This document shows, one piece after another, positions 1 through 64,000 of a stretch of 64,000 nt of DNA. The position numbers were made by a program, and so were the translations under genes. Origin of the DNA: an uncultured Candidatus Saccharibacteria bacterium. GTDB taxonomy: Bacteria; Patescibacteriota; Minisyncoccia; UBA6257; 2-01-FULL-56-20. How positions within the stretch are numbered: the stretch's first letter is position 1; each line of letters opens with the position of its first letter. The stretch spans positions 2,684 to 66,683 of the forward strand of contig CAYIOP010000002.1 in NCBI GenBank assembly GCA_964365185.1, read 5' to 3'. The notes under the pieces were generated by a model, which was given only the letters and a program-made list of their open reading frames with translations, made no database searches and was not told the origin of the DNA.

Positions 1-963
1 ATCGTTGATTTTTTTTGAATCCTCAGTGGTCGGCGTAAAAATGAGTCCTGGAAAATTTAAAATATCATCTCCTCCTCGAATCAAATCCGTTGTTCCTTGA
101 TTAAAATATTTTTTGTATTTCCGATAAACTTCAGTGAGTTTAATCGCAAGCGGACTATCAATATAAACCGGCACCTTGGGTATCCGACCTCGCTCCACTA
201 ATTCATTCAATTCAAAAAGTAGTTGTTGGGTTCTCTCCATCGCAAAAGCCGGAATCACCAAAACGCCTTTTGATTTAATAGTGTCTTCAATCGCGTCTTC
301 CAACATCTCTCTCCGAGCTGAAACATCTTCGTGCACTCTATCTCCATAAGCTGATTCAATCAAGCAATAGTCCGCTGCTGGCAACTCTTCGGTTGGATTG
401 ATAATTGGCGCTGGCGAATTTCCCAAGTCACCGGAAAAAACTATCGACTTACCCTCGGCCTCAATTTTAATAAACGCTGACCCTAAAATATGCCCTGCGT
501 CAAAAAATTCAATTTTAAAAACATCTAAATTAAAAATCTGGTGATACTCCACTCCCTGCCAAATCTTCATCACCTCTCCCACTTCCACTTCAGTATAGAG
601 CGGCGGCTTTTTTTCTCTCTCGGCTTCTTGGCCTAAAATATGCTCAGAATCCAAAAGTAAAAACTCCGCAAAATCCCGCGTGGCTGGAGTCGAAAAAATT
701 TTCCCCCGAAATCCATCTCGATAAAGTTTTGGGATGAGTCCAATGTGATCAATGTGCGAGTGAGTCACAAAAACCGCCTGAATCTCTTTCGGGTTAAAAG
801 GAAAAGGATCAAAATTTTGCCGCTCGGCAAAATTGCTGCCTTGATGTAATCCGCAGTCAATTAAAATCTTGGTCTTACCTTGATTAGCTTCTAATAAATA
901 ACTCGCGCCTGTCACCGTCCCTGCTCCGCCGTAAAAAGTAATCCTCATAAAATAAGTGCTCAT
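1..963 (-). CDS. MBL-fold beta-CASP-type metallo-hydrolase (RNase J-like). Partial: the 3' end runs off the window start.
   Basis: Minus-strand translation from the ATG at 961-963 gives MSTYFMRITFYGGAGTVTGASYLL...VFVTHSHIDHIG (HxHxDH motif)...SGDLG. It is open to position 1. Confidence 0.7.
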   Translation of the reverse strand, partial: MSTYFMRITFYGGAGTVTGASYLLEANQGKTKILIDCGLHQGSNFAERQNFDPFPFNPKEIQAVFVTHSHIDHIGLIPKLYRDGFRGKIFSTPATRDFAEFLLLDSEHILGQEAEREKKPPLYTEVEVGEVMKIWQGVEYHQIFNLDVFKIEFFDAGHILGSAFIKIEAEGKSIVFSGDLGNSPAPIINPTEELPAADYCLIESAYGDRVHEDVSARREMLEDAIEDTIKSKGVLVIPAFAMERTQQLLFELNELVERGRIPKVPVYIDSPLAIKLTEVYRKYKKYFNQGTTDLIRGGDDILNFPGLIFTPTTEDSKKIND

Positions 964-1108
964 ATTCTAGCACTCCGCCCCAAACATTCCAAACGTCCCT
1001 TTAATAACCCCGAGCGAATATTTTTCTTTTAGAGAGACTATCAGAATCCCAGACGGGCTGGGTTATCCCTTTCTTTATAATTTTACTCTGAACGAGTTTT
1101 TGCTTTAA

Positions 1109-1183
1109 GAGAAGCTTTCGGACTGAGCCGTAGCTTGGTCCCGAGGCCTTAGCCGAGGGTACGGCGAAGAAGAAGCAGGGGGA
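1109..1183 (+). ncRNA. candidate structured RNA motif (copy 1): GAAGCTTTCGGA-[hairpin]-GAAGAAGCAGGGGG
   Basis: Shares conserved flanks with 5958-6028. The internal hairpin stem GCCGTA/TACGGC differs from that copy in a compensatory way. Confidence 0.25.
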
Positions 1184-1317
1184 TTTAATTCGCTGGAAAT
1201 TAAATAACCCCGTTTCTCTTAAGGCAAAAGCGAGCGACCCCTTGACAGAACCAAAAAATAAGAATATAATATATTTTCACTTTGAAACTTGAAAACTAAT
1301 TTATAGAAAGGATTGAA

Positions 1318-1515
1318 ATGAAAAATCGGCTTTATTTCTTGATGGCGATTACTGGACTAATTTGGATGGCTATGACTGCCTGGCACTTTGGCCAGCCCGA
1401 AGTGATACGGGTCCACGCCTATCCAGTAGCCGCAATGACTCCCTGGATTCTCCCGGGCGCTATTATCGCAATTATCGGATTAGGGATGTTTCGTAAATCC
1501 CAACCCGAAAAATAA
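1318..1515 (+). CDS. small hydrophobic membrane protein (hypothetical)
   Basis: 65-aa ORF with two hydrophobic segments and no recognisable family. Confidence 0.3.
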   Translation: MKNRLYFLMAITGLIWMAMTAWHFGQPEVIRVHAYPVAAMTPWILPGAIIAIIGLGMFRKSQPEK

Positions 1516-1545
1516 GAAACCTACATCACTAGAAAGAGGTGAGAA

Positions 1546-1926
1546 ATGTCTGATGAGTTATTCAAATTAGTGGATGAAAACTACCCGATCAAACCCAATC
1601 ACATCAACACAAAACAACATCTATACAACGCCTTCGGTAAATCCGAAGTTGAAACTTCCGCAGGTTACATAGTCAGGCTATGTCAACGAAAAGGCAACTG
1701 GATTCCCTTCTCTCAAGAAGAGATCCAAAAATTCTACGAAGAAGCTAGGGGAAAGAAAGAGGATTTTTGGTTTAACGGGCTCGATACCGGAGGTGTTGAA
1801 GGGTACAATCTTCCCTTCGTTCCAAAAGGAGAAGATGGGTTATACCGTATAACCCATGGCTTCGTAGCTAAATGTTTTGTCCATTCCCCTTGTCTTGAAT
1901 TAAAACCTCAAGAGCAAGCTGAATAA
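1546..1926 (+). CDS. hypothetical protein
   Basis: 126-aa ORF in the same orientation as the neighbouring gene. No motif recognised. Confidence 0.45.
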   Translation: MSDELFKLVDENYPIKPNHINTKQHLYNAFGKSEVETSAGYIVRLCQRKGNWIPFSQEEIQKFYEEARGKKEDFWFNGLDTGGVEGYNLPFVPKGEDGLYRITHGFVAKCFVHSPCLELKPQEQAE

Positions 1927-2056
1927 CCGAACAGGGTAGTCCCTAATTCTGGACATCCATTCCATAAGTCGTCTATGCATCACTAGGCGGCTTTTTTATT
2001 TTTGAATTTCCTCCACCTGAACAAGTCCCGCCTAAGCGGGACGATCGAACACTCGA

Positions 2057-3325
2057 TCATTCGATCATTTTCAACACCTCCCCCACCGCCCCTCTCTCAC
2101 TCCACGGCAATTTCTTACCATTTTCAATATGAATAAATTCCTCACTCCCTTTGCCGGTTATAACCACCATGTCTCCTTCTTTCGCCAATCCAATCGCTTT
2201 TCTAATCGCCTCTTTCCTGTCCAAAATTTCTAAAACTTCTCGCGATTTGCTATTTGCTATTTGCAAAACCCCTTCCTTTAATTCATCTAAAATGTTTTGG
2301 GGTTTCTCATTGTACGGATCCTCATTCGTCAAAATTATCTCATCACAAAACTCCGCCGCAATTTTACCCATCACCGGCCGTTTCCACTTGTCTCTCCCGC
2401 CACCCGCCGCGCCCAATACACAAATCAATCTTCCTCTTTGCTCTTTGCCATTTGCGTTTTGCAAATTATCATAGACCCTACGCAAACTCTCCGGCGTATG
2501 CGCATAATCAATCACCACTTTAAACGGCTTCTCCTTTATAATTTCCATTCTTCCCGCCACTCCTTTAAATTCCAAAACCGCCTCCTTAATCACTTCGTCT
2601 TTTACTCCCACTAACTTTGCTAAACTTATGGCTGCGGATAAATTTTCCTGATTAAAATTACTAGAAAATAAATAAAGGTTATTGTCAATAGTAAGAAAAT
2701 ACTTCTTTAAATCCCTTTTAGAATAAAAATTAATTTTTTCTCTATTAAATTGATTTTTAAAAAAATCCGCGCTTTGATCATCCTGATTAAAAAATAATTT
2801 TCCGCCTTGCTTAAAAACTTTTTTAAAAAAATTTAATTTTGCTTGCCGATATTTTTCAAACGAGCCGTGCGCCTCAATATGCTCTGGCGCCAAATTTGTT
2901 AAAAGTCCGGCTTGCCACCGAATAAATCGGTGTCGCGACAAAACCACTCCTTCTGAAGTCACCTCGATTACTGCGTAGCGACATCCGGAGTTAACCGCTC
3001 TATTTAAAAATCGCTGAATAAACATTCTGCCCGGCATAGTGTTCTCGGTTAAATTTTTCTCCTGATCATTCCCGATTTTTACATAAAGCGAAGATAAAAA
3101 AGCTGTTTTTTCTTGCGCCTTATCTAAAATGCTTTTTAAAATTTCCATCACCGTAGTCTTGCCTTTAGTGCCGGTCACCCCAATCACCAAGATTTTCCGG
3201 CTGGGAAAAAAATAAATTAAAGCGCTAAAAAACGCCCATAAAAAATGGTAGGTTCTAACCAAAAATTTCAATTTATAAATTAACCGGAAAAATCCGGTTT
3301 GTTTTAAAAATCCCAAAGTATTCAT
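2057..3325 (-). CDS. Mur ligase family protein, MurE-like (UDP-MurNAc-tripeptide synthetase), with an N-terminal membrane segment
   Basis: Mur ligase P-loop VIGVTGTKGKTTV; DYAHTPESL motif typical of MurE/MurC-type ligases; LTNLAPEHIEAHG central motif. Confidence 0.65.
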   Translation of the reverse strand: MNTLGFLKQTGFFRLIYKLKFLVRTYHFLWAFFSALIYFFPSRKILVIGVTGTKGKTTVMEILKSILDKAQEKTAFLSSLYVKIGNDQEKNLTENTMPGRMFIQRFLNRAVNSGCRYAVIEVTSEGVVLSRHRFIRWQAGLLTNLAPEHIEAHGSFEKYRQAKLNFFKKVFKQGGKLFFNQDDQSADFFKNQFNREKINFYSKRDLKKYFLTIDNNLYLFSSNFNQENLSAAISLAKLVGVKDEVIKEAVLEFKGVAGRMEIIKEKPFKVVIDYAHTPESLRRVYDNLQNANGKEQRGRLICVLGAAGGGRDKWKRPVMGKIAAEFCDEIILTNEDPYNEKPQNILDELKEGVLQIANSKSREVLEILDRKEAIRKAIGLAKEGDMVVITGKGSEEFIHIENGKKLPWSERGAVGEVLKMIE

Positions 3326-3455
3326 ACCCCGTAGGAAATTGCCGGAAAAGCGTTTTTGTAAATATAAGAATATGTTTTCATTAAAAACTAAGTTTTACAA
3401 AGGATTTCTAATTACTGCATCTTTGACGGCAAACGCTTTATTTCCTACGGGGCAT
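3323..3455. repeat. 133-bp element with ~16-bp terminal inverted repeats (CATACCCCGTAGGAAAT ... ATTTCCTACGGGGCAT), copy 1
   Basis: TIRs at 3323-3339 and 3440-3455. A second copy of identical length lies at 16832-16964. The left end overlaps the start codon of the murE-like gene. Confidence 0.55.
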
Positions 3456-3467
3456 AAATAAATTAAG

Positions 3468-4049
3468 CTACTTACCCCGGCCGGATAAATTCTTCAAAGC
3501 CATTTTTAATTTATTCTCCAATGTGTCTTTTGAATCAAGTTTTGAAACTATATTTCTAACCTCATTTCTCTTATACCCCAAATCCACCAATACCTCAATC
3601 AAATCATTATTCGATTCTATTTTTGAAATCATATCTCCAGAACTAATGGTGCCAATTTTATTTCTTAATTCCAAAATAATTCTCTGGGCCAATTTTTCGC
3701 CTATCCCTCCGGCCTTAACCAAAAGGTCTCCTCTACCTTCCTTAATAGCTACTAAAACATCTTCCAAATGAGACGCCTCCATCACTGATCGAGCTGACTT
3801 CGGGCCAACTCCGCTAATAGAAATCAACAATTTAAAAAATTCCAGCTCTTTATCGCTGGAAAAACCATATAGTTCAATCCCACCTTCTTTGATATAAAGA
3901 TAGCAAAATATCGTAATTAAATCGCCTATCTTTACAGAGACCAGGAAATTTTTAAGGCAAAAGACCTGGAAACCGATTCCACCTACATCAACCACCAAAG
4001 AATTATCTCTGACTAAAACCGCTTTTCCGAATAAACTATAAATCACCAT
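3468..4049 (-). CDS. ruvA: Holliday junction DNA helicase RuvA
   Basis: N-terminal OB fold (VVDVGGIGFQV...LYGF) and HhH region LISISGVGPKSARSVM; ~190 aa, typical RuvA. Confidence 0.85.
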   Translation of the reverse strand: MVIYSLFGKAVLVRDNSLVVDVGGIGFQVFCLKNFLVSVKIGDLITIFCYLYIKEGGIELYGFSSDKELEFFKLLISISGVGPKSARSVMEASHLEDVLVAIKEGRGDLLVKAGGIGEKLAQRIILELRNKIGTISSGDMISKIESNNDLIEVLVDLGYKRNEVRNIVSKLDSKDTLENKLKMALKNLSGRGK

Positions 4050-4084
4050 CTTATTATAGCTAAATCAACAAATTAACCAAATTT

Positions 4085-4354
4085 AATGTTTAGCGCTAAA
4101 CATTCACTTTTCTTTTATCAGCCGATAAGTCGATAAAACCTACGTTTTTTGAAAAAACACTCAAAACAATGTTTAGCGCTAAACATCGATAATTAATCCA
4201 TAAACCGATAAGCCCGTAGAATCTAGATTTTTGCGAATTTTACTGAAAACAATGTTTAGCGCTAAACAATTTCTATCGTAGTAATCCGGCAAAATATACT
4301 ACTATATATAGTATTGCCGCATTTCCGTATATTAAGATGTTTAGCGCTAAACAT
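4085..4354. promoter_or_regulatory. array of four near-identical 18-20-bp perfect palindromes (A)ATGTTTAGCGCTAAACAT(T) with ~84-bp period, in the ruvA/yraN divergent intergenic region
   Basis: Copies at 4085-4104, 4169-4186, 4252-4268 (one mismatch) and 4337-4354. The sequence between copies is also partly repeated (ccgataag..aaaacaatg). Candidate operator array. Confidence 0.45.
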
Positions 4355-4387
4355 TAAACATTTCAAAAAATCTGCTAAAATTTAAAG

Positions 4388-4822
4388 GTGAATACAAAAA
4401 CAAGAGCTGAACATTTAACCATTGGAAAAATCGGCGAAAGCATTGCTCAAGAATACTTGCGTCACAAAGGGTATAGAATTATCGCCAAAAATTACCGTAA
4501 GCCCTGGGGAGAAATTGACTTAATCGCGAAATCCAAAGACCAAACTCTTGTTTTCTTCGAAATCAAAACCCTTAGGGATCGCGAATTAAGCCATCCATCA
4601 ATCATCCCAGAAGATAATCTCACTAATTCTAAACTTAAAAAACTCAAAAAAATTTGCGAAAGTTTTGCCAATTCAAATCCCCAGATCATAAACGAGAAAA
4701 GGGGATGGCAAATTGATCTTCTAACTCTGCTTTTAAAAAATCCTGAAAATCTAAATCAACCTAAGCTTTCGTTGACAGAAATAGAGAAATATTGTGAAAT
4801 AAAACATTATGAAAATATTTAG
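4388..4822 (+). CDS. yraN: YraN/UPF0102 family endonuclease-like protein
   Basis: GESIAQEYLRHKGYRIIAKNYRKPWGEIDLIA...LVFFEIKT matches the UPF0102 (PD-(D/E)xK) core. Confidence 0.7.
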   Translation: MNTKTRAEHLTIGKIGESIAQEYLRHKGYRIIAKNYRKPWGEIDLIAKSKDQTLVFFEIKTLRDRELSHPSIIPEDNLTNSKLKKLKKICESFANSNPQIINEKRGWQIDLLTLLLKNPENLNQPKLSLTEIEKYCEIKHYENI

Positions 4823-4869
4823 TTTTCTTTCCTCTTTATTCTTAATTCTCTATTCTATATTCTGTTAAC

Positions 4870-5412
4870 ATGTCTGGCCACAGTAAATGGTCCCAAATTA
4901 AACATCAAAAAGAAATTACCGACAAAAAGCGCGGCGCAACTTTTTCCAAACTTCTTAAAGCCATCTCCATCGCCGCCAAAGAAGACCCCAATCTCCAGTT
5001 TAATTTTCGCCTAAGAGCCGCTGTCCAAAAAGCCAAAGATTTAAATGTCCCGAACGACAATATTGAACGAGCTATAAAACGTGCCGCTGACCAAAGCGCC
5101 ACTCTTGAAGAATTAATTTTAGAGGCCTATGGCGAAGGTGGAGTAGCAATCTTAATCGAAGTCATCACCGACAATCGCAACCGAACCATTGCTGAAATCA
5201 AAAATATTTTAAAAAAAACCGACGGCAAGTGGGCTGAAACCGGCAGTGTGCGTTGGGCTTTCGAAGAAAATAAAAGCAGCGATAATGTATGGCCGACCAA
5301 ATTTAAAAAAAATCTTGACACTGAAAATATTACCAAACTTAAAAATCTTGTCTCCGCCCTCGAGGATCACGACGACGTCCAAAATGTTTTTACCAACACA
5401 GAATCAAATTAA
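4870..5412 (+). CDS. yebC: YebC/PmpR family probable transcriptional regulator (reduced length)
   Basis: N-terminus MSGHSKWSQIKHQKEITDKKRG and C-terminus LEDHDDVQNVF are canonical YebC. At 180 aa it is shorter than usual. Confidence 0.8.
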   Translation: MSGHSKWSQIKHQKEITDKKRGATFSKLLKAISIAAKEDPNLQFNFRLRAAVQKAKDLNVPNDNIERAIKRAADQSATLEELILEAYGEGGVAILIEVITDNRNRTIAEIKNILKKTDGKWAETGSVRWAFEENKSSDNVWPTKFKKNLDTENITKLKNLVSALEDHDDVQNVFTNTESN

Positions 5413-5418
5413 TTATCC

Positions 5419-5889
5419 ATGATAATTTTAGGCATTGATCCAGGCTATCGCCGCATCGGCTATGGTCTTATAAAAAAACATTCCGACTCACTGGAACTTA
5501 TAGCCGCTGATTTAGTTAAAATCAGCCAAACCGAAAACACCCGAGCTATTATTGAAACGCGTGATCAAATTCGCTTCTTAATTAAGCGCTACAATCCAAA
5601 AATTTTAGCGATTGAAAAACTTTTTTTCTCAAAAAACCAAAAAACCGCGCTTCTGGTCGCCGAAACTAAAGGCGTCATTCTATCTTGCGCCACAGAAAAG
5701 GGGATTACCATTCAAGAATATTCACCTAATGAAGTAAAGCTCGCTATCACCGGCTATGGCTTTGCCGATAAACAGTCCGTAGCTAAAATGATTCGCTTAA
5801 TTTTAAAAAGACCCGACCTAAAAGTGATTGATGACGTGAGCGACGCCATTGCTCTGGCTATTACCGCCATCAATCGCAAACTTAGCTAA
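5419..5889 (+). CDS. ruvC: crossover junction endodeoxyribonuclease RuvC
   Basis: MIILGIDPGYRRIGYGLI catalytic Asp region; 156 aa; sits next to yebC as in many bacteria. Confidence 0.85.
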   Translation: MIILGIDPGYRRIGYGLIKKHSDSLELIAADLVKISQTENTRAIIETRDQIRFLIKRYNPKILAIEKLFFSKNQKTALLVAETKGVILSCATEKGITIQEYSPNEVKLAITGYGFADKQSVAKMIRLILKRPDLKVIDDVSDAIALAITAINRKLS

Positions 5890-5957
5890 TCAAAAATAAA
5901 ACAACCGCTGGTCCTCAAAAGAAAAACATCCCCTATGAGTGAATATTTTCTTTTTCA

Positions 5958-6028
5958 GGAAGCTTTCGGAATCCCGCCGATACTTTGGTATAAAAACTTA
6001 TCAATCCGGCGGGATGAGAAGCAGCGGG
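5958..6028 (+). ncRNA. candidate structured RNA motif (copy 2): GAAGCTTTCGGA-[hairpin CCCGCCG/CGGCGGG]-GAGAAGCAGCGGG
   Basis: Same flank architecture and length (~70 nt) as 1109-1183. Intergenic, upstream of the PBP gene. Confidence 0.25.
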
Positions 6029-6322
6029 CGTTCACAGCTCTAGGTGAACGAACCGCGATTCCTTAAAAGAAAAATAGGAGTGAAAAGTTATGCACAAATC
6101 TCATATTTGACAATCAAAGAAATCAAAATATACTAAAGCCAAAATTATTTAAAAAGGTCGGGAAAACTAGCGGCTTATGGAAAAAAGTTTAAATAATAAC
6201 GCCGACGAAGAAAACGAATTTCTCGAAGGGGGTCTAGATGAAAGCGAACTGGAAAATGATTTCGCCAAACTCGACGAGGAGGAAGAATTTTAACGTTCGT
6301 AGGTTTTAATAGAACCTCTTTT

Positions 6323-8740
6323 TTGTTTTATAAATCCCAAGTGGGCATAATCAAGATTATGCAATTAGTTAAAAAAATTCTTTTTTATCTAGCTGTCGCC
6401 TTTATTATCCTCGGCCTTATTGGAGTTTTTTTATTTTTCTATTTTTCAAAAGATCTACCATCTTTAAACGAAATCACTAACCGTCAAATTCCAGAATCAA
6501 CTAAAATTTACGATCGCACCGGCAAAATTCTTCTTTATGAAATCTCCAATGGCCAGAAAAGAACCGCCGTTCCCATTGACCAAATCCCGCAATCACTAAA
6601 AGACGCAACCGTCGCTATTGAAGATGCCAACTTCTACACTCAACCCGGATTTAGTATTAAAGGCACAATCCGCGCTTTTCTAGTTAATTTAACGAGAGGG
6701 AAAATCGTCCAAGGCGGCTCCACTATCACTCAACAACTCGCCCGCAACGCTTTTCTCTCCGCCGACAAAACCATTGCCCGGAAAATTAAAGAATTTATTT
6801 TAGCCGTGGAACTTAACCGCCACTACTCCAAAGACCAGATTTTAGAATTATATCTAAACGAAATTCCGTACGGACCAACTTTCTATGGCGTCGAATCCGC
6901 CAGCTTGGCCTATTTTAGCAAATCCACGAAAGATCTCACCCTATCTGAAAGCGCTATCTTAACCGCTATTCCTAAAGCCCCCAGCTATTATCAACCGTGG
7001 GGCAATCACCAAAAAGAATTATTGGAAAGGAAAAATTTGGTTTTAAAAAGGATGTTTGAATTAAAAAAAATCACTTCCCAAGAATATGAAAAGGCGCTTA
7101 AAGAAAAAATTGTCTTCTCTCCGCAGGATACTCTGGGTATTAAAGCCCCTCACTTTATTATGTTTATTCAAGATTACCTGGTTCAAAAATACGGCGAAGA
7201 TATGGTTCGAGCTGGCGGCCTTAAGGTCATCACCACTCTCGATTGGACACTTCAAGAATTAGCCGAAAAAGTAATTACCGAAGGCGCCAAGAAAAATGAA
7301 GAGCTTTATCAAGGTAAAAATGCGGCCCTAGTGACCGAAGACCCTAAAACAGGCCAAATTTTAGCTATGGTTGGCTCTAGGGATTATTTTGATGCCGAAA
7401 ATGATGGAAGCTTCAACGTTGCCACTCAAGGCCTGCGTCAACCCGGTAGCGCACTAAAACCCTTTGTCTATCTCGCAGCTTTCAAAAAGGGCTACACTCC
7501 CGATACAGTTCTTTTTGATGTTCCCACTGAATTTGACACCACGAGTCGGCCGGATAAAAGTTATCGGCCTGAAAATTTCGACGGCGTTTTCCGCGGACCG
7601 GTCAATCTCCGTCGAGCCTTATCTCAATCCATCAACATCCCGGCGGTTAAAACTCTTTATCTAGTTGGCCTTTCAAGCGCGCTTGAAACTCTTAAAAATT
7701 TTGGCATCACCACTCTTTCTGATCCTCGACGCTACGGCCTCTCTTTGGTTTTGGGCGGCGGCGAAGTGAAATTAATCGAAATGGTCCAGGCCTACTCCGC
7801 CCTAGCGGCTGACGGAAATCTTCATCCCACTACCGCCATTTTAGAAATTAAAAACAAACAAAACTCGATCTTAGAATCTTACAAAGAAACCGGCAGAGAA
7901 ATATTTGACGCTCAATCGGTTCGAGTTATAAATGACGTCCTCTCTGATGTTGACGCACGATCAGGACTATATAGCGGCAGTTTAAATCTCACGCTTGTTC
8001 CCGGTCACGACATTGCTCTTAAAACCGGTACCTCAAACGACTACCGCGATGCTTGGGTTTTCGGCTACACGCCAACCTTAATTACTGGCATTTGGGCAGG
8101 CAACAACAACAACACTCCCATGCAACGCCACGGTTCAAGTATTTTAGCCGCTCTCCCTATCTGGCACGCCTTTATGAGTGAAGCTCTAAAAGACAAAGAG
8201 GTTGAAGCTTTCTCTCGACCAGAACAAAGCACGCCGACCAAACCTATTCTCGCCGGAGATTATTTAGCCAGCAACCAAATCCACACCATCCTTTATTATG
8301 TCGATCGCAATGATCCCGCTGGTCCTTACCCTCTAAATCCCGAAGCTGATTCTCAATTTAGCAACTGGGAATCTCCAGTTCTTGATTGGGCTAAAAAAAA
8401 TCTGCCTAATTTCAATGCTTTAAATCAGCCCGATGGTCTACCAACTCAAAATTTAACTCCGACCGGCAACATCAAAATCAATATCGAAAAACCCAAACCA
8501 GGGGAGTTTGTAGATAACTTTATTGAAATCAAGGCCTCGCTCAAAAGCTCTTCCGACATCACCGAAATTAATCTTTATTTAAATCATCTTTTGGTTCAAA
8601 AATTCACCCAAAATTTCGGCACCAACTATGGATTCAGTTGGCAATTTTCTCCATCCAATCTCGAACCTCAAAGTATTTTAGAGATCGAAGCTAAAACCCA
8701 AAATCAACAAAATAAAACCAGCGTAATTATCTATCACTAA
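6323..8740 (+). CDS. class A penicillin-binding protein (bifunctional transglycosylase/transpeptidase, PBP1A family)
   Basis: GT51 motif QGGSTITQQLARN; transpeptidase SALKPF (SxxK) and KTGTSND (KTG). N-terminal TM anchor. TTG start at 6323; an alternative ATG lies at 6359. Confidence 0.85.
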   Translation: MFYKSQVGIIKIMQLVKKILFYLAVAFIILGLIGVFLFFYFSKDLPSLNEITNRQIPESTKIYDRTGKILLYEISNGQKRTAVPIDQIPQSLKDATVAIEDANFYTQPGFSIKGTIRAFLVNLTRGKIVQGGSTITQQLARNAFLSADKTIARKIKEFILAVELNRHYSKDQILELYLNEIPYGPTFYGVESASLAYFSKSTKDLTLSESAILTAIPKAPSYYQPWGNHQKELLERKNLVLKRMFELKKITSQEYEKALKEKIVFSPQDTLGIKAPHFIMFIQDYLVQKYGEDMVRAGGLKVITTLDWTLQELAEKVITEGAKKNEELYQGKNAALVTEDPKTGQILAMVGSRDYFDAENDGSFNVATQGLRQPGSALKPFVYLAAFKKGYTPDTVLFDVPTEFDTTSRPDKSYRPENFDGVFRGPVNLRRALSQSINIPAVKTLYLVGLSSALETLKNFGITTLSDPRRYGLSLVLGGGEVKLIEMVQAYSALAADGNLHPTTAILEIKNKQNSILESYKETGREIFDAQSVRVINDVLSDVDARSGLYSGSLNLTLVPGHDIALKTGTSNDYRDAWVFGYTPTLITGIWAGNNNNTPMQRHGSSILAALPIWHAFMSEALKDKEVEAFSRPEQSTPTKPILAGDYLASNQIHTILYYVDRNDPAGPYPLNPEADSQFSNWESPVLDWAKKNLPNFNALNQPDGLPTQNLTPTGNIKINIEKPKPGEFVDNFIEIKASLKSSSDITEINLYLNHLLVQKFTQNFGTNYGFSWQFSPSNLEPQSILEIEAKTQNQQNKTSVIIYH

Positions 8741-8816
8741 ACCATCCTACTTGGGACTTATTGATAATTGCGAATTGATAATTGGTAATTGGAATTTTAT
8801 TACCCTCATTCCTATT

Positions 8817-8845
8817 CACCTGCAACCTAACACCCATCACCTCAC
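8817..8845. repeat. CACCTAA/CACCTNA heptamer-tract repeat (family also at 20485, 26775, 27040, 27491, 27752, 28576, 34755, 40443)
   Basis: cacctgcaacctaacacccatcacctcac lies between the convergent PBP and dnaN genes. Preceded by the ttgataattg tandem at 8761-8792. Confidence 0.45.
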
Positions 8846-9961
8846 TTACGCCTTTAGTATCGGCATCAAAATATAAAAATAAGAGGCCTCATTAAGCGAT
8901 TTGATAAGCGAGGGCTTATTGTCTTGCTCGTTAACTCCCAAAAAAATTTCTTCACCTCCCAAAACTTTAAGTCCTTCCAGTAAATATCGCCAATTAAATC
9001 CCACCTCACCAAAATTTTTCTGAATTTTAGCTGGCAAAAAATACCGATTCTCGCCCACCTCACGATTAGCTGAAAAAATCTCAATCGCCTTTCCTCCTTC
9101 CGCTGATTTAAATCTAATTTCATTGGTCTGCCCGCTAAAAATTCCGGCCAGTTTTAAAGCATTTATTAATCCTTCTTTTTCCACTGTTATTTCCGCGTCA
9201 AATTTTTTCGGCAAAATACCAGAATAATCAGGAAAATTGCCGTCGGTTAGCCGAGAAATAAATTCCCAATTGCCGGTCTTAAATAAAACTTGGTTTTGAT
9301 CGTGATAAATAGAAAGTTTGTCCTGATCCTTTAAAATTCTTGCCAATTCTTGGGCCGCACGAAGTGGTATTAAAAAATTAAAATTTTGAGAATGATTAGA
9401 TTTGAATTGGTTAGATCCAATTGTCTTTTCCGCCAACCGGAAACTGTCCGTGCCGACTATTTTTAAATTATTTAAAGAAAAATTGAAAATAATATTGTTT
9501 AATTCGGTTCTCAAGTCCGAAAATTGAGTGGCTGCCAAAACCTGAGTCAGGGCTTCTTTAAAAATCCCGGCCTCAAGCTCTAAAAAGTCTTCCTCGTTTT
9601 TTATTTTAGGGATAATTGGAAAATCTTCCGCCGGAAAAACTTGAGTTAAGGCCTCGTAATTGTCGGTTTTGACCTCAAATTGACTGCCTTTTTTTTCTAA
9701 ATTCAATCTTTCGCTCTGAAGATTATTAATCAGATTTAAAAAAGTGCTTAGTGGAATATTTATTTTTCCTTTCTCAATTATTTTTCCAGAAAGATAATAG
9801 CTAATCGCCAACTCTAAATTAGTTGTAATTAATTTTATTTTATCAGCTTGAGCTTCAATTTGGACACATTTTAAAATCGGCAGATTTAAATTTTCTCCGC
9901 TAGCCCTTCCGACAATATCTAACCCTTCTTTTAAATTAGTTCGCATTGTTATCAACTTCAT
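8846..9961 (-). CDS. dnaN: DNA polymerase III beta subunit (sliding clamp)
   Basis: 371 aa starting MKLITMRTNLKEGLDIVGRA...ILKCVQIEAQADKIKLITTNLELAI; immediately downstream of dnaA. Confidence 0.85.
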   Translation of the reverse strand: MKLITMRTNLKEGLDIVGRASGENLNLPILKCVQIEAQADKIKLITTNLELAISYYLSGKIIEKGKINIPLSTFLNLINNLQSERLNLEKKGSQFEVKTDNYEALTQVFPAEDFPIIPKIKNEEDFLELEAGIFKEALTQVLAATQFSDLRTELNNIIFNFSLNNLKIVGTDSFRLAEKTIGSNQFKSNHSQNFNFLIPLRAAQELARILKDQDKLSIYHDQNQVLFKTGNWEFISRLTDGNFPDYSGILPKKFDAEITVEKEGLINALKLAGIFSGQTNEIRFKSAEGGKAIEIFSANREVGENRYFLPAKIQKNFGEVGFNWRYLLEGLKVLGGEEIFLGVNEQDNKPSLIKSLNEASYFYILMPILKA

Positions 9962-10122
9962 AATTATAATAATTAATTAATTAAATTACTGATGTTATTA
10001 ATTGCACAATTCTGGGGAAAACTAAAAATTATTTTTTAAAACTTAATTAATCAAATGTTTTTCCCGCCGCCAATTTATTTTTTTCTCGCGTCGCCAGTTT
10101 AATAGCTGTGGGTAAGGTGGGG

Positions 10123-11490
10123 CTACTTATTATTAAGGAGCGACTCCTTAATCATGATAATTTTTTGATTAAACGGAGAATTCTTATTAATTTCCTGGTT
10201 TATTTTCTCAAAAGAGTGAATTACGGTTGTGTGGTCTCTTTTTAACTTTTCCCCAATGTATGGGTAGGACATCCTCAGGATTTCCCGAAGTAAGTACATT
10301 GCCACTTGTCTTGGCTCAACCATTTCCTTTTTTCGCGACCTACTGACCAAATCCGGCAATTGAATGGCATAAAAATCTGCCACCGCTTTTAAAATTTGAT
10401 CATCAGTAATTCGGCCAAAGAAATTTTGAGTTGTTTTTTCTATAATTTCTTCCACTACTTTCTTGTCGATCTCTCCACCCTTACTGTCTTGATAAAACAC
10501 AAGCTTATTTACCACCCCCTCTAATTCTCTAATATTTCTCTGGATAGAATGAGCCACTAAATCAATTACTCCCTCCGGCAATTGCCGATTTGCGGCTTGC
10601 AAACGATTTTTTATAATTGCCACCCTCATCTCGTAATCAGGATAACTAATATCCACCGTTAGCCCTCCGTCAAACCTCGACCTTAGCCGTTCTTCAAGGG
10701 TTGGGATTGATTGCGGCGGCCGGTCTGAAGAAATAATGATTTGTTTGTTGTTTTCGTAGAGCGCGTTAAAAGTATGAAAAAATTCTTCCTCGGTTTTTTC
10801 TTTGCCTCCGATAAATTGAATATCGTCGATAATGAGCACGTCGCAATCTCGGTATTTTTTCTTGATATCCTCCATTCTTTTATTGCGTATCGCCCACACC
10901 ACATCGCTGGTAAATTTCTCCGAAGAAACATATCTCGACCTAAGTTTGCCGCCATATTTAAATTTGATTTCATTGCCCAGCGCCTGAAGCAAATGGGTCT
11001 TACCCAGGCCCACTCCGCCATAAATAAAAAAAGGATTATATTTTGAACCCACCTCTTGGATAATCGCCAAGGCGGCCGCATGAGCCAATTCATTTGAGGA
11101 TCCCACCACAAAAGAATCTAAAGTATAACGAGGATTAAGATTTGTCTCGGGATCTACTCTTACTAAATCCAAACCCGCCTGGCTTTCTAGCCGGCCCATA
11201 TCCACGCTAATTTCCAAAGAAGATTTTTTGTTTAGCTTGGGTTCGTGATTAGTAACAATAAATTCCAGTTTTTTGGCTGAGCTATCAAAATTTCTTAAGA
11301 TTCCTAAGATATTTTTTTCGTATTTATTCTCCACCCATTCCTTAGCAAAGTTATTAGGTAGGGCAATATAAAAAATTCCCTCCTTCTGATCCACTAGTTG
11401 GCTATTCTTGAGCCAAGTCACAAAGTTAGCTCTTGAAAGCTGGATCTCCATCTCACTTAAAGTTTGTTGCCAAAGTTGATTTAGATCCAT
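10123..11490 (-). CDS. dnaA: chromosomal replication initiator protein DnaA
   Basis: AAA+ Walker A GGVGLGKTHLLQA, Walker B LIIDDIQF; sensor motifs; domain IV QVAMYLLRE...HTTV. Confidence 0.9.
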   Translation of the reverse strand: MDLNQLWQQTLSEMEIQLSRANFVTWLKNSQLVDQKEGIFYIALPNNFAKEWVENKYEKNILGILRNFDSSAKKLEFIVTNHEPKLNKKSSLEISVDMGRLESQAGLDLVRVDPETNLNPRYTLDSFVVGSSNELAHAAALAIIQEVGSKYNPFFIYGGVGLGKTHLLQALGNEIKFKYGGKLRSRYVSSEKFTSDVVWAIRNKRMEDIKKKYRDCDVLIIDDIQFIGGKEKTEEEFFHTFNALYENNKQIIISSDRPPQSIPTLEERLRSRFDGGLTVDISYPDYEMRVAIIKNRLQAANRQLPEGVIDLVAHSIQRNIRELEGVVNKLVFYQDSKGGEIDKKVVEEIIEKTTQNFFGRITDDQILKAVADFYAIQLPDLVSRSRKKEMVEPRQVAMYLLREILRMSYPYIGEKLKRDHTTVIHSFEKINQEINKNSPFNQKIIMIKESLLNNK

Positions 11491-11639
11491 CTAGCTTATT
11501 CTAGTTATAAAAACTTTTAAGTCAAAAGACCCATTTCCGGATAATTGGGGACTATCTGTTGAAAACTCATTTTTTATCTTGGTGGACGAAAATAAAATTT
11601 GCCACTCCTGCTTTTCTATGCTAAAATTTTCACAATCTT
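11491..11639. promoter_or_regulatory. candidate oriC / dnaA-rpmH divergent control region
   Basis: AT-rich intergenic region between divergent dnaA and rpmH. Only weak DnaA-box-like 9-mers (TTATCCGGA, TTATCAACC). The dnaA-dnaN spacer 9962-10122 carries TGTGGGTAA, an 8/9 match to the DnaA box. Confidence 0.3.
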
Positions 11640-11780
11640 ATGTCGCGAACTTATCAACCTAAAAAAAGGAAAAGAGCGAAAGCTCATGGATTTAGATCTC
11701 GGCAAAAAAGCGCTGGCGGTCGCCGAGTCCTAAGCCGCCGAAGAGCAAAAAGCCGTCGGAAACTTACCGTTTCTAAGTAA
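11640..11780 (+). CDS. rpmH: 50S ribosomal protein L34
   Basis: Not in the ORF track (46 aa). Translation: [46 protein letters not shown]. Confidence 0.85.
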
Positions 11781-11795
11781 AAAGTCATATTTTCT

Positions 11796-12128
11796 ATGAT
11801 TCCTAAGAAGCTTCGCCTTCCCAAGGACCAGTTTTTCAAAAAAAATAACGGCGTTACCACTCCTATCTGTGTTATTAAATTCAAAGCCAATTCTTTGGGC
11901 CACAATCGCTTTGCGGTGGTGGTTTCCTCCAAAGTCGAAGCGAAGTCCACTCTTCGCCACCTCATCAAGCGCCGCTTCTTTGCTGTTTTAAAAAGCTGGC
12001 CTAATCTGGGTCTAGACCTTATAATTATAGCCCTGCCCGAAGTTAAAAATTTTTCTTTCGCCGACATTAAAATTAAAATTCTTGAATCAATTCCCAAAAT
12101 AAAAATAAAAAATGGGCCATCTTTTTAA
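11796..12128 (+). CDS. rnpA: ribonuclease P protein component
   Basis: 110 aa; RFAVVVSSKV..RHLIKRRF motif region; canonical position after rpmH. Confidence 0.75.
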   Translation: MIPKKLRLPKDQFFKKNNGVTTPICVIKFKANSLGHNRFAVVVSSKVEAKSTLRHLIKRRFFAVLKSWPNLGLDLIIIALPEVKNFSFADIKIKILESIPKIKIKNGPSF

Positions 12129-12870
12129 TTTAATTCTTGTTGAGCCGCTGCTTAATATCCTCGTCTTTCTTTATAAAACCATTGCTTTGGGGGATTTTGG
12201 GCTGGCGATCATTTACCTCACCATCCTAATTCGACTGCTCCTTTTCCCTGTTTTTAGTAAAAGCGCGATTCATCAGCGCGAGATGCAAAAAATCCAGCCC
12301 AAGCTAAAGAAAGTTCAGGAACAGCACAAAAATGATCGCGCCAAGCAGGCCGAAGCCATGATGGCGCTATATAAAGAGCACAAAGTAAACCCTCTTTCTA
12401 GTTTTTTCTGGTTGCTTATTCAAATTCCGGTTTTTATTGCTCTCTACCAGGTTTTTTCAAAAAGCTTAACCCTCGATTCTCTAAGCGGTCTTTATTCTTT
12501 TATCACTCCCCCCGCCTCCCTTGATTATTCGTTCTTGGGCTTGATTAATCTTACAAAAAGTAATATTTTAATAATTGGCTTAGCCGCCATAGCTCAATAT
12601 TTTCAAGGCCGGTTGTCTCTCCCTAAGGTTGATCCCAGCCAAACCTTGTCGTCCGCCGAAAAAATGAGCCGAAGTATGGTTTTTTTAGGCCCCGCCCTAA
12701 CCATCTTTGTTTTATTTAATTTCCCCTCTGCCCTAGGCCTTTTCTGGCTTACCACCTCGCTTTTTTCAATCGGCCAGCAATTCGTTATTAATCATCGCGA
12801 CCATGGAAAATTGGACCAACTTCGTACAAATAACCCTCCAAAAGATGGGGTTCAAGGACTTCCGAGTTGA
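12112..12870 (+). CDS. yidC: membrane protein insertase YidC (short form)
   Basis: Multi-TM protein; LLFPVFSKSAIHQREMQKIQPKLKKVQEQHKND...MMALYKEHKVNP matches the YidC/Oxa1 core. Confidence 0.8.
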   Translation: MGHLFNLILVEPLLNILVFLYKTIALGDFGLAIIYLTILIRLLLFPVFSKSAIHQREMQKIQPKLKKVQEQHKNDRAKQAEAMMALYKEHKVNPLSSFFWLLIQIPVFIALYQVFSKSLTLDSLSGLYSFITPPASLDYSFLGLINLTKSNILIIGLAAIAQYFQGRLSLPKVDPSQTLSSAEKMSRSMVFLGPALTIFVLFNFPSALGLFWLTTSLFSIGQQFVINHRDHGKLDQLRTNNPPKDGVQGLPS

Positions 12871-13240
12871 TATAGATCCCGATCGCAATCGCGGCCTGGT
12901 TTTTATTTACGACAATCCTATCTTAGTTAAAGAAAATTTGCCGGTCATCGTTGAAAGTGTCAACCACCTAATTCAGATGGTTTCCAAAAAAGAAGGTTCC
13001 TCTTCCATCTTTTTTGATTTTAATAATTACCACCAAGAACGGGAAAATTTAATAGGCGAGCTTGCCAAAGCCGCCGCTAAAAAGGTTTTAGTCACCGGCG
13101 AAGACATTTCTCTCCCCGCCATGAATTCCTATGAACGCCGGCTGGTTCACTTAGCGCTCGCCATTCATCCTGATGTAAAAACTGAAAGCGCCGGCGAAGC
13201 TCGCGACCGTCACGTTATCATCAAAAAAATCGCAGAGTAA
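12803..13240 (+). CDS. jag: Jag/KhpB-like R3H domain RNA-binding protein
   Basis: C-terminal R3H motif SYERRLVHLALA..GEARDRHVII. Overlaps the end of yidC. The likely real start is the ATG at 12845. Confidence 0.7.
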   Translation: MENWTNFVQITLQKMGFKDFRVDIDPDRNRGLVFIYDNPILVKENLPVIVESVNHLIQMVSKKEGSSSIFFDFNNYHQERENLIGELAKAAAKKVLVTGEDISLPAMNSYERRLVHLALAIHPDVKTESAGEARDRHVIIKKIAE

Positions 13241-13267
13241 TAAAATTTCTGGGCAAATGCGATCGTT

Positions 13268-14410
13268 TTATTTCAAACCAAAAGAATAGAGTTTGTTGTC
13301 GTAGCGATTAATAAAGAAAATTTCACTTTCCGTTTTTTGGGGATTGATCATATCTAAGCCCTCGCCATCAAAAATTTTTTTAATTTCTCCGTCGCTCAAC
13401 TTAATTTTATAAAAAGCGTCATTCGAAAAGAAATTCTTTTTTAAATAATCATCCGGTAATCTAAATTGGGAGAAAGCTGTTTGGTCGCGATGGATGGCGC
13501 AATTTAAAAATTCAATCGCCACTTTTTTAGTACTGGTTTCGCTGCCGGTCTCCGCGCTAAAAAAACATTTTGAAGGCAAAGTGCTCCAAGCCAGTTTTTT
13601 AGCCCAATTCGCTTTTTGGTCCATTACTTCCAAGCGCCCCTCTTCCAATTTTAAAAATTTATTTCCCTTGTCGTCAAAAATCAACTCTAATCCTTTTTTA
13701 TTTCTCATCCAGAGTGTCAGGTTTCGGCTGGTTAAATTAAATTTCCAAATAGAACTCTCAAGCTCCGCGCTACTCGGCTCAATTAACAATAATTCGTCGG
13801 TCTTAACCCAATTTAAATCTATATCTTGAAGCTGGATCTTTAAAATTTCTCGAGGCGTTGATCTAGCGCTCGCTAAGTCCAGCGTCCCCAGAGATCCTCC
13901 GTTTTTCTCGGAAAAATAAGCGATGCGGTTGTCCAAGGGTGACCAATCCGCGGCTTTGATTCCTACGTCAAGTGGCCGCCAGGTTTTTTTCTCGGTGTCA
14001 AAAACGCTCCACTGAATTTTCTCCCACCCCTTCCCGAATTTAACCAACACCTTTTTCCCGTCCCAAGAAAATTTGGCTAAGGCCAAATCTTGAACTACGA
14101 CCGAGCTTAATGTTTGCTCTTCGTCTTTTAAAATTTTGGAAATCTGTCCATCCGGATGAACCACAATTATCGTCCCGTCTTTTTGGATAAAATAATTTAA
14201 GACCAAATCTTGGCTGATTAATTTAGTATTCTTGGTTAATTCTCCCAAACCCCCTCCGCCATTAACTTCTTCTTCGTTTGGCAAAATTAGCTCTTCTCCA
14301 TTGCCGCTTCCTTCTTGGTTGGGTTGTTTTTGTCGAATTAAATATCCAGCGACAAGCAAGATAGCTGCCGCAACCACCACCGAACCAATAATTAAATAAC
14401 GCTTCATCAT
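13268..14410 (-). CDS. membrane-anchored hypothetical protein with beta-propeller (TolB/PD40-like) repeats
   Basis: N-terminal TM; repeated W/F-x-(S/P)-DG-K/N patterns (FSWDGKKVLV, WSPLDNRIAYFS). First gene (3'-most) of the minus-strand T4SS-like cluster. Confidence 0.35.
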   Translation of the reverse strand: MMKRYLIIGSVVVAAAILLVAGYLIRQKQPNQEGSGNGEELILPNEEEVNGGGGLGELTKNTKLISQDLVLNYFIQKDGTIIVVHPDGQISKILKDEEQTLSSVVVQDLALAKFSWDGKKVLVKFGKGWEKIQWSVFDTEKKTWRPLDVGIKAADWSPLDNRIAYFSEKNGGSLGTLDLASARSTPREILKIQLQDIDLNWVKTDELLLIEPSSAELESSIWKFNLTSRNLTLWMRNKKGLELIFDDKGNKFLKLEEGRLEVMDQKANWAKKLAWSTLPSKCFFSAETGSETSTKKVAIEFLNCAIHRDQTAFSQFRLPDDYLKKNFFSNDAFYKIKLSDGEIKKIFDGEGLDMINPQKTESEIFFINRYDNKLYSFGLK

Positions 14411-14420
14411 TAATGAGTTA

Positions 14421-15317
14421 TTAATTTTTGCAATTAGTTATATCGCTTGGCAACAGGGGCAAACAAACACTGCTACTACAGGTATCAATTATATCGCTAC
14501 AACTATTTGAATTACTGCAAAGCAATTTGTACCCGGTCGGCTGACTTGAATCGTTTTGAGTGCAGCCAAATTTAGTTGCTCCGCCGCCTCCGCCAGTGGG
14601 GCCGCCCAAGCTGTAGCAACTGCCACCATTGCAATAGCCGCCCCCGTTATTTTCCATCGATTCATTGCATGATTGAGGGTTTAACCCAGCCGGACAATTG
14701 CCGTCTGGTATTATGCAATTTCCAGCCGAACAAACTTGTCCTAGTCCGCTGCAATTAGCCGACTCAAAACAACTTCCCGGCTCAACGCAGATATTATTAG
14801 GCGCGCAAATCAACCCTTCGTTGCAAGGGATAGCGGGCGTGCTGGTGCTCTGGATGCATATTCCTCCGACCGTGCCCGGCGGAATGCCCGGCAAAATTAC
14901 ATTTTTCCCCGTAATTTTTTTTAGTGTCGGAAGTTTTAGCTGGGTTAATTTTGGATTAATCGTGTTTAATACAACAAACGCGCCCGCCAAAAGCAAAAGT
15001 CCCAAAAGCGCCTGCTTGATTCGGTCTTTAGCATCTCCCTTGCGCGAAGGATTATCTGCCGAGAGCGTGTATTCAATACCTCCCCAAATCACCACCACAA
15101 AAGCCAGTAGCCCGCCCATCAGCAAGGCGTATTGATAAAGATTGCTGATGAGCCCAGCTGGGTCAGGATTTTTTTGGCTGGCTGGAATTGAGCCGGGAAT
15201 ATTGGGATTAATTTGCGCCGGATCAATCGTTGTTTCATCTGCCTGCGCCAAAGAAATCATCATCCCTCCTACTAATATTATCCCCGCCAATATCAAAAAA
15301 AATTTATAGTGCCTCAT
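14421..15317 (-). CDS. candidate T4SS pilin (TrbC/VirB2-like topology) with a long Cys/Gly-rich C-terminal extension
   Basis: Signal peptide, then two hydrophobic helices separated by a short charged loop (LLMGGLLAFVVVIWGGIEYTLSADNPSRKGDAKDRIKQALLGLLLLAGAFVVL). This is followed by ~150 aa rich in Cys, Gly and Ser. Confidence 0.35.
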   Translation of the reverse strand: MRHYKFFLILAGIILVGGMMISLAQADETTIDPAQINPNIPGSIPASQKNPDPAGLISNLYQYALLMGGLLAFVVVIWGGIEYTLSADNPSRKGDAKDRIKQALLGLLLLAGAFVVLNTINPKLTQLKLPTLKKITGKNVILPGIPPGTVGGICIQSTSTPAIPCNEGLICAPNNICVEPGSCFESANCSGLGQVCSAGNCIIPDGNCPAGLNPQSCNESMENNGGGYCNGGSCYSLGGPTGGGGGATKFGCTQNDSSQPTGYKLLCSNSNSCSDIIDTCSSSVCLPLLPSDITNCKN

Positions 15318-15322
15318 TAATT

Positions 15323-16033
15323 TTATTTTACAAAAGTTAATTTAATTTCCCGCGACGCCCGTTCGGTAAATTTTCTGGGATTTGAGACATTTAAAGTTGT
15401 TTTTAATTCAAAATTCGGCGCCACCTCTTGGTTTAAAACAACACTTAATTGATTTGATTTTTCGTTTTTTGCCGCTGGTCGGTCGTTAACTTTCCAAGAA
15501 AATTCAAGCTCCCCTTCGTTCTGAACGTTAAAAAAATACGGCTTAGCTAAAATTTGAATTCCTCGGTTTGAAAATTTATTTTCAAAAAACGGAGCAATTA
15601 GCGTCACCTCTGGCCTCACCGAGGGAATTAAAATGTTTTTAATAAGCATCCGCCCCTTATAATCTAGAATTTTAATTCTTAATTCCTGTTCTCCTGTCCC
15701 CACTACTCTAAAAGATGTCTTTTGGATGCCCACTCCGGTTTTAATCAAATCATCATTTAAATACCAGTAAATTTCGTTTTTAGAAAGGTTAACCAATCTT
15801 CCCGCATCAATTATTTCAAAGGCCGCTGAAATCAGCGAAGAATCAGTCGGCAAAATCTTGCCGGTAAATTCCGCTGGCGCGTAAGTATTAGCTCTCCAGG
15901 TGATTAAAAAATCTGGCTCCTTGGTCTGCGCCCGGGCTGTCAGGCCAAAAATTATTGCCAGCACCATTCCTAAAAACAGAATTATTACCCCGAATTTTAT
16001 CAGTTGTGGCCTATTGAATCCTATAAAAATCAT
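15323..16033 (-). CDS. hypothetical membrane-anchored protein (T4SS-like cluster)
   Basis: 236 aa, single N-terminal TM, beta-rich periplasmic part. Confidence 0.4.
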   Translation of the reverse strand: MIFIGFNRPQLIKFGVIILFLGMVLAIIFGLTARAQTKEPDFLITWRANTYAPAEFTGKILPTDSSLISAAFEIIDAGRLVNLSKNEIYWYLNDDLIKTGVGIQKTSFRVVGTGEQELRIKILDYKGRMLIKNILIPSVRPEVTLIAPFFENKFSNRGIQILAKPYFFNVQNEGELEFSWKVNDRPAAKNEKSNQLSVVLNQEVAPNFELKTTLNVSNPRKFTERASREIKLTFVK

Positions 16034-16219
16034 TTTAACTTTTTAATTATACCAGCTTTCTTCTTTGTTTCTAAACTGATAATTATCCACCATACTCCCT
16101 TCTGTTTTTGAAAATTGGGCATTGCTTACCCGCCGAAATCTTGATGAAGGCGGGATAATTGAAAATTTCTATCGTTTCTCCGTTGTATTACCACTGTATT
16201 TCTATGGCCTCTCTATTTT

Positions 16220-16834
16220 CTACGCCGTCATCCTGTAATCATTTTCTTCTTCGTCATCTTCGGGTTTTGCCTGCGGCTCCGGCAATTTTCGGGTAATATC
16301 CATCACTTTTTCTATTGGCTCTTTTTCTATACCAAAGGCCTCTTCTGAAACCTTAGGGGTTCCTGTTTCTTTTAACCCTCCTTCAGTTTTTGAAACAGCT
16401 TGGCCCGCTTCAGAACCACGAGCTGAACCCTTTGCTAATCCCTCGCTCGGAGCGCCTCCTCTTGGAGTTTGAACGCTTTTTTTAGGCATTCCCTTTTTGC
16501 CCCCAGCGCTTTGGCTAATTTGTACGGCTTTTGCCGCCGCGGATTCTGGATGTCTGTCGGCGTATACTGTCATCCAAAAACCAATTGTGAGGAGTGGCAG
16601 ATCTCCCACCCAAGGGATAAGTTCTGTCAGCCAAGACACTCCCATTCGGCCAAATCCTAAGCCCCTAAACCACAAATATATAACTATTATCGACGCCAGG
16701 ATGTCTCCTAGCCAGAAGTCATCTAAACCAAAAAAAATCAAAATAAGTTCAATCCCGTCAATTAAAATTAAATATATCGAAATCAGAACAATCTCTACTG
16801 TCTTAAGCTTTGGCTTCGGTTTCTCTTCATCCAT
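16220..16834 (-). CDS. hypothetical polytopic membrane protein with acidic C-terminus (T4SS-like cluster)
   Basis: 204 aa, 3 predicted TM segments. Its start codon is embedded in the left TIR of repeat copy 2. Confidence 0.4.
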   Translation of the reverse strand: MDEEKPKPKLKTVEIVLISIYLILIDGIELILIFFGLDDFWLGDILASIIVIYLWFRGLGFGRMGVSWLTELIPWVGDLPLLTIGFWMTVYADRHPESAAAKAVQISQSAGGKKGMPKKSVQTPRGGAPSEGLAKGSARGSEAGQAVSKTEGGLKETGTPKVSEEAFGIEKEPIEKVMDITRKLPEPQAKPEDDEEENDYRMTA

Positions 16835-16964
16835 GCTCCGTAGGAAATTAAATATTTTTTGTTAATTTGTAAACGACGTTTTCATATTATCTTACTTTGT
16901 CATAATTCTGCTAAATTATATTAGCTCAAAAATATTTTATTTTTCGTTATTTCCTACGGGGCAT
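16832..16964. repeat. 133-bp TIR element, copy 2 (CATGCTCCGTAGGAAAT ... ATTTCCTACGGGGCAT)
   Basis: Same length and ends as 3323-3455. The internal sequence is AT-rich with shared blocks (ttttgtaaa, gttttcat). Confidence 0.55.
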
Positions 16965-16978
16965 ATTTTATCTATAAT

Positions 16979-18736
16979 CTACGATTTTCCCTCTAAAATC
17001 TGTTGTGGATTCGTGGTGATAATTTTATCCTCAAAATAGGAAGCGATAATTTGAATCGAAACGTGTCTTCGGCCGGCAAAAAATAATCCTGTTCCCACTT
17101 CGGCTGTTAAAAGTAAACTTTTTTCCGCTTCAGTTAAACCAAAAGCCTTAGCCACGATATCAATGGTAGCCGGCGATTGTTTTAAAAGAATCTGAATTGA
17201 GGAGTTGGTGATAATCGGCCGGCCGTAAGGCGAGCGCAAAAAGTCCTCCACGTCTTGAGTAATAGTCGAGACCCCTAAGTAATATTTTCGAGCCCGTTTC
17301 ACCAGTCCAAAAAGGAAAATGGCGCTGTCTTCATATTTCATCATCCACCACGCCTCGTCGATAATTAAAAGCCGTTTTTTGAGTTGAGCGCGGGTTAAAT
17401 TCCAAATAAAATTTAAAATTATATACATCGCAATTGGCCGGAGCTCTTCTTCTAGATCGCGAATCGAAAAAACAATCAATCGGTTATTAACATTAATGTT
17501 GGTCGGCTGGTTAACAAATCCCGAAAAGCTACCTTTAGTGTATTTATAAAGTCGCTCCGCAATTCCTTTGCCCCCTTCCAAATTCCGTAAAACCGTCTCT
17601 AAATCTTCAAGCAGCGGTGCCTTCGCTCCGGTAAAATCCTCCCCAGCCACAATTTCGCGCGAAGCATAGGTTTCGGTAATTGCTCTATCCAAAAGCGCGT
17701 CTTCCACCGCCGTCACTTTGCCAAGCATTAGTTTAACCAGTCCTGCCATATTCACGATGTGAGACCGCAGAACATCCGATGCCGTCTCTCCGTCCGGAAT
17801 AGTTGGCACGTCAAACGGGTTAATGTGTTCGTCCGACGAGAGCGAGATATTAAAGAAACTTCCTCCAAAGGCCTCACATAACCTCTGGTATTCGTTTTCT
17901 GGGTCAATCACAATTACATCCACTCCGGTCATTAAGTAGCGGATAATCTCCAGTTTGGTAGTGTAGGATTTGCCTGAACCGGACTTGGCAAAAACTACCT
18001 GATTGGCGTTTTCAAGCGAAAACCGGTCAAAAATAATCAAATTATTATTGTGCCGGTTGATGCCGTACATAATGCCCTGGCTGGAGTTTAAGTCCTCAGA
18101 AACAAACGGAAAAAAAGAAGATACTGGCCCAGAATTCATTGGTGATTTCACATCGATTTTATCTTCTACGAGCGGGAAAATGGATTGCAACCCTTCAAGT
18201 TGTTGGAAAAGAGCGGGCTTAATATAAATCAGTTTCGCGTCCAAGATATTTACAACATGGCTTTCTAGTTTTGAGAGTTCCTCTAGGGTGTCTCCATAGA
18301 TGGCAATATAAACTCCCAAATCAAATAATTTTTCCTGGGCTTGTTGCAGAGAATCTCTTAAGGATTCCACGTCTTGAAGAGCGGTCTCTAGCATCGGGTC
18401 TCTCACTAAGCCCTTTTCTTGTTGGTCATTGATTTGGGATTCTATTTGAGCTGATTTTTTTCTTAAATTTTTAAGGGCAATGCCGGTGTCGATTGGATTT
18501 ATAAAAAGTGAGACGTCAAAAATGTTAGGCAAATTAATAAAGGGCTCAAACCAGCCGGTCGAGAGATAGCGTGGATAAGAAAAAACAAAAAACGTCTTGA
18601 CGAATTTGTCGCCGATTTTAAGGTAATTTGAATTCACCTGAACGCCGGCCGGCGAAATTATTTTTTTTGTTTCTTTAAAATTATTTTCCATATCTTTACA
18701 CTTCCTTTCCCGGAATATTTTGAAGTTCTTTTTCAA
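16979..18736 (-). CDS. VirB4/TrbE-family conjugal transfer ATPase, C-terminal ATPase portion
   Basis: Walker A FAKSGSGKSYTTK, Walker B LLIIDEAWWMM; TrbE/VirB4 C-terminal domain organisation. Confidence 0.75.
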   Translation of the reverse strand: MKKNFKIFRERKCKDMENNFKETKKIISPAGVQVNSNYLKIGDKFVKTFFVFSYPRYLSTGWFEPFINLPNIFDVSLFINPIDTGIALKNLRKKSAQIESQINDQQEKGLVRDPMLETALQDVESLRDSLQQAQEKLFDLGVYIAIYGDTLEELSKLESHVVNILDAKLIYIKPALFQQLEGLQSIFPLVEDKIDVKSPMNSGPVSSFFPFVSEDLNSSQGIMYGINRHNNNLIIFDRFSLENANQVVFAKSGSGKSYTTKLEIIRYLMTGVDVIVIDPENEYQRLCEAFGGSFFNISLSSDEHINPFDVPTIPDGETASDVLRSHIVNMAGLVKLMLGKVTAVEDALLDRAITETYASREIVAGEDFTGAKAPLLEDLETVLRNLEGGKGIAERLYKYTKGSFSGFVNQPTNINVNNRLIVFSIRDLEEELRPIAMYIILNFIWNLTRAQLKKRLLIIDEAWWMMKYEDSAIFLFGLVKRARKYYLGVSTITQDVEDFLRSPYGRPIITNSSIQILLKQSPATIDIVAKAFGLTEAEKSLLLTAEVGTGLFFAGRRHVSIQIIASYFEDKIITTNPQQILEGKS

Positions 18737-19376
18737 TCGTTTCCGGATTATAGAAATTATAAAAAAGCTCCACTAAGGCCTGGTCGTCTAAAAGAATCGC
18801 TTCTAGTCCGATTACGCTTAAGCCCTCAATAATTTGGTTTGATCGCTGGTTAATCTTGCTGACGTTTTCTTTAAACTCCAATTCTTTATTTTGTTCTTCT
18901 TGTTTTGGTTCCGGCGCTTGCTTTTTAAAAAACGGAATAAATTTAGTGATTCCCGCCACACTTTCTTTGCTTGGCAGATTAATTAAATTTAATGGCACCA
19001 CCACCAAAAATGTCTTCTCCATAATAGCGTTTTCATGAACAAACCCGCTGATAAATTGTTGGTATTCTCCAATTTGATTTCGGAGAAGGGGCGACGGTTC
19101 ATCGGCTTTTCTCGCTTCCAAGTTATTTAAATATCTTTCGATATTCACTTTTCTCGAATGAATGATGATTTGAATCGGAAAATCCAAGCTGTTTAAAAAA
19201 TTTTGATAACCCGACGAGATAATATCCATTTCACTCTCCGACATTAAAGCCGTATTTAACCCCGCCACCATCACTACCTGTCGCAGTCCTCCGTCTTTTA
19301 ATAGCACGACACTCTCTTTAATCTCCTCAATCTCCACCAAATCCTGAGTATTGGCTAGTTGTTGTTTTAGGGCCAT
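18696..19376 (-). CDS. probable N-terminal portion of VirB4 (separate frame, 41-nt overlap with the ATPase ORF)
   Basis: 226 aa. The two ORFs together total ~811 aa, the size of a full VirB4. They share strand, are adjacent and differ in frame by 1 nt. Confidence 0.4.
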   Translation of the reverse strand: MALKQQLANTQDLVEIEEIKESVVLLKDGGLRQVVMVAGLNTALMSESEMDIISSGYQNFLNSLDFPIQIIIHSRKVNIERYLNNLEARKADEPSPLLRNQIGEYQQFISGFVHENAIMEKTFLVVVPLNLINLPSKESVAGITKFIPFFKKQAPEPKQEEQNKELEFKENVSKINQRSNQIIEGLSVIGLEAILLDDQALVELFYNFYNPETIEKELQNIPGKEV

Positions 19377-19447
19377 AAAAATAAGTTCAATATATATTCT
19401 TCCTTCAATTATACTTTTACTTTGTCATTGAGTGAAGCCCTGACATA

Positions 19448-19924
19448 AGAGCTAAAAACGAAAAACTAAAAACGCAAAGTAAAGAATTAAGGGTTACCCT
19501 TTCTCTTTTTAAGGGTTAAGATGCTGGAGCCAAGAATATTAGCGATTTCAGTTGTTTCTTGTATCAATAATTCAACCTCTTCTAGGTTAGCTTTCTTAGC
19601 ATCTCTAAGTAAATACAGCCAAAACTTGCTCTCGTTGGCGGATTTTAAAGCATAACTAAAAAAATTAGTGAAGTCCTTTCTCGTGCTTCCAGCTTGAGCT
19701 TCAATAATATTCGCGCCTATACTAGTAGCGCTTCTCAGTAATTGCTTCGCGATTATTTGAACCGCTAAATCTTTTTTATCGAGGTTATCAATAAATTTTA
19801 TAATCTTCAAAGCCAATGAATAAGATTTCTTTTTTGAATCCATTCTTATTTTATATCTTTACACTTTTCGTTTTTAGCTTCTAATTAAATTCTACTTTAC
19901 GTTTTTCGCTTTTCGTTTTTAGCT
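19448..19924. mobile_element. IVS-like cassette: four-helix-bundle gene bracketed by ~30-bp imperfect inverted repeats
   Basis: Left IR agctaaaaacgaaaaactaaaaacgcaaagtaaag (19451-19484). Right IR ctttacgtttttcgcttttcgtttttagct (19896-19924). An extra direct copy cttttcgtttttagct lies at 19864-19880. Confidence 0.4.
19487..19843 (-). CDS. four-helix-bundle protein (23S rRNA intervening-sequence protein family)
   Basis: LAVQIIAKQLLRSATSIGANIIEAQAGSTRKDFTNFFSYALKSANESKFWL is the characteristic family core. Confidence 0.8.
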   Translation of the reverse strand: MDSKKKSYSLALKIIKFIDNLDKKDLAVQIIAKQLLRSATSIGANIIEAQAGSTRKDFTNFFSYALKSANESKFWLYLLRDAKKANLEEVELLIQETTEIANILGSSILTLKKRKGNP

Positions 19925-20449
19925 TTAACGGTAGTCCACCCTCCTCGCCGCTTTCCTCTCTCCGGTGATTTTCTCCAAAATTTGGTATTTTTCTTTAACC
20001 TTTTCCGAAAATTGTTTGGCGCTGGTTAAGCTTTCTTTGGTGCCGGTTTGAAGTTTTTGCCATTTTCCTTTTAAAGAAAGGCCCATCACGATATTTTCGA
20101 TCGACAATCCCGGCCGAGCCATTTTTTTAATTTCCTCGTCTTTTTTCACCTCTGATTTATCTAGAGTTGGTTTATCGGACTTCCAAACATAGGTTTGTGG
20201 TTGCCAGTAAAATTTTAAAGCTGAAAGCATTATCGTGGTAAAAGGCCGGCCGTTAATTTTAATAAAAGCCATCGAGCCGCCTACCGCCACCATTAGCAAG
20301 GTTAAAATCAGCCATAGCCAGGTTTTGACCATAAAAAATAGCAGAAAACTTAACCCCACCATCGCTCCGATATAAAAGAATTGTCTTAAGGTTAGGGGTC
20401 CAACTATTTTGTCTTCGGTTTCAATAAATTGAGGAACTTGAAATTGCAT
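19925..20449 (-). CDS. small two-TM membrane protein, VirB3/PrgI-like candidate
   Basis: 174 aa; two adjacent TM helices near the N-terminus; sits immediately upstream of the VirB4 ORFs, as VirB3 does in canonical T4SS. Confidence 0.35.
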   Translation of the reverse strand: MQFQVPQFIETEDKIVGPLTLRQFFYIGAMVGLSFLLFFMVKTWLWLILTLLMVAVGGSMAFIKINGRPFTTIMLSALKFYWQPQTYVWKSDKPTLDKSEVKKDEEIKKMARPGLSIENIVMGLSLKGKWQKLQTGTKESLTSAKQFSEKVKEKYQILEKITGERKAARRVDYR

Positions 20450-20484
20450 AAGTACATTTGATCTACAATATCTCTATTATCTCT

Positions 20485-20520
20485 CTATCACCTTTCGTCT
20501 ACAACCTAACACCTAATTTA
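20485..20520. repeat. heptamer-tract repeat (tctatcacctttcgtctacaacctaacacctaattt)
   Basis: Intergenic, upstream of the VirB3-like gene. Confidence 0.4.
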
Positions 20521-20524
20521 ATTA

Positions 20525-22138
20525 CTAAACTTTCTTAAGTGTTTCCAAGTCAATCTTTCCATTCTCCGGATTTAAATTCTTCGAATCCAAAGATATATTC
20601 TGCGGTTTTATGTCCGCGGTTTTAGGAGCTCCCTCTTGAAAAAATTTACCATCTTGTTTACTCGAGAAGAAATCATTTGTCTTAACACTTCCTTTGTTTA
20701 ATTCATCCGGTCTTTGAGGCAAGGGGGTGGGGGGCATTTTTATCTCCGGAGTCAATTTCTTATTTCCTCCGAAAAGCGATTTAAACCAATTTTTCTTCTG
20801 TGGCTCGGCTTCATAAGCCGGCAGTGAGCTTATCTGGTCTGCTCCATAATTAATTTTAGCCACTGGTTTTGGGATTGTTGGCTGCGGCATTTTATTGATC
20901 GGTGTTTCGGTTAGGGGTTTATTTAAATCAACCTTGTTGAATCGATTTAAATCCACCACCGGTTTTCCGGTTAAATCCATCGCCGGTTTTTGAAAGGCGG
21001 GTTTATTGATTGCTTCATTCGGTAAATTAGCTGGTCTCTCAAGCGGCGTCTGAAAAGAACTGTAGTGAACCACTTTTGGCGGCTTAATCACCTCTGATTT
21101 GGAAAATTCTTCACTGCTTTTTTTATCTTGTCTGCCAATTTCGATTCTAACAGGCCCCCTATCCTCGCCAGGCCTAATCATCTCGAACGTCGGGGACGGA
21201 GCTTCGATTTTAAAAGCCGCCTCTCTTTTCATCGGCGCCGAATTTAGCTCTTGATGAAGAATTAAAGGTTTCTCTGTTTCAATAGGGCGAACATTCGTTT
21301 TTGCTTCGAAGCTAGAAATTTTTGGAGTCGCCGTGATTTCAGTTGCCCCAACTTCTTGTTCTTCGTGTTTTTTAAGCACCCCGATTAATTCCGCGCCTGA
21401 CCGCTCTAATTTTTTAATTTCTTCCACAATCCCTAAAACATCGTTTTTTTGTTCCCAAGATAAGGCCGCTGGTTTTGGCGGCTCAATTGGTTTTTGAGCT
21501 GGCTGGATTTTTGGCGCTGGCGGCTGAGGAATCGGTATTTCTCTGGCTTGTGTCATGCTGCCGCTTAAATTCACCGGCATTATCGTTTCTATCTCGTCTA
21601 ACATCTTTGGCGCCACCTTTGGTTGCGCCTGAATTGGTTGAGGCTTTAAAGCCGGCTTAATTTCACCTTCCTTTTCTTTGGCCACTGTCCTTTCTATATT
21701 TTCCATCATGACCGGCGGCCTTTGGGTTTGAGTTATTGGTTGCTTTCTTTCTTCGGTTGTTTTAAAAGCCGCTTTTTCAAGTTCCAAATCCATTCCTACT
21801 CGCGATTCCTTGGTTACGGGAGCGTAAAGTTTCTCAAGCTGACTGCGATAAGGCGCAAAGAGCCGATTACCCAATGTTTTGGAAACATTCTCCGCGATTT
21901 TAATGTCGATTTTAAGAGCTTCCTGAAGTTCGCGCGCCACTTCCTCTGGGTGTAAAAATCCCATTATCACATAACCGGCGATTCTGGAAATTATTGGAAT
22001 TCTATCAACTGGAATATGTTCGGTCTCCGCAATTCGGTCTAAAATTTCCACGCTGTGTTCCGATACCAAAACCTCCCGCAGATTTTCTGGCAGAGTATCC
22101 CATCGCTGTAGAGCTTGTGATTTTGGAACAATAGTCAT
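20525..22138 (-). CDS. proline-rich hypothetical protein (T4SS-like cluster)
   Basis: 537 aa; central P/Q/K-rich low-complexity region (PIPQPPAPKIQPAQKPIEPPKPA). No catalytic motif. Confidence 0.45.
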   Translation of the reverse strand: MTIVPKSQALQRWDTLPENLREVLVSEHSVEILDRIAETEHIPVDRIPIISRIAGYVIMGFLHPEEVARELQEALKIDIKIAENVSKTLGNRLFAPYRSQLEKLYAPVTKESRVGMDLELEKAAFKTTEERKQPITQTQRPPVMMENIERTVAKEKEGEIKPALKPQPIQAQPKVAPKMLDEIETIMPVNLSGSMTQAREIPIPQPPAPKIQPAQKPIEPPKPAALSWEQKNDVLGIVEEIKKLERSGAELIGVLKKHEEQEVGATEITATPKISSFEAKTNVRPIETEKPLILHQELNSAPMKREAAFKIEAPSPTFEMIRPGEDRGPVRIEIGRQDKKSSEEFSKSEVIKPPKVVHYSSFQTPLERPANLPNEAINKPAFQKPAMDLTGKPVVDLNRFNKVDLNKPLTETPINKMPQPTIPKPVAKINYGADQISSLPAYEAEPQKKNWFKSLFGGNKKLTPEIKMPPTPLPQRPDELNKGSVKTNDFFSSKQDGKFFQEGAPKTADIKPQNISLDSKNLNPENGKIDLETLKKV

Positions 22139-22156
22139 TTAATTTAAAAATTAAAT

Positions 22157-24307
22157 TTATTCTTTTTCTCCTCCGCCTCCTCCATAGCTAAAGCCGCCTA
22201 AACCAACGGAGTTTCTCACCATAGAATTTTTAAAGTTTTCTACATTTTGTCTCATTTTTTCATCTAGTCTTGTTATTCTTTGAATTTGCGCTTCAGTTTC
22301 CAGAGAAGAAGGAAGGCCGGCTAGTCGGCTCATTTCTATTTTATAGCCAGCCAGCTCTTGTTCCATGGCGCCCTGATAAGATGGGGCGAAATTTTCTAAA
22401 GTCGAGGCCCTGGATTTTGAAATAACATTTGGCACTAACGAAGGCATGCTCGCTGTCATTCCATGGGCTACACTCCAACCTAGTTCCTTTAGAGTATTTT
22501 CGTCTAATCCCATTTTAGCTTTACCACTAAACATATCATTGATGTGCATAAGCGCCACATCTTTTTTCTCAAAAGTTTTATAAAATTCTCTCGCCGCCTC
22601 ATCAATTTTATCTCTTGAAGCCCCCCCTCTTTTTAAATTCATCATCTCTACATTTACCGTGCTCGCCTTTTCTAGTTTTTCGAAAGCTTTTTTCTGGTCA
22701 TATTGTTCATAAAGTTTTTTATTTCTATCATTAATAGTTGAATGAATATTTAAATCACCCAATTCTCCACGTTTCATTAATTCCTGTTCAATGGCTATTT
22801 TTTCTTCATTTGTAGCTGAAAGATGTTTGGTCTTTAGAACGCTATCAGAAAGTCCTTTTATTCTTTCTGCCGCCGCCTTCACTAAGTTTTCTCCCCCAGC
22901 CACCCTAAGTTGTGTTAACCCCGTTGCTCCCGCTCCCAGTCCTTTAGCCGCAAGGCCAGCGCCAAAGAATCTGGCTAATTTTGACCTATCTCTAAGCCCC
23001 TGAAGTCCCGAGGTAGCGGCTTTTAATCCCTTCTCAGCCCTAACAACCCCAGCCACTTTTCCAGCCGCCCTAATTCCTTTCCCTTTTGCCCACCCGCCCA
23101 TCTTGCCGGCAAATCCTTTCATCGCCGCCATCCCCGCCGCGGCTCCGTGAATGCTTAAACTATTGGCCGCGAAAAGTCCGCCGATCGCAAGCCCCACCAT
23201 CAAAACCGCCTGGAGCGCGAACTCTATAATTGGCGAAAAAAGCCCGGTAAAAAATCCGGTCTCAAGCGCCTTAAATGTCGAACTGTGAGTTGAACCAAAC
23301 GAACCCGAAGCCCCCTGGCCTTCAGACATTGCGCTGTTAACCAGAACCACTAAATAAAGGAAGAAAACTACAATCGGCGCGAAAAATACTTGTTTTAAAA
23401 AAGTGTGCCACCACTTATCCCAGTTGCTTTTAAGTCCTGGGAATATCCACATTAACCACGCAAACGGCATCAATATCAGAAGAATGCCAATCGAAACATA
23501 CCGATAAAGCAACATCACCACCAATATTCCTAAAGTAATATTAATTGCCGCCAAGGTGAGTATGGTCACAAACAAAGAAGCAATTGGCAGGAGTAATTTA
23601 CCCATTGATTGTCCTATAATCGAGTTGGTACCCGAATTTTGGTCAACATCTTCTGTGGTTAACTCATTCGCGCCTGCTTCAAATAAAACCCCTTTCTGCG
23701 GATTAAAAGCTCCAGATAAAGCGGTGGCAAAATTATTAAAAGAATTCCCCTCTCCAGCCGGATTCACTTGTTCCAAAAAATAAATCGTCAGTTGGTCCGC
23801 AAAGTTTAAAATCGCGCCGGCAAAAACCAAACTAAAATTAACCAGCAAAGCCGCCACAATCAATTTCCACAAAATCTCTTTAATGCCATAGCCAGAGATG
23901 CGCAAGATAGTGGCAATGGCAATCACGATAATCGCCGCGGTAAATCCTAAATTAGCGATTGAAAGGGATACCGGAAACCCGAATTTAACCGCCGGCGAAT
24001 TCACAATCTGAGTGTTCAGGTTCAAAATCACTTCAATTATCCAGGTCTGAATAGCAATTCCTATGGCCGCGATCGTGCTTATAAGCCACGAAAATCCAAA
24101 CATGACTTTTCCGATTACCGTATAAGCAATGTCGCCAAAAAAATCCGCGTGCGTCTGTTGCGGCGCAAACAAAATTACAAATACCAATGGCGCCGCGAGC
24201 CCCAGCCCCCAAACAATCACCCGTCGTTTTCCCCAAAACCAATTTTTTATTTTAATCAGTTGACGCATTTTCATCTTTTTAATTTTAACCAGTTGCCGCC
24301 GGTTCAT
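22157..24307 (-). CDS. VirB6/TrbL-like polytopic membrane protein with Ala/Gly-rich C-terminal domain
   Basis: 716 aa; signal/TM, then >8 TM helices, then a hydrophilic A/G/K-rich tail. Position and topology match VirB6-like channel proteins. Confidence 0.45.
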   Translation of the reverse strand: MNRRQLVKIKKMKMRQLIKIKNWFWGKRRVIVWGLGLAAPLVFVILFAPQQTHADFFGDIAYTVIGKVMFGFSWLISTIAAIGIAIQTWIIEVILNLNTQIVNSPAVKFGFPVSLSIANLGFTAAIIVIAIATILRISGYGIKEILWKLIVAALLVNFSLVFAGAILNFADQLTIYFLEQVNPAGEGNSFNNFATALSGAFNPQKGVLFEAGANELTTEDVDQNSGTNSIIGQSMGKLLLPIASLFVTILTLAAINITLGILVVMLLYRYVSIGILLILMPFAWLMWIFPGLKSNWDKWWHTFLKQVFFAPIVVFFLYLVVLVNSAMSEGQGASGSFGSTHSSTFKALETGFFTGLFSPIIEFALQAVLMVGLAIGGLFAANSLSIHGAAAGMAAMKGFAGKMGGWAKGKGIRAAGKVAGVVRAEKGLKAATSGLQGLRDRSKLARFFGAGLAAKGLGAGATGLTQLRVAGGENLVKAAAERIKGLSDSVLKTKHLSATNEEKIAIEQELMKRGELGDLNIHSTINDRNKKLYEQYDQKKAFEKLEKASTVNVEMMNLKRGGASRDKIDEAAREFYKTFEKKDVALMHINDMFSGKAKMGLDENTLKELGWSVAHGMTASMPSLVPNVISKSRASTLENFAPSYQGAMEQELAGYKIEMSRLAGLPSSLETEAQIQRITRLDEKMRQNVENFKNSMVRNSVGLGGFSYGGGGGEKE

Positions 24308-26714
24308 CTCCGTCGCAATAAAACTTAGACGTTGGCTCTAAATATGAACTGTTTATATCAGCCCTCCATTTCTTTATACCCTCCAATCTCTCGTTGGCAT
24401 CTGATAAAGATAAACTAAGCATTTCAAAATCAAACCTAGTTTCTAACGATTGATTTAATTCTCGTACTTGCGAAGTGCTGGTGGTATTTTGAGCTTCATT
24501 GATAAAGTTATTGAGCCATGTGATCGAAGAACTCGCTTTATTAATTTCTTGTTGGAGTATAACTGGCTCTCTTGTTTCATAGTTCTTAATAGCAATTACC
24601 ATATTCGATAATCTAATAGGATCCCTATTGTCAGGTGGTCCATAATCATCCGCGCATAATACAAGCGATCTTTTCAGCACGTCAATGGTTAAAGGTATTT
24701 CCGGTAAATAAGAGCTATATTGGGCAAGAGTCAGGACTAGAATTTCTCGATAACCCTCTGCCAATTTTATCAAAGTGCTGGTCGGCTGAACTGAATTAAT
24801 CTCATTAATTTCTTGCGCGTCGCGAACGCAATCCCGATATTCCTGCGACTCCAAATTATAAGTGGCGCAAGTGGTTGTATAATCTTCTACTTCGTTTCGT
24901 CTATTTGAAACCAAAGCTAACCCTTCCGCTCCTTTTTGAAACATTTTATTAATTAAAGAATCCACAAAAGCGGTCGCAATCGCTATTAAATCATTGGAAT
25001 TAACAATCCAATCCAGATGTGCTCCAAGCGCTCTGTCGAGTGTCTCTGCCACTGCTTTGCCTGGTGTGGTATCTTCCCAGCCGTCTTGCGGGCAAACGTT
25101 AAACCATTTTAGTCCATCTGAATCCTGCTCTATCGGACCGATGTAATCTACTCCTGTCATTTTAGCTACTGCTTTTGCATCTTCCTCATCATTACCACTT
25201 AACGAACCTAATCTGGCCTCAACTTCTATAAAATCAATTGTTTTTCTCTTCTTACAAACTCGAGTTGTTAAAAATCCTTGGCTTGAACCGACTTTAAGCT
25301 GTTCTGCTTCTGCTTGCTTGGCGGATTTAGCCAGCGCCAAGTCGCTTAATTCAATCACCACTCCAAAATAATTATTCTGGGGTTTTAATACTTTGATATA
25401 ACTCTCAATTCCTCCAGCCCTAAAGTCATCATAAAAATCTTTTATATTTTCCGTCGCTTCATTCAGAGTGCATTTGAATTGTTTTTGAGTTCTTCTTTCT
25501 TCATTGCCCCGGGGAATTTCAAAACTTTTTATTATTAATCCCCTAAACCGTGAACAAAGCACTCCGGGCACAGTGATATTTGCCACCGCGCTTGAGAAGG
25601 TATTCACCGCGGCGTCTTTTAGAAAACCCGGGAAGTCCTGAACAAATTTTGGTTTACCGCCGCCCTGAATCCAATTGGTCGTTTGCTTCACAATCATATC
25701 TATTAGTTTCTTTTTAAGTTTTTCAGTTATTACTTGTTTAATCACTTTCCAAACATCACGCGCAAATATCTGAATATCGAAAACTATATCCCCAAACCCC
25801 AAAAATGCGTGAGCTTTCTTAATTGAAAAAATATTTACTAGAAATGAAATTGCTCCGTTCTGATTTTCTCCGCTCGAAAATTTATTTAATGCTTCGGCTT
25901 TTTTAAATTCATCTTCAAATTTACCAATCGCCTGATTGTAATTTTCTTCCTGCAGTCCAAAAACCAAACCGGTTTTAACCGGGTCAATTTGATCTTGAGC
26001 CAAAGTCAAAAAGTTTTTCTGATACAAAATAAGCTCCAAAAAACTTTTATGGAAATTAGCGAGCGGCTCCGGCACCTTAAGTGTTTTGGTTTTAATTATT
26101 GTTTGATCCAAAGCCAGCTCCACCGAACCCATAACTGTCTCTGGCGACGACTCGCTCAAAAAATTTGATAACCCGGTTTTAACAAAATTTTGTTCAATGA
26201 TTTCATTAAAGTTAGCAATATATTGAGCAACATCTTCCTGACTGGAATTTTTAATTATTTTAAAATCATTACTTTCTTTTTCTAATTCCCCCCTAACTTT
26301 ATTAATTTCCTCTCCAATTGCTTGAGGATTAGATATTGCCGCGGCCGAAGCGATTACATCTTGAGTTACGACATTCACCTTGTCAGAGATTAAACCCCCT
26401 TCTTCGGGATTTAGCGTTGCCATCTTTTCAGTCAATTTTCGCGCCAGATTTTCTGTTAGATTAGAGGGGTCTTCAGCCGGAGGCAACTCAACTTCACTAT
26501 TTTGAACCAGCGCCTCTGGTTGTTGAATTAGTGTTTCAATAAAAGCGCTTTTATTATTTTGACCATTTTCGGCTTTTGTCCCGGCTTCTATTTCAAAATC
26601 ACTATTTATGGTTGGTTTTTTTGAGTCCAATAAGCCGCCTAAAACAAAAGTCAACGAGCCAGCCATCAGCGCAAGTAGCAAAAAACTGGTGATGAGTTTT
26701 TTCGGATCAGCCAT
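24285..26714 (-). CDS. large secreted/surface hypothetical protein (T4SS-like cluster)
   Basis: 809 aa, N-terminal signal/TM, no recognisable catalytic motif. First gene of the minus-strand cluster. Confidence 0.4.
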   Translation of the reverse strand: MADPKKLITSFLLLALMAGSLTFVLGGLLDSKKPTINSDFEIEAGTKAENGQNNKSAFIETLIQQPEALVQNSEVELPPAEDPSNLTENLARKLTEKMATLNPEEGGLISDKVNVVTQDVIASAAAISNPQAIGEEINKVRGELEKESNDFKIIKNSSQEDVAQYIANFNEIIEQNFVKTGLSNFLSESSPETVMGSVELALDQTIIKTKTLKVPEPLANFHKSFLELILYQKNFLTLAQDQIDPVKTGLVFGLQEENYNQAIGKFEDEFKKAEALNKFSSGENQNGAISFLVNIFSIKKAHAFLGFGDIVFDIQIFARDVWKVIKQVITEKLKKKLIDMIVKQTTNWIQGGGKPKFVQDFPGFLKDAAVNTFSSAVANITVPGVLCSRFRGLIIKSFEIPRGNEERRTQKQFKCTLNEATENIKDFYDDFRAGGIESYIKVLKPQNNYFGVVIELSDLALAKSAKQAEAEQLKVGSSQGFLTTRVCKKRKTIDFIEVEARLGSLSGNDEEDAKAVAKMTGVDYIGPIEQDSDGLKWFNVCPQDGWEDTTPGKAVAETLDRALGAHLDWIVNSNDLIAIATAFVDSLINKMFQKGAEGLALVSNRRNEVEDYTTTCATYNLESQEYRDCVRDAQEINEINSVQPTSTLIKLAEGYREILVLTLAQYSSYLPEIPLTIDVLKRSLVLCADDYGPPDNRDPIRLSNMVIAIKNYETREPVILQQEINKASSSITWLNNFINEAQNTTSTSQVRELNQSLETRFDFEMLSLSLSDANERLEGIKKWRADINSSYLEPTSKFYCDGDEPAATG

Positions 26715-26774
26715 TCCTATCTATTATAGCGTTATTATTCACTTCTTATACAGAAGATATCCACAATTTCTGTA

Positions 26775-26850
26775 ATCTATCACCTACTGCGTCCGTCCGA
26801 AGCTTTAAGCGAAGGCGGATAACCTATCATCTAAAACCTCTCACCTAACT
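26775..26850. repeat. intergenic copy of a ~36-bp core repeat (ctactgcgtccgtccgaagctttaagcgaaggcgga) flanked by heptamer tracts
   Basis: The core at 26784-26819 is almost identical to the core at 27051-27086 inside ksgA. Confidence 0.5.
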
Positions 26851-27682
26851 CTTTCGTAATTTTAATGATTTCTTCAACCCCTAAATCTTGAGGCCTAAGA
26901 TTAAAAGCTAATCCCAATTTCTCCAAACCCTCTTTAATTTTTGATCGATCAAGTTTTAACCCTTGTTTTAAGTTGTTTTCAATCGTTTTTCTTGGTTGCT
27001 GAAACAGAATTCGCACCATCTCATAATAATTTTTTCTCCCTACCTTTAACCTACTGCGTCCGTCCGAAGCTTTAAGCGAAGGAGGATCGCCTATCACCTT
27101 TAACCTAATCACGGCCGACTCCACCCCCGGCTCCGGCTTAAAAACCGATCTGGGCAAAGTTAAAATTATTTCGGGAATTGCCCAAAACTGGATTGAAGCC
27201 GCCAACCTATTCATTTTAGGTGGCTGGGCGATGATTCTCTCCGCCACCTCCTTTTGAATTGTCAAAACGCAAACCTCCGGTTTATTTTTAAGTTCTCCAA
27301 TTTGCCTCAAAAGATATCCAGTCAAATAATATGGAATGTTACCTACTAATTTATAAACTTTACATTTTTCGCTTATAGCTTTAAGTTCTTTTCTTACGTC
27401 TCCTTCAATAATTTCTATATTTTTATTTTCCTCGAATTTTTTTTTTAGTATTTGCACTAATTGTTCATCCCTTTCAATCGCAATAATCTTAACACCTAAC
27501 ACCTGCCTGCCCGCCACAGCTTTAGCGACGGAGGGACACCTAACACCTAATTCCTCCGTCAACTCTCCATGCCCCGCTCCTATTTCAATCACTGTTTCTC
27601 CGGTCTTTAACTCCAAAGCCGCCACAATTTTTTTAATGGCCTCATTGCTTTTTAAAAAATATTGTCCCAATTTTTTCCCCAT
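26831..27682 (-). CDS. rsmA: 16S rRNA (adenine1518/1519-N6)-dimethyltransferase KsgA/RsmA, carrying two in-frame repeat-element insertions
   Basis: KKLGQYFLKSNEAIKKIV, EIGAGHGELT and VGNIPYYLTGYLL align to KsgA. The extra 19-aa segments GVRCPSVAKAVAGRQVLGV and IGDPPSLKASDGRSRLKVG are absent from E. coli KsgA and are encoded by the dispersed repeat cores. Confidence 0.8.
   Translation of the reverse strand: MGKKLGQYFLKSNEAIKKIVAALELKTGETVIEIGAGHGELTEELGVRCPSVAKAVAGRQVLGVKIIAIERDEQLVQILKKKFEENKNIEIIEGDVRKELKAISEKCKVYKLVGNIPYYLTGYLLRQIGELKNKPEVCVLTIQKEVAERIIAQPPKMNRLAASIQFWAIPEIILTLPRSVFKPEPGVESAVIRLKVIGDPPSLKASDGRSRLKVGRKNYYEMVRILFQQPRKTIENNLKQGLKLDRSKIKEGLEKLGLAFNLRPQDLGVEEIIKITKELGERF
27040..27112. 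repeat. in-frame repeat insertion 2 in ksgA (core 27051-27086, flanked by direct repeats AGGTTAAAGGT on the coding strand)
   Basis: Near-identical to the intergenic core at 26784-26819. Confidence 0.5.
27491..27550. repeat. in-frame repeat insertion 1 in ksgA (core ctgcctgcccgccacagctttagcgacggaggga, flanked by 13-bp AGGTGTTAGGTGT direct repeats)
   Basis: Divergent relative of the 36-bp core with the same flank architecture. Confidence 0.5.
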
Positions 27683-27751
27683 TGATTAGATTTTCTAAAT
27701 TCTATTTTTAGTTTTTATCTCCACCGTATCTCAAATGTATTTCTATTGCAT

Positions 27752-27780
27752 CTCTATAACCTATAACCTAACACCTAATC
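27752..27780. repeat. heptamer-tract repeat (tctataacctataacctaacacctaatcc) in the ksgA-uvrD intergenic region
   Basis: Same CACCTAA-type heptamers. Confidence 0.4.
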
Positions 27781-29682
27781 CAAAGTAATGTATCTCTCCT
27801 CATCTCTCAAGTTTGAAGCCACTTCGAATTTCATCGCTTCTTCTGATAGCTCGCTTAAAAATCTCGACGGGATATCGTAAAAAGATAAAAACAATTTTTT
27901 TCGCGCTCGGGTCATTGCCACATATAAAAGCCGCCTCTCTTCTTCGATGGCATTTTGAGTTTGAAATGAACGGTGGTGGGGGAGTACGCCTTCATTTATG
28001 CCCGCGACAAAAACATTATCAAACTCTAGTCCCTTCGCCAGATGAATCGTCATCAAATTCACCGTCGCCTTGCTCTTTGCTATTTGCCTGTCCCGAGTAA
28101 TGCCGAAGGGCGATTTGCTATTTGTGACATTGTCCGTCGCTTGCAATAAACTCGCTCGTTCCAAAAAATCTTCCACACTCTTAAAATTTTCGGCAAAATT
28201 TAAAAGTTCCAATATGTTTTCTTTCCGATCTTCGGGATTTTCAAAATTCTTGTCGAGATAACCAAAATAATCCATTTTATCGATAAATTTCTTGATTATT
28301 GCTGCTGGCTCTGCCTCTTTAAAATCGCCAATTTCGCGAACGAACCTTGAAAAACCTGCCTTTTTCAGGAATTTCGACAATCGCTCCCGGCTTAGCTCAT
28401 CATCTCTATTAGAAATGTATCTTAAAGCCGCGAGCACATCTTTTACCTCTCGGCGTTCGTAGAATTTGAGTCCGCCGAAAATTTGATAAGGCAGATTACT
28501 TTCTATGAGCGCTTGCTCAATCGGCCGCGACTGCGCGTTGGTCCGATAAAGAACCGCAGTTGATTCATTTTTATCTTTAACCTTTAATCTATCACCTATC
28601 ACCTGTTCCACAATCCACTCCGCTTCATCAATTTCTCCGCCGGTTTCTTTAAGGATTATTTTCTCTCCTTTTGAATTGTTGGTCCAAAGAGTTTTATCTT
28701 CCAATCCTTTTGGTTTCTGAAAATTATTTTTAATTAATGATGAAGCCGCCTGAATTATATTTTGAGTGGAGCGATAATTTTCACCCAAAAAAACCGTCTG
28801 GCTTCTTGACCAGTCCTGAGCGAAATTTAAAAAAATATCTATTTTAGATCCTCGCCAGCTGTAGATTGTTTGGTTGTGATCGCCCACCACGCTTAAATTT
28901 TGATTTTGGGTTGAGAGCAATTTAACCATTTCATTTTGCGCACCGTTGATATCTTGATATTCATCAACCAAAAAATGAGAAAATCTTTTTTGATATCTCT
29001 TAAGTACCTCCGGTTTTTGTTTAAACACTAAAACCACCTTTTGAATTAAATCATCAAAATCAAAAGCATTATTTTTTTTAAGCTCAATCTCATATTCGCT
29101 TAAAGCTTTTTCTATAATTTCATTTTGAAAGTTTGATTTTTTGTCTTGTAGCGAGATTTCATTTTTAATCATCGATACTTCGCTCATCAAATCTCCCGGC
29201 TTCATTTTTATTTTATCTTCTGAGCGCTTAGCTATTTTTTTAAATAATTGAAAAGAATCATTGTCATCGAAAATCGCGAAATTTGGTTTGCGGTCGCAAA
29301 AAATGGCAACTTCTCGCAAAATTCTGGCGCCGAGCGAATGAAACGTTCCTATAAATGGCGCCTGGCGATTTGCGCTTTGCGATAAGCTTTTTGTTACTCG
29401 CGCTAGCATTTCTTCGGCGGCTTTGTTGGTGAAAGTTAAGGCGCAGATTTTTGAAGGCGGTACGCCGTTTTTCATCAGATAAACAATTCTAGCCATTAAG
29501 GTTTTAGTTTTGCCGGTTCCTGCCCCAGCCACAATTAAAAGGGGATATCCCGGAGCTGTGGCCGCTTTAAGCTGTTCTGGGTTTAATCCTAAATTTTTTA
29601 TCCCACTATCCTGATCTGCCATAAGGTTTGATTTTTTAACTCCCCACCCCTTTATAAAAGAGCGAAGGTTGATTTTTAGCAT
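27775..29682 (-). CDS. UvrD/PcrA/Rep-family ATP-dependent DNA helicase
   Basis: Walker A IVAGAGTGKTKTL; motif II DEYQDINGAQ; LYRTNAQSRPIEQAL; C-terminal YVAMTRARKKL. Confidence 0.85.
   Translation of the reverse strand: MLKINLRSFIKGWGVKKSNLMADQDSGIKNLGLNPEQLKAATAPGYPLLIVAGAGTGKTKTLMARIVYLMKNGVPPSKICALTFTNKAAEEMLARVTKSLSQSANRQAPFIGTFHSLGARILREVAIFCDRKPNFAIFDDNDSFQLFKKIAKRSEDKIKMKPGDLMSEVSMIKNEISLQDKKSNFQNEIIEKALSEYEIELKKNNAFDFDDLIQKVVLVFKQKPEVLKRYQKRFSHFLVDEYQDINGAQNEMVKLLSTQNQNLSVVGDHNQTIYSWRGSKIDIFLNFAQDWSRSQTVFLGENYRSTQNIIQAASSLIKNNFQKPKGLEDKTLWTNNSKGEKIILKETGGEIDEAEWIVEQVIGDRLKVKDKNESTAVLYRTNAQSRPIEQALIESNLPYQIFGGLKFYERREVKDVLAALRYISNRDDELSRERLSKFLKKAGFSRFVREIGDFKEAEPAAIIKKFIDKMDYFGYLDKNFENPEDRKENILELLNFAENFKSVEDFLERASLLQATDNVTNSKSPFGITRDRQIAKSKATVNLMTIHLAKGLEFDNVFVAGINEGVLPHHRSFQTQNAIEEERRLLYVAMTRARKKLFLSFYDIPSRFLSELSEEAMKFEVASNLRDEERYITLD
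28576..28606. repeat. heptamer-tract sequence inside the helicase gene, encoding IGDRLKVKDKNES (ctttaacctttaatctatcacctatcacctg)
   Basis: Resembles an 'empty-site' version of the ksgA insertion flank (GGTGATAG-ATTAAAGGTTAAAG). Confidence 0.3.
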
Positions 29683-29725
29683 TTTAACCGAATCTTGATT
29701 ATAAAGTAAACTGTTTTATAGAGAA

Positions 29726-29754
29726 TTGACCTAAGTCGATCTTAATTCTAAAAT
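29726..29754 (+). promoter_or_regulatory. sigma70-like promoter candidate (TTGACC-N17-TAAAAT)
   Basis: Upstream of the plus-strand gene that starts at 29888. Confidence 0.3.
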
Positions 29755-29887
29755 ATAGCGTCTTTACCAGCTCTTTGATAATTTACAAAATCATTTCCCT
29801 TTGGCTCCTTGAAAACTAAAAAGAGTAGCTCGCCCACGCGCCTTTCTTTGGCGCGGGGCAATTAAAGGTCGTTCTAAACTGATAATT

Positions 29888-31525
29888 ATGAAAAAAACCT
29901 TTATTCTGGCCCTCTCGTTGTTCTTAGTAATCCTATCTTTCAAAGCAGTAATGGCTGAAGACGAAATTCTGATTGTTGAACCCGCTACCCAAGATATGCC
30001 ATTTAGCGCCCCTACTCTTTTAGCTCTTCAAAATGAATCCCTGCCTCCAGAGATCTTACCAGAAAGCCCTACCTCTCCTGATTTAGGGTTATCTCTGATT
30101 GATGCTCTAAATAATGGCGAAGTTCAAAGCGATCAAGAAATTATTGAGGTTGCGTCATTCATTTCTAATTCCAACCCTGAGATTATAGATATTGATGACC
30201 TGCCTGATTTAGAAGTTGATTCGGGTCAAGAAAACCTGCTTCCTGTGATTGAAGCTCCGGCTTTTGTTTCGAGTACTGTTGGTTCAATGTTTGAATTTTC
30301 AGTTGTGATTAGCGATCCTGACGGAGATTTTATTTCAATTAAAACTAATCTGCCCGAAGGAGCTGTTTATTCCACCACCACTAACCTTGTCAGTTGGCTT
30401 CCGGTTTACCCGGGTAATTTTATCGCTTCCTTTTCCGCTTCGGATAGCTTTTCCACTAGTTCGTTGGATATCGGGATAGAAATTATCGAACCCGAAAACA
30501 AAGCCGCTTACAATCTTTGCGCTGATTTGAATCGAGATGGTGTTCTCGATCGCAATGATCCTAAGGTTTTAATGGATTATATTTTTAATGGCGGTCGTCT
30601 TGAATCAAATATCGATTATGATTTGGATGATAGTGGGGTAGTTGATATCAGCGATGTTGTCGCGCTTCTTTTCTATATTTACCGCCCAGAAGCAAGCTAT
30701 CTGCCGAGCTGTCCTATTCCCCCTGATAATAACAATCCTCCTCCAGTAAATCCTCCTCCCCCCGGCGGCGGCGCCCTGATTTTGGTTCCCGGTCGGTCGA
30801 ATCCAGCCGAACCCTCAACTTCTTCAACAGCTGGAATTGCTAATCTTCCGCCGGAGTTTCTGAATTTCTATCCAGCCACTTCAACTCCAGCCGATTGGCT
30901 TTATATCTATGATGCTGAGGCCTTCGATCCTGATGGCGATCGCTTAACTTATAGCTTAAGCAATGCCCCCTCGGGTATGAAGATAGTAAGTTCCACTGGA
31001 TTCATTTTCTGGATTCCCGGTCTAGTCCAAATCAGTCCCGATCCTTACGAAGTTGTTGTTAATCTCTCAGACGGGATAAATCTAGTCAGTCAAAATTTTT
31101 CTTTATTAGTTACCGCTTCACTTTGGAATGTCGCTGCTCCAGTTGTTGCTAACACCCCTCCCGAACCAGTCGAAGAAATTTCGCCTTCTATGCCAGAACC
31201 ACTAGTTGAATCCGTGGAAACCAAAATCCAAACCCCAACCACTTCCATTACTTTAGGACCTAACGATAATTTAAACAGAGGTCTTCTGGCCGCATTGATT
31301 GATGTTTTCGGAAATTTAGGCGATTGGCTGCTTAAGCGCCCAGTTTTTCTATTTTTGATTTTATTGATGGTTATTCTTTATTTTGTTCTCGCGGCCATCC
31401 GAAAAGAAAAACCAAAACTAATCCCCGAAAACTCCCCCCCAACTCCACTGATGATTTCTCCTGATTTGCCAGGTGACAATTCGTCATCTCCTACCCCGGC
31501 TGAACCATCTACCTATTATTACTAG
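29888..31525 (+). CDS. secreted, C-terminally membrane-anchored protein with a dockerin-like repeat pair and a Pro-rich linker
   Basis: Signal peptide; DLNRDGVLDRNDPKVLMDYIF and DLDDSGVVDISDVVALLFYI resemble dockerin type-I Ca-binding repeats; PPVNPPPPGGG linker; C-terminal TM VFLFLILLMVILYFVLAAI. Confidence 0.45.
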   Translation: MKKTFILALSLFLVILSFKAVMAEDEILIVEPATQDMPFSAPTLLALQNESLPPEILPESPTSPDLGLSLIDALNNGEVQSDQEIIEVASFISNSNPEIIDIDDLPDLEVDSGQENLLPVIEAPAFVSSTVGSMFEFSVVISDPDGDFISIKTNLPEGAVYSTTTNLVSWLPVYPGNFIASFSASDSFSTSSLDIGIEIIEPENKAAYNLCADLNRDGVLDRNDPKVLMDYIFNGGRLESNIDYDLDDSGVVDISDVVALLFYIYRPEASYLPSCPIPPDNNNPPPVNPPPPGGGALILVPGRSNPAEPSTSSTAGIANLPPEFLNFYPATSTPADWLYIYDAEAFDPDGDRLTYSLSNAPSGMKIVSSTGFIFWIPGLVQISPDPYEVVVNLSDGINLVSQNFSLLVTASLWNVAAPVVANTPPEPVEEISPSMPEPLVESVETKIQTPTTSITLGPNDNLNRGLLAALIDVFGNLGDWLLKRPVFLFLILLMVILYFVLAAIRKEKPKLIPENSPPTPLMISPDLPGDNSSSPTPAEPSTYYY

Positions 31526-31550
31526 TAATATGGAAGAGCCAGTTATAATC

Positions 31551-31585
31551 AAAAACCACCTACTAAAGCGGTGGTTTTTGATCTT
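31551..31585 (+). terminator. rho-independent terminator candidate
   Basis: aaaaaccacc-tactaaagc-ggtggttttt: 10-bp stem, T-run. Confidence 0.5.
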
Positions 31586-31623
31586 TAAGCATTCCCAAAT
31601 TAAAATTTGTTATTATAAGAAAA

Positions 31624-32127
31624 ATGAGATTACTAAAAGAGAAAATAATTTCCTATCCGTTTGTAAGAAATTGGTTAAACGAAATTAAATCCCAAGGTTT
31701 TGATTGTCTCGCCACCAGGAAATTGCTGCTCCTCGCAGGCGTATTTATTCTACTCATCCTTTTTATAATCGGCGTCGCCACCAATAGAGTCAGCAATAAC
31801 GTTGCTTTTTTAGTTGAACTAGGCAAGGTATCTTTTTCTCCCCGTACTTTTAAAAGTAATTTGCCGCCTATTTTTCAGGTTATTGCCGCCTGTGAGTCCG
31901 GTGGACGTCAGTTTGATGAGTCCGGCCGAGTTATTCGCGGTCGGATAAATCGCTATGATGTCGGTCTCTATCAAATCAACGAAGTTATTCACCGCAATGC
32001 CATTCAAAACACTGGTCTTGATATTTACACTGAAGAAGGCAACACCGCTTTTGCCTCCTATCTTTATCAACAATCCGGTCTTGAGCCCTGGCGTTTTTCT
32101 AGAAGCTGTTGGCGCGACGCGCTCTAG
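31624..32127 (+). CDS. transglycosylase-like (Rpf/lysozyme-like) domain protein with N-terminal TM
   Basis: IAACESGGRQFDESG...YDVGLYQINE resembles the CESGG...GLxQI core of Rpf/lytic-transglycosylase-like domains. Confidence 0.45.
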   Translation: MRLLKEKIISYPFVRNWLNEIKSQGFDCLATRKLLLLAGVFILLILFIIGVATNRVSNNVAFLVELGKVSFSPRTFKSNLPPIFQVIAACESGGRQFDESGRVIRGRINRYDVGLYQINEVIHRNAIQNTGLDIYTEEGNTAFASYLYQQSGLEPWRFSRSCWRDAL

Positions 32128-32197
32128 AAAACTCTTTACTTTTATGCCTTTACGGTGTTAATTTAAAATCAGTACAATTCAATCAAGGAGAACTTAA

Positions 32198-32596
32198 ATG
32201 TTTAATTGTCCGTCCTGTGGCCAACTGACAATTCACCTCAAAGCTGGCAGTTGCGGTGGTCTCGGTAGCTTAGATGGCTGCGAATTTTGTGATCAAGTGT
32301 ATATACAAACTTCAGGTGGCGTCGTCGACGATGGCCGCCACAGTTATGAACTCCTCGGCACCACACTCACAAAGTGGCGTAAGCTCAAAGCCGACGAGGA
32401 AAAAAGAGAGGCGGAGCTTGAGAAAAAAAGAGAGACCGGCGAAATCATCAAATGTCCCGGCTGTAATCTTGAGCTCTCCGCCTCTGATCTGCCAGCTCAG
32501 ATTAAACACATGGAAGATGAACATTCCGAAATCATCGCCGAGCGTCTCTATAATTCTGGTGAGAAAATTAAAGCCGCTACCTTCGTCAAGACTTAA
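32198..32596 (+). CDS. zinc-ribbon hypothetical protein
   Basis: CPSCG...CEFCD and CPGCN Cys pairs; charged coiled middle. Confidence 0.4.
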   Translation: MFNCPSCGQLTIHLKAGSCGGLGSLDGCEFCDQVYIQTSGGVVDDGRHSYELLGTTLTKWRKLKADEEKREAELEKKRETGEIIKCPGCNLELSASDLPAQIKHMEDEHSEIIAERLYNSGEKIKAATFVKT

Positions 32597-32616
32597 AAGC
32601 ACAAAACCAGTCTCCT

Positions 32617-32650
32617 CGCCGCCGAAATTAATTTCGGCGGCCTTTTCTAT
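32617..32650 (+). terminator. rho-independent terminator
   Basis: Perfect 24-bp palindrome gccgccgaaatt|aatttcggcggc followed by cttttctatt. Confidence 0.6.
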
Positions 32651-32719
32651 TAATTGAATTAGAATAAATTTAAATCAAAAAATTTGTCGCCAGTCATAAG
32701 TTATCAGTCATGAGTCAAT

Positions 32720-34246
32720 TCACACTTCCTCCCTCAGCCGATAACTAAATGCCTCCGCCAAATGATTCTCTGAAACTTTTTCCTCTCCGCTTAAATCCGC
32801 GATGGTTCTGGCTACTTTTAACAACCGGAAATATCCTCGAGGCGAAAGCCGCGTTTCATCCAAGCTTTTTAAAAACTTTTCCGCGCCGGTCTCAAAATTT
32901 ATCATCTCTTCGGTTTGTTTAGCGCTCATCTCGCCGTTGTTCTTAATTTTAAGTTTTTGAAATCTTTCTTTTTGAATCTCTCTCGCATTCTGGATTTTGG
33001 TTTTGATTTCCGGGCTTGTTGGTTTTAAATTTCTCTTCTCTCGTAATTCCAGAATTTTTATTCTTGGCACTTTAATTTGTAAATCAATCCGGTCGAGTAG
33101 CGGCCCAGAAATCTTTTTTTGATAACGAATCACTTCGTAAGCTGTGCACCGACATTCTTTTTCTTCATCGCCGTAAAATCCGCAAGGACAAGGGTTCATC
33201 GCGGCCACGAGAGAAAACTTAGCCGGGAATTCCAAACTGTTTTTGGCGCGAGAAATTTGCACTCGGCCCGACTCCATTGGTCCGCGCAACGCCTCCAAGA
33301 TATTTTTCGGAAACTCCGGCAGCTCGTCTAAAAAAAGCACGCCTCGATGAGCCAAGCTTATTTCTCCTGGCCTAGGATAGGTTCCGCCGCCAACCACCGC
33401 GATGAGTGATGCGGTCTGATGAGGCGTTCGAAAGGGGCGGGCCTTAATTAACCCTCCGGGATTAAGTCCCGCCGCGCTGTAAATTTTTGTCACCTCAATG
33501 GCTTCCTCATGGGTTAACTCTGGTAAAATACCCACCATCGCTTGAGCCAGCAAGCTCTTGCCCACGCCCGGCGGCCCAATCATCAGCAAGTTATGCCCAC
33601 CAGCTGCCGCCAACGTAATGGCTCGCTTCGCGTTTTCTTGGGATTTAATTTCCGAAAAATCAGTTCCTAAATACTCGGTTTTTGCCTCTGGATTAAAAAT
33701 TGCCGGCTCGATCTTTCTTTTTTCTTCTAAAAATTCAATTGCCTCTGATAAATTATTGAGCGGAATAATTTTTATTCCTGAAACCACCGCCGCTTCGTTG
33801 GCGTTTTCTGCTGGCAAAAAAACATAGTGGCATTTTTTTTCCTTAGCCATCTGAGCAATATTAAGAGCTCCGGCTATTGGCCGCAGCCGGCCGTCGAGCG
33901 CTAATTCACCCAAGAAAATTTTATCTTTTGTTTCAAATCCTTTCATTTGTCCGGTTGAGAGCAGATATCCGAGCGCAATCGCTAAATCATACTGGGAGCC
34001 GGCTTTCTTCACGTCCGCCGGCGCCAAATTCACCGTGATTTTCCTATTTTCTCTGTTTGGCGGCTTAACCCCCGTGTTTTTTAGAGCTGAATTAACTCGC
34101 TCCTTAGCTTCATTTAAGGCCTTGTCTGCTAAGCCCACTATATTAAAAGCATGAAGGCCGACATTTAAGTCGACCTCAATTTCAATCAATCTTGCGTTAA
34201 TGCCTTCTAATTCAGCTGAATAAATCCTCGCTAGATTTTTAAGCAT
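32720..34246 (-). CDS. comM: YifB/ComM family Mg-chelatase-like AAA+ ATPase
   Basis: N-terminal Lon-like domain (GLHAFNIVGLADKALNEAKERV), Walker A MIGPPGVGKSLLA, ChlI-type C-terminal region. Confidence 0.85.
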   Translation of the reverse strand: MLKNLARIYSAELEGINARLIEIEVDLNVGLHAFNIVGLADKALNEAKERVNSALKNTGVKPPNRENRKITVNLAPADVKKAGSQYDLAIALGYLLSTGQMKGFETKDKIFLGELALDGRLRPIAGALNIAQMAKEKKCHYVFLPAENANEAAVVSGIKIIPLNNLSEAIEFLEEKRKIEPAIFNPEAKTEYLGTDFSEIKSQENAKRAITLAAAGGHNLLMIGPPGVGKSLLAQAMVGILPELTHEEAIEVTKIYSAAGLNPGGLIKARPFRTPHQTASLIAVVGGGTYPRPGEISLAHRGVLFLDELPEFPKNILEALRGPMESGRVQISRAKNSLEFPAKFSLVAAMNPCPCGFYGDEEKECRCTAYEVIRYQKKISGPLLDRIDLQIKVPRIKILELREKRNLKPTSPEIKTKIQNAREIQKERFQKLKIKNNGEMSAKQTEEMINFETGAEKFLKSLDETRLSPRGYFRLLKVARTIADLSGEEKVSENHLAEAFSYRLREEV

Positions 34247-34257
34247 TTCCTCCTCTC

Positions 34258-34596
34258 TTATTTACTTGTTTTAAGTTTACACTCTTGGCAAAGCTCTGAT
34301 TCCGGAATTAAATCTAAGATATTTTCCGAAATTTCTCCCTCGCAATTAAGACACTTCCCATAACTTCCACTTTTTATTCGCTTCAGTGCCCCCTCAATTT
34401 CTTGTAGCCGTTTTTTAAGTTCATTGGCTACCGCTATCCTGTTTCCTCTTTCTTCAACTTCATCCGATTCTTCATCTCCGCCTTCTATGTCGCTGCCAAA
34501 ATCAACTCCTTTTTCATCCTCGGCTATTTCTTTCTCTAGTTTTTCTTTCTCCTGCTCCAAAATTATTCTATATTTTTCTGTATTGGTGTTTTTCAT
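34258..34596 (-). CDS. DksA/TraR-family C4-type zinc-finger protein
   Basis: C-terminal CLNCEGEI...CQECK four-Cys finger after a coiled-coil, 112 aa. Confidence 0.65.
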   Translation of the reverse strand: MKNTNTEKYRIILEQEKEKLEKEIAEDEKGVDFGSDIEGGDEESDEVEERGNRIAVANELKKRLQEIEGALKRIKSGSYGKCLNCEGEISENILDLIPESELCQECKLKTSK

Positions 34597-34639
34597 CAGT
34601 TTAAATCTATCCTACCTCTAGTTTTTTTTCAACCTTTTT

Positions 34640-34740
34640 TGACGCTGTTAGAAACCCAATTCTCTATAAGGGTTTTGTAAGTAATTTTATGACTTAGGCC
34701 TTTTGGCTAGGAAGAAAATTACTTACAAAACCTGTAATTG
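34640..34740. repeat. conserved hairpin element (18-bp perfect stem ggttttgtaagtaatttt / aaaattacttacaaaacc; loop contains TTGGCTAGGA), copy A
   Basis: The loop and surrounding sequence are shared with 43743-43879. Confidence 0.4.
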
Positions 34741-34754
34741 TTTTATTTTCCGAT

Positions 34755-34774
34755 CTCTATCACCTGACACCTAT
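34755..34774. repeat. heptamer-tract repeat (tctatcacctgacacctatt)
   Basis: Adjacent to hairpin element copy A. Confidence 0.35.
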
Positions 34775-34777
34775 TAT

Positions 34778-36436
34778 TTATTTCAAAACTCGAACGGTTT
34801 TTAGGTACCAGTCCTTTACTCCCAAGAAGCGATCAGCTGGTTCTTCAATCGCGTTGCTTAAAACTCCTTTCAGCTCATTTTGAGAGATATAGATATAATC
34901 TTGGGAAAAAAGAAAAATAGCCGGGTAATCTTCTTTAATTAAAGTCGCTACCTCTCTTAAATCCCCCTTCCGTTTTTCCTGATCTGATTCTTCCTGAAGA
35001 TTTTCTATTAGAGAATCCACCTTTGCGTTTTGATACAAAGCTAAGTTTATTCCCGGATCGAATTTTTGCGAAGAATGCCAGAAATAAAATAAATCCCAAT
35101 CTTTGTTTAGCTCATTCCCATAAAGCAACATTTCGTAATCTCTATTTTTGGTAATTTCTTTGCTTAATAAATCTATTGGTTTGCTCATGAGTTCAATTTT
35201 AAATCCTTCTTTCTCCCAAGCCGTTTTTAAAATCTCGGCGGCTTTCGTTAAAAACGGAATCTCCGGCACGGTTAAACTGATAACGAGAGGTCGCCTTTCT
35301 TTACCAAAAGTTTTATATCTCACCTCCGATTGAAGATTTTCATCTTCTTTTGGAAAAAACCAGCCAGCCTGTTCTAAGATATCGCTGGCTTTTGACTCAC
35401 CGACGGATTCCAAAATTGGAGTCTTGAAGTTATTAAAATTATAAGGCAGGGGACTCACGCGAATCTCGCCTCTGCCAGCCAATATCTCGGTTAATATTTT
35501 TTGTTTTGGAGTCGATACTTCCAAAGATTTTCTAATCGCTTTTTCTCCCAAGGTTTCGTTGCGGCTTTGATTTATAAAAACTGCGTAATAACCGGGGGAT
35601 TTAAATTTAATCTCTTGATTGGGACGTTTAATCTCGGCGAGCTCCTCCGGTTCTAGGCCGCCAAAGCCGTCAATCACTCCTCGATTAAAGGCCTGAATTA
35701 ATCCTTCTCGATCTCGAAAAAATTTAAAAGTAAAATTTTCAATTAGAGCTTCACTGTTGTAATTTTCATTGATTCCCAGCTGGTAATCGCTGATAAAACC
35801 ATCTCGGCCCTTTTTAAAGTTAATCAATTTAAAAACTCCACTTCCGATCGGGCTTAAATTATAATCCGAGATTCTCCAGTTTAAAGTCGGCACGTCTCCG
35901 AAGATATGCTTCGGCAAGATATAAAGATCTTCTAAGTTTTTAAAAAAAGTCGTTGCGGCTTGCCCCGACTTTATCTGAATCTCCAATTCACTTAACCGTT
36001 TTATGAGAACGTCCTGAAATTTATAATAAAGCGGCGAACGAGCATCTTGGTCTTGGATTCTTTGAATAGTAAAAATAATATCATCGCTCGTAAGTTTTTC
36101 GCCATCCGACCATTTTACCCCCTCTTTTATTCTCACCTTCCAATCCTCGTTTTCCAATCTCTCAATTTTATCGGCCACATCTCCCAAGCGGCTGAAAATC
36201 AATCGCACCAAACTCTTGTCAATTTCACTAGTTGCGAGAATAGGATTTATTAAAGTTGGCTGCCCCACAGCCCCTTCAATGTATTCTCCGCCGGCCACTG
36301 GCATCGCCCACGTCGATTTTTTAACCAGCATAATTCCCAGTCCTAAAATTGTCACTAAAGCCGTCACGCCCGCTCCGATCAGTATTTTTTTCTCTCTTTG
36401 GGTTAAAGAAGAATATATTTGTTTAAACTTTTGCAT
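34778..36436 (-). CDS. extracellular solute-binding protein, family 5 (oligopeptide/nickel-type ABC substrate-binding protein)
   Basis: 552 aa, N-terminal TM anchor; overall SBP-5 architecture. No cognate permease/ATPase genes are adjacent. Confidence 0.5.
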   Translation of the reverse strand: MQKFKQIYSSLTQREKKILIGAGVTALVTILGLGIMLVKKSTWAMPVAGGEYIEGAVGQPTLINPILATSEIDKSLVRLIFSRLGDVADKIERLENEDWKVRIKEGVKWSDGEKLTSDDIIFTIQRIQDQDARSPLYYKFQDVLIKRLSELEIQIKSGQAATTFFKNLEDLYILPKHIFGDVPTLNWRISDYNLSPIGSGVFKLINFKKGRDGFISDYQLGINENYNSEALIENFTFKFFRDREGLIQAFNRGVIDGFGGLEPEELAEIKRPNQEIKFKSPGYYAVFINQSRNETLGEKAIRKSLEVSTPKQKILTEILAGRGEIRVSPLPYNFNNFKTPILESVGESKASDILEQAGWFFPKEDENLQSEVRYKTFGKERRPLVISLTVPEIPFLTKAAEILKTAWEKEGFKIELMSKPIDLLSKEITKNRDYEMLLYGNELNKDWDLFYFWHSSQKFDPGINLALYQNAKVDSLIENLQEESDQEKRKGDLREVATLIKEDYPAIFLFSQDYIYISQNELKGVLSNAIEEPADRFLGVKDWYLKTVRVLK

Positions 36437-36504
36437 GTTTAATTTATATAAACTAAATATCGCTCATGTCATTTTTAAGCGAGCTGACCAATTCTAACTT
36501 TAAC

Positions 36505-36717
36505 TTAATTCAAAAATTGAAAAATCGCTAACCCAACAAAAACAACCGCTAAGAAAATTGTGCCTCGAAAAATAGTTTTCTCAAGCCCCCTTCGCGCGTG
36601 GTAATAACCTCCTTCTCCGCCGCCAAAAATGCCAGAAAGGCCAGCCGAACGTTCCTGGAGTAAAATTAAAACTACCAACACGACCGCGACTACGATTTGA
36701 ATAATTGAAATTATCAC
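36505..36717 (-). CDS. secG: preprotein translocase subunit SecG
   Basis: 70 aa, two TMs, LLQERSAGLSGIFGGGEGG glycine-rich loop. Confidence 0.65.
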   Translation of the reverse strand: MIISIIQIVVAVVLVVLILLQERSAGLSGIFGGGEGGYYHARRGLEKTIFRGTIFLAVVFVGLAIFQFLN

Positions 36718-37073
36718 GTTCTTTTTTTGAAAAATAAATGAATTAAGAAATTGGCAATTCCCAAAATAATAGCGGCGTAAAAGATAGTGAGAACCCCATC
36801 AATATTAAGGTTATTTGCTAAGCTGTCAAGAATATAAAGGAGTAGCATATTCACTAAAATTAAACCTAAACCCAGAGTCAAAATAATAAGTGGTCCTAAA
36901 ATCAACTTAAAAATCGGCTTCAAAATAAAGTTAAGCAAGGTAAAAACTAAAGCTACTAAAACCGTTTTCTCGAATCCGCCCGACAAGCTGAATTTCGGCA
37001 AGTATTGGGACATTAAGGTAAATACCCCAGCATTCACTAAGGTCGCAACGATTATTTTTATCAGCCAATGCAT
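36714..37073 (-). CDS. DUF360/holin-4-like small membrane protein
   Basis: 119 aa, 4 TM; overlaps secG by ATGA. Confidence 0.4.
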   Translation of the reverse strand: MHWLIKIIVATLVNAGVFTLMSQYLPKFSLSGGFEKTVLVALVFTLLNFILKPIFKLILGPLIILTLGLGLILVNMLLLYILDSLANNLNIDGVLTIFYAAIILGIANFLIHLFFKKRT

Positions 37074-37092
37074 CTTTATAATATTCTACTAT

Positions 37093-38622
37093 TTAAATTA
37101 TTTCTCTCAAAAGGCTTCTGCCGGTCATCTCATCCGGCTTATTAACACCCATTAATTCCAAAATTGTCGGTGCCACATCCGAGAGCACTCCGATTGTCTC
37201 CGAATTAAAGCTTTGCCAATTAATAAACCTTTTATTTTTAAATTCTTTAGCCACTAAATAAAAAGGCACCGGGTTGGGGTCATGTTGGGTCTCTGCTTCG
37301 CCCGTCAAAGGGTTCATCATTTGTTCCACATTGCCATGGTCTGAAGTAATAATAATTGTTGACTCTGTTTGAATCCCGGTTTTAATCACTCTCCCAATTT
37401 GAGTGTCGATAATTTTTACCGCTTCCAAAGCCGCTTGGTAATTACCAGTATGGCCAATAGTGTCTGGGTTAGCATAGTTGGCTAAAATAAAATCAAAACC
37501 TCTGGCTTCAAGCGATTGAATTATGCGGTCAGTGATTTCTCCAGCCCTTAACTCTGGGTGTTCATCAACGTGCGGCACTTTAATTGAAGGAATAAAAACC
37601 CGGTATTCTTTTGGAAAAGGTTGTTCTATGTAGCCGTTAAAAAAATAAGTTACGTGAGCGTACTTGTAACTCTCGGAAATTCGAAGTTGGGTTTTGTCTG
37701 CCTCGCTCAAAATTCTACCTAAGGGATATTTAATGTCTTCCGGTGGAAACGCCACCGGCACATCAAATTGGTCTTCATATTTAGTCATGGTGGCGATATA
37801 AAAATTCTGGAATTTTTGAGTCGGGAATTTATCAAAATCTTTTAAAATAAACGATTCGCTTATCTGCCGAATGCTATCTTCTCTAAAGTTGAAGAAAATT
37901 ATTGATTCTCCGTCTTTAATTTGGCCATCTTTTTTGAGCGCTAAAGGCGGCAGAAATTCTTCATTTAATTTTTTTTGATAGGTTTCCTGAATAATCGGAC
38001 TCACCTCTTCTGTGATTTCTCGAGCGGGCGAGACCATCGTTTCATAAGCCCTCTCGGTGAGTTTCCAGTTTTTTTCCCTATCCATTGCGTAATAACGGCC
38101 CACTAAAGTCGATAATTTTTCTTTTGGAATTTTATCCAGCGCTTTTTCCAGCCGGAAAGGAGTGGCATCTTTGCCGTCCGAAAAAAGATGGAGCTTAACT
38201 TCCACTCCTTCCTGTTCTCCCATCCGAATTAAAGCCAAGAGGTGATCTAGGGATGAGTGCACTGTCCCTTCGGTTAAAAGTCCAATCAAGTTAACTGCTG
38301 ATTGGTTTTTTTTGGCAAAATCAAAAGCTCCTTTTAAAGCCGGGTTTTTAAAAAAACCTTCATCTTTAATAGAGATAGAAATTCTCGGAAAATATTGATA
38401 AATTACCTTACCAGACCCAATCGTCAAATGTCCCACCTCGCTATTGCCGATTTCTCCCCAAGGTAAACCGACGCTGATTCCCGAGGCCTGCAAACTGGTA
38501 ACCGGAAAGTTTTCCTCGAGCCACCTAAAGGTTTCTGGTTTAACCACGTGAATAGGATTGGATTGGTTTTTCTGCCCTAAGCCCCAACCATCAAGAATGA
38601 TGAGCAAAACAGTTTTTTTCAT
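37093..38622 (-). CDS. gpmI: 2,3-bisphosphoglycerate-independent phosphoglycerate mutase
   Basis: ILDGWG N-terminal motif, GHLTIGSG..., 509 aa, typical iPGM. Confidence 0.9.
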   Translation of the reverse strand: MKKTVLLIILDGWGLGQKNQSNPIHVVKPETFRWLEENFPVTSLQASGISVGLPWGEIGNSEVGHLTIGSGKVIYQYFPRISISIKDEGFFKNPALKGAFDFAKKNQSAVNLIGLLTEGTVHSSLDHLLALIRMGEQEGVEVKLHLFSDGKDATPFRLEKALDKIPKEKLSTLVGRYYAMDREKNWKLTERAYETMVSPAREITEEVSPIIQETYQKKLNEEFLPPLALKKDGQIKDGESIIFFNFREDSIRQISESFILKDFDKFPTQKFQNFYIATMTKYEDQFDVPVAFPPEDIKYPLGRILSEADKTQLRISESYKYAHVTYFFNGYIEQPFPKEYRVFIPSIKVPHVDEHPELRAGEITDRIIQSLEARGFDFILANYANPDTIGHTGNYQAALEAVKIIDTQIGRVIKTGIQTESTIIITSDHGNVEQMMNPLTGEAETQHDPNPVPFYLVAKEFKNKRFINWQSFNSETIGVLSDVAPTILELMGVNKPDEMTGRSLLREII

Positions 38623-38908
38623 GTATTTTGTGAGTAACTCTAATTTTAAAAGATTTTTGGCCGGTTGACTAACTTTAAAATCAGCCCTATACTTTATAGG
38701 TTCCTTTTAAGCGATTTTAATTTCCAGATTGAAGAATGACGGTTAATTCTAGCTTTATTAAATTCTTGAAAAAGCAATAATTCCCTCTTTATTATCAGGG
38801 CGCTTTTTACGTTTAAAAGGTGACACTAACTAAAAAGTCACAAATTTTTTATTCCTAAAAAATTCAAACACTTATCTAAGTTAATGAAGAATTTAGGGAA
38901 TTTATTAC

Positions 38909-40435
38909 ATGTCCGAATTCTTACCCCTTCTTATCGGGGGCGCCTTGGTTCTAGGAGGAGCGGCGGGTTATTTTATTCGCCACATCTTTTTTGCTCGTAA
39001 ATCAAGTTCTATCGAGCATAAAATTATCTCTAAACTTGGAGAAGCCGAAGAGCGGTCAAAAAAAATTATTTTAGAAGCCGAAAGTAAGGCCGTCGATCTT
39101 TTAGGCGACGTTCGGCGTGAAGGTCGCGAACAAAAAACTAAACTTGATAGTTTAGAAGAAAGGATTTTGCACCGAGAGGAAATTTTAGACAAAAAATTAG
39201 TTGCCCTAAGCAACGACGAAAATTCTTTAAAAGCTCAAAAAGAAGAAATCAAGAAAAAAGAATTAGAAATTGAGAATGTCAAAAACGATTTGGAAAGTCA
39301 ACTTGAGAAAACTAGCGGCCTAACTCGAGATGAAGCCCTTAAGCTTTTAACTGGAGAAATTAAAGAAAAATATAGCCGTGATTTAGCCGATTCCATTCAA
39401 AAACTAGAAAAAGAACGAAAAGAAGAAATCGAAAAGAAATCCAGCGAGATTATCGCTTCGAGCTTGGAACGCTATGCCCGATCTCAGGTGGCCGAACTCA
39501 CCACCACCTCTTTTTCTTTGGCGGACGAAGAATTAAAAGGAAAAATTATTGGTCGGGAAGGCAGAAATATCCGAGCGCTCGAAAGAGCCACCGGCGTTGA
39601 ATTTGTAATTGATGAAACTCCAGATAGTGTGGTGATTTCTTCTTTCGATCCCATTCGAAGAGAGGTTGCTCGCATGGCTCTTGAAAAACTAATCAAAGAT
39701 GGCCGCATTCAACCCGCTAAAATTGAAGAAAAAGTTGAAGAAGCCAAACAAGAACTTAATAAACGCATTATGGAAATTGGCGAATCCGCCACTCAGGAAG
39801 TTGGTATCTATGATTTACCCAAAGAAATTATCCAGCTTTTAGGTCGCCTGCATTTTAGAACTAGTTATGGCCAAAACGTCCTCCTCCATTCTATAGAAAT
39901 GTCTTATCTAGCCGGCATGATGGCCTCTGAACTGGGTTTAAATGTAGAAGTCGCTAAAAAAGGCGCCCTGCTTCACGATATAGGCAAAGCTATTGACCAC
40001 GAAGTTGAGGGCACTCACATTGAACTTGGCCGTAAAATTTTGAAAAAATACGGCGTTAACGACTTAGTGATTCAAGCTATGCAATCGCATCATGAAGATT
40101 ATCCCTACGCGATTCCCGAAGCGTACTTAGTCACCACTGCTGATGTTTTGTCGGGCGCGAGGCCTGGCGCCAGGCGTGATTCTCTTGAACATTATATTAA
40201 ACGTCTCGGTGACTTGGAAAAAATTGCCTCTGAATTTCCGGGTGTCAAAACCTCTTACGCTGTTTCCGCTGGTCGGGAACTTAGGGTTTTTGTTGTTCCG
40301 GAAAAAATAGATGACTTTCGGGCGTTGGAGATGGCTCGAGAAATTGCCAATAAGATTCAATCTGAGTTAAAATATCCTGGTGAGATTAAAGTCGTGGTGA
40401 TTCGCGAAATGAGAGCGGTTGAGTATGCCAAGTAA
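38909..40435 (+). CDS. rny: ribonuclease Y
   Basis: N-terminal TM, coiled-coil, KH domain (GKIIGREGRNIRALE), HD domain (LLHDIGKAIDHE...H). Confidence 0.9.
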   Translation: MSEFLPLLIGGALVLGGAAGYFIRHIFFARKSSSIEHKIISKLGEAEERSKKIILEAESKAVDLLGDVRREGREQKTKLDSLEERILHREEILDKKLVALSNDENSLKAQKEEIKKKELEIENVKNDLESQLEKTSGLTRDEALKLLTGEIKEKYSRDLADSIQKLEKERKEEIEKKSSEIIASSLERYARSQVAELTTTSFSLADEELKGKIIGREGRNIRALERATGVEFVIDETPDSVVISSFDPIRREVARMALEKLIKDGRIQPAKIEEKVEEAKQELNKRIMEIGESATQEVGIYDLPKEIIQLLGRLHFRTSYGQNVLLHSIEMSYLAGMMASELGLNVEVAKKGALLHDIGKAIDHEVEGTHIELGRKILKKYGVNDLVIQAMQSHHEDYPYAIPEAYLVTTADVLSGARPGARRDSLEHYIKRLGDLEKIASEFPGVKTSYAVSAGRELRVFVVPEKIDDFRALEMAREIANKIQSELKYPGEIKVVVIREMRAVEYAK

Positions 40436-40442
40436 TTAGATT

Positions 40443-40529
40443 ATAGGTGATAGGTTTTAGAATTTTGGCGCTAAAAAGCAAAATAGTGGAATTTTTCTAA
40501 CACCTAACATCTAACACCTAACCTCTATG
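40443..40529. repeat. heptamer-tract repeat pair in inverted orientation (ataggtgatagg ... ctaacacctaacatctaacacctaacc) immediately upstream of the 40527 start codon
   Basis: Same CACCTAA family as the other heptamer tracts. Confidence 0.4.
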
Positions 40530-41930
40530 TTCCTAAAACTCTCCAAATTTTTTATTTATCTTTCTGTTTTTAGCGTCGTTATTGTTTTGACCTCGACTTT
40601 CTTTCCGTTTATCGGTGGCAAGTATTATTTTTTCCGCGTTTGCGTTGAATTAGCTCTTATTTTCTTTTTACTGTTTTGGGCTTTTGAGGCTCAAGGAAGA
40701 GAAATTCTAGACCGGTTCCGTAAGATTTCTCGAGAGCCACTTTTTATCGCCACCTCCCTTTTTGTTTTGTTTTATCTCTTAGCTTCAATTTTTGCCTATA
40801 ATTCTCACGCTGCTTTCTGGTCCAATTATGAGCGAGGCGAAGGAGGGTTTCAAATGTTCCATTATTACATTTTTTTTGTTTTATTACTTTTGATTCTTAA
40901 AGAACCAAAAGAATGGAAAAATCTTTTTATTTCTTCGGTCGTGGCAGCCGTTTCAATGATCGGCTACGGCCTCTTAGCCAATCTTGGTCTTGTTTCCCAG
41001 TTTATTGATCCATTCATGGGGGAACCTCCTTCCGGGTTTTTAAAACGACTCATTCAGCCCCGATTTCAAGGTTCTTTGGGCAATCCCGCTTATGTCGCCC
41101 CTTATTTAATGTTTGCTATGTTCTATGGCGCCTATCTTTGGATAAGCTCTAAGTGGCGAAAAAATTGGCGACGACATTTATTTTTTGGGGCTCTTATTCT
41201 TTTTTTCTTATCCTTTCTTATACTGTCTCAAACCCGAGGAGCTTTTTTAGGATTAGCCATCGCTATTTTGATTGGGCTAATTTATCTTATCATTAGTTTT
41301 CCGGCCATTAGGAAAAAAACTCTTATAATTCTAGCTGTTTTAATTTTTATTGGAGGCCTTTTAATTGGTTCTCGCCATAATTCTTTTGTTAAAAATCTTC
41401 CTGGCGGGCGATTTTTTGAAATCTTTGATCTCGGTGTTAAAACTGATACGGTTCAAACCCGTTTTTGGACTTGGGGCTCGGCTTGGGCCAGTTTTAAGGA
41501 ACGCCCAATTTTGGGTTGGGGTCCTGAAAATTTTAGTGCGGCTTTTGATAAGTATTTTGATATCCGCCATTATTCTCCAGGCAAAAATTCCGAAACGTGG
41601 TTCGACCGAGCTCACAGCGTTATCTTTGATTACTTAGCTGAAACCGGACTTTTAGGATTTTTAAGCTACCTGAGCATTTTTGTAATTTTCTACTGGAGAG
41701 TTTTTTCTCGCCCCAAAAATAAATCTGAAATGAGAGCTAACTCTCTAGAGCCATCAGGCGATTTAAATTTTAGAAATAATTTTCTTCTTCAAACTCTTTT
41801 CGTTATCCTTCCGATTGGTTATTTGGTTCAAGGCCTAGTTCTTTTCGATGTCTTACCAATTTATGTAAACCTTTTTATCTTTTTAGCGTTCAGCGTTTAC
41901 TTATTTACTTTCTATGAATCAAAATCTTAA
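40527..41930 (+). CDS. O-antigen ligase/polymerase-like polytopic membrane protein
   Basis: ~12 TM; TRGAFLGLAIAILIGL and a large periplasmic loop typical of the Wzy_C/O-antigen-ligase family. Confidence 0.45.
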   Translation: MFLKLSKFFIYLSVFSVVIVLTSTFFPFIGGKYYFFRVCVELALIFFLLFWAFEAQGREILDRFRKISREPLFIATSLFVLFYLLASIFAYNSHAAFWSNYERGEGGFQMFHYYIFFVLLLLILKEPKEWKNLFISSVVAAVSMIGYGLLANLGLVSQFIDPFMGEPPSGFLKRLIQPRFQGSLGNPAYVAPYLMFAMFYGAYLWISSKWRKNWRRHLFFGALILFFLSFLILSQTRGAFLGLAIAILIGLIYLIISFPAIRKKTLIILAVLIFIGGLLIGSRHNSFVKNLPGGRFFEIFDLGVKTDTVQTRFWTWGSAWASFKERPILGWGPENFSAAFDKYFDIRHYSPGKNSETWFDRAHSVIFDYLAETGLLGFLSYLSIFVIFYWRVFSRPKNKSEMRANSLEPSGDLNFRNNFLLQTLFVILPIGYLVQGLVLFDVLPIYVNLFIFLAFSVYLFTFYESKS

Positions 41931-42543
41931 AAAAATCATCGCTATTGTTGCCGGCCTTATTCTTGTTTTTGTCGCTTATTTTGGCAGTTACTTGCCGCTT
42001 CAGAAATCTCATCTTTTTATTAAAACCATGAGAAACCTAAGCCAAATAAATTCTCTTCAAGAGTTTGAAGAAGCAATGTCAACTGTTCTTGAATTTAATT
42101 CGCCGATTGGGCAAGAAGAACTGCTACGTCAGTTTGCCAGCACGATTATCGATGTTATCAATCAACCCAACACCCCCCCCGAAGTTGTAAAAGAACTTAT
42201 TACCTATCTTAATAAATATTATGAACCTATTATTCAAAGTGGCAGTGGCATGAGTTTTAATCAAAATCTTTATGTTTTAGGTACTCTAAATGAGATCGCT
42301 GCCTTAAAAACCCAGAATCCAGAATTTTTATCTGCTGCCAAAACCTATTATCTTAAAAGTTATGAGATTGGCCCAAAACGTCCCCAAGCTTTGTTTGGTC
42401 TTTTTGATATCTATCGGATTGAAGGAAATGTTGAAGAGGTAAAGAAAATCCACGAACAAATTCTTACTCAGTGGCCAGGCGAGAAAAAAACCAAGCAGGC
42501 CTTTGAAGAATTTCTTAGTAAAGTTTCATCTAGTAATCAATAA
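41914..42543 (+). CDS. hypothetical membrane-anchored protein
   Basis: 209 aa, N-terminal TM. Confidence 0.4.
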   Translation: MNQNLKKIIAIVAGLILVFVAYFGSYLPLQKSHLFIKTMRNLSQINSLQEFEEAMSTVLEFNSPIGQEELLRQFASTIIDVINQPNTPPEVVKELITYLNKYYEPIIQSGSGMSFNQNLYVLGTLNEIAALKTQNPEFLSAAKTYYLKSYEIGPKRPQALFGLFDIYRIEGNVEEVKKIHEQILTQWPGEKKTKQAFEEFLSKVSSSNQ

Positions 42544-42676
42544 AAAAAATATTAGGTTTGGCGAAAATGTATCTTTTATCCTCTCGTTTTTTATTGTGTC
42601 ATTTTGCTATCGCATCGAATTTTATGGCAGCGCGTTTTGCCTTGACTTTAAAGCGGTATAGTGATAAAAATTTACC

Positions 42677-43699
42677 ATGCCAAAAGCGATTATAACCGGC
42701 ATCACTGGTCAAGACGGCTCTTACTTAGCCGAGCTTTTACTCTCTAAGGGCTACGAGGTTCATGGTATTATTCGCCGGGCTTCTTCATTTAACACCGGGC
42801 GGATCGATCACATCTATCAAGACCCCCACGAAAAAAATCGCCGGCTCTTTCTTCACTATGGCGATCTTTCTGATGCCAACACAATTCGTCGCCTAATTTA
42901 TAAAGTGGAGCCAGATGAAATCTATAACCTCGGTGCTCAATCTCATGTTCGGGTCAGCTTCGATGTTGCTGAATACACAGTCAATATTGTTGGCGTTGGC
43001 ACACTCCGATTGCTTGAAGCTATTAAAGATTATGAAGAACACGCCGGCAAAAAGGTAAAATTTTATCAGGCCTCATCTTCCGAAATGTTTGGCTCGACCC
43101 CTCCTCCTCAAAATGAAACTACTCCGTTTTATCCGCGAAGCCCGTATGCTTGCGCCAAGGTCTTCGCCTATCACACTACCCGTAATTATCGCGAAGCTCA
43201 TAGCATTTTTGCAGTTAACGGTATTCTCTTTAATCACGAATCAGAACGCCGAGGAGAGACATTTGTAACTAGAAAAATTACCCGTGGTATCGCGAGAATT
43301 TTGGCCGGACTCGACAAAAAACTTTATCTTGGAAATCTTGATGCGCGTCGCGACTGGGGCTACGCTCCTGAATATGTCGAAGCTATGTGGCTGATGCTTC
43401 AACAGCCGACCCCAGAAGATTACGTGATCGGTACTGGCGAAAGTCATAGCGTCAAAGAATTTGCTGAGACCTCTTTTAATTTAGCGGGTCTAAATTGGCA
43501 AGACTACATCGAAATTGATCCTAAATACTACCGTCCGACCGAAGTTGAAAATTTAGTAGCTGATACCACTAAAGCCAAAACCAAACTTGGTTGGGAAGTT
43601 AAAACACATTTTGATAACTTGGTTAAAATAATGTTAAGGCATGATCTTTTGTATCACGGCCTCAAAGAGGCTGCCGATAAAATTAATCTTGAGAGCTAG
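42677..43699 (+). CDS. gmd: GDP-mannose 4,6-dehydratase
   Basis: [37 protein letters not shown]...HYGDLSD; YACAKVFAY. Confidence 0.9.
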
Positions 43700-43742
43700 A
43701 AGAGCTTACAGCTTTTCTGTCGAGTAAAAAATCAATCCGGAA

Positions 43743-43879
43743 TAGCGCTGTTCGGAAATCATATTATACTTAATTTTTTTCTACCGGTTCTCGGAGAGAT
43801 TTTCTGATTTAGACCCTTTGGCTAGGAGGAAAATTTCTTCAAGAACCTACGGTTATTGGGACTTTTCGAACAGCACTAT
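43743..43879. repeat. conserved hairpin element copy B (loop gatttagaccctttggctaggagg) nested in the outer inverted repeat gctgttcggaaa / tttcgaacagc
   Basis: Shares the loop TTGGCTAGGA(G/A)GAAAAT and surrounding sequence with 34640-34740. Confidence 0.4.
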
Positions 43880-43960
43880 CCAGAATTGACAAATAATTTT
43901 AATTATTTATAATAGATTTAGTTGTAAATTTTGTAATTTTAAACATAGAGAGGTGTAGCG

Positions 43961-44749
43961 TTGGAAAAAGAGAAATGCGTTATTGCGACTCAAACTCTCT
44001 ACCGGTCACCCGGTGAAGCTCGAGCCGAACTAGCGATTCAAATGTTTAGGGCTGCCAGCGAACACGGTTTTCATGTGGTTTGCTCTGATGGTGGATCTTA
44101 TGAAGATTTTCGAGACGACACCCGAGATTTAGGAGTTGAATTGTTGGATGAATCAGAATCAGGAATGGGTCCAGGACGACGCCAGGCCATTAAGCGCGCT
44201 ATGGAAGTTGTTGGTCCGGGCGGCGCAGTTTGTTTCATTGAACCAGAAAAAGGGCCTTTAGTGAAACATTTGAATTCTTGCTTTGAACTAATTTCAAAAG
44301 GAGCTGATATCGTTGTGCCTCGTCGATCGCGCCAAAGCTGGAAAACATACCCACGTTTACAACGGCTTAGCGAACCCTTCGGTAATTATTCGTTGGAAAT
44401 GGCAGTTGGTCGGAAAGATCTCGACATTTTCTTTGGGGCGCGGGTGTTTAATGTTCAGGCCGGGGGACTTTTCCTAGAGCGGCGGCCGGATATTCCTGGA
44501 GAAAATTCCTGGGGTACGACTCTCTATCCTGTCATCGATGCTATCCACCGCGGTTTGAAAGTAGTCAGCGTAATCGTAGATTACCTTCACCCCCCCGAGC
44601 AAGCCGCGACCGAAAACAATCTATCTTTCTATACAAGACGACTGGCTCAAATCACTGAGCTTGCAACTGGCACTTTTATTTATGCGATGAAACTTGGTCT
44701 CATTCAAAAAGAATCGGTTTTGATTGATCATTGCCAAAAATCAGTTTGA
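43961..44749 (+). CDS. hypothetical protein (GC-rich; glycan locus)
   Basis: 262 aa; noticeably higher GC than its flanks; no motif recognised. Confidence 0.4.
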   Translation: MEKEKCVIATQTLYRSPGEARAELAIQMFRAASEHGFHVVCSDGGSYEDFRDDTRDLGVELLDESESGMGPGRRQAIKRAMEVVGPGGAVCFIEPEKGPLVKHLNSCFELISKGADIVVPRRSRQSWKTYPRLQRLSEPFGNYSLEMAVGRKDLDIFFGARVFNVQAGGLFLERRPDIPGENSWGTTLYPVIDAIHRGLKVVSVIVDYLHPPEQAATENNLSFYTRRLAQITELATGTFIYAMKLGLIQKESVLIDHCQKSV

Positions 44750-44855
44750 TTCTTCAATCAATGCCCAAACTAATGGACGGACGCCTAAGGAGTTCGTCCA
44801 TTTTTATTCTTGCTTAGGTTAGATGATGATGGTAATCTGAAAACACCTAAAAATT

Positions 44856-45791
44856 ATGGATCTAAAGAAAAAAAAGATTTTAATTACTGGCGCTCACGGT
44901 TTTTTAGGCGGCTTTGTAATTCAAAAACTGCTTGAATTAGGAGTGCCTGACACTAATCTTTATACCCCGACTTTTAAAAAATATGATTTGCGCGAGTGGG
45001 GAAATTGTGAGAGGGTTGTAAAAAATCAGGATCTTGTTATTCATCTCGCGGCTAAAGTCGGCGGGATTGGGTTTAATAAAGAGAACGGCGCCGAACTTTT
45101 TTACGACAACATCATGATGGGCGTTCAGATGATTGAGGCGGCGCGGCTCTCTGGCGCAGAAAAATTTGTGGCTCTTGGTACAGTTTGCGCCTATCCTAAA
45201 TTCACCCCCGTGCCATTTAAAGAAGAAAATCTTTGGAATGGTTACCCAGAAGAGACCAATGCGCCTTACGGAATCGCGAAGAAATCACTACTGGTTCAAC
45301 TTCAATCCTATCGCGATCAATACGGCTTTAACGGTATATTTTTGCTGCCGATAAATTTGTACGGGCCCGGCGATACTTTTGATCCATCCCGTTCTCATGT
45401 TGTGCCCGCTCTTATCAAAAAAGTTTGTGATGCCAAGAAAGAGGGCCACGATCACATTGAGCTTTGGGGAACTGGGAAGGCGACCAGAGGATTTCTATAT
45501 GTTGAGGATGCGGCCGAGGGGATTGTGCTTGCGGCTCAAAAATATGATAAACCCGATCCAGTGAATCTCGGATCATCCCTTGAAATATCAATTAAAGATT
45601 TAGCCGAAATGATCTGCCGCTTAGCAGATTTTAAAGGGGAGATTCGTTGGGATCATTCAAAACCCGATGGCCAGCCAAGGCGATGCCTTGACGTGTCCCG
45701 CGCCGAGAAAGAATTTGGCTTCAAGGCCAATACATCTTTTGAGGATGGTTTGAAGAGGACTATTGATTGGTATGAAAAACATAATGTCTGA
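44856..45791 (+). CDS. fcl: GDP-L-fucose synthase (GDP-4-keto-6-deoxymannose 3,5-epimerase/4-reductase)
   Basis: [12 protein letters not shown] Rossmann; [23 protein letters not shown] matches the canonical NLYGPHDNF...SHV(I/V)PAL. Confidence 0.85.
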
Positions 45792-45841
45792 AGAGTTTGT
45801 AAATATCATAACCACCAGATAAACTCTTAACTTATAATGTA

Positions 45842-46807
45842 ATGCATAAAAATTCTAAACTGACCCTTTCTCTATACCGGAAATTGCTGCTTGTTAGACT
45901 GGCGGAGGAAAAAATCAGAGAGGAGTATCCTTATGATGCCATTAAAACTCCAGTTCACTTGGCCAACGGCAGTGAGGCCATTTCAGTTGGTGTTTCGAGC
46001 GTCTTGCCGCCCGACTCCAAAGTTTTTGGAACTTACCGTAATCACGGTCTTTATCTGTCTTTGACTGACGACACCGACAGTTTTTTTGCGGAGCTATACG
46101 GTAAAGCCGTGGGTTGTGCCAAGGGCAAGGCGGGTTCAATGCATCTTTCTTATCCCGAAAAGGATTTTATAGCAACTTCAGCAATAGTTGGAACCACTAT
46201 CCCGCTTGCCGTGGGAGCCGCCTTAGCAAACAACTATCGTAACTCGAATGATATTGCGGTCGCTTTTTTTGGTGACGGTGCCCTCGAGGAGGGCGTTTTC
46301 TGGGAAAGTCTAAACTTCGCCTGTCTTAAAAAACTCAAAACACTTTTTGTTTGCGAAGATAACGGCTTGGCGATTCACGCACAGGCTCGCGAGCGTCGCG
46401 GGTTTAAATCAATACCTGATGCTATTCGCGGTTTTGATTGTCACGTAGCGAGCGGCGATGGAACAGATCTAAGTTCCGTCAGCGAGCTAACTCAAAGCGC
46501 GTTGAAGTTAATAGCCGAGGATCCTAAGCCGGCATTTCTTCATCTTGCATATTTCCGATTTCTGGAGCATGTGGGTGTAGAAGAGGATTTCTCGGCCGGT
46601 TATCGCGCGAGGCCCTCGGAAGAAGAAATAAAACGATTAGATCCGATCATCCGTTACGAAAGATATCTTCTTGATTCAGGCATAGGCCAGACGGAGCTTG
46701 AGAATATTAAGTCAGAACTTATAAAAAAGATTGATAAGAGTGTCGAGGCCGCTAAGGCGGCGCCCCTTCCATCAAAGGACGAACTATTGACTGACGTTTT
46801 TGTATAA
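45842..46807 (+). CDS. thiamine-diphosphate-dependent dehydrogenase E1 component, alpha subunit
   Basis: E1 alpha TPP-binding region (GTYRNHG..., GDGALEEG). Confidence 0.7.
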   Translation: MHKNSKLTLSLYRKLLLVRLAEEKIREEYPYDAIKTPVHLANGSEAISVGVSSVLPPDSKVFGTYRNHGLYLSLTDDTDSFFAELYGKAVGCAKGKAGSMHLSYPEKDFIATSAIVGTTIPLAVGAALANNYRNSNDIAVAFFGDGALEEGVFWESLNFACLKKLKTLFVCEDNGLAIHAQARERRGFKSIPDAIRGFDCHVASGDGTDLSSVSELTQSALKLIAEDPKPAFLHLAYFRFLEHVGVEEDFSAGYRARPSEEEIKRLDPIIRYERYLLDSGIGQTELENIKSELIKKIDKSVEAAKAAPLPSKDELLTDVFV

Positions 46808-47843
46808 AATGATTTTAACTTTTAGAAACGCCTTAAATTTTGCTATGAAGAAAGAAATGGAATCAGATCGAGATGTTTTTGTGTTTGGATTGGATGTGCC
46901 CGATCATAAACGAATTTTTGGAAGTACAGCGGGACTGGTAGAACAATTCGGTCCGGAGAGGTGTTTCGGAACGCCTTTATCAGAAGAAGCTATGACAGGT
47001 GTGGCTTTGGGGGCTGCCATATCTGGCCTTAGGCCCATACATGTTCATATCAGAGCGGATTTTATGTTTTTAGCAGCTAATCAGATTGTTAATATGGTGT
47101 CAAATATTCGTTATATGAGTGGCGGGAAATTAAAGGTACCCTTAGTCATAAGAGCTGTTATTGGCAGGGGATGGGGTCAGTCGGCGCAGCATAGCAAATC
47201 GCCACACAGCACTTTCGCTCATTTTCCGGGCCTCAAGGTTATTTTACCAACGAATCCGCAGGACGCTTACAGCCTTTTGAGGGCATCGATACGTGACGAC
47301 AATCCAGTTATTTTTTTGGAACATCGCTGGCTTTATGATATAGAGGGCGAGGTTGATGACAGCTTGAATATTTCTTTAGGGAAGGCGGCGGTAAGACGGA
47401 AGGGAGACAAGGTAACAATTATCGCCATCTCTTGGATGAATGTTGAGGCGATGGAGGCGGCCCAAATTTTAGCGAAGCAGGGTGTAGAAGTTGAAGTCAT
47501 TGATATACGATCAATCTCGCCATTAGACGAAGAAACAATTATCGAGTCCGTCAAAAAAACCGGCCGCTGTGTTGTAGTCGATCACGACTGGCGATTCTTG
47601 GGCGCAAGCGCGGAGATAGCCGCCATTATTCAAGAGAAATGCTTTGGACTTTTGAAAAATCCGGTCGCGCGAATCGGTTTTCCTGAGTCGCCTTGCCCCA
47701 CCACGCGACCCCTCGAGGACGCTTTTTACCCGTCGGCAATAAATATTATTAGGATCGTCGAGAAGATGCTTGAACTTCCCGAATCGGATTTGAATAATGA
47801 GAGATTTTACAATTACGAAAATAAATTTAAAGGACCTTTCTGA
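46800..47843 (+). CDS. TPP-dependent dehydrogenase E1 component, beta subunit (transketolase-like C-terminal)
   Basis: Typical E1 beta/transketolase pyrimidine-binding fold (FGTPLSEEAMTGVALGAA...); overlaps the alpha gene by 8 nt. Confidence 0.7.
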   Translation: MYKMILTFRNALNFAMKKEMESDRDVFVFGLDVPDHKRIFGSTAGLVEQFGPERCFGTPLSEEAMTGVALGAAISGLRPIHVHIRADFMFLAANQIVNMVSNIRYMSGGKLKVPLVIRAVIGRGWGQSAQHSKSPHSTFAHFPGLKVILPTNPQDAYSLLRASIRDDNPVIFLEHRWLYDIEGEVDDSLNISLGKAAVRRKGDKVTIIAISWMNVEAMEAAQILAKQGVEVEVIDIRSISPLDEETIIESVKKTGRCVVVDHDWRFLGASAEIAAIIQEKCFGLLKNPVARIGFPESPCPTTRPLEDAFYPSAINIIRIVEKMLELPESDLNNERFYNYENKFKGPF

Positions 47844-47854
47844 TATATATATCA

Positions 47855-48913
47855 ATGCCCAGAAATTCTTTCATTGATGACATTATTCAAGATGATTGCT
47901 TGGATATTTTAGAGAGAATCGATTTGCGACCATTTAGGAATAAAAAAGTACTTTTAACCGGGGCCAATGGTTTGCTAGGTTCTTATCTCACAACTCTTAT
48001 TTTTATAGCCAATCAAAAAAAGAATTTGAACTGTCAGCTAACCTGCGTAAGTCTTCATGGGCCTAATAAAATCGTGAAGAACCTACTTAGAGATAAAAAA
48101 ATAAAATTCTCCAAAATCGATTTGGCAAAAGATTTTGATTTGGGACAGTCAAAATTCAACTTTATATTCCACGCCGCTGGTTATGGTCAACCGGCTAAAT
48201 TTGTAAAGGATCCTTTCTCAACCATAAACATTAATGTTCACGCGACTTCGAAACTTTTGGAAGTTACGAAACGTTCGAGAGGACGGTTTATATTTTTTAG
48301 TTCAGCCGAAATTTATGGTAATATCCCTAAAGAATTGGGGGCGGTTAAAGAGGAGTTCGAGGGGAGTATTTCTATCTCGAATCCCCGGAGCGTCTACGGC
48401 GAGTCGAAGAGGATGGGCGAGGTTTTAACTCTCGCTTTTAGGAGAGAGTATGGAGTTGATGCTAAAATTGTGAGAATTTCTCATGTTTACGGTCCAGGCG
48501 GCTCCACTAACGATAGCAGAGTTTTGTTTGAATTTATAAAAAAAGGATTAACTAAAGACAAGATTGCTTTACTTGATAGGGGCGAGGCGGTGAAAACCTA
48601 TGGTTATATCTCGGACGTTATAAGTATGATTGTGTACGTTGCTCTAAATAGTAAAGATACGGTGTATAACATAGGTGGGCGTGATTCTTTGAGCATTCTT
48701 GAATTGGCAAGGGTGATCGGTAATGTATGTCAAGTGCCGGTTTTAGTTCCTAAAAGGTCAGTGCGTCTAGCGTATATCAGCAAAGACTCAAGATATGTCA
48801 AACTCGATCTAACGAGGATTCTGAAAGAAATGAAAAGATTTAAATTCACGTCATTCGAGAAAGGACTTGCAAGAACAATCGATTGGTTTCGTTTCATAAG
48901 TAAGATGCAGTAA
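47855..48913 (+). CDS. NAD-dependent epimerase/dehydratase (SDR family)
   Basis: KKVLLTGANGLLGSYL glycine-rich motif; YxxxK context. Confidence 0.7.
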   Translation: MPRNSFIDDIIQDDCLDILERIDLRPFRNKKVLLTGANGLLGSYLTTLIFIANQKKNLNCQLTCVSLHGPNKIVKNLLRDKKIKFSKIDLAKDFDLGQSKFNFIFHAAGYGQPAKFVKDPFSTININVHATSKLLEVTKRSRGRFIFFSSAEIYGNIPKELGAVKEEFEGSISISNPRSVYGESKRMGEVLTLAFRREYGVDAKIVRISHVYGPGGSTNDSRVLFEFIKKGLTKDKIALLDRGEAVKTYGYISDVISMIVYVALNSKDTVYNIGGRDSLSILELARVIGNVCQVPVLVPKRSVRLAYISKDSRYVKLDLTRILKEMKRFKFTSFEKGLARTIDWFRFISKMQ

Positions 48914-48934
48914 ATAAATTAACCAACACCATTA

Positions 48935-50098
48935 ATGTTTTGGAAATTACAAGAAAACGTTTTTGAGAAAAGCGACATAAACTTGTTGGTTGATTTTATT
49001 AAGTCAACTGGTCGCTTCACGCAGTTTAAAAAGGTGAGAGAATTTGAGGAGGCCTGGTCTAATTGGCAGGGGACAAAGTACAGCGTTTTTGTTAATTCCG
49101 GCAGTTCAGCTAATTTAGTCATTGTGAGCGTTTTAAAGCAGATCTATGGCTGGAAAGATGGCGATGAAATAATCGTCCCGGCAGTAACTTGGCCAACTAA
49201 TATTAACCCAGCCATTCAACTTGGATTAAAACCGGTCTTTGTTGATATTAATCTAAGCGACCTCTCATTTGATTACGAGGACTTAGTTTCAAAGATAACT
49301 TCGAAAACCCGAGCTATTTTTGTAACCCATCTCATAGGTTTTCCAGCCGATATTAGAAGGATCGAAAAAATTATTGTTGGCAGGGATATTAAAATATTCG
49401 AGGATTGTTGCGAATCGCATGGGGCAAGAATAGGAGAAACTAAAGTTGGAAATTTAGGTTTGGTGAGTTCCTTTAGTTTTTATTGGGGTCATCACATCAC
49501 TACAGTTGAAGGAGGAGTTATTTGCACGAACGACAAAGATATTTATAAAAATGCCATTCTTAAGAGATCGCATGGCCTCGCCCGTGAGTTGCCGATAGAG
49601 TATCATGCGGATTACGCCGCGGCGCACAAGGATATAGATTTTAATTTCTTATTTCTGACAGACGGTTTTAATTTCCGAAACACAGAATTCAACGCGGTTT
49701 TAGGACTTTCTCAAATTAAAAAACTAGATTCTTACATAAAAATTAGAAACGATAATTATCAAAAATTCTTAGAAATCCTCAAGCCCTACCAAAACCATCT
49801 CCACCTCCCTTATAAAGATGGTTTATCATCTTTCTCGTTGCCGTTTTTATTTAAAGACGCTGATAAGCGTAAAAAATTTCAATCAATTCTCCGCGAGAGC
49901 GAAATAGAATCTCGTCCGGTAATCAGCGGCAACCTCCTGCGCCAGCCGTTTCTTTCTTCTTATGGTGACCCTAAAGATTTTGAGAACGCTGAATTCATTC
50001 ACAATAATGGTTTCTATATCGGCAACAACCAGTTCGTGAATGATGAGCGACTCGGCCGACTCGCTGAGCTTGTAGAAGATTTTTTTAAGACCAGGTAG
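48935..50098 (+). CDS. DegT/DnrJ/EryC1/StrS-family PLP enzyme, RfbH/DdhC-like (sugar dehydrase/aminotransferase)
   Basis: FVNSGSSANLVIV...; fold-type I AAT-like; 387 aa. Confidence 0.7.
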   Translation: MFWKLQENVFEKSDINLLVDFIKSTGRFTQFKKVREFEEAWSNWQGTKYSVFVNSGSSANLVIVSVLKQIYGWKDGDEIIVPAVTWPTNINPAIQLGLKPVFVDINLSDLSFDYEDLVSKITSKTRAIFVTHLIGFPADIRRIEKIIVGRDIKIFEDCCESHGARIGETKVGNLGLVSSFSFYWGHHITTVEGGVICTNDKDIYKNAILKRSHGLARELPIEYHADYAAAHKDIDFNFLFLTDGFNFRNTEFNAVLGLSQIKKLDSYIKIRNDNYQKFLEILKPYQNHLHLPYKDGLSSFSLPFLFKDADKRKKFQSILRESEIESRPVISGNLLRQPFLSSYGDPKDFENAEFIHNNGFYIGNNQFVNDERLGRLAELVEDFFKTR

Positions 50099-50175
50099 TT
50101 TCTTCCGATAAATACACAGAACTTATCCCCACCTCACCGATTGACGTGGGAGTTTAATTATATATAATTAAAAAC

Positions 50176-50979
50176 ATGACAAACAACGAAGCCGATAAAA
50201 ATATCCAAGGGCTTAAGCCAAGCGAAGAGGAGTTTGGCGCGGACCGGACGCAAAGGTGCATCGACCTCATGCGACCCGAGGTTAAGGAGCTTTTAAATCT
50301 CCCGCTTAAAGACAAAATAGAAAAGACGGAGGAGATAATCAAAGAGACCATTAAAAAATACAAAAACCCCGGAATAGGTTTCAGCGGCGGCGGTGACAGC
50401 GAAGCCATGCTTCATATTGCCATGAAAATAAAACACGACTGGCCAATACTTCTCGTTGACACCAGATACGAGTTTCCCGAGACCTTAGATTTCGTGGAGC
50501 AACTAAGAAAGGATTGGAACTTCGAGAGTTTTACCGTGGTTAGGGCCGGCACTGATAGAGCCGATGAATTTAAGGAAAAATATGGAGCTGGAACAACCGA
50601 GTTTACTCTTGAGTTTAATAAATGGCACAAGATAGACCCGTTAATCCGCGGCATAAAACAGTTAGGACTCGATGCGTTTCTTGGTGGCATCAGGGGAGTC
50701 GAGCACGAAGAAAGAGCGAAGGAGCAATTCTTTTCTCCCAGAACCGATCCGCCGCATGTGAGGGTCCATCCGATACTTTTCTGGACTAGGGACGATGTGC
50801 AGACATACCTGAAAGACAACGGGCTCCCTCATAATCCTGTCTATGATAAGGGCTATACCTCTCTGGGTTCAACCCTCGATACTACTCCCAATCAAAATCC
50901 CAACATGCACGAAAGAGCTGGCCGAGGGGTTGAGAGAGAAAGGATAATGAAACAACTCCGAAGCTTGGGTTATAACTAA
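50176..50979 (+). CDS. PAPS reductase/FAD synthetase-family (ATP-pyrophosphatase-fold) protein
   Basis: GIGFSGGGDSEAMLHIA PP-loop (SGGxDS) and LLVDTRYEFPETLDFV. Confidence 0.7.
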   Translation: MTNNEADKNIQGLKPSEEEFGADRTQRCIDLMRPEVKELLNLPLKDKIEKTEEIIKETIKKYKNPGIGFSGGGDSEAMLHIAMKIKHDWPILLVDTRYEFPETLDFVEQLRKDWNFESFTVVRAGTDRADEFKEKYGAGTTEFTLEFNKWHKIDPLIRGIKQLGLDAFLGGIRGVEHEERAKEQFFSPRTDPPHVRVHPILFWTRDDVQTYLKDNGLPHNPVYDKGYTSLGSTLDTTPNQNPNMHERAGRGVERERIMKQLRSLGYN

Positions 50980-50999
50980 AACGAAAGTTTTACTAGAAC

Positions 51000-51200
51000 C
51001 TACTTAATATATCCGAGGGCCCTTAAATGTTCGCGTATCTTTTCCCTATCCGGAAGTTGAGAAGGTTCGGTTTTATTGACTAATAACTCGCGGAGAACAT
51101 AGATCACAAACGCCGATGCGGAAACAAACCCGGTGTTTTTGATCAATTTTTTAATTTTTTTATTTAATGGTTCTGGGATAGAAACCGTGGTGTATTTCAT
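51000..51200 (-). CDS. small hypothetical protein, possibly ribbon-helix-helix
   Basis: 66 aa; overlaps the next gene by ATGA; weak RHH-like N-terminus. Confidence 0.3.
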   Translation of the reverse strand: MKYTTVSIPEPLNKKIKKLIKNTGFVSASAFVIYVLRELLVNKTEPSQLPDREKIREHLRALGYIK

Positions 51201-51493
51201 CTTTGCTTTTTCTCTAAGGCGACCTTGAATCGGCCTTTCTTAAAAACTTTATAGTATTCGTAAAGCGCGAATGAAAGCACGACCAGAGCCAGCGTATATT
51301 TCACCTGAAGGGGTCTTTGGACAATCAGCGTGGCATAGCCAAAGGCGACAATATTGGCGACGAACGAAATTCCAAGCAAAAGAAAACTTAAGCCCTCAAT
51401 CGTGCCGGTCTTCCTCGTTTTTATTATTTGGGGGATATAGCAAGCCGTAAAGAGAGTTGTTGCCGTCCATCCCAGCCATTGCGCGAATTCCAT
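51197..51493 (-). CDS. PQ-loop / SemiSWEET-like 3-TM membrane protein
   Basis: 98 aa, three TM helices, CYIPQIIKTRKTG PQ motif in the TM1 loop. Confidence 0.5.
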   Translation of the reverse strand: MEFAQWLGWTATTLFTACYIPQIIKTRKTGTIEGLSFLLLGISFVANIVAFGYATLIVQRPLQVKYTLALVVLSFALYEYYKVFKKGRFKVALEKKQR

Positions 51494-51597
51494 AGATTAA
51501 TTAGAATAATTATATATAATTATATTATCTGTTAGGCAAGTTTCTGTCAAATGGGAATATTTTGACTTTTAGGATTTGAGTTTTAAGATTTATCAAC

Positions 51598-52971
51598 ATG
51601 ACTTCCGAAAAAAAACCCAATATTGTTCTAATTACTTTTGACTGTACCCGGGCCGATCGGATGGGAATTGCGGGTTATAAAAAAAACATCACTCCTTTTT
51701 TGGACTCTTTAGCTAAGAAAGGTGCTTATTTTAAGCGTGCCTACTCAACTGGCCCTGGTTCCCCGCATTCGTTTGTTGCTATCCTTACTTCAACCCTTCC
51801 TTTTGACTACGGTGGCTTTGGATATATAGACAGACCTAGAATGTTGGTTAGTGAGACACTAAAATCAGCCGGCTATACTACAATCGGAGTGCACTCCGCA
51901 GCTTATATGTCTGCTTATTTTGGTTATGACAGAGGGTGGGATCAGCTTGTTTACTTAAGTAATTTTAAAGACGGTGATGTTATTCCCGGCATTCGGCGCG
52001 ATACTTGGCAGGCGCGACTTCTTAAAAAACTTAACGCGGCCCATAAATTTGTAAAACGTAAATCTCCTTGGATAGATAAATGGGTATTTTTTGTGATTGA
52101 AAGAGCCGCTTTTATCTGCCGCAAAATTTTTGTTGATATCTTTAGATTTCGCCCCGCCTTTATCATTGCTGAAGAAATTAATCAGAAAGTTAAAGAAATA
52201 CTTCCGCGTGCCCCGCGTGCCCCGCGCGAACCGCTCTTTCTCTGGGTGCATTATATGGACCCGCACGCTCCCTACACACTTTTTCGGAAGATCAAAGGAA
52301 CTTTTATCCAAAAAATAAGATATTTTTTGTGCGACATCCTACCTTATTTCGTTGGACAAGGAAGTTGGGCCACGCGCCTTTTTAAATCTTTTTTTATCAA
52401 CACCTATGATATTTCTATTCAGTATACCGACCAAAACATCAAAAATCTTTTTGAGTATCTTAATTCGATCGAAGTTATTAATGACGACAGCCTAGTTATT
52501 CTTTGTTCCGACCATGGCGAAGAATTTTTTGAGCACGGCAATGTCGGCCATTTAGCCACTCTCTATAACGTCAATCTTAATGTCCCACTAATTTTTTATG
52601 GTTCCAAACATTTATCTTTCAATGGGATAATTGACCGACCAGTCAGTTTAATGGATATCTCGCCGACGATTTTAGACGTTGCCGGAGTTGAAAAACCAAA
52701 AGTTTTTAAAGGACAAAACATTTTTAATACCGAGCCAAGACCGATTATCGGTCAAGTGCCCGATACCGAAGATGATCTCTCTAATCAGACGTTTCGAGGA
52801 GTCAGTTTAATTTATGATGGCTATAAATTCATTAAAATGATTGATCAAAAAATGCTCTTTTCGCTTGACGATGCCAATGAGCAAAATAACCTCTATGATA
52901 AAAAACCAGAACTTGCAAGAAGAATGGAGGAATTAATAAAGCCCTATGAATTTATACATCCTGCCAATTAG
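51598..52971 (+). CDS. sulfatase-family protein (alkaline-phosphatase superfamily)
   Basis: NIVLITFDCTRADRMGIAGY (sulfatase N-terminal metal/FGly region), HYMDPHAPY, CSDHGEEFFEHGNVGH. Confidence 0.75.
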   Translation: MTSEKKPNIVLITFDCTRADRMGIAGYKKNITPFLDSLAKKGAYFKRAYSTGPGSPHSFVAILTSTLPFDYGGFGYIDRPRMLVSETLKSAGYTTIGVHSAAYMSAYFGYDRGWDQLVYLSNFKDGDVIPGIRRDTWQARLLKKLNAAHKFVKRKSPWIDKWVFFVIERAAFICRKIFVDIFRFRPAFIIAEEINQKVKEILPRAPRAPREPLFLWVHYMDPHAPYTLFRKIKGTFIQKIRYFLCDILPYFVGQGSWATRLFKSFFINTYDISIQYTDQNIKNLFEYLNSIEVINDDSLVILCSDHGEEFFEHGNVGHLATLYNVNLNVPLIFYGSKHLSFNGIIDRPVSLMDISPTILDVAGVEKPKVFKGQNIFNTEPRPIIGQVPDTEDDLSNQTFRGVSLIYDGYKFIKMIDQKMLFSLDDANEQNNLYDKKPELARRMEELIKPYEFIHPAN

Positions 52972-53995
52972 CACTGACCAGTTAAAGGATAATTTTTTTG
53001 ACCCCGCTCCGATTCCAAGCGGTGGCCAGCCCAATGTTGATTTCTGGAATGAATTTAGCAGCGGCCTAAAAAAAGCCGGCGTTGAAGCTCATACCACTGA
53101 TTACTGGAGTAAAGATAAAAGCCAACCCGACGATATCTTGATGGTCATAAATCACCCCGGCGAAACTTTCCTTTGGAGCTCATTCTATTTTCTGAAACAC
53201 TTCAAAAAGCGCGGCGGCTTTATTCTCGAACGCCGCCGATTTTTGTACAAAAACTACCGCTATTTCAAAAAACGTATCCTCTATCAAGGAGAACTGCCGG
53301 TAGCCATGCCTTATGTCTATAATAATTTACCAGCACTTAATAAAAAAGGTATTTACACTAAAATCTTGCTAATCTGCAAAGGTTTTGGCAATTACGATTA
53401 CTTTAACCACTATCTTGATATTAATAAGGATATCACCAGTCAGTACTTTGATAATCCTAAAAATAAATTTTTAGTAATGATTAATTCCAATATTCGGCCC
53501 CACTCTCTTAAAAATGAGTATTATAGTGAGCGTTTAAAGCTCATTAAATATTTCAGCCGCATTCCTGGATTTGATCTTTACGGCTATTTTTGGGATAAGA
53601 GACCACGCCACCCATTCTTTTTTCACTACGGTAAATATGTCCGCCATAGCTGGCGGGGCACGACACCCGATAAAGTTAAAACCCTAAGCGAGTATAAATT
53701 TTCCCTTTGTTTAGAAAATTGTATTTACCCCGGTTTTGTAAGCGAGAAAATTTTTGATTCTCTGGCCGCTGGTTGCATTCCGATTTATCTCGGCCCCAAT
53801 GATACCGAAGAAATTGTTCCTAAGTCCTGCTTTGTTAATTTCCGGCGATTCAATAATTATGATAAGCTTTATCATTATATTTCTGCTCTTACTGAAAAGG
53901 ATTTAAATCGATATCGCGATTCAATAAAAAATTTCCTTAAAAGTCGAACGCCCGACAAAGGAATAGATGTTTTTGTCCATAAACTTATTCATTAA
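52946..53995 (+). CDS. GT10-family alpha-1,3-fucosyltransferase
   Basis: FSLCLENCIYPGFVSEKIFDSLAAGCIPIYLG matches the FxLxFENSxxxxYxTEK...IPIYxG signature of bacterial FutA-type enzymes. Confidence 0.7.
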   Translation: MNLYILPISTDQLKDNFFDPAPIPSGGQPNVDFWNEFSSGLKKAGVEAHTTDYWSKDKSQPDDILMVINHPGETFLWSSFYFLKHFKKRGGFILERRRFLYKNYRYFKKRILYQGELPVAMPYVYNNLPALNKKGIYTKILLICKGFGNYDYFNHYLDINKDITSQYFDNPKNKFLVMINSNIRPHSLKNEYYSERLKLIKYFSRIPGFDLYGYFWDKRPRHPFFFHYGKYVRHSWRGTTPDKVKTLSEYKFSLCLENCIYPGFVSEKIFDSLAAGCIPIYLGPNDTEEIVPKSCFVNFRRFNNYDKLYHYISALTEKDLNRYRDSIKNFLKSRTPDKGIDVFVHKLIH

Positions 53996-54029
53996 TTATT
54001 CTGTTGACCGCTAAAGCCCACTGCGAATT

Positions 54030-54884
54030 ATGAATTTTCAAGAAGAACTTGTTAGTATCGGCTTACCCACCTACAATGGTTTGCCATACCTAAAAAAAGC
54101 AGTTGAATCAGCCCTTAACCAGACATATTCAAATATCGAACTTATTATTACCGACAATCCTTCAACAGATGGAACACAAATGTTCTGTGAAGAATACGCA
54201 AAGAAAGATAGGCGTGTAAAATATATTCGTCATCAAAAGGATATTGGAGCTTTTAAAAACTATAATTCCGCTTTTAAGAACGCTCAAGGAAAATATTATT
54301 GCTGGCTTTCATTTGATGACTATTTAGATAAGTATTTCATTGAAAAATGCGTAACAAAATTAAGAGAAGATAAAAAAGCTATTATGGCGATCAGTAATTT
54401 TGTTTTTGTGAATATTTCTGGAGAAATTGTGTTTAAACCCAATCCCAAAGATTATTTCCCAATCGAAAAAGATCTCTATCTACGGCTTAAGGAATATATT
54501 TTACTATATTGGATACTCGGCAAAGCTACATTGTTTCATGGTCTTTGGCGGCGTGAGGCGATTGCTAATGAAATCATCAGAGACCTACCCGATAGTGATA
54601 TCGGTTTCATTTTCCGAGGACTTTCACGTGGGAACTTTCTCTTTGTAGACGAAGTTCTTTTTTATAAAGGCATCCTGCCCGGCCGCGAATCACGCGAACA
54701 TGAGAAATTAACTTTTAGACGAGTTATATCTTCTATATTTTTCCGGATTAAACTTATCCCACTATATTTTTTTAATATGAAATATACAACTAGAATTAAA
54801 AATCTTTCCTTTGTAAAAAGGCTTAAGCTTATTTTTTGGGAATGTATATCAATAATAAGAATGTTCGTAATGCGAAAATATTAA
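54030..54884 (+). CDS. family 2 glycosyltransferase
   Basis: VSIGLPTYNGLPYLKKAVESALNQTYSNIELIITDNPSTDGT (GT-A DxD region). Confidence 0.8.
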   Translation: MNFQEELVSIGLPTYNGLPYLKKAVESALNQTYSNIELIITDNPSTDGTQMFCEEYAKKDRRVKYIRHQKDIGAFKNYNSAFKNAQGKYYCWLSFDDYLDKYFIEKCVTKLREDKKAIMAISNFVFVNISGEIVFKPNPKDYFPIEKDLYLRLKEYILLYWILGKATLFHGLWRREAIANEIIRDLPDSDIGFIFRGLSRGNFLFVDEVLFYKGILPGRESREHEKLTFRRVISSIFFRIKLIPLYFFNMKYTTRIKNLSFVKRLKLIFWECISIIRMFVMRKY

Positions 54885-54969
54885 TTATTGATAACGATGG
54901 ACTAATTATAAGTTTTTTTTCTTAAGCCTAGAAGAAAATCGCGCAAATTTTAAAATTACGGGACGGTTA

Positions 54970-55641
54970 TTGCATAATTGTTTATGTTTGGATATAATAG
55001 AAGTCAAAAACATGAACGAAATTAAACTCAATATTGGATGCGGTGGACGTCCGTTGGGCGGCTATATTAATGTTGATATGGATAGCGCCGATGATCTCCG
55101 CCGACGCTATCCTAGTCGGAAGTTTGCCCCCGATCTAAAAATCTATGATTATGATATTTTTCATCTTCCATATCAAGATAGTACAGTAGATGAAGTTAGA
55201 GCCGATTCATTCCTTGAGCATCTTTCATTTAGTGAAGAACCAAAATTTTTTAAAGAAGTTAGTCGCGTACTTAAGTCCGGAGGGACTTTCAAGTTTTTAG
55301 TGCCGAATTTTGAAGAAGTTGTTAAAGCTTGGCTTAAAGCCAAGGATGATTGGAAAGAATTTTATAGAAATGACGACGAGGCCATTGCTAAACATCACTG
55401 GTTTGGGAATTATTCTTATGCGATTGATAACCGTTGGGGATACCTGACGGCGGCATTTTACGGCACGCAAAATGGCGATGGGCAATTTCACAGGAATTGT
55501 TATACCGAGGGCAAGATTCGAGCTATGTTAAAATATCTAAGATTTACGGATATTGAGATTCAACGCGAGGGAGTAGAAGACGATCATGATGTAATGTTTT
55601 GGGACGACGTCATGCTTAGGGTTCGTTGCCGAAAACTCTAA
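54970..55641 (+). CDS. class I SAM-dependent methyltransferase
   Basis: IGCGGRPLGGYINVD motif I; LKSGGTFKFLVPN; the probable true start is the ATG at 55013. Confidence 0.7.
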   Translation: MHNCLCLDIIEVKNMNEIKLNIGCGGRPLGGYINVDMDSADDLRRRYPSRKFAPDLKIYDYDIFHLPYQDSTVDEVRADSFLEHLSFSEEPKFFKEVSRVLKSGGTFKFLVPNFEEVVKAWLKAKDDWKEFYRNDDEAIAKHHWFGNYSYAIDNRWGYLTAAFYGTQNGDGQFHRNCYTEGKIRAMLKYLRFTDIEIQREGVEDDHDVMFWDDVMLRVRCRKL

Positions 55642-55660
55642 TTAGTTATTTTCGCAACTT

Positions 55661-55692
55661 AAAAATGCGGCCGCGGAGGCCGCATTTTTATT
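55661..55692. terminator. hairpin terminator (aaaatgcggcc-gcgga-ggccgcatttt)
   Basis: 11-bp perfect stem, flanked by A/T runs. Confidence 0.5.
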
Positions 55693-55734
55693 GACTAAAT
55701 TTAGAGTTAAAGATATTCTGATTGAGTAATTTAC

Positions 55735-56190
55735 ATGATAAACGGCGTCGTTATTAAAAAAATAGATGTTCACACAGATGAACGCGGATTTTTTGCTGAA
55801 TTAGTTAAATTTGGCGAAGAAACTTTTCACGAAATTAAGCAAACCAGTTATTCAGAAACTAAACCCGGAATTATTAAGGCGTTCCATATTCATGATTATT
55901 GGGAGGTCTGGTGTATTGTAAAAGGTGAAGCTCAAGTCGTATTGCATGATCTCCGACCCAATTCAGCGACCCAAGGCAAGACCGATATCATCTTAACTGG
56001 CGAGCAAAATTTGTTGGTGATCGCTATCCCCGGTGGCGTCGCGCATGGTTATAAAACGCTCGGCGCAAAACCCATGGGTATTATCTACCACTCAACCGAG
56101 GCCTATAATCCTGAGAATATCACCATCCGCACCATCCCCTACGATTCTCAGGAAATAAATTTCGATTGGAACAAAAACTATGGCCATTAA
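55735..56190 (+). CDS. cupin-fold dTDP-sugar 3,5-epimerase/isomerase-like protein (RmlC-like)
   Basis: DERGFFAEL...AFHIHD...GGVAHGY pattern. Confidence 0.65.
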   Translation: MINGVVIKKIDVHTDERGFFAELVKFGEETFHEIKQTSYSETKPGIIKAFHIHDYWEVWCIVKGEAQVVLHDLRPNSATQGKTDIILTGEQNLLVIAIPGGVAHGYKTLGAKPMGIIYHSTEAYNPENITIRTIPYDSQEINFDWNKNYGH

Positions 56191-56596
56191 AATCAAAGTT
56201 AAAAATTCCGGTCTTATAAAAATTTCAGTTCGTAAAGATAAGCGTGGTAATCTTTTCGCCGCCGAAGCTCTCCGCCAGATCCCTTTTCTGATTCGGCGGG
56301 TTTATTTTCTGACTGATTTCAAAAATTCTAACACTGCTCGCGGCCAGCATGCTCATAAAAAATTAAACCAAGTTATTTTCTGTCTTCGTGGTTCTTTTTA
56401 TTTAAGCTTGGATGATGGAAAACAGAAACAGAAAATCCGCTTGAGCAATCCCTCGCTCGGTATTCTATTAAGGCCGAAATTGTGGCACAGTATGAGCCGG
56501 TTCTCTAAAGATTGCGTTATTCTGGTAGTCGCGAGCGACTATTATAAGGAAACCGATTACATTCGGGATTATAGTGATTTTAAAAAATTAAAATGA
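56180..56596 (+). CDS. WxcM/FdtA-like sugar 3,4-ketoisomerase domain protein
   Basis: DKRGNLFAAE...IRRVYFLT...RGQHAHKKLNQVIFCLRG...LVVASDYYKETDYIRDY matches the FdtA/QdtA core. Confidence 0.65.
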   Translation: MAIKIKVKNSGLIKISVRKDKRGNLFAAEALRQIPFLIRRVYFLTDFKNSNTARGQHAHKKLNQVIFCLRGSFYLSLDDGKQKQKIRLSNPSLGILLRPKLWHSMSRFSKDCVILVVASDYYKETDYIRDYSDFKKLK

Positions 56597-57537
56597 ACTC
56601 CAAACCTAAAAAAACTATTCTTGTAACCGGCGCCTTAGGCCATATCGGCTCCAAGCTCATTCGTGAATTTTCTCCGGAGATTGTGGGCAAGGTGATTATC
56701 GTCGATAATCTTTTGACCCAGCGCTACGCTTCGCTTTTTAATCTTCCCGCATCAATTCAATACGAATTTCACGAAGACGATATTCACACCGCCGATTTTT
56801 CAAAATATCTAAAAAGCGTAGATGCGGTGATTCACTTGGCCGCCATCACCGACGCTCCGGCTTCAGTAGATAATTCCAAAGAAACCTTCGATGTGAATCT
56901 CGGCGGCACCAAGCGATTGGCTGACGCTTGTCTTGTCGCAAACGTACCTATGTTTTTTCCGTCAACCACCAGCGTCTATGGGTCCCAAGAAAATTTTGTG
57001 GGCGAAACCTGCGAAGAACTTAAACCCCAAAGCCCGTACGCTGAATCCAAACTTCAGGCCGAAGAATATCTTCGCGGCTTGAAATCCCAAGGACTTAAAT
57101 TTATCATCTGTCGCCTCGGCACAATCTTTGGTTATTCAGTTGGAATGCGATTTCACACCGCGGTCAATAAATTCACTTGGCAAGCGGTTCATGGTATTCC
57201 TCTTACTGTCTGGAAAACAGCTTGGCAGCAAAAACGTCCTTATCTTGATCTTGCCGATTGCGTTAAAGCCATTAATCTCATTTTGGAGCGCGATATTTTT
57301 GACGGAGAAACTTATAATATCCTTACCAATAATTTTACGGTTGAAGATATTGTAACAACTATTAAAAAATTTATTCCTAATCTTGAAATTAGTTATGTTG
57401 ATTCAGCGATTATGAACCAGCTTTCTTATGAAGTTAGCGATGCGAAGTTTAAATCCTTAGGATTCGTATTGACCGGCAATTTGGAAAAAGGGATTAAAGA
57501 AACAATAGATAGTTTGAATGGCCTCTTCTCAACTTAA
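56593..57537 (+). CDS. NAD-dependent epimerase/dehydratase (SDR)
   Basis: ILVTGALGHIGSKL; YAESKLQAE (YxxxK). Confidence 0.75.
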   Translation: MNSKPKKTILVTGALGHIGSKLIREFSPEIVGKVIIVDNLLTQRYASLFNLPASIQYEFHEDDIHTADFSKYLKSVDAVIHLAAITDAPASVDNSKETFDVNLGGTKRLADACLVANVPMFFPSTTSVYGSQENFVGETCEELKPQSPYAESKLQAEEYLRGLKSQGLKFIICRLGTIFGYSVGMRFHTAVNKFTWQAVHGIPLTVWKTAWQQKRPYLDLADCVKAINLILERDIFDGETYNILTNNFTVEDIVTTIKKFIPNLEISYVDSAIMNQLSYEVSDAKFKSLGFVLTGNLEKGIKETIDSLNGLFST

Positions 57538-57552
57538 AGCAGAGCTTCTCGA

Positions 57553-58251
57553 ATGAAAATAATTTTCTTGAATCTATGGGGCGCTAAGATTAAAAAAAAC
57601 CTCGCCGAATTTTTAAAGTCCCAATCCCATAATACCGATATTTTTTGCCTCCAAGAGGTTTATGGTGAAGCGAAGTCGCTTTTAATAGATTGCTTATCCG
57701 ATTTTAAAGAAGTGTCGGCAACTAAACCGATGGCTTTTGGTAATAATTTTTTCGCCCAAGCGACATACATAAAAGAGAATATACCAATTATAAGTTCAGA
57801 TACTTTATTGGAAAATGAAAATGAATCTGGACTCGGTCTTTCTGTGTATATTAGTTTTAAAGGAAAAGATCTACATATTTGCAACTTCCACGGCTTAACC
57901 TTTGCCGAAGACGACGACAAATTGGACACTTCAACTCGGCTCTTTCAGTCAGAATTAATAATTAAAAATTTTGAAAAGAAATCGGGTCTTAAAATCATTG
58001 GCGGTGACTTCAACATCCTACCTCAAGCCGAAAGTATAAAGATGTTCGAAAAGAAGGGTTACACCGATCTCATCAAAAAGTATCACATAACTACAACCAG
58101 AAGCCGCATTGCCTTAAAAAAATATCCCGGTCACGAAGAATATTTTTCCGATTATGTTTTTATAAGTCCTGATGTAAAACTTAAAAAGTTTTCCGTCCCC
58201 AGCCTAGAAATTTCCGATCACCTACCCCTGATTCTTGAAATCGACGTTTAG
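57553..58251 (+). CDS. endonuclease/exonuclease/phosphatase (EEP) family protein
   Basis: IFCLQEV N-terminal motif; C-terminal SDHLPLILE. Confidence 0.55.
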   Translation: MKIIFLNLWGAKIKKNLAEFLKSQSHNTDIFCLQEVYGEAKSLLIDCLSDFKEVSATKPMAFGNNFFAQATYIKENIPIISSDTLLENENESGLGLSVYISFKGKDLHICNFHGLTFAEDDDKLDTSTRLFQSELIIKNFEKKSGLKIIGGDFNILPQAESIKMFEKKGYTDLIKKYHITTTRSRIALKKYPGHEEYFSDYVFISPDVKLKKFSVPSLEISDHLPLILEIDV

Positions 58252-58283
58252 AAGAGAGGAACAAACGTACGTAGGTTATAAAT

Positions 58284-58311
58284 TTGACATTTTTTAGGGT
58301 TTGTGTATAAT
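58284..58311 (+). promoter_or_regulatory. near-consensus sigma70 promoter (TTGACA-N16-TATAAT)
   Basis: TTGACA at 58284-58289, TATAAT at 58306-58311, ~58 nt upstream of the 58369 start. Confidence 0.4.
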
Positions 58312-58368
58312 GGTGGCAGAAGCTTGAATTCCCGTTTTCCTAATCCATAAAAGAAAGGATGGCACTCT

Positions 58369-59103
58369 TTGGTTATTAAAAAACTTCCCTTCCCGCGTCT
58401 CGCCGAATTAGTGAGAAAGAGGTACGAGCAGAATCCGGACGCGAAGAGACACGGTTCTTTTGAAGAGCACGATCTTCTTGTTGGTAGCTTTGCTTCTATC
58501 ATCGCTCCCAATCCAAGAACAGGACGTCTTGGAATTGCTGCCGGATATTGTCACAGTATCGATCACCTCGTAGGAGGGCGTCTCGACAATTTTGATGTCG
58601 AAAACCCAGCGAATCTCCGTAAGACGGCCACCACTCCCGAAGAAGTGGAGCGTTACTTGCGTGAACTCCTCGCAGCTTCAAAGGAACTCTCCGAGGAAGA
58701 CCAAGAAGAAGTGGTGCAGGCGGTTCTTCATCACGAAGGAAACAATGAGCAGATCGACTTACTCCCGCATCACCTCTTGGCACAGACTTTAGTCGAAGCC
58801 GATCGCCTTGCCAACATGATCACCACGATTCCAATGCGGGGCGCAAGGTTTAGTTTGCACTTGCCCTTAGTCGACCCTCTTCATTTTGAGAATGATCCCG
58901 CTGCGAATTATCGCAATCCTAAATCTGTTCTCTGGGACGTAGCCAACTGCGCCAGTTGGGGAGATCGCGGGGGGCCCTATATACTCCGGCTTCCCAAAGC
59001 TCGAGAGCTAGGAGCCAAGTACGCAGCCCACCTCCGGCAGATAATCGCATGGATTCGCGAAGACTACATGGATACGAGAATCGTTTCTGAAAACTCGAAT
59101 TAA
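58369..59103 (+). CDS. hypothetical protein (GC-rich; possible HD-type metal-dependent hydrolase)
   Basis: CHSIDH ... HHEG ... EADRL spacing loosely resembles HD-domain metal ligands. Confidence 0.35.
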   Translation: MVIKKLPFPRLAELVRKRYEQNPDAKRHGSFEEHDLLVGSFASIIAPNPRTGRLGIAAGYCHSIDHLVGGRLDNFDVENPANLRKTATTPEEVERYLRELLAASKELSEEDQEEVVQAVLHHEGNNEQIDLLPHHLLAQTLVEADRLANMITTIPMRGARFSLHLPLVDPLHFENDPAANYRNPKSVLWDVANCASWGDRGGPYILRLPKARELGAKYAAHLRQIIAWIREDYMDTRIVSENSN

Positions 59104-59130
59104 TTTATTCGTTTTTCGTAGTCATGAACA

Positions 59131-59167
59131 AAAAGCGGCCTAGGAATAATCCCAGGCCGCTTTTCAT
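59131..59167. terminator. hairpin terminator (aaaagcggcctagg-aataat-cccaggccgctttt)
   Basis: GC stem flanked by an A-run and a T-run (bidirectional-type). Confidence 0.5.
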
Positions 59168-60397
59168 TTGAAATTAGTCCCCTCGAATGTTAGAATGAAG
59201 CCCATGAAAATCAAACTTAGTCCTATTATTGACTTCGGAAAAATGCCGATTGCCAACGCCTTTTTAACTGAAGATCAGTTTAAAGACGAGTATTTCTATA
59301 ATATGGTTTTGGGTTATGACCCCGAAACGCACGCTATCGGACTCGTAAACACCGTTCCGCCTAAGATGATGTTTCACGACCACTACGCTTTTTTCTCCGG
59401 AACTTCCAAGGCCATGCAAAAACACTTTCGAAATACGGCGGAAAAACTTCTGCCTCTGGCGGGAAAAGGTATGGTCGTTGAGGTTGGTTCAAATGATGGC
59501 ATCATGCTTGAGGCCTGGAAAGAATTTGGAGTCAAAGCCATCGGTGTTGAGCCATCCAGGAATGTGGCCGAGGTCTCCAAATCGCGCGGCCACGATGTTA
59601 TCATTAAATTTTTAACTCCCGAAGTTGTTGACGAAATTTTATCCCAAGGAAAAGTATCACTGGTCTATAGCGCCAACACCTCTTGCCACATCGAAGGGTT
59701 CGTCGAATATCTTGCAGGTATCACTAAATTAATTGGTCAGGGCGGCATTTTTGTTTTTGAAGACCCTTATTTTTTGGATATTATTGAGAAAACATCTTAC
59801 GACCAGATTTACGATGAACATGTCTGGTATTTTACTATTTCGTTTATAAATCAAATACTTAAGCCCTACGGTTTCCATGTTTTCGATTGTGAACACATCG
59901 AAGTGCACGGCGGCGAGCTCCGAATGTATGTTGGTCATAAAGACACTCATCCCGCAAAACCAATTGTTGCTGAGTGGCTCAAAAAAGAAGTTGATCTTCC
60001 AACCAAACTCGAAGTTTTAAAAGCCAATGTCCAAAAGTCAAAAGTTATGCTTCTTGAAATACTGAATCAGTTAAAAAAAGAAGGCAGGCGTTTAGCTGGA
60101 TTTGGCGCAACTTCTAAAGCCACCACCATTTTCAATTATTGCGGCATTGGGCCAGACCTTATACCTTTTGTGACCGACACCACTCCGTTGAAGCAAGGTA
60201 AATACTATCCCGGCGTTCACATTCCGGTTGTTCCTCAGGGGGTTTTTGAGGCCGGCAAGACCGACTCGTCAAAATTTATTGATTATGTTTTTTTAGGCGC
60301 CTGGAACCATTTTAAAGAAATTGATGAGTATCAATCATGGTTTAGGGTTGCGGGCGGGCATTGGATAACCCATGTGCCTCTGCCGAAAATTATTTAA
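59168..60397 (+). CDS. SAM-dependent C-methyltransferase-like protein (NDP-hexose C-methyltransferase family architecture)
   Basis: VVEVGSNDGIMLEAWKEFG (motif I), DVIIKFLTPE... and a long C-terminal domain, as in TylCIII/NovU-type enzymes. The start may be 59204. Confidence 0.55.
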   Translation: MKLVPSNVRMKPMKIKLSPIIDFGKMPIANAFLTEDQFKDEYFYNMVLGYDPETHAIGLVNTVPPKMMFHDHYAFFSGTSKAMQKHFRNTAEKLLPLAGKGMVVEVGSNDGIMLEAWKEFGVKAIGVEPSRNVAEVSKSRGHDVIIKFLTPEVVDEILSQGKVSLVYSANTSCHIEGFVEYLAGITKLIGQGGIFVFEDPYFLDIIEKTSYDQIYDEHVWYFTISFINQILKPYGFHVFDCEHIEVHGGELRMYVGHKDTHPAKPIVAEWLKKEVDLPTKLEVLKANVQKSKVMLLEILNQLKKEGRRLAGFGATSKATTIFNYCGIGPDLIPFVTDTTPLKQGKYYPGVHIPVVPQGVFEAGKTDSSKFIDYVFLGAWNHFKEIDEYQSWFRVAGGHWITHVPLPKII

Positions 60398-60517
60398 AAC
60401 GTAGCAGTTGCTACTCATAAATAATTTAGTATTTTTCATTAGGATTCCTTGAGGGGAAAAAATAGACATCGTTCCATCAATAAAGTATTATTGAAAAAAC
60501 AAAAATAATCAAAGAAC

Positions 60518-61330
60518 ATGGAGTGCGAGAAATGCAATTTTAAAAACCCAACCGCGACTGCGACGGCAGTAGTTATTAAAAATGGAGAAATTCTTCTCTT
60601 AAAAAGAAATGAAGATCCTCATAAAGGAGAATGGGATTTTATCGGAGGATTTCTAAATGAAGAAGAAACTCCTCTTATGGCTCTAAAACGAGAGATTAGA
60701 GAAGAACTAAGCGTGACAGAGTTCAACGTTGACTATATAAAATCATTCCCAGGCACGCATCTTTGGAAAGACAAAACCTACCCCATCCTTTCCCACGCTT
60801 TCTTAGTAAGCCTAGGGAGCGATCTCAAACTTAACGAGGAAAACAGCGAGTATAATTTTGTTCCACTCAAGGAAGTTGAGTCCGTCTGTTTTGATTCAAA
60901 TATGAAGATACTTCAGTATGTAAAGGAAAATTTTCTGTTTGACTTGCCGAGAGTCGAAGAGCTTATGCGGCAGCTTGATCCCCAGATGAAATTAAATGAG
61001 CAATATATTTACAAAGCCATTTTAGATGGCTTTGTTTCGAAAAAGTACGACGGCAATAAGTTGATCGGTTTGGGATGGATATTCCCTCGGCAAACTATGG
61101 TTCGAAGGCAGGCGGTCGTGGAAGATATGATTGTTGATAACGCCTACCGAGGGAAAGGTTTTGGCAGAGAAATTCTAAAAGATTTACTCCGGTGGGCCAA
61201 AGAAAACGATATGGATATGGTTGAGCTTACAACCAATCCTGCGCGAGTAGCTGCTAACGAACTTTATAAATCAGAGGGCTTTTGGTTGCACCCAACAAAT
61301 CATTATTTATACAACGTTAAGAAAAATTAA
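60518..61330 (+). CDS. NUDIX hydrolase - GNAT acetyltransferase fusion protein
   Basis: NUDIX box GGFLNEEETPLMALKREIREELS; C-terminal GNAT motif A RGKGFGREILKDLLRWAKEN. Confidence 0.6.
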   Translation: MECEKCNFKNPTATATAVVIKNGEILLLKRNEDPHKGEWDFIGGFLNEEETPLMALKREIREELSVTEFNVDYIKSFPGTHLWKDKTYPILSHAFLVSLGSDLKLNEENSEYNFVPLKEVESVCFDSNMKILQYVKENFLFDLPRVEELMRQLDPQMKLNEQYIYKAILDGFVSKKYDGNKLIGLGWIFPRQTMVRRQAVVEDMIVDNAYRGKGFGREILKDLLRWAKENDMDMVELTTNPARVAANELYKSEGFWLHPTNHYLYNVKKN

Positions 61331-62034
61331 TGCGGAGCATTACTAAAAATCCTAACCGGATAAACATAATACCGCCCCGTATAATTATCTGGGGAGGCAC
61401 CGGACAGGCGAAAGTTATTCGGCCCATTATTGAACATTACGGATCAAAAGTTGTTGCTGTTATTGATGATACTCCTGGCCTGCCGTCGCCCTTTCCTGAT
61501 GTAGAAATTTGGCGCGGGTATGAAGGATTTAAGCAATGGGCGGCGCAAGAGAAAAGCCGCAGTGAAATCGGTTTTTGTATTGCTATTGGTAATCCCCATG
61601 GACGCGCGCGTCTGCGGTTACACGACTTACTTATCAAAGAGGGTTTGTCGGCGATAAGCATTGCTCATCCCAGTGCTATTATTGCCGAGAACGCAATTAT
61701 CGGCGAAGGAGCGCAAATTCTTGCTGGTGCGATTATCCAACCAGAGGCAAAGATAGGAAAGGAATGTATTATAAATACCGGGGCAAGCGTGGACCATGAG
61801 GATATTCTCGAGGATGGAGTAGAGATAGCTCCTGGAGCAGTACTTGCTGGTTTAGTCCGCGTCGAAACATGTGCCTGGGTTGCCTCTGGAGCTATTATAC
61901 TCCCGCGCCTTACAATTGGCGCCGACTCAATTGTTGGTGCCGGAGCGGTTGTGATTGAAAACGTTCCACCTCGAACAGTCGTAGTTGGTATTCCAGCGCG
62001 CAAATTAAAATCAATAGACGATACGCGGAAATAA
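61330..62034 (+). CDS. NeuD/PglD-family hexapeptide-repeat sugar N-/O-acetyltransferase
   Basis: N-terminal Rossmann-like IIIWGGTGQAKVI; left-handed beta-helix repeats; C-terminal VVVGIPAR. Confidence 0.8.
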   Translation: MRSITKNPNRINIIPPRIIIWGGTGQAKVIRPIIEHYGSKVVAVIDDTPGLPSPFPDVEIWRGYEGFKQWAAQEKSRSEIGFCIAIGNPHGRARLRLHDLLIKEGLSAISIAHPSAIIAENAIIGEGAQILAGAIIQPEAKIGKECIINTGASVDHEDILEDGVEIAPGAVLAGLVRVETCAWVASGAIILPRLTIGADSIVGAGAVVIENVPPRTVVVGIPARKLKSIDDTRK

Positions 62035-62036
62035 AA

Positions 62037-63188
62037 ATGCCCAAAATAAACGCTAAAAAAATCAGTAAGATCCGTATGGCCGATCCCTGGATCACCCAGC
62101 ACGAAATTAACGTTGTAAACGAAGCCATGAAAACCGGCTGGAAAAGCTATCAATATGTGGAAAAATTTCAGCCCGCCTTCGCCCGCTATCACGGGCGGAA
62201 ATTTGGCATCATGACTCCTAATTGCACCAGTGCGTTGCACTTATTGCTTTTGTCTTTAGGCATCAAAAAAGGCGACGAAGTTATTTTGCCGGAATGTACT
62301 TGGACCGGCAGTTCGGCGCCGGTTACTTACGTCCAAGCCACTCCGATTCTTTGCGATATTGAGGAAAAAAATTGGTGTTTGGATCCTAAGTCCGTTGAGA
62401 AAAGAATCACTAAACGAACTAAAGCCATTATTGCCGTGGGTCTTTACGGCAATATGCCTAATATGGACGTCTTAACTAAAATCGCCAGAAAACATAAATT
62501 ATTTTTTATTGAAGATGCCGCTGAATCGCTCGGCTCAACCTATAAAGGCCAGAAATCCGGTTCTTTTGGCATCGCCTCTGTCTTTAGTTTTCATCGCACC
62601 AAAACTTTAACTACCGGCGAAGGCGGTATGTTGCTTTTAGACAATAAAAAAATCTATGATCGCGCTATGTTTCTGCGGGACCACGGCCGACACGCCACGA
62701 TTCCTTACTGGACCGTCGAGGCCGCGCCTAAATACATGCCTTTTAATATTCAAGCCGCTATCGGCTACGCTCAATTTCAAAGATTAGATGAATTAATTGC
62801 GCGTAAGCGGGAAATATTTTTTATGTATCGGAAACTTTTCGCCGATACTCCTGATGTTGAATTGAATGAAGAATCGAAAATTGTGAAAAACGGCGCTTGG
62901 GCGACTTCCTTAATTATCGGTCGTTCCTACTGCATGCCTAAACAGTTTATGATTGATGAATTAAAAAAGCGCGGCCTACCCGCCCGGCCATTTTTCTACC
63001 CACTCTCTTACTTGCCCGGCTATGCTCATTATAAAACTGGCAGTCGAAAATTAAATCCGGTTGCCTACGATGTTTCTTCTCGCGGCATCACTCTGCCCGC
63101 TTCTTTTGATTTAAATAAAGCTCAAATTGAATTTTATGTTCAAGCTGTTAAAGATATTCTTAAATCTCGCTCCAAGCAAAAAAAATGA
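62037..63188 (+). CDS. DegT/DnrJ/EryC1/StrS-family sugar aminotransferase
   Basis: PLP fold-type I; SFHRTKTLTTGEGG (Lys-containing active-site loop). Confidence 0.8.
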   Translation: MPKINAKKISKIRMADPWITQHEINVVNEAMKTGWKSYQYVEKFQPAFARYHGRKFGIMTPNCTSALHLLLLSLGIKKGDEVILPECTWTGSSAPVTYVQATPILCDIEEKNWCLDPKSVEKRITKRTKAIIAVGLYGNMPNMDVLTKIARKHKLFFIEDAAESLGSTYKGQKSGSFGIASVFSFHRTKTLTTGEGGMLLLDNKKIYDRAMFLRDHGRHATIPYWTVEAAPKYMPFNIQAAIGYAQFQRLDELIARKREIFFMYRKLFADTPDVELNEESKIVKNGAWATSLIIGRSYCMPKQFMIDELKKRGLPARPFFYPLSYLPGYAHYKTGSRKLNPVAYDVSSRGITLPASFDLNKAQIEFYVQAVKDILKSRSKQKK

Positions 63189-64000
63189 AGGTAAAATTCG
63201 TCGACCTATCCGAGCCCACTCAAGCTGTTAAAAAAGAATTTTTGAAACGCCTTGGCGCATTTCTGGATAAAGCCAATTTTATTCTCACGGATGAGGTCGC
63301 CGAGTTTGAAAAAGAGTGGGCCGTATATATAGGTACTGATTATGCGGTCGGCGTTTCAAATGGCGCCGACGCGCTTTGGCTCGCGTTGAAATCTTTGGGC
63401 ATTCAAGAAGGGGATGAGGTCATCACTCAAGGCAATGCTTATAACGCCTCCGCAACCGCTATTCTCCGCGCCGGAGCTGTTCCTCGTTACGCCGACATCA
63501 ATCCCAAAACTCTTCTTATCGACCCGTCTAAAATAGAACCCCTCATCAATTCTAAAACTAAAGCGATCATGTCCGTTCATCTCTATGGTCAGGCCTCAGA
63601 TATGAGCGCTATTTTGGCAATCGCTAAAAAGCATCAGCTTTTCGTTATCGAGGACTGCGCTCAAGCGCACGGCGCTACCTGGCAAGGCAAAAAAGTCGGG
63701 GCTTGGGGAGATGTCGCGGCCTGGAGTTTTTATCCCACTAAAAACCTCGGAGCTTTTGGCGATGCCGGCGCCATCACAACCTCAAACGCGCGGGTCAAAG
63801 AAGAAGTTCGAATCTTGCGCAATCTTGGCCAGACCTCAAAAAACAATCACACGCATTTGGGCTACAATATGCGTCTTGATCCCATCCAAGCCATCGCGCT
63901 TTCCCTTAAACTTTCTTATCTAGATGAAGCCATTAGAAAACGGCAGCTAGCCGCCTCTCTTTATAACGAACTTTTCGATCAAGCTAAACTTCCAGTTGAA
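63185..64000 (+). CDS. second DegT/DnrJ/EryC1/StrS-family sugar aminotransferase (partial; runs off the window end)
   Basis: ATG at 63185 overlaps the upstream stop. Translation: MKVKFVDLSEP...AWSFYPTKNLGAFGDAGAITT. Confidence 0.75.
   Translation, partial: MKVKFVDLSEPTQAVKKEFLKRLGAFLDKANFILTDEVAEFEKEWAVYIGTDYAVGVSNGADALWLALKSLGIQEGDEVITQGNAYNASATAILRAGAVPRYADINPKTLLIDPSKIEPLINSKTKAIMSVHLYGQASDMSAILAIAKKHQLFVIEDCAQAHGATWQGKKVGAWGDVAAWSFYPTKNLGAFGDAGAITTSNARVKEEVRILRNLGQTSKNNHTHLGYNMRLDPIQAIALSLKLSYLDEAIRKRQLAASLYNELFDQAKLPVE

Follow-up and report, generated by a model that had tools for sequence, protein, structure and literature searches.

How can an essential gene carry, in frame and at two places, members of a repeat family that also occurs in the neighbouring intergenic DNA, and still encode an intact product? 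The ksgA gene raises this question in the window, the whole 64-kb stretch of DNA that was analysed. We think it probable that a REP-like, non-coding hairpin has inserted into heptamer tracts at two permissive loops of ksgA, leaving the gene intact.

Repeat copies in and beside ksgA

The ksgA/rsmA coding sequence (26831..27682, minus strand; 283 aa in the ORF list) is intact and hosts two in-frame repeat copies. Its product is matched by Pfam RrnaAD at E = 3e-42 and by KsgA entries of the PDB at 1e-28, and all columns that are invariant in 37 KsgA orthologues are retained; judging from the sequence, the catalytic motifs are all intact despite the two inserts. The AlphaFold model has a mean pLDDT of 87.9, with values of at least 90 nearly everywhere outside the inserts, and, chain ends aside, pLDDT falls below 50 only at residues 53-56 and within 202-211 (202-206 and 208-211). 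This drop, confined to the inserts, and the gaps against solved KsgA structures point to the predicted surface-loop placement, which the first-pass annotation had marked for checking.

The same annotation had claimed that two 19-aa segments, GVRCPSVAKAVAGRQVLGV (residues 46-64; 27491-27547) and IGDPPSLKASDGRSRLKVG (residues 197-215; 27038-27094), are absent from canonical KsgA. The extra residues are real, while their number is smaller. Alignment with B. subtilis KsgA gives gaps of 14 aa and 8 aa at the inserts. The interdomain linker is 13 aa long in 15 of 36 CPR orthologues versus 24 aa in the window KsgA, which means a net gain of 11 aa, equal to the 33-nt core of copy B; the first site is 9-11 aa at its shortest among the 36 CPR orthologues and 23 aa in the window. 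Both inserts fall at sites that vary in length among these orthologues, and the heptamer-coded flanks occupy native loop positions. On these alignments, the extra residues are the central 11-14 aa, not the entire 19-aa segments, with a net of 11 aa at the linker and about 12-14 aa at the first site.

The core of copy C (27505..27535, minus strand) is 31 nt long, CCCTCCGTCGCTAAAGCTGTGGCGGGCAGGC, and was found by pattern match and by a covariance model (39.2 bits, E = 4e-7); what it codes for, about CPSVAKAVAGRQ (residues 49-60), falls in the loop that joins helix alphaA to strand beta2. The 33-nt core of copy B, CCTCCTTCGCTTAAAGCTTCGGACGGACGCAGT (27053..27085, minus strand; pattern match, 27.0 bits), encodes PPSLKASDGRS (residues 200-210) in the linker joining both KsgA domains. 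Copy A, with the 33-nt core CCGCCTTCGCTTAAAGCTTCGGACGGACGCAGT (26786..26818, minus strand; pattern match, 22.5 bits), is intergenic: it lies 13 nt past the ksgA stop codon, between that stop (26831-26833) and the start of the neighbouring gene (26714), and no long ORF overlaps it, in agreement with the first-pass annotation. The near-identical 36-bp core reported next to the gene is borne out as well, with 35 of 36 positions identical between 26784-26819 and 27051-27086. A fourth member, also intergenic, is found at 16124..16159 on the minus strand (CCCGCC-TTC-ATCAAGAT-TTC-GGCGGG-TAAGC; 27.5 bits, E = 2.5e-4), with outer stem and tail conserved and a divergent apical part.

The pattern TCGCN{0,1}TAAAGCTKYGGMSGG has exactly three sites in the window (26793-26812, 27060-27079 and 27510-27528), all in one orientation, and no match in 100 shuffles of the window. 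The covariance model that recovers copies A, B and C and the copy at 16124-16159 was trained on unrelated genomes. Pattern, covariance model and orthologue alignments together establish that ksgA, itself intact, has family members in frame at two of its loops, which upholds the first-pass annotation on this point. The hairpin is sparse in the window, whose 64 kb contain 4 copies, 2 of which are within a gene; a scan for GC-rich islands returned mostly ordinary coding patches and no additional family members, and the window ORFs of at least 90 aa include no transposase, reverse transcriptase or integrase.

Heptamer tracts around the copies

Copies A, B and C are each embedded in short tandem heptamer tracts of the TTAGGTG type. 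The window contains 13 period-7 tracts compared with 1.66 +/- 1.4 in shuffles, and period-7 rows are also returned by Tandem Repeats Finder; the heptamer-type flanks noted earlier around each copy are thus well founded. Copy C lies between two coding tracts on the minus strand, AGGTGTT AGGTGT on its 5' side (27536..27550; Tandem Repeats Finder, period 7) and AGGTGTT AGGTGTT on its 3' side (27490..27504; Tandem Repeats Finder). Copy B has heptamer-type flanks identified by sequence check, both on the minus strand: TTAGGTTAAAGGTGATAGGCGAT on the 5' side (27086..27108), which encodes ..RLKVIGD, and AGGTTAAAGGTAGGGAG on the 3' side (27036..27052), which encodes RLKVGR. The tract 5' of copy A (26819..26850, minus strand) belongs to a repeat family, D1, is also called by Tandem Repeats Finder, and gives ksgA its last codons and its TAG stop. 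Similarly, a tract between uvrD and ksgA (27754..27778, minus strand; Tandem Repeats Finder) gives uvrD its TAG stop. Further tracts of the TTAGGTG type occur between genes, one at 20491..20516 (minus strand; family D1) and two, inverted, at 40436..40527 between the RNase Y gene and an O-antigen-ligase-like gene (Tandem Repeats Finder).

The first-pass annotation had left two roles for the heptamers, either target duplications or tracts that the element hops between. An empty tract speaks to this choice. In the uvrD-like gene, the tract at 28569..28604 (minus strand; family D1, Tandem Repeats Finder) reads GTGATAGGTGAT / AGATTAAAGGTTAAAG and encodes VIGD/RLKV; it matches the 5' flank of copy B and consists of the flanks of that copy, with no hairpin and at native loop length. 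Within one genome, an empty VIGD/RLKV in the uvrD-like gene thus stands against a filled VIGD-PPSLKASDGRS-RLKV in ksgA. The uvrD tract site lies between EAEWI and AVLYRTNAQ in three genomes. Indeed, a relative (locus L122) has an empty and a filled tract sharing 21 identical nt, with a 30-nt hairpin exactly at the unit boundary. No target-site duplication is discernible at the insertions, which fall exactly between heptamer units. The hairpin-free tract in the uvrD-like gene means that the heptamers are landing tracts of native length that existed before the hairpin, not target duplications, and the empty and filled pairs in the window and in L122 favour the second of the two roles. Elsewhere, about 10% of the members are located in heptamer tracts.

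The tracts themselves show a further regularity. Orthologous loop tracts in UvrD, KsgA and IleRS keep their length while their 7-nt units differ among genomes, and within a genome the tracts of unlinked genes have common units, with up to 21 identical nt. Units shared within a genome and differing between genomes could reflect templated rewriting or conversion across loci, or a molecular drive like that of uptake sequences. It is conceivable, although we would give the idea little credence, that hairpin and heptamer tracts form one undescribed sequence-homogenising system; if so, the hairpin would be its mobile or nucleating part, or else the site that a widely shared protein binds.

The hairpin family in other genomes and the origin of the copies

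A pattern search of genome contigs found the hairpin at no fewer than 120 loci, none of those listed coming from the source genome. The element is not peculiar to this genome: the family is present in several phyla, and, among the matches listed, identical 26-mers are common to Patescibacteria, Bacteroidota, Alphaproteobacteria and viral or phage-like contigs. In the consensus, CCCKCC-TTC-GC-TAAA-GC-TTC-GGMGGG-CARGC, CCCKCC pairs with GGMGGG to give a stem of 6 bp, TTC faces TTC without complementarity, GC-TAAA-GC forms the apex, and CARGC is the tail on the 3' side; the hairpin is 31-33 nt long with about 65-70% G+C, compared with about 40% G+C for the genome. In 103 members from other genomes, among the matches listed, the left arm is 86-98% conserved, and the positions after the stem are C-A-A/G-G/A-C; the left arm was excluded from the search pattern, so its conservation is independent of the search. 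In the alignment of the matches listed, 93% of the outer-stem cells are paired, and the middle stem pair covaries (GC 38, UA 31), to a degree reached in none of 500 shuffles.

Of the 36 CPR matches listed, 22 are placed in stretches that run for 120 aa or more without a stop; the four open frames are all represented, and within CPR genes the orientation is sense in 15 and antisense in 7. The CPR host genes, by NCBIfam name, are IleRS, TopA, LigA, GltX, Rho, ThrRS, UvrC, Fpg, XerC/D and Alr. Additional copies are few, with only 4 in 218 kb of CPR loci, and hairpin dimers are seen in a few loci only (L078, L126 and L130). A metagenome scan for the A/B subtype gave one contig, with a different gene. 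A CsaA-like protein from a groundwater metagenome carries the peptide VPSLKASDGKP; it is weakly informative, its alignment to solved structures ending before the insert. IMG/VR viral contigs gave 14 hairpin matches, GenBank phages gave no match to the consensus, and PLSDB plasmids, searched by BLAST with the consensus, showed partial, chance-level matches only. Rfam returned no family at E <= 1 for positions 19-45 kb of the window and none at E <= 5 for the hairpin in nine canonical loci. In full-text literature, we found no mention of the core sequence or the encoded peptides, and none joining either Rickettsia palindromic elements (RPEs) or heptanucleotide repeats with CPR. The hairpin family has no counterpart in Rfam or in the literature searched; intragenic repeats of the REP or RPE kind are already known.

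The nearest non-self KsgA proteins are about 56-60% identical, thus offering no empty ksgA site comparable at the nucleotide level. The first insertion site of ksgA is occupied differently from genome to genome. The hairpin there is in sense orientation in the window and in L122 and antisense in L123, and it is missing in L138 as well as in the 8 orthologues, out of 36, that have the shortest version of this site (9-11 aa). Opposite orientations and presence or absence at one orthologous site suggest independent insertion events and thus mobility of the hairpin.

We propose the following. A hairpin of 31-33 nt would have inserted at the DNA level into heptamer tracts that already existed at two surface loops of ksgA, and another copy would have landed in the tract that immediately follows the gene. 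Considering that the gene is essential, an insertion would survive only if its length in bases is divisible by three and it is read in one of the four frames without a stop; the inserts would thus be read through, adding about 11 and 12-14 residues predicted to be disordered, while the Rossmann fold and the C-terminal domain of KsgA would stay intact. The copies may owe their origin to a spread resembling transposition or to tracts recombining with one another, and are presumably neutral or slightly deleterious passengers ('selfish'). The mobilising activity probably acts in trans. A single-strand DNA transposase that recognises hairpins, of the RAYT or IS200-IS605 type and encoded at another place in the genome or by a phage, is a tentative candidate that we would sooner doubt than accept. 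A PF05635 Avd-like gene (19487-19843) was considered as a partner and rejected, since 1.04 Mb of hairpin-bearing loci contain a single weak homologue.

Three lines of explanation compete with this proposal. First, copies A and B may come from one recombination or slippage event between neighbouring heptamer tracts, with no transposition machinery, copy C being an older, independent relic. The two copies are 267 nt apart, have an identical run of 34 nt in common, and are alike in flanks as well as core, the similarity extending over 63 nt at 87% identity (26777-26839 vs 27044-27106); the lack of a transposase among the window ORFs fits such an origin too. Indeed, the independent Logan assembly L139 has exactly the reciprocal outcome: 267 nt are precisely deleted, the element left behind is a B/A hybrid, and KsgA is truncated. 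The repeats are therefore able to recombine, or at least to mislead assemblers. It is most likely that A and B descend from each other by a local event. As the whole explanation, however, local duplication or gene conversion is possible but rather unlikely, for it leaves unaccounted for copy C and the copy at 16124, the shared 26-mer in many phyla together with the other CPR genes, and the fact that L122 and L123 carry the hairpin in opposite directions at the same ksgA site.

Second, the hairpin may be a selected element that acts in the transcript, where it could for example stabilise the mRNA, mark a site of processing or terminate transcription. In copy C and four other members, U.C and U.U mismatches have given way to G.U pairs, which work on the sense strand only, and family members with G at alignment column 12 all have T at column 25. 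In Bacteroidota the hairpin directly follows tRNA genes and has a T run behind it, REPs are widely held to work as RNA (PMC3733652), and the excess of sense over antisense copies among the CPR genes listed leans the same way. Against this, both orientations are found inside genes, and the window copies have no T run after their stems and no intrinsic terminator was called for them. Folded singly with their flanks, the copies score no better than shuffles (z -1.5 to +0.9), so we make no thermodynamic claim. An orthologous pair of IleRS hairpins, moreover, is identical at 24 of 26 positions against about 83% in the flanks, which amounts to divergence at the flank rate, and the changes break pairs. 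Taken together, we consider a selected RNA function distinctly improbable.

Third, two readings would dispose of the inserts as such, and both have a negligible probability: ordinary lineage-specific loop variation, with the intergenic resemblance due to chance or composition, agrees with the variable KsgA loop lengths across CPR but is refuted by the 35/36 identity with copy A, the shuffles and the covariance model trained on other genomes; and an assembly artefact or chimera, although a 34-nt identical run can mislead assemblers at k = 31 and the L139 deletion may be such a case, is contradicted by the full-length window KsgA with its conserved C-terminal domain, by copy C and the copy B core at 100% identity in the independent L139 assembly, and by comparable inserts in many unrelated assemblies.

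CPR/Patescibacteria genomes are among the smallest and most streamlined known. Insertion of the hairpin into ksgA and other core genes suggests that even such genomes tolerate in-frame 31-nt additions, and the in-frame repeat 'decoration' known from Rickettsia RPEs and intragenic REPs would thus extend to this large and little-studied branch of bacteria. Some of the puzzling loop insertions that CPR proteins show in particular lineages would be explained in this way. Peptides such as PSFAKASEGK, PPSLKLRRA, RRSFSEGG and PAEALAKAG flag the repeat, not protein homology, and can confound annotation and alignment. The repeats also carry a risk of deletion or misassembly, as in the 267-nt loss that truncates KsgA in L139. 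Identical 26-mers in distant phyla, together with heptamer landing tracts, pose a testable question about the movement of tiny elements between lineages.

Comparison with known repeat systems

Like the MITEs (Correia/NEMIS, Nezha, RUP, ERIC), the hairpin is non-autonomous, structured, dispersed and sometimes intragenic; it lacks their 70-300 bp length, their 15-30-bp terminal inverted repeats and target duplications, and we do not place it among them. Cyanobacteria offer another comparison: there, Elhai and colleagues in 2008 reportedly described small dispersed repeats (SDRs) of 21-27 nt in Nostocales, mobile-looking and hairpin-capable, genic as well as intergenic, and often within tandem heptamer (STRR) repeats. 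Compared by description only, copies A, B and C and the loci L052, L122 and L123 have this hairpin-in-heptamer architecture; a difference is that only about 10% of the hairpin family lies in heptamer tracts. The window tracts in turn resemble STRRs, the long simple sequence repeats that include the TAACTGA repeats of Beggiatoaceae and cyanobacteria (PMC4679880), in that both are 7-nt arrays well in excess of chance, lie mostly close to the ends of genes, and have a genome-typical unit and no known function. They differ in unit sequence, in serving as hairpin landing sites, and in that several lie inside conserved genes at native loop length.

With RPEs, to which the first-pass annotation likened the inserts, the hairpin shares the mode of action, being a palindromic repeat in frame in essential, still functional genes, typically at surface positions. 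The analogy fails in sequence and size. RPE-1 is roughly 100-150 bp long, whereas the hairpin has 31-33 nt, a 6-bp CCCKCC/GGMGGG stem, a CARGC tail, an unrelated sequence and a host range spanning many phyla; by size and sequence class it is thus not an RPE. RPE-4 and RPE-6 are themselves REPs, tagged with CGTC, whose stems of 8-9 bp begin with A/T pairs (PMC3733652).

The hairpin is architecturally closest to the repetitive extragenic palindromes, or REPs, treated by Di Nocera et al. in 2013 (PMC3733652), although it departs from them in several respects. It has no GTAG or CGTC tag, its tail being CAAGC or CAGGC; a GTAG does occur in copies A and B, but only where the heptamer tract joins on, 4 nt beyond the stem in the 3' direction, which is the side opposite to that of canonical REPs. 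No RAYT (Y1/IS200-like) gene is found among the ORFs of at least 90 aa in the 64-kb window. REPs are high in copy number, mainly extragenic and often arranged as head-to-head dimers, whereas the hairpin is low in copy number, most of its CPR copies are intragenic (the 22 of 36 matches listed in long open frames), and its identical 26-mers are common to different phyla. The likeness lies in the design. Both are GC-rich imperfect palindromes of 20-40 nt, and the 6-bp stem falls within the 5-13 bp range of REPs. As in the GTAG-3 type (PMC3733652), a stem is followed by non-complementary trinucleotides (a di- or trinucleotide in the class definition) and a short, GC-flanked loop. Sub-families with complementary stem changes and G.T pairs occur in both, as do a location mostly 3' of genes, a stop codon sometimes supplied by the repeat, and some intragenic copies. 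Indeed, intragenic REPs are on record for repair genes, helicases, ligase and tRNA synthetases, where they are translated as extra residues (PMC3733652).

Hairpins in and beside ksgA

The ksgA gene (26831-27682, minus strand, 283 aa) belongs to a Parcubacteria/Patescibacteria (CPR) genome with a G+C content near 40%, and the closest relatives of its product are Wolfebacteria- and Liptonbacteria-type proteins with about 50-60% identity. It stands between a uvrD-like helicase gene on one side and an 809-aa gene of unknown function on the other, with an adjoining type-IV-secretion-like cluster; this order is common to two related loci, L122 and L138, and in a third, L123, ksgA and the downstream cluster are common.

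KsgA carries two extra segments (residues 46-64 and 197-215), as the first-pass annotation had noticed, and the near-identical intergenic core that it reported was confirmed: 26784-26819 and 27051-27086 are identical at 35 of 36 nt, and the similarity reaches 63 nt at 87%. This intergenic copy A is inside the 116-nt spacer from the ksgA stop to the start of the next gene and is part of no other long ORF. On the coding (minus) strand, copy C, at site 1 of ksgA, reads AGGTGTT AGGTGT, core CCCTCCGTCGCTAAAGCTGTGGCGGGCAGGC, AGGTGTT AGGTGTT; copy B, in the interdomain linker, reads ..GGTGATAGGCGAT, core CCTCCTTCGCTTAAAGCTTCGGACGGACGCAGT, AGGTTAAAGGT..; and copy A reads ..GATGATAGGTTAT, core CCGCCTTCGCTTAAAGCTTCGGACGGACGCAGT, AGGTGATAGATT.. 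A degenerate 19-nt pattern spanning all three copies matches those three sites alone (0 in 100 shuffles), and an independent Logan assembly agrees with the window at 100% identity over copy C and over the copy B core. Trained on foreign family sequences, a covariance model recovers C, B and A in the window, plus a fourth, intergenic copy (16124-16159) with the outer stem and tail of the family and a different apex.

The first-pass annotation was right that KsgA has extra residues, and its 19-aa boundaries have to be redrawn. Of 36 CPR orthologues, 15 have an interdomain linker of 13 aa; here it has 24 aa, which equals 13 aa plus the 11 aa encoded by the 33-nt core. Site 1 can be as short as 9-11 aa in CPR orthologues and has 23 aa here. 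Against solved KsgA structures, the first insert fills a 14-aa gap from the helix after motif I to strand beta2, and the second lies in the linker preceding the C-terminal domain. All residues invariant among 37 aligned KsgA proteins are kept, and the AlphaFold model (mean pLDDT 87.9) loses confidence, besides the chain ends, at residues 50-60 and 200-211 alone. The enzyme seems to be intact and to have gained two floppy loops.

KsgA has a third insertion hot spot, between PP and MN. In the orthologues P0031, P0102, P0115 and P0116 (alignment A1, columns ~223-283) it is occupied by 18-36 additional residues of the type NPVR....SNG, which resemble the in-frame translation of another palindromic repeat family; P0026, from L123, has two further hairpins within its linker tract. 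The Logan contig L139 (ERR3858116) is identical to window 26782-27106 except that exactly 267 nt between copies B and A are missing, so that a hybrid element remains and KsgA is cut short after residue 211; its downstream flank is 99.8% identical to the window (6 differences in 3097 nt). Either a related population has lost the segment by repeat-mediated deletion, or the assembly, at k = 31, collapsed over the 34-nt run that the repeats share. Two intergenic regions, 16177-16216 and 27718-27757, hold a direct repeat of 40 nt (78% identical); each copy follows closely on a gene end or heptamer tract and precedes the next gene.

Heptamer tracts and probable hairpin mobility

The heptamer tracts are real (13 period-7 tracts in the window versus 1.7 expected), and their reading as target duplications had to be abandoned. 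At 28569-28604 in the uvrD-like gene, GGTGATAGGTGAT|AGATTAAAGGTTAAAG reproduces the flanks of copy B without the core, encoding VIGD|RLKV versus VIGD-PPSLKASDGRS-RLKV in KsgA; the heptamers are thus a pre-existing tract, with which the lengths of the KsgA orthologues agree. The UvrD tract sits between the conserved EAEWI and AVLYRTNAQ, where three UvrD proteins align with short gaps only. Elsewhere, 10.5% of family members have heptamer-periodic flanks, versus 1.9% of control positions.

The units themselves change. At the same UvrD loop they are GTGATAG/TTAAAGG in the window, CAATTTT in L122 and GAATCTG in L138, and the IleRS genes of two related Saccharibacteria (L037, L052) have four-unit tracts of the same site and length, with units GWTTCAA versus RAATCAY and flanks ~83% identical. 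In IleRS, a coding heptamer array has undergone concerted evolution. Differing units at one site can be explained by homogenisation within an array; units are also common to tracts at unlinked genes within one genome, which needs exchange between loci.

Indirect evidence, drawn from sequence comparison, suggests that the hairpin is mobile. At site 1 of KsgA it is in sense orientation in the window and L122 and antisense in L123, the surrounding tract being AATTTTC in both L122 and L123, and it is missing from L138 and from those orthologues whose site 1 is shortest. The tracts of UvrD and KsgA in L122 have 21 identical nt in common, and only the one in KsgA holds a 30-nt hairpin, placed precisely where two units meet. 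The insertions show no target duplication, and no transposase, integrase or reverse transcriptase was found among the ORFs of at least 90 aa in the 64-kb window.

Other repeats are found in the window. A second heptamer family (ATTTGCT/CTCTTTG, plus strand) lies inside a Mur ligase gene (2245-2264, 2434-2462) and the uvrD-like gene (28070-28087), in UvrD coinciding with another length-variable loop (RDRQIAKSKATV); two more families (4826-4863, 8766-8792) are intergenic. An inverted pair of TTAGGTG-type tracts (40436-40527) lies within a putative origin region (window ~38600-40530): the cumulative GC skew minimum at ~40 kb and the switch of gene orientation from minus to plus at ~38.7 kb suggest a replication origin, although dnaA (10123-11490) and dnaN are ~28 kb away. 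At 19450-19924, inverted arms of 32 nt, 91% complementary and built of AAAAACG heptamers, enclose a gene for a 118-aa member of the '23S rRNA intervening sequence protein'/Avd-like four-helix-bundle family (PF05635, E = 3e-22); it looks like a cassette inserted into a tract, because the same PrgI-TraC spacer in L122, L123 and L138 has a single T-rich heptamer tract only. As an associate of the hairpin this gene was rejected, with one weak homologue in 1.04 Mb of hairpin loci. Two 74-nt intergenic hairpins (34660-34733, 43775-43848) have a conserved apex, UGAYUUAGRCCYUUUGGCUAGGARGAAAAUU, and stems that differ in sequence yet remain paired; their plus-strand folds are stable (z = -5.6 and -4.5; 0 of 200 shuffles as stable), Rfam has no match, and they could represent either a small structured RNA or a further hairpin element. 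Finally, the 16-bp palindrome TGTTTAGCGCTAAACA occurs in four exact copies 83-85 nt apart (4087-4353) within the 338 nt that separate ruvA from a UPF0102 gene. This looks like an operator array or a parS-like centromere, the general parS form being TGTTNCACGTGAAACA.

The hairpin family in other genomes and genes

A pattern scan with one genome per species found at least 120 loci, where a random 19-mer of equal degeneracy would, by estimate, give matches on the order of 100 in 596 Gb. The matches are nevertheless not random, because the six unsearched bases upstream, CCCKCC in 86-98% of the 103 matches listed, are conserved and complementary to the 3' GGMGGG; a CA(A/G)GC tail follows the 3' stem arm in the members listed. 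The middle stem pair covaries (G-C 38, U-A 31, unpaired 26; 0 of 500 shuffles as high). The matches listed include many Bacteroidota, at least about 35 Patescibacteria loci and the cultured strains Bradyrhizobium, Mesorhizobium, Taklimakanibacter and Chryseolinea serpens. Fourteen viral contigs in IMG/VR have the hairpin with compensated arms; it is absent from the plasmid collection and GenBank phages searched, Rfam has no matching family, and a literature text search did not find the core or the insert peptides.

Among the Patescibacteria matches listed, 22 of 36 are in stop-free stretches of at least 120 aa, and all four stop-free frames are in use (PSFAKASEGK, PPSLKLRRA, RRSFSEGG, PAEALAKAG). 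NCBIfam hosts among the matches listed are IleRS, topoisomerase I, LigA, GltX (two copies), Rho, ThrRS, UvrC, Fpg, XerC/D and alanine racemase; in LigA, Rho and UvrC the profile alignment breaks in two around the insert. On a groundwater contig, the gene that carries the A/B subtype encodes a CsaA-like tRNA-binding protein. One IleRS insert common to two Saccharibacteria is identical at 24 of 26 positions versus ~83% in the flanks, diverging about as fast as they do; therefore, inserts can be inherited and then drift.

Some loci involve tRNA. In L111, a truncated tRNA-Pro-like sequence (1726-1800) has the hairpin exactly at the anticodon loop, and an intact tRNA-Pro (1811-1886) follows immediately. 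In the Bacteroidota loci L006, L019, L034, L054, L067 and L102, the hairpin comes right after a tRNA-3'-end-like sequence and is followed by a T run, terminator-style; ARAGORN called no tRNA on L006, the one of these loci scanned.

Relation to known repeat classes

MITE identity was rejected, as was terminator identity for the window copies. What the first-pass annotation observed is confirmed. Its proposal of in-frame insertion in the manner of Rickettsia palindromic elements (RPEs) was right in kind and needs correction on insert boundaries, heptamer role and family membership, RPE identity being ruled out by size and sequence. The finding is notable for the host lineage, the extreme smallness of the element and its spread across phyla.

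Elhai's cyanobacterial SDR elements are reportedly nested in heptamers, and the nesting seen here resembles theirs. Heptanucleotide repeats in themselves have been described before, without an explanation (PMC4679880). The hairpin family has the same architecture as the GTAG-3-type REPs of Di Nocera et al., which consist of a stem, a non-complementary trinucleotide and a short GC-flanked loop (PMC3733652); REPs and RPEs are documented inside UvrABCD, ligase, helicase and tRNA-synthetase genes, and REP ends can supply TAG stops (PMC3733652). The family departs from REPs, however: the GTAG or CGTC tag that defines them is absent, no RAYT gene is visible in the window, copies are few, and most of those in CPR are within genes. 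It is therefore classed here as REP-like, rather than as a member of the REPs.

Follow-up and report, generated by a model that had tools for sequence, protein, structure and literature searches.

Organisation of the locus

The analysed stretch of DNA, a window of 64 kb, carries the larger part of a genuine surface-glycan/nucleotide-sugar gene cluster that measures 30 kb or more and extends from ~40.5 kb in the window to ~70.1 kb on the extended contig (Table 1). The host is a tiny groundwater Patescibacteria bacterium with a reduced genome; the nearest relatives of its DnaA are from Parcubacteria/Ca. Liptonbacteria. Profiles were run against 63 window ORFs (80-aa and 100-aa lists), comprising all long ORFs without a longer overlapping ORF, and HMM and PDB searches largely agreed with the first-pass annotation, in which a large glycan-biosynthesis locus in a reduced-genome organism had been recognised. 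Two Wzy_C proteins bracket the locus. The upstream edge is formed by the first of them (67 bits, GA 31.7; the match to TIGR03097 was weak), encoded directly 3' of the housekeeping RNase Y gene (38909-40435). The O-antigen-ligase-like protein described before is thus real, but it is encoded outside 42677-64000, where it had been placed. The 209-aa protein next to it matched no family in the Pfam profile search. The minus-strand SemiSWEET-like gene, whose product reached 26 bits with NF037968 (cutoff 80), divides the locus into two transcription blocks. Genes for ManB/ManC, a Wzx flippase or an initiating phosphoglycosyltransferase were not seen between 38 and 70 kb. Both SDRs and the PAPS_reduct, sulfatase, EEP, HD-like, NUDIX-GNAT, GT-A-fold and SemiSWEET-like genes had been missing from the first-pass annotation.

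Table 1 Genes of the glycan locus, with the profile or structure on which each assignment is based.
Feature	Position	Strand	Basis
Wzy_C-family membrane protein (O-antigen ligase, polymerase or O-oligosaccharyltransferase type)	40527..41930	+	PF04932
209-aa protein, hydrophobic segment at N-terminus	41914..42543	+	sequence inspection
gmd	42677..43699	+	TIGR01472
Orphan GT-A-fold protein, candidate glycosyltransferase	43961..44749	+	AF2 model + Foldseek
GMER/Fcl-type GDP-4-keto-6-deoxyhexose epimerase/reductase	44856..45791	+	NF047922, PDB 8du0
ThDP-dependent E1 alpha subunit, alphaKADH2 type	45842..46807	+	PF00676, 165 bits
E1 beta subunit (Transket_pyr + Transketolase_C)	46800..47843	+	NF006667, 329 bits
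Extended SDR, 352 aa (SDR352)	47855..48913	+	PF01370, 141 bits
ColD-type PMP-dependent NDP-4-keto-6-deoxyhexose 3-dehydratase	48935..50098	+	PDB 2gms
PP-loop ATP-pyrophosphatase, PAPS_reduct family	50176..50979	+	PF01507, 138 bits
Small PQ-loop/SemiSWEET-like membrane protein	51197..51493	-	PF04193 (precomputed annotation)
Soluble sulfatase-family (alkaline-phosphatase superfamily) protein	51598..52971	+	PF00884, 131 bits
GT10-family glycosyltransferase, fucosyltransferase-like	52946..53995	+	PF00852, 60 bits, GA 23.9
GT2-family glycosyltransferase	54030..54884	+	PF00535, 105 bits
Class I SAM methyltransferase, probable sugar O- or N-methyltransferase	54970..55641	+	PF08241
RmlC-like cupin, NDP-4-keto-sugar 3,5- or 5-epimerase	55735..56190	+	PF00908, 70.6 bits
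FdtA-type NDP-4-keto-6-deoxyhexose 3,4-ketoisomerase	56180..56596	+	PF05523, 150 bits
Extended SDR, 314 aa (SDR314), probable NDP-sugar ketoreductase	56593..57537	+	profile search
Endonuclease/exonuclease/phosphatase (EEP) family protein	57553..58251	+	PF03372, 40 bits
244-aa protein, weak HD-domain match	58369..59103	+	PF01966, E=0.0014
NDP-hexose C3-methyltransferase, KijD1/TcaB9/TylCIII type	59168..60397	+	PF08484, 129 bits
NUDIX hydrolase-GNAT acetyltransferase fusion	60518..61330	+	PF00293 + PF00583; canonical Nudix box
NeuD/PglB/VioB-family left-handed beta-helix sugar N-acetyltransferase	61330..62034	+	TIGR03570
DegT1, perosamine-synthase-like aminotransferase, C4 type	62037..63188	+	PDB
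DegT2, C3-type (QdtB/DesV/WbpE) DegT aminotransferase	63185..64000, cut by window end	+	PDB 7b0d
RmlA-like + RmlB	65252-67033 (extended coordinates)	-	1.3-3.0 kb past window end

Glycosyltransferases and mid-locus proteins

Only three glycosyltransferase candidates were found for four or more predicted sugars. The families of the GT10 and the GT2 that follows it, both named in the first-pass annotation, were upheld by HMM. The GT10 protein aligned to the H. pylori alpha1,3-FucT (2nzw, 2e-11), carries the motif FSLCLENCIYPGFVSEK and has an ortholog in the related locus L002 (58 % identical), which has 10 genes in common with our locus (38–76 % identical). The GT-A-fold orphan had no match in the Pfam search and belongs to a rare family with 5 homologs found, in which DGG, GMGPGRRQ, EPEK and ADIVVP motifs are conserved; a 12/12 sigma70-like site lies ahead of its gene (43886-43913). 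Its AF2 model (pLDDT 87.4) led Foldseek to GpgS 3e26 (2.5e-9, TM 0.59) and mannosylglycerate synthase, and on this model it is a candidate glycosyltransferase. The HD-like ORF, with a 12/12 promoter-like site ahead of it (58284-58311), has a homolog in L002 (38 %).

With a PAPS_reduct-family and a sulfatase-family gene at mid-locus, the glycan could be sulfated or phosphorylated, the two proteins handling activated sulfate or remodelling sulfate esters, and L002 indeed retains the sulfatase-family gene (54 % identical) and has an APS kinase gene beside its GT10. However, the PAPS_reduct-family protein scored under every NCBIfam cutoff; it has the SGGGDS motif and a single Cys (position 28), resembles a generic PP-loop ATPase and was rejected as a PAPS reductase since the PDB alignment revealed that the C-terminal catalytic (redox) Cys is missing. 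The sulfatase-family protein is devoid of the formylglycine motif C/S-x-P-x-R, S-P-H-S-F being aligned to S-T-P-A-R of 7oz8, and searches of the window and its 6-kb extension turned up neither a sulfotransferase nor ATP sulfurylase nor APS kinase. We regard a sulfated or phosphorylated glycan of this kind as very unlikely.

Putative biosynthesis of a branched dideoxy sugar

Gmd scored 536 bits with TIGR01472, over the cutoff of 415, and is 54.5 % identical to Gmd of E. coli. The protein encoded at 48935-50098 had been called an RfbH-like dehydrase; it is a member of the RfbH/ColD family, but a PDB search placed it closer to ColD (2gms, 1.2e-68) than to CDP-E1 (3bcx, 4.5e-40), and 'GHH' aligns to the catalytic His of ColD (H188). 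Since it has only 3 Cys, there is no 4-Cys Fe–S motif, and the label RfbH (CDP-type E1 dehydrase) was rejected. By sequence it is a ColD-type 3-dehydratase (typed according to PMC8987622), probably of a GDP-sugar. The best PDB hit of the Fcl-like protein was GDP-fucose synthase (8du0, 4e-63). It is 34.5 % identical to E. coli Fcl, keeps the positions aligned to S107(T)/C109/Y136/K140/H179 and could be Fcl, a ColC-like enzyme or an epimerase of a branched-sugar cassette.

E1alpha and E1beta were confirmed by HMM and PDB searches. E1alpha bears the GDG...N ThDP motif and has homologs (62–64 % identical) within ColD-type cassettes; E1beta is 67–72 % identical to E1beta of the loci L170 and L172. 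The ENA gene call uses an alternative E1beta start near 46856. E2/E3 partner genes were not present among the scanned window ORFs and, therefore, the two subunits do not belong to a pyruvate dehydrogenase complex. Enzymes of the alphaKADH2 type are described to put C2 branches on keto-sugars (PMC4802897, PMC12247030), and the first-pass reading as a two-carbon sugar-branching pair is reasonable: the probable role is C-branching of a sugar with a two-carbon unit from pyruvate. SDR352 reached no equivalog in the profile search; its position would fit a ketoreductase acting on the branch or at C4.

Homologs of E1alpha/beta were collected (best 120 hits, 58–65 % identical) and the neighbourhoods checked in five loci, all metagenomic and with names including Deltaproteobacteria, Nitrospiraceae and Omnitrophota. 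A His-type DegT was encoded directly upstream of E1alpha/beta in four loci and 4.4 kb upstream in the fifth, in which a Gmd homolog (64 % identical) lies immediately upstream; an Fcl-like SDR was found right behind E1beta in 4/5 loci. The recurrence of the set of His-type 3-dehydratase, E1alpha, E1beta and Fcl-like SDR in these five unrelated loci suggests an uncharacterised route to a branched 3,6-dideoxyhexose, so that 'fcl' may be no dedicated fucose synthase. Gmd and an Fcl-type enzyme, postulated before to form GDP-L-fucose, are present, but with Fcl-like genes in such cassettes elsewhere, a score of 273 bits with NF047922 (cutoff 500) and 34 % identity, GDP-fucose is tentative.

In module A (42677-50098, GDP-based), Gmd would form GDP-4-keto-6-deoxymannose, as judged from its equivalog score, and the ColD-type PMP enzyme would take off the 3-OH. 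The GMER/Fcl-type enzyme would epimerise and/or reduce the intermediate, E1alpha/beta would transfer a pyruvate-derived two-carbon unit to a keto carbon and SDR352 would reduce the branched intermediate. The module is predicted to yield a GDP-linked 3,6-dideoxyhexose, probably C-branched, like yersiniose or colitose; the same Fcl-type enzyme may also yield GDP-L-fucose for the GT10 transferase. This predicted route is the most unusual part of the locus. It counts against the scheme that ThDP-dependent addition at C4 would use up the 4-keto group required by a GMER-type reductase. This would be no obstacle if the product were plain GDP-L-colitose, and possibly GDP-L-fucose, with the Fcl-like protein as ColC: all GMER catalytic residues are retained, and Gmd, ColD-type and GMER-type enzymes are the exact colitose set (PMC8987622). 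E1alpha/beta would then have no sugar-branching role; acetoin or 2-oxoacid chemistry or acyl-donor supply are conceivable jobs. Against this stand the location of both E1 genes, which are enclosed by the Fcl-like and the ColD-like gene at spacings of ≤50 bp, the absence of E2/E3, the His-type DegT near E1alpha/beta in 5/5 unrelated loci with the adjacent Fcl-like SDR in 4/5, and the fact that stand-alone E1alpha/beta in sugar clusters are documented for C2 branching only (PMC4802897, PMC12247030). Plain colitose is possible but unlikely, and we favour the branched product.

Predicted methylated and amino sugars of a dTDP-based module

The FdtA-like isomerase and the RmlC-like cupin of the first-pass annotation were recovered, as were the C-methyltransferase and the second SAM methyltransferase. 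FdtA matched 2pa7 (1.3e-37) and contains the HAHKK motif (catalytic His), and the cupin had 56 bits with TIGR01221, under the cutoff. The SAM methyltransferase is found in the same cassette in L002 (67 % identical) and L026 (57 %). DegT2 matched 7b0d (5e-78), QdtB 3frk (1.3e-62) and DesV 2oga; it is complete (369 aa, end at 64294 in extended coordinates) on contig L167, which is 100 % identical to window positions 54006-64000 and runs on past the window end. The genes for the C-methyltransferase and DegT2 are neighbours in L026, L052, L107, L112 and L129, accompanied by the RmlC-like gene in the first four. Homologs of SDR314 (50–70 % identical) occur in all five and in L002, in the C-methyltransferase/aminotransferase cassette.

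RmlA and RmlB were not found among the 63 scanned ORFs, in line with the earlier statement that dTDP-glucose synthase and 4,6-dehydratase are not recognisable in the window, but the search beyond it, on L167, revealed EamA, RmlA-like (TIGR01207, 257 bits), RmlB (TIGR01181, 376 bits, over the cutoff of 365), the second Wzy_C and two methyltransferases, listed in this order. The lack of RmlA/RmlB in the window is thus no longer puzzling. The relative L082 has the same arrangement of RmlA/RmlB (77 % and 72 % identical).

The C-methyltransferase is close to 5t64 (1.2e-89) and TcaB9 (3ndi, 7.7e-85). E1alpha/beta and KijD1/TcaB9 enzymes are known from actinomycete antibiotics, the nearest characterised relatives of the C-methyltransferase and of sugar-branching E1alpha/beta pairs are from antibiotic pathways, and the sugars might decorate a secondary metabolite and not a cell-surface polymer. 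Since PKS, NRPS or other aglycone genes were found neither in the 64-kb window nor in the extension, the sugar genes are flanked by two Wzy_C proteins, GT2 and GT10, and the host is a member of the Patescibacteria with a reduced genome, this is extremely improbable.

Module B (54970-60397, 63185-64294 and RmlA-like/RmlB) would be dTDP-based. FdtA would isomerise dTDP-4-keto-6-deoxyglucose and DegT2 would introduce the amino group at C3; the KijD1/TcaB9-like C3-methyltransferase, RmlC-like epimerase, SDR314 and SAM methyltransferase would lead to a 6-deoxy(amino)hexose with C- and/or O-methylation. FdtA and C3 amination remove the 4-keto group needed for KijD1/TcaB9-type C3-methylation, so FdtA/DegT2 and the C-methyltransferase may serve two different sugars.

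A predicted 4-acetamido sugar module

The acetyltransferase scored 192 bits with TIGR03570, over the cutoff of 160.8, and was closest to PerB 4ea7 (2.6e-26), followed by VioB (3.4e-24) and QdtC (7e-13). The top structures for DegT1 were 7b0m (5e-71) and, at 2e-68, the perosamine synthetase 3bn1, with the next class at 1e-42. 7b0m ('sugar aminotransferase', specificity unstated) is as near to DegT1 as perosamine synthetase, and the scores of PerB and VioB are similar. Both genes are adjacent in L112, too (61 % and 58 % identical). The acetyltransferase and both DegTs as FdtB/FdtC were rejected, since DegT1 and the acetyltransferase are nearest to perosamine synthase/PerB, the pair is conserved and QdtC reached only 7e-13. 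Of the FdtA/FdtB/FdtC route to dTDP-3-acetamido-3,6-dideoxyhexose proposed before, FdtA and the C3-type DegT2 hold, but DegT1 and the acetyltransferase are Per/PerB-like. In module C (60518-63188), with the NUDIX-GNAT fusion ahead, the Per-like C4 aminotransferase and the PerB-like acetyltransferase would form a 4-acetamido-4,6-dideoxyhexose, predicted to be GDP-N-acetylperosamine; dTDP-Qui4NAc is less likely.

Proposed pathway and GC composition

In sum, it is likely that two nucleotide-sugar entry enzymes feed three modules and that glycosyltransferases and Wzy_C proteins assemble the glycan; GT10, GT2, the GT-A-fold orphan and both Wzy_C proteins would assemble and attach it. Substrates and nucleotide carriers of all modules are predicted from similarity and context. 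The model of the first-pass annotation combined GDP-L-fucose with GT10, dTDP-3-acetamido-3,6-dideoxyhexose made by FdtABC, CDP-type RfbH/E1 branching and donors of very different GC. Indeed, gmd, the Fcl-type enzyme and GT10 are all there, the locus encodes FdtA as well as a C3-type aminotransferase and has RmlA/RmlB nearby, and gene content varies among relatives, L002 having no counterpart of module A, of the NUDIX-GNAT fusion or of the Per-like pair. We consider this model quite unlikely because the dehydratase is ColD-type, the acetyltransferase is PerB/VioB/PglD-type, not QdtC/FdtC-type, with a Per-like aminotransferase as partner, the Fcl-like protein is under the equivalog cutoff, Fcl-like genes are linked to E1alpha/beta in cassettes elsewhere, and the locus has no GC mosaic. 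Blocks of 50–53 % GC (43961-52971 and 58369-62034) had been said to alternate with one of 30–35 % (52946-57537), and assembly from different sources had been deduced from this mosaic, which was absent on computation. The three blocks named there had 42.1, 44.0 and 38.2 % GC. The standard deviation of GC in 1-kb steps was 0.034 within the locus and 0.031 outside, and genes inside (n=24) and outside (n=31) did not differ significantly in GC (Mann-Whitney p=0.22, Levene p=0.087) or GC3 (p=0.83 and p=0.30, respectively). Only two genes were GC outliers, GT2 with 33.1 % and the HD-like ORF with 50.7 %, the maximum of the locus.

Layout of the locus and its gene content

The region proved to be a real, large and in kind ordinary nucleotide-sugar/glycan locus of unremarkable base composition. 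From position 40527 to the end of the window nearly all long ORFs lie on the plus strand and are separated by gaps of 133 bp or less, with two larger gaps of 261 bp before position 43961 and of 618 bp at 50979-51598; the latter is occupied by two small minus-strand genes. Most gene calls of the first-pass annotation were borne out at their coordinates by Pfam, NCBIfam and PDB sequence searches, namely gmd, an Fcl-type SDR, a split E1alpha/E1beta pair, an RfbH/ColD-family protein, GT10 and GT2 glycosyltransferases, a SAM methyltransferase, an RmlC-like cupin, FdtA, a C-methyltransferase, a NeuD/PglD-type acetyltransferase and two DegT aminotransferases. The O-antigen-ligase-like protein is a real Wzy_C protein, but its gene is located upstream of the start that had been proposed for the locus. 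As for the pathways, the glycan gene content stood but the logic differs, with dual GDP/dTDP entry, a ColD-type dehydratase, a Per/PerB-like pair and a cassette that recurs elsewhere. We infer all products named below from similarity and gene neighbourhood.

Features of the glycan locus and of its surroundings. Positions beyond 64000 are extended coordinates on contig L167, which continues the window.
Feature	Position	Strand	Remark
dnaN	8846-9961
dnaA	10123-11490
Type-IV-secretion-like block	13268-26714	-	T4SS_pilin, TraG P-loop ATPase, PrgI-family proteins; three large ORFs (537-809 aa) without Pfam match
23S rRNA intervening-sequence protein	19487-19843
He_PIG (putative Ig) repeat protein, 545 aa	29888-31525
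Wzy_C protein, 467 aa	40527-41930
Sigma70 consensus site, 12/12	43886-43913		intergenic, just upstream of the GT-A-fold orphan
262-aa ORF without annotation (GT-A-fold orphan)	from 43961		not reported before
Fcl-like SDR	44856-45791
E1alpha	45842-46807
E1beta	46800-47843
SDR352, extended SDR	47855-48913		not reported before
ColD-type dehydratase	48935-50098		called RfbH-like before
Sigma70-like site, 11/12	50141-50168		intergenic, upstream of the PP-loop gene
PAPS_reduct-family (PP-loop) protein	from 50176		not reported before
66-aa ORF and 98-aa PQ-loop/SemiSWEET-like membrane protein	51000-51493	-	antisense to rest of locus
Sulfatase-family protein	from 51598		not reported before
SDR314, extended SDR	56593-57537		not reported before
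EEP-family protein	from 57553		not reported before
Sigma70 consensus site, 12/12	58284-58311		intergenic, just upstream of the HD-like ORF
Weakly HD-like protein	from 58369		not reported before
NUDIX-GNAT fusion	from 60518		not reported before
LbH acetyltransferase	61330-62034
DegT1 aminotransferase	62037-63188
DegT2 aminotransferase	63185-64294		remainder on L167
EamA transporter	64308-65237		L167
RmlA-like nucleotidyltransferase, 249 aa (short form)	65252-66001	-	TIGR01207 257 bits, below cutoff 360.65
RmlB, dTDP-glucose 4,6-dehydratase	66008-67033	-	TIGR01181 376 bits, above cutoff 365.1
Second Wzy_C protein	67206-68459	-	L167; followed by two methyltransferases

Two perfect sigma70 consensus sites (TTGACA-16-TATAAT) and one near-perfect site in intergenic positions suggest internal promoters, with the window-wide number of promoter-like sites not above shuffled expectation (52 vs 42±7). 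The terminator scan likewise gave no more hits in the window than the shuffled expectation (19 vs 21±5). In a groundwater contig (L162) whose only difference from the window over 18.6 kb is one indel, the first Wzy_C gene is called with 436 aa, which may reflect population-level frameshift variation in this ligase/polymerase-like gene.

A cassette of Gmd, a ColD-type dehydratase and a split E1 pair

The first set of genes, module A (42677-50098), contains a Gmd that scores well above the TIGR01472 equivalog cutoff (536 vs 415 bits) and is 54.5 % identical to Gmd of E. coli. The protein called RfbH-like is closer to ColD (2gms, 1e-68) than to the CDP-type E1 dehydrase (3bcx, 4e-40). ColD-type enzymes are recognised by a catalytic His where aminotransferases have the Lys that binds PLP, and by the lack of the [2Fe-2S] Cys motif (PMC8987622). 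In the window protein a 'GHH' motif with this His was found to align with H188 of ColD, the position mutated in 3b8x and 2r0t. Identity with RfbH/E1 had to be given up, since NF011936 reaches 227 bits against a cutoff of 423 and the protein has only three Cys, at 158, 159 and 197, which makes the four-Cys Fe-S motif of E1/SpnQ impossible. An E3-like gene for the reductase partner of RfbH/E1 was not found in the locus. The closer similarity to ColD and the presence of Gmd in the same operon suggest a GDP-linked substrate of the dehydratase.

The Fcl-like protein remains below the NF047922 equivalog cutoff (273 vs 500 bits); it is 34.5 % identical to E. coli Fcl and 44-46 % to cassette-linked homologs in two metagenomic loci (L170, L172). 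In the alignment it has T/C/Y/K/H at the positions matching E. coli Fcl and, therewith, all catalytic residues of GMER, which we take to be the SDR triad and the acid/base pair Cys109/His179 for epimerisation in the E. coli enzyme. The call as fcl is thus right as to the GMER type and the catalytic residues, but the score below the Fcl cutoff and the linkage of Fcl-like genes to the cassette elsewhere speak against a settled role in GDP-fucose synthesis. The enzyme may make GDP-fucose, may be ColC-like or may serve a branched pathway; its role is ambiguous because a GDP-linked branched-sugar route is the best reading of the module.

E1alpha has an E1_dh domain with the ThDP motif and E1beta consists of Transket_pyr and Transketolase_C domains; lipoyl/E2 or E3 domain partners were not found among the 63 scanned ORFs of the window. 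A split E1alpha and E1beta without E2/E3 among NDP-sugar genes is the make-up of alphaKADH2 enzymes. In antibiotic sugar clusters, such stand-alone pairs take a two-carbon unit from pyruvate and attach it to a keto-sugar at C3 or C4 (PMC4802897; PMC12247030). Like AviB1/B2, Plm8/Plm9, the aldgamycin pair and KbDH-alpha/beta, the pair of the window stands alone among NDP-sugar tailoring genes, a likeness of gene make-up; but the known pairs belong to dTDP-deoxysugars of actinomycete secondary metabolism, whereas the pair described here is part of a surface-glycan locus with Gmd and a ColD-type enzyme.

Homologs of E1alpha/beta are 58-65 % identical among the best 120 matches, and some of them are named Omnitrophota, Nitrospiraceae or Deltaproteobacteria. 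The gene neighbourhood was checked in five unrelated metagenomic loci (L170, L171, L172, L178 and L180), whose E1alpha proteins are 61-65 % identical to that of the window, and the sugar-gene context was kept in all five. A DegT-family gene that likewise has His for Lys lies directly upstream of E1alpha in four of them. In the fifth it is also upstream but 4.4 kb away, and the place directly upstream of E1alpha is taken by a Gmd homolog that shares 64 % identity with that of the window. The Fcl-like SDR follows directly after E1beta in 4/5 loci. Genes for a GHMP kinase and a B12-binding radical-SAM protein accompany the ColD-like/E1alpha/beta cassette in L170, L171, L172 and L180, and heptose-type genes are present in L170 (SIS/GmhA-like and transaldolase-like) and L180 (HAD-nucleotidyltransferase fusion). 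In L178 their place is taken by a second E1alpha/beta pair and an HMGL-like aldolase. These neighbourhoods suggest elaborate sugars of one family, branched or extended.

We put forward, as a tentative proposal that we hold possible rather than probable, that Gmd, the ColD-like enzyme, E1alpha/beta, the Fcl-like enzyme and the SDR constitute an uncharacterised GDP-linked route to a 3,6-dideoxyhexose with a C-acetyl or hydroxyethyl branch for surface glycans, in which alphaKADH2 replaces YerE and which is widespread in uncultivated bacteria. In this route Gmd would act first, followed by 3-deoxygenation by the ColD-type enzyme, epimerisation, C2 branching by E1alpha/beta and, finally, reduction. 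The branching enzyme would be of the PDH-E1 type (alphaKADH2), so far tied to actinomycete antibiotic sugars, and would stand in for YerE, the type known from LPS sugars; its spread would comprise the loci named Omnitrophota, Nitrospiraceae and Deltaproteobacteria as well as the Patescibacteria genome of the window.

Two known pathways come close to it. The GDP-L-colitose pathway of E. coli O55/O111, Yersinia and Vibrio O-antigens shares Gmd, the ColD-like 3-dehydratase and a GMER-type epimerase/reductase, but the window has in addition the ThDP-dependent E1alpha/beta and an SDR between the ColC-like and the ColD-like gene; moreover, ManB/ManC are not encoded nearby and the host, a monoderm-like CPR bacterium, has no LPS. 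The synthesis of yersiniose A (by YerE and YerF from CDP-4-keto-3,6-dideoxyglucose), erwiniose and caryophyllose follows the same logic of 4,6-dehydratase, 3-dehydratase, ThDP-dependent addition of the branch and reductase (PMC9306805). Yersiniose-like branched cell-wall sugars, however, are made by the unrelated YerE type from a CDP-sugar (PMC9306805): YerE is a single-chain flavoenzyme of the decarboxylase superfamily and its CDP-sugar is delivered by Fe-S E1/E3, whereas the window encodes a split PDH-E1-type pair and a dehydratase and an entry enzyme of the GDP/ColD type. The conserved ColD-E1alpha/beta-Fcl-like cassette is the sole element of the locus for which we found no description in the literature searched; for the combination of ColD and E1alpha/beta this is not proof of absence. 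It predicts a new combination of known chemistries and, if this is true, alphaKADH2 sugar branching would reach from antibiotics to cell-surface glycans.

Predicted dTDP-sugar genes and their continuation beyond the window

The dTDP entry enzymes, which are absent from the window, were found when rmlA and rmlB were searched outside of it. Both are encoded just past the window end on L167, which is 100 % identical to positions 54006-64000 and extends 6.3 kb further; over 13.5 kb the window also agrees to 99.985 % with a second contig, L166. The apparent lack of a pathway entry enzyme was, therefore, caused by the window edge, which cut off RmlA/RmlB. The arrangement of DegT1-DegT2 ... RmlA/RmlB is kept in a related contig (L082).

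FdtA of this module B (54970-60397 and 63185-64294, together with RmlA/RmlB) was identified by PF05523 (150 bits) and PDB 2pa7 (1.3e-37); its 'RGQHAHKK' aligns with 'RGFHAHKK', in which the paired catalytic His are presumably His49/His51. DegT2 is closest to C3 aminotransferases (QdtB, 1e-62; DesV; WbpE), and its best matches in searches of genome and metagenome contigs are 72 % and 76 % identical. The C-methyltransferase has its best matches in 5t64 ('Sugar 3-C-methyl transferase', 1e-89) and TcaB9 (8e-85), and the mycarose enzyme 4rv9 (1e-58) is farther away. It adjoins a DegT2-type aminotransferase in five other loci (L026, L052, L107, L112 and L129), all of which also encode an SDR314 homolog (50-58 % identical); an RmlC-like gene accompanies the pair in four of these loci. 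Ten genes of the locus recur with 38-76 % identity in L002, a MAG labelled Saccharibacteria: those for the sulfatase-like protein, GT2, methyltransferase, RmlC-like cupin, FdtA, SDR314, HD-like protein, C-methyltransferase, DegT2 and GT10. L002 has neither module A nor the NUDIX-GNAT fusion nor the Per-like pair; its ORF at 9288-10004 was dismissed as NeuD homolog because it is only 28 % identical and its N-terminus resembles that of an SDR.

With dTDP-Fuc3NAc/Qui3NAc synthesis of S-layer glycans and O-antigens the locus shares RmlA-like, RmlB, FdtA and a QdtB/DesV-like C3 aminotransferase. A QdtC/FdtC-type acetyltransferase is not present in the window, where the LbH enzyme is of the PerB/VioB/PglD type, and the C3-methyltransferase, RmlC-like epimerase, SDR and methyltransferase are extras not needed for Fuc3NAc. 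The C-methyltransferase beside an aminotransferase, an RmlC-like epimerase and SDRs in several loci mirrors EvaC/EvaB/EvaD/EvaE, and EvaB-E, KijD1/KijD2 and TcaB8/TcaB9 are comparable systems. By its gene set, module B resembles the EvaB-E/KijD-type synthesis of 3-amino-3-C-methyl sugars, with the ketoisomerase FdtA replacing the EvaA-type 2,3-dehydratase, which the window lacks; the substrate would, therefore, keep its 2-OH. Since FdtA removes the 4-keto group needed for C3-methylation, the cassette may give two sugars instead, a 3-amino-3,6-dideoxyhexose and a 3-C-methyl-6-deoxyhexose.

A probable pair for a 4-acetamido sugar

In module C (60518-63188) the closest matches of DegT1 are 7b0m (5e-71), a 'sugar aminotransferase' whose specificity is not stated, and the perosamine synthetase 3bn1 (2e-68); the next class of matches follows at 1e-42. 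The LbH acetyltransferase passes the cutoff of the NeuD/PglB/VioB subfamily TIGR03570 and matches PerB (2.6e-26), VioB (3.4e-24) and PglD (1.6e-22). The FdtC/QdtC identity assigned to it earlier is not tenable, as QdtC (6.9e-13) ranks far behind. The two genes lie side by side in the window and in L112 (61 % and 58 % identity). By these similarities the product is most likely a 4-acetamido-4,6-dideoxyhexose, which would be GDP-N-acetylperosamine if fed by Gmd and dTDP-Qui4NAc if fed by RmlB. For the former speaks the likeness to Per and PerB of Caulobacter crescentus in DegT1, the acetyltransferase, their adjacency and Gmd as substrate supplier, although a NUDIX-GNAT fusion precedes the pair of the window. 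Because VioB scores nearly as well as PerB, the carrier could also be dTDP, as in a VioA/VioB-like pair.

Assembly and accessory proteins

The GT10 protein was confirmed by Pfam Glyco_transf_10 (60.4 bits; GA 23.9). As in the alpha1,3/4-fucosyltransferases of Helicobacter pylori, it has the GT10 C-terminal domain and the nucleotide-binding motif, which is mostly kept (ENxxxxxFVSEK vs ENxxxxxYVTEK of H. pylori FucT; Y-to-F, T-to-S), but the similarity covers only ~95 residues (2e-11) and the N-terminal acceptor domain is unrelated. Its predicted donor could be another GDP-6-deoxy-L-hexose than GDP-fucose. For the 262-aa orphan, with five detectable homologs, a GT-A fold was predicted confidently (pLDDT 87), and this predicted fold matches glucosyl-3-phosphoglycerate synthase and mannosylglycerate synthase. 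A flippase, an initiating transferase and ManB/ManC were not found between 38 and 70 kb.

The PAPS_reduct-family and sulfatase-family proteins together would make a sulfation system, but this idea was downgraded after the motifs of both had been checked. The former has the canonical SGGxDS PP-loop and a sole Cys, residue 28, and stays below the PRK02090 cutoff (117 vs 154 bits); PAPS/APS reductase (CysH), in which the catalytic Cys presumably lies in a C-terminal ECGLH motif, was rejected for want of this Cys and of an equivalog score. In the latter, S-P-H-S-F aligns with S-T-P-A-R of 7oz8, and a formylglycine-dependent sulfatase was rejected since the C/S-x-P-x-R signature is missing and all NCBIfam sulfatase models are below cutoff. 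Without the catalytic Cys and the formylglycine signature, respectively, neither protein should carry its family name. In L002, a NUDIX protein, the GT10 ortholog and an APS kinase are encoded side by side on the opposite strand (11119-13421), followed by a pyruvate-kinase-barrel protein; the APS kinase hints at sulfate activation beside glycan genes in a relative.

Base composition and host

The locus had been taken for a mosaic with GC contents of 50-53 %, 50-53 % and 30-35 % in three blocks, values that are off by 10-15 points; computed were 42.1 %, 44.0 % and 38.2 %. GC in 1-kb windows ranges from 33-48 % inside the region and from 32-47 % outside. Locus genes (n=24) and genes elsewhere in the window (n=31) differ neither in GC (p=0.22) nor in GC3 (p=0.83; Mann-Whitney), nor in the variance of GC (Levene p=0.087) or GC3 (p=0.30). 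Composition is, therefore, no evidence for an assembly from different sources, and a compositionally foreign, horizontally acquired island was rejected. A tRNA-flanked island was rejected as well, since no tRNA was found in the window, and an integrase was not found among the scanned ORFs. The locus is modular, however, because gene content varies between relatives, which is evidence of a separate kind.

DnaA of the window is 76-87 % identical to DnaAs named Ca. Liptonbacteria, Paceibacterota, Parcubacteria or Patescibacteria, which makes the host a CPR bacterium; type-IV-secretion-like genes elsewhere in the window agree with this. An identical E1alpha protein is encoded on groundwater-metagenome contigs of the ENA with names reading 'Hain_H43_01um'. 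Patescibacteria live attached to other microbes, and hardly anything appears to be known about the chemistry of their surface. The locus takes up at least 30 kb in a very small genome for about four predicted rare sugars and gives tangible access to the face that such cells show to hosts and phages. Groundwater Patescibacteria and their phages have already been reported to carry nucleotide-sugar genes for surface glycans (PMC12911398).

The cumulative GC skew of the window drops steadily to ~38-39 kb and is flat or rising thereafter. Gene orientation flips where the skew turns (37093-38622 minus, 38909 onward plus), ~27 kb from dnaA-dnaN. The T4SS_pilin, TraG and PrgI-family genes lie on the minus strand in a block with three large ORFs; a type-IV-secretion-like system of such genes is typical of Patescibacteria. 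Two further genes of the window encode a 23S rRNA intervening-sequence protein and an He_PIG-repeat protein; the latter is likely a surface protein and a possible target of glycosylation.

Follow-up and report, generated by a model that had tools for sequence, protein, structure and literature searches.

The window, which is the whole 64-kb stretch of DNA that was analysed, comes from a groundwater CPR (Patescibacteria) bacterium, and the genes considered here are surrounded in it by an O-antigen-like sugar locus. A preliminary description of this DNA named three open reading frames between positions 50176 and 52971, and we found all three at those coordinates, with family assignments that were borne out by profile searches (PF01507, PF04193 and PF00884). 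A fourth gene, which encodes a 66-aa RHH-like protein on the minus strand (51000–51200), was overlooked. The genes, and the promoter-like sites and predicted operators that accompany them, are as follows.

50141–50168, plus strand: promoter-like site of the PP-loop gene (TTGACG, 16 nt, TATAAT)
50155–50170, unstranded: predicted operator copy 1, a perfect 16-nt palindrome, TAATTATATATAATTA
50176–50979, plus strand: gene for a CysD/CysH-family PP-loop enzyme, 267 aa (PF01507 PAPS_reduct, E 3e-40)
51000–51200, minus strand: gene for the RHH-like protein, 66 aa (homologue no more than 3 kb away in 34 of 48 related loci)
51197–51493, minus strand: gene for a PQ-loop (SemiSWEET-like) protein, 98 aa, 3-TM (PF04193, E 7e-11)
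51507–51522, unstranded: predicted operator copy 2, an identical 16-nt palindrome
51550–51522, minus strand: promoter-like site of the PQ-RHH operon
51598–52971, plus strand: gene for a sulfatase-fold (alkaline-phosphatase-superfamily, AP) enzyme, 457 aa (PF00884 Sulfatase, E 7e-38, 131 bits)
52946–53995, plus strand: gene for a GT10 (fucosyltransferase-like) glycosyltransferase (PF00852, E 2e-16)

The sulfatase-like and GT10 genes overlap by 26 nt. Their pairing is kept in L001, the related locus closest to that of the window, and a GT10 homologue also occurs in L013; because the pairing is retained in L001, the GT10 enzyme may build the acceptor glycan. The families of a canonical sulfation route (sulfotransferase, APS kinase and ATP sulfurylase) were not found in the glycan locus of the window, nor were homologues of CysD, CysN or CysC found elsewhere in its 64 kb.

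The PP-loop and sulfatase-like genes are a conserved pair

We compared the window with 48 related loci, mostly from DPANN archaea with some from CPR bacteria. A gene of the AP superfamily, of either the sulfatase or the NPP type, lay within 3 kb of the PP-loop gene in 41 of the 48. Two or three AP paralogues were often present in one cassette, and some cassettes contained an NPP-type gene (PF01663), either in place of the sulfatase type or in addition to it. Among the best 150 representatives of the PP-loop family, 27 were fused to sulfatase or NPP domains and 5 to CysN-type GTPases (32 fusions overall). The linkage in 41 of 48 loci argues that the adjacency of the PP-loop and AP genes is not due to chance, and single-chain fusions are also common; the PP-loop and sulfatase-like genes are a conserved pair. 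In the related loci, the cassette genes always lie inside glycan loci.

Two of these loci contain a genuine CysD in addition to the PP-loop enzyme. In L034 the gene order is CysD (288 bits, relative to a cutoff of 195), PP-loop enzyme, CysN-like GTPase and two sulfatase-like genes, while in L011 genes for RHH, CysD and CysN-like proteins adjoin that of the PP-loop enzyme. The short CysDs of both loci end in ...LRELGYM. The tail of the PP-loop enzyme is shared not only by the RHH protein but also by a 129-aa CysD remnant, other small ORFs and some sulfatase-like proteins.

The PP-loop enzyme resembles an adenylyltransferase rather than a reductase

The preliminary description assigned this enzyme to the PAPS-reductase family and named tRNA-modifying enzymes and FAD synthetase as the groupings that would speak against a sulfur-related role. 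We found that it groups with CysH and CysD instead. Its nearest relatives in both sequence and structure are CysH, APS reductase and CysD (the top Foldseek matches were 6vpu, 1sur and 2goy), and FAD synthase is also a structural relative. It scored below the curated NCBIfam cutoffs for CysH (117 bits against 154 for NF002537, and 101 against 165 for TIGR00434), and the CysD model NF003587 gave 86 bits (cutoff 195), with only residues 53–190 aligned. The loop itself, G-F-S70-G-G-G-D74-S75, is intact and aligns with S-I-G-K-D-S of CysD, the canonical PP-loop for alpha-beta cleavage of ATP, and S70, G71, G72, D74 and S75 are invariant in the family. The pocket residues K152, R173, R180, R247 and R250 are present, and the residues that contact sulfate in APS reductase are conserved.

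A role as a PAPS reductase was not supported, because the catalytic Cys of the ECGLH motif is absent from the tail of the enzyme, where R256 occupies the aligned position; no Cys is invariant across 20 family sequences. The tail (HERAGRG..RE..M..LR.LGY) aligns with SERQGR... of E. coli CysD and not with ECGLH of CysH, and ends in L261-R-S-L-G-Y266-N. The Gly-Tyr near its end is invariant in the family, with 0 to 2 residues after the Tyr; this tail was modelled at low confidence. Given the intact ATP PP-loop, the missing catalytic Cys and the CysD-type LRxLGY tail, the enzyme looks like a sulfate-activating adenylyltransferase, which is the role we propose for it, and not like a reductase.

In L011 and L034, however, a family member occurs together with a genuine CysD and a CysN-like GTPase, so it is possible that the enzyme acts after APS and does not make it. 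It might use APS supplied by CysDN or by the host, much as CysH does, and load the sulfuryl group onto its C-terminal Tyr, so that the tail Tyr of the enzyme, of the RHH protein and of some sulfatase-like enzymes would be an aryl-sulfate donor for the arylsulfatase-fold enzyme. Aryl sulfates are classic substrates of the sulfatase fold, and such a relay would fit the coexistence with CysD and CysN-like proteins in those two loci, the CysH-like C-terminal half with its sulfate pocket, the invariance of the terminal Gly-Tyr, and the recurrence of the tail on the RHH protein, the CysD remnant, small ORFs and some sulfatase-like proteins. We nevertheless consider it unlikely. Ordinary CysD bears the same GY tail and is not known to be sulfated. 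Furthermore, the Cys of CysH aligns with residue 256 and not with Tyr266, the number of residues after the Tyr varies and the position of the tail in the model is of low confidence, and the invariant canonical PP-loop argues for the use of ATP and the release of PPi.

The sulfatase-fold enzyme lacks a formylglycine motif

In the sulfatase-like enzyme, the formylglycine position is Ser55, within a motif (S55-P-H-S-F59) whose aligned counterparts in solved sulfatases are S-T-P-A-R and C-G-P-S-R. The C/S-x-P-x-R formylglycine motif is absent from this enzyme, and family members follow the pattern [ST]-x-x-S-[FVL], with Ser or Thr at the formylglycine position in all sulfatase-like relatives and Thr in most of them. 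The metal ligands D15, D305 and H306 are invariant in the family. The N-terminal segment FDCTRADRM, which had been put forward as a possible formylglycine context, is actually the metal-binding region around Asp15, and its Cys16 is not conserved. A Ser or Thr in a motif of the S-P-H-S-F kind cannot be converted to formylglycine, so the enzyme is not expected to turn over hydrolytically. The suggestion that the locus serves desulfation was not supported, as the motif is missing and Ser or Thr is the nucleophile family-wide. Recksiek et al. reportedly found in 1998 that arylsulfatases A and B become trapped as sulfo-enzymes when their formylglycine is mutated to Ser.

Of the two features that the preliminary description associated with a transferase of the LtaS/EptA type, the loss of the formylglycine motif was found but the grouping with these enzymes was not, as S1 sulfatases matched far better (E 1e-22 to 1e-34) than EptA and LtaS did (E 1e-7 to 3e-3). 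The EptA, CptA and LtaS models gave 16–40 bits on the enzyme, relative to cutoffs of 400–970. No transmembrane segment or signal peptide was detected in the protein (the maximum 19-aa hydropathy was 1.47), and its catalytic domain begins at the start. Because of the better S1 match and the absence of a membrane domain, the phosphoglycerol or phosphoethanolamine transferase that had been offered as an alternative is the weaker reading.

A related form of that alternative is decoration with a phosphoester, in which a FAD synthetase-like PP-loop enzyme would make an ADP-linked donor (ADP-glycerol or an ADP-amino-alcohol) and the AP-fold enzyme would transfer its phosphoester to the glycan as LtaS and EptA do. 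A Ser or Thr nucleophile is the hallmark of phosphoryl-transferring AP-superfamily enzymes, and the missing formylglycine motif, the existence of NPP-type paralogues and fusions, weak matches to the EptA, CptA and MCR models and the structural kinship between FAD synthase and the PP-loop enzyme are all consistent with such chemistry. It seems to us distinctly unlikely, however, since sulfatases match better by at least 15 orders of magnitude, a membrane domain is missing from the protein, the cassette is accompanied by CysN-like and genuine CysD genes and by GTPase fusions, the sulfate-contacting residues of APS reductase are conserved, and sulfation is the published activity of the sulfatase fold in glycan clusters (PMC11980604).

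That activity belongs to Agl30 and Agl31 (VNG1056C and VNG1057C) of Halobacterium salinarum, which were identified experimentally in 2025 as sulfatase-fold N-glycan sulfotransferases by deletion and heterologous expression (PMC11980604). Either protein expressed alone in a heterologous host gave position-specific sulfation; Agl31, a soluble cytosolic protein, resembles PDB 6HHM, and the sulfate donor and nucleophile were not reported in that study. Haloarchaeal homologues of the window enzyme adjoin AglB. By analogy, we propose that the sulfatase-fold enzyme of the window is a glycan sulfotransferase.

Two further readings would leave this enzyme hydrolytic. It might act as a helper that hydrolyses PPi, AMP or APS, and thereby pulls or edits sulfate activation while another enzyme sulfates; ATP sulfurylase does need a thermodynamic pull, and AP enzymes of the NPP type are pyrophosphatases or phosphodiesterases. 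This is improbable in our view, given that two or three AP paralogues are frequent in one cassette, that Agl30 or Agl31 alone conferred sulfation at specific positions (PMC11980604), and that no other sulfotransferase candidates were found in the locus. The automatic annotations of the two genes ("arylsulfatase A-like enzyme" and "phosphoadenosine phosphosulfate reductase") would instead suggest sulfur scavenging or assimilation by a hydrolytic sulfatase and a PAPS reductase, or the genes might simply be unrelated neighbours. We judge the chances of either to be very slight: scavenging and assimilation are already contradicted by the two motifs tested, as the formylglycine motif is missing, with Thr there in most members, and the PP-loop enzyme has no catalytic Cys. 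No sulfite reductase is present, and the confinement of the genes to glycan loci, their linkage in 41 of 48 loci and the domain fusions argue further against these readings.

The PQ-loop gene is an occasional accessory

The PQ-loop protein matched PF04193 with 42 bits (cutoff 22) and contains a YIPQ motif and three hydrophobic segments, and it reached 26 bits against SemiSWEET_2 (NF037968), the cutoff of which is 80. Its gene overlaps the RHH gene by 4 nt, and the two are therefore probably translationally coupled. Linkage to the cassette was observed in 6 of 49 related loci and in the window (7 of 50); those six are from DPANN, with the gene adjoining the PP-loop gene, and it is absent from L001. 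The PQ-loop protein is thus an optional, occasional membrane accessory of the cassette, and such inconsistency does not bear out the coupling to sugar uptake that had been suggested.

A small RHH-like protein and a repeated palindrome

The RHH-like protein begins with the segment KYTTVSIP...SASAFVIYVLRELL, followed by a variable linker and a C-terminal tail, LRALGYIK, that mimics the tail of the PP-loop enzyme. PF01402 was weakly matched by 8 of 18 RHH-like members (best E 0.005), and the match to the NikR RHH domain was also weak (E about 0.1). A low-confidence model placed an extended segment at residues 1–9 and helices at 10–23 and 28–41, which is compatible with a beta-alpha-alpha arrangement.

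The palindrome TAATTATATATAATTA has 2 matches in the 64 kb, relative to 0.06 expected, even with 2 mismatches allowed, and both copies sit at cassette promoters. Copy 1 overlaps the -10 hexamer of the PP-loop gene promoter, which is the best promoter match between 49900 and 53100 (11 of 12 positions), and ends 5 nt before the ATG. That hexamer stops 7 nt short of the ATG, which implies that the mRNA is leaderless or nearly so. Copy 2 lies in the intergenic region between the divergent PQ-RHH and sulfatase-like genes, immediately 3' of the -10 hexamer in the promoter-like site on the minus strand. Upstream of the PP-loop orthologue, the palindrome was found in 17 of 45 loci, compared with 2 of 409 other genes, and 28 of its 34 matches in the related loci immediately preceded cassette genes. 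The element is conserved in more than one domain of life and varies together with the RHH clade; in Micrarchaeota, TGTTATAACATGTTATAACA is paired with a different RHH arm. These sequence features suggest that the RHH-like protein may be an autoregulator of the cassette, as we propose. Its tail probably binds where the enzyme tail does, whether to a partner or in a pocket, and such shared docking would link regulation to the state of the enzyme.

A model for glycan sulfation

We think it fairly probable that these genes form a four-gene, self-regulated glycan-sulfation cassette in the O-antigen-like sugar locus, with close relatives in DPANN archaea. The most likely function of the cassette is to activate sulfate and add it to sugars of the cell surface, possibly by a route that is independent of PAPS. 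In the first step, the PP-loop enzyme would function as a minimal CysD-like adenylyltransferase and convert ATP and sulfate to adenylyl-sulfate (APS). In the second, for which the fold has experimental precedent, the Ser55 enzyme would accept the sulfuryl group of the activated donor, probably as a covalent, non-hydrolysable sulfo-Ser intermediate, and pass it to a sugar hydroxyl of a lipid- or nucleotide-linked glycan. An ATP sulfurylase on its own performs poorly on thermodynamic grounds. If APS were consumed directly, the unfavourable activation step would be pulled, and there would be no need for APS kinase or PAPS. In the third step, which is predicted from the DNA, the RHH protein would bind the palindromes, which overlap two promoters, one for the PP-loop gene and one for the PQ-RHH operon that encodes the RHH protein itself, and repress the cassette.

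The preliminary description suggested sulfate chemistry on a sugar, and of its overall reading the sulfation part stood whereas desulfation and coupling to sugar uptake did not. Sulfation is favoured by the CysH/CysD grouping and CysD tail of the PP-loop enzyme, by the CysD and CysN-like neighbours in L011 and L034, by the 32 of the best 150 representatives that are fused to sulfatase-, NPP- or CysN-type GTPase domains, and by the sulfatase-fold sulfotransferases of an archaeal glycan cluster (PMC11980604). We can suggest only tentatively that the route is complete and PAPS-independent, with the sulfuryl group going directly from the CysD-like enzyme to the Ser/Thr transferase, as channelled APS or as sulfo-tyrosine on the LRxLGY tail, and with a repressor that reads the state of the pathway through its copy of that tail. 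If true, the sulfate donor system of the Agl30/Agl31 class would be identified, together with a new kind of coupling between regulator and enzyme that bacteria and archaea would have exchanged by gene transfer. The cassette is found in ultrasmall bacteria and ultrasmall archaea alike, and it may show where a newly discovered class of sulfate-adding enzymes obtains its sulfate.

Comparison with known systems

The PP-loop enzyme has the same fold as CysD (Foldseek 1zun, rmsd 1.7 Å over 209 columns) and shares with it the intact S-x-G-x-D-S loop, the ERxGR motif, the absence of a catalytic Cys and the C-terminal M..(K/R)..GY[F/N] tail, and its relatives are fused to or adjoin CysN-type GTPases. 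However, it is missing both CysD insertions, contains an extra N-terminal helical segment of ~60 aa and is nearer to CysH in its C-terminal half; moreover, no CysN was found in the window, and family members coexist with true CysD in two loci. CysH and APS reductase are the best HMM and structural matches (E 9e-29; 6vpu, 2goy), with the motifs DT(G/R)Y.FPET, K..P, GY.S.G and ERxGR in common. In contrast to CysH, in which the D and S of the PP-loop have been lost, the loop of the window enzyme is not degenerate, and its tail is 11 residues longer, ends in GY and has no ECGLH Cys.

With type I (S1) sulfatases such as choline sulfatase and arylsulfatases, the sulfatase-fold enzyme shares PF00884, the metal-binding Asp and Asp-His and an SGSH_C-type C-terminal region, but S-P-H-S-F replaces C/S-x-P-x-R and most relatives have Thr in the first position. 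LtaS, EptA and MCR have the AP-superfamily fold and a Ser/Thr nucleophile in common with it and modify glycans of the envelope by way of a covalent intermediate. These enzymes use lipid donors on the external side of the membrane, whereas the window enzyme is predicted to be soluble and cytoplasmic and has no N-terminal multi-span membrane domain, and the similarity is marginal. Agl30 and Agl31 are likewise sulfatase-like AP-superfamily enzymes encoded inside a glycan biosynthesis cluster, as in the window and the DPANN loci. PDB 6HHM is also among the PDB matches of the window enzyme, which is an indirect link to Agl31, and no PP-loop or RHH partner was present in the haloarchaeal clusters that were examined.

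The PQ-loop protein is similar to SemiSWEETs in its ~100 aa, three TM segments and PQ motif, but is below the curated SemiSWEET cutoff, and its gene is linked to the cassette rather than to sugar catabolism. The RHH-like protein, with its predicted N-terminal strand and two helices, is comparable to regulators of the CopG/NikR/MetJ type and resembles the RHH of NikR (ISIP..L...........S.....IR). Like such regulators, it is accompanied by predicted operators, palindromic or 10-bp-periodic, that overlap its own promoter. The window protein differs from them in having no ligand-binding domain; in place of one, a linker leads to a C-terminal copy of the tail of the PP-loop enzyme that it is proposed to regulate.

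Gene content of the cassette and its sugar locus

The preliminary description had recognized a trio of genes at 50176-52971, and family matches to PF01507, PF04193 and PF00884 confirmed all three; the segment nevertheless held four open reading frames rather than three. The genes and two of their neighbors were as follows:

50176-50979, plus strand, PP-loop enzyme, 267 aa (PF01507 PAPS_reduct, E 3e-40)
51000-51200, minus strand, ribbon-helix-helix-like (RHH) protein, 66 aa (no family above threshold)
51197-51493, minus strand, PQ-loop protein, 98 aa (PF04193 PQ-loop, 42 bits versus a cutoff of 22)
51598-52971, plus strand, sulfatase-like enzyme, 457 aa (PF00884 Sulfatase, E 7e-38)
42677-43699, GDP-mannose 4,6-dehydratase
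52946-53995, GT10 (fucosyltransferase-like) gene, overlapping the end of the sulfatase-like gene by 26 nt

The PQ-loop and RHH reading frames overlap by 4 nt. The surroundings of the cassette (40.5-63 kb) form a single co-directional O-antigen-like locus that encodes a Wzy_C protein, the GDP-mannose 4,6-dehydratase, several SDR epimerases, an E1 α/β thiamine-diphosphate pair (45842-47843), an RfbH-like 3-dehydrase-type DegT aminotransferase (48935-50098), GT10 and GT2 transferases, methyltransferases and FdtA. The E1 pair, the aminotransferase and the dehydratase together suggest synthesis of a branched or 3,6-dideoxy sugar at this locus, and the overlapping GT10 gene, taken with the dehydratase, hints at a 6-deoxyhexose-containing glycan. 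A GT10 gene also lies 3' of the sulfatase-like gene in L001, the most closely related locus, and is present in locus L013. A sulfotransferase or ATP sulfurylase elsewhere had been proposed as something to look for; the sugar locus yielded no match to a sulfotransferase, APS kinase or ATP sulfurylase family, and the whole 64 kb no CysD, CysN or CysC homologue besides the 267-aa protein. The nearest named relatives were Liptonbacteria/Parcubacteria (CPR) MAGs. A look-up with the PQ-loop protein found a Hainich groundwater contig with an identical PQ-RHH-sulfatase segment in conserved gene order, and an exact-sequence look-up with the PP-loop protein matched no contig.

The sulfatase-like enzyme has a serine at the formylglycine position

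Alignment to solved sulfatases placed Ser55 at the formylglycine (FGly) position, within S55-P-H-S-F59, where the solved enzymes have S-T-P-A-R or C-G-P-S-R. This position was always Ser or Thr among 39 cassette-linked and 18 database homologues, and we know of no conversion of Thr to formylglycine. Six residues were invariant, the metal ligands D15, D305 and H306 and the histidines H218, H223 and H318. The sequence FDCTRADRM, earlier offered as a possible FGly context, instead surrounds the metal-binding Asp15 and contains a non-conserved Cys. The enzyme lacks membrane-spanning and signal segments. A hydrolytic sulfatase was rejected on account of the missing FGly motif. Grouping with EptA/LtaS-type transferases, which the preliminary description had coupled to loss of this motif, was not seen, as similarity to EptA/LtaS (E 1e-7 to 3e-3) was far poorer than similarity to sulfatases (E 1e-22 to 1e-34). 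Arylsulfatases A and B in which Ser replaces FGly are trapped as the covalent sulfo-enzyme, so that a natural Ser or Thr version would be expected to behave as a transferase, releasing sulfate to an acceptor and not otherwise. We infer that the Ser55 enzyme transfers a sulfuryl group to a sugar.

That proteins with a sulfatase fold can act as glycan sulfotransferases is established in the literature. Within the Halobacterium salinarum aglB cluster, Zaretsky et al. (mBio 2025; PMC11980604) characterized two alkaline-phosphatase (AP) superfamily proteins with this fold, the membrane-bound VNG1056C (Agl30) and the soluble VNG1057C (Agl31), and deletions showed them to be sulfotransferases that modify the N-linked tetrasaccharide. 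Either protein alone, introduced into Haloferax volcanii, led to sulfation of the host pentasaccharide (PMC11980604). None of the terms "donor", "PAPS", "phosphosulfate", "formylglycine" and "nucleophile" appears in that article (PMC11980604), which addresses neither donor nor mechanism. In Haloferax volcanii, Agl7 is required to sulfate dolichol-phosphate-linked hexose.

Haloarchaeal homologues were 31-36 % identical to the window's sulfatase-like protein, and at least one adjoins AglB, glycosyltransferases and a flippase. On a Halorubrum lacusprofundi-type contig (L051, 1811-13023), a Thr-nucleophile sulfatase-like protein lies amid glycosyltransferases beside AglB (STT3) and a flippase, with no PP-loop or RHH partner in that stretch. 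Other members of this sulfatase-like family, such as P0229 and P0232, carry a ...RL+xLGY tail. All matches in a database search with a haloarchaeal homologue were named "sulfatase".

The PP-loop enzyme combines features of CysD and CysH

The PP-loop enzyme scored under every curated NCBIfam cutoff (CysH, 117 of the required 154 bits; CysD, 86 of 195), and its relatives by sequence and predicted structure were CysH, APS reductase and CysD, then FAD synthase. The predicted structure (pLDDT 85) was good in the core and low in confidence in the tail, whose docking site could not be read from the model. A 20-member family alignment showed an invariant PP-loop, S70-G-G-x-D74-S75, conserved K152, R173, R180, R247 and R250, a chain end that is always L-R-x-L-G-Y-[N/T], and no invariant cysteine. 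The five conserved basic residues match what we take to be the phosphosulfate-contacting residues of the APS-reductase structure. This family keeps both the Asp and the Ser of the PP-loop, whereas CysH has lost them. When E. coli cysD and cysH were aligned with the family, the tail, HERAGRG.ERE..M..LR.LGYN, aligned with the C-terminus of CysD, while CysH reads RECGLHEG at this position. The enzyme therefore has the two features that mark CysD, namely a functional PP-loop and the GY tail, together with a CysH-like C-terminal half, and it has neither the CysH cysteine nor the two insertions of CysD.

Reductase function, which the family name would suggest, is excluded by sequence, as the cysteine is missing. 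The most economical reading of these residues is ATP-dependent adenylyl transfer onto sulfate, and the enzyme would thereby make, or at least handle, APS.

Conserved neighborhood, CysD/CysN ties and single-chain fusions

A one-genome-per-species scan yielded 49 loci encoding a PP-loop relative, mostly in DPANN archaea (Micrarchaeota, Woese-, Pace-, Nano- and Aenigmarchaeota) and in a few CPR bacteria. Partners were counted within 3 kb in 48 loci, one distant CysD locus being left out. A sulfatase-type or NPP-type (PF01663) AP-superfamily gene was present in 41 of these 48 loci and a homologue of the 66-aa protein in 34; several partner-less loci were truncated contigs. The commonest gene order was [NPP-type] RHH, sulfatase-type, PP-loop, within glycan loci carrying GT4, GT2, epimerase, flippase, DegT, methyltransferase and B12-radical-SAM genes. 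The last of these (PF02310 with PF04055), often in two copies, recur beside the cassette in glycan loci of Pace-, Nano- and Woesearchaeota (L026, L028, L036, L037, L039, L048 and other DPANN).

The PQ-loop gene adjoined the PP-loop gene in only 6 loci, as clear orthologues of the window gene, and the proposed coupling of the trio to sugar uptake was not upheld. An unrelated gene pair takes its place in L001 (7729-8212), two small ORFs of 69 and 88 aa that, by eye, look like an antitoxin and a RelE/ParE-type toxin.

Two loci tie the PP-loop enzyme to sulfate activation. The CPR locus L034 reads CysD, PP-loop protein, CysN-like GTPase, two sulfatase-like genes and flippase, with a bona fide CysD (288 bits versus a cutoff of 195) and a CysN-like GTPase (TIGR02034, 231 bits), and in the Micrarchaeota locus L011 an RHH-CysD-CysN-like operon (CysD, 274 bits) abuts the PP-loop gene. 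Because true CysD and a CysN-like GTPase accompany the PP-loop enzyme in these two loci, that enzyme may instead act after APS, for example as a sulfuryl relay through the tail tyrosine.

A profile search of 1.84 billion representatives returned 8386 relatives (84 at E < 1e-30). Among the best 150 of these 8386, 27 carry an AP-superfamily domain (sulfatase-type in 15, NPP-type in 12) N-terminal to the PP-loop domain on a single chain, 5 are fusions to a CysN-type GTPase, and 97 kept the LRxLGY tail. In one fusion, P0385, the C-terminal domain and its tail share 35 % identity with the window PP-loop protein; the N-terminal domain shares 24 % with the window sulfatase-like protein and has a Thr nucleophile (YTTAAHAS). 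A DUF4214 domain (PF13946) recurs in P0385, P0388, P0395 and P0381; in several fusions it separates the sulfatase-like and PP-loop domains, and in P0381 it alone precedes the PP-loop domain. The AP/PP-loop fusions argue for consecutive or channelled steps.

It is also possible that the glycan is decorated with a phosphoester rather than sulfated, as a Ser/Thr nucleophile and NPP-type paralogues would fit such a reaction, but this would leave the links to CysD, CysN and the GTPase unexplained. With these ties, the fusions and the Agl30/Agl31 precedent, the evidence favors sulfation; of the sulfur chemistry on a sugar first envisaged, desulfation falls away with the FGly motif.

A tail-bearing RHH-like protein and a putative palindromic operator

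The N-terminal segment of the 66-aa protein, KYTTVSIP...(helix)...SASAFVIYVLRELL, weakly resembles the RHH domains of NikR and CopG, and its secondary structure prediction was compatible with this fold, the structural model being poor and built without an alignment. A variable linker joins this segment to a C-terminal ...(E/K)(K/R)L(K/R)xLGY, the same peptide that ends the PP-loop enzyme. A regulator bearing the C-terminal peptide of its target enzyme would be an unusual design. The same tail is found at the end of the short CysDs, of a few further small ORFs and of some sulfatase-like proteins, among them haloarchaeal members. Small ORFs at L009 2388-2741 (117 aa), L035 5661-5840 (59 aa) and L016 1118-1603 (161 aa), which BLAST clustering places outside the RHH family, terminate in ...L(S/R)ALGYM or ...LRKIGYKK. 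In L040 (6767-7156), a 129-aa degenerate CysD remnant matches CysD over its N-terminal 50 residues and has a PP-loop decayed to ANKDS, yet preserves its LRDLGYR end (EKEEIMRRLRDLGYR), so the tail may be selected on its own. An HbYX proteasome-docking motif was rejected, because the Tyr is not always penultimate, Gly precedes it, and bacteria carry the tail too.

The perfect palindrome TAATTATATATAATTA had exactly two sites in the 64 kb with up to 2 mismatches allowed (0.06 expected):

50155-50170, palindrome copy 1, covering the −10 hexamer of the best promoter match (TTGACG-16-TATAAT) and ending 5 nt before the PP-loop ATG
51507-51522, palindrome copy 2, just downstream of the −10 hexamer of a PQ-RHH promoter-like site

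A hairpin resembling a terminator, CTCACCGATTGACGTGGG, with a T-rich run after it (50133-50150), lies directly 3' of the upstream aminotransferase gene and overlaps the −35 hexamer of the PP-loop promoter.

Across the 49 related loci, 28 of 34 near-matches to the palindrome lay directly upstream of PP-loop, RHH or sulfatase-like genes, and the palindrome occurred in 17 of 45 upstream regions of PP-loop genes versus 2 of 409 for other genes. In DPANN it sits between the TTTAAATA box and the start codon. In Micrarchaeota this position is occupied instead by a different tandem palindrome, TGTTATAACATGTTATAACA, about 20-30 nt upstream of the PP-loop gene (L002, L004, L005, L007, L011, L015 and L035), and the N-terminal arm of their RHH protein reads KR(K/R)YTTITIP, versus V(K/E)YGTISLP, so that the operator co-varies with RHH clade. 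A mere AT-rich promoter is an insufficient explanation, as the palindrome is nearly absent before the 409 other genes of the same AT-rich loci and shifts in step with the RHH clade. Together with the 10-bp periodicity and the overlap with promoters, the co-variation makes the RHH protein a likely repressor, which would bind the palindromes and repress the cassette. Bacterial and Micrarchaeota PP-loop enzymes were 66-79 % identical, with Micrarchaeota proteins reaching 76-79 % identity to the window enzyme, and the operator is shared by the two domains; the module thus appears to move between domains.

Comparison with known sulfation systems

In the model that we propose, the PP-loop enzyme would activate sulfate, the sulfatase-fold enzyme would transfer the sulfuryl group to a sugar, and the tail-mimicking RHH protein would act as repressor. 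Sulfated surface glycans are widespread, and to our knowledge the only well-understood route to them uses PAPS and dedicated sulfotransferase folds. Three lines of evidence from the cassette connect the sulfatase fold with a CysD/CysH-like PP-loop enzyme: a conserved neighborhood, co-occurrence with true CysD and with CysN-like genes, and dozens of single-chain fusions. It offers a concrete, testable answer to the source of the sulfate, with small, soluble, easily expressed proteins, and has good potential to settle the donor question for the new sulfatase-fold sulfotransferases. The cassette also suggests an investment in sulfated envelopes by CPR bacteria and DPANN archaea, whose cells live attached to hosts. 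No description of the cassette as a whole, with its cross-domain operator, or of sulfatase-PP-loop fusions was found in the literature available.
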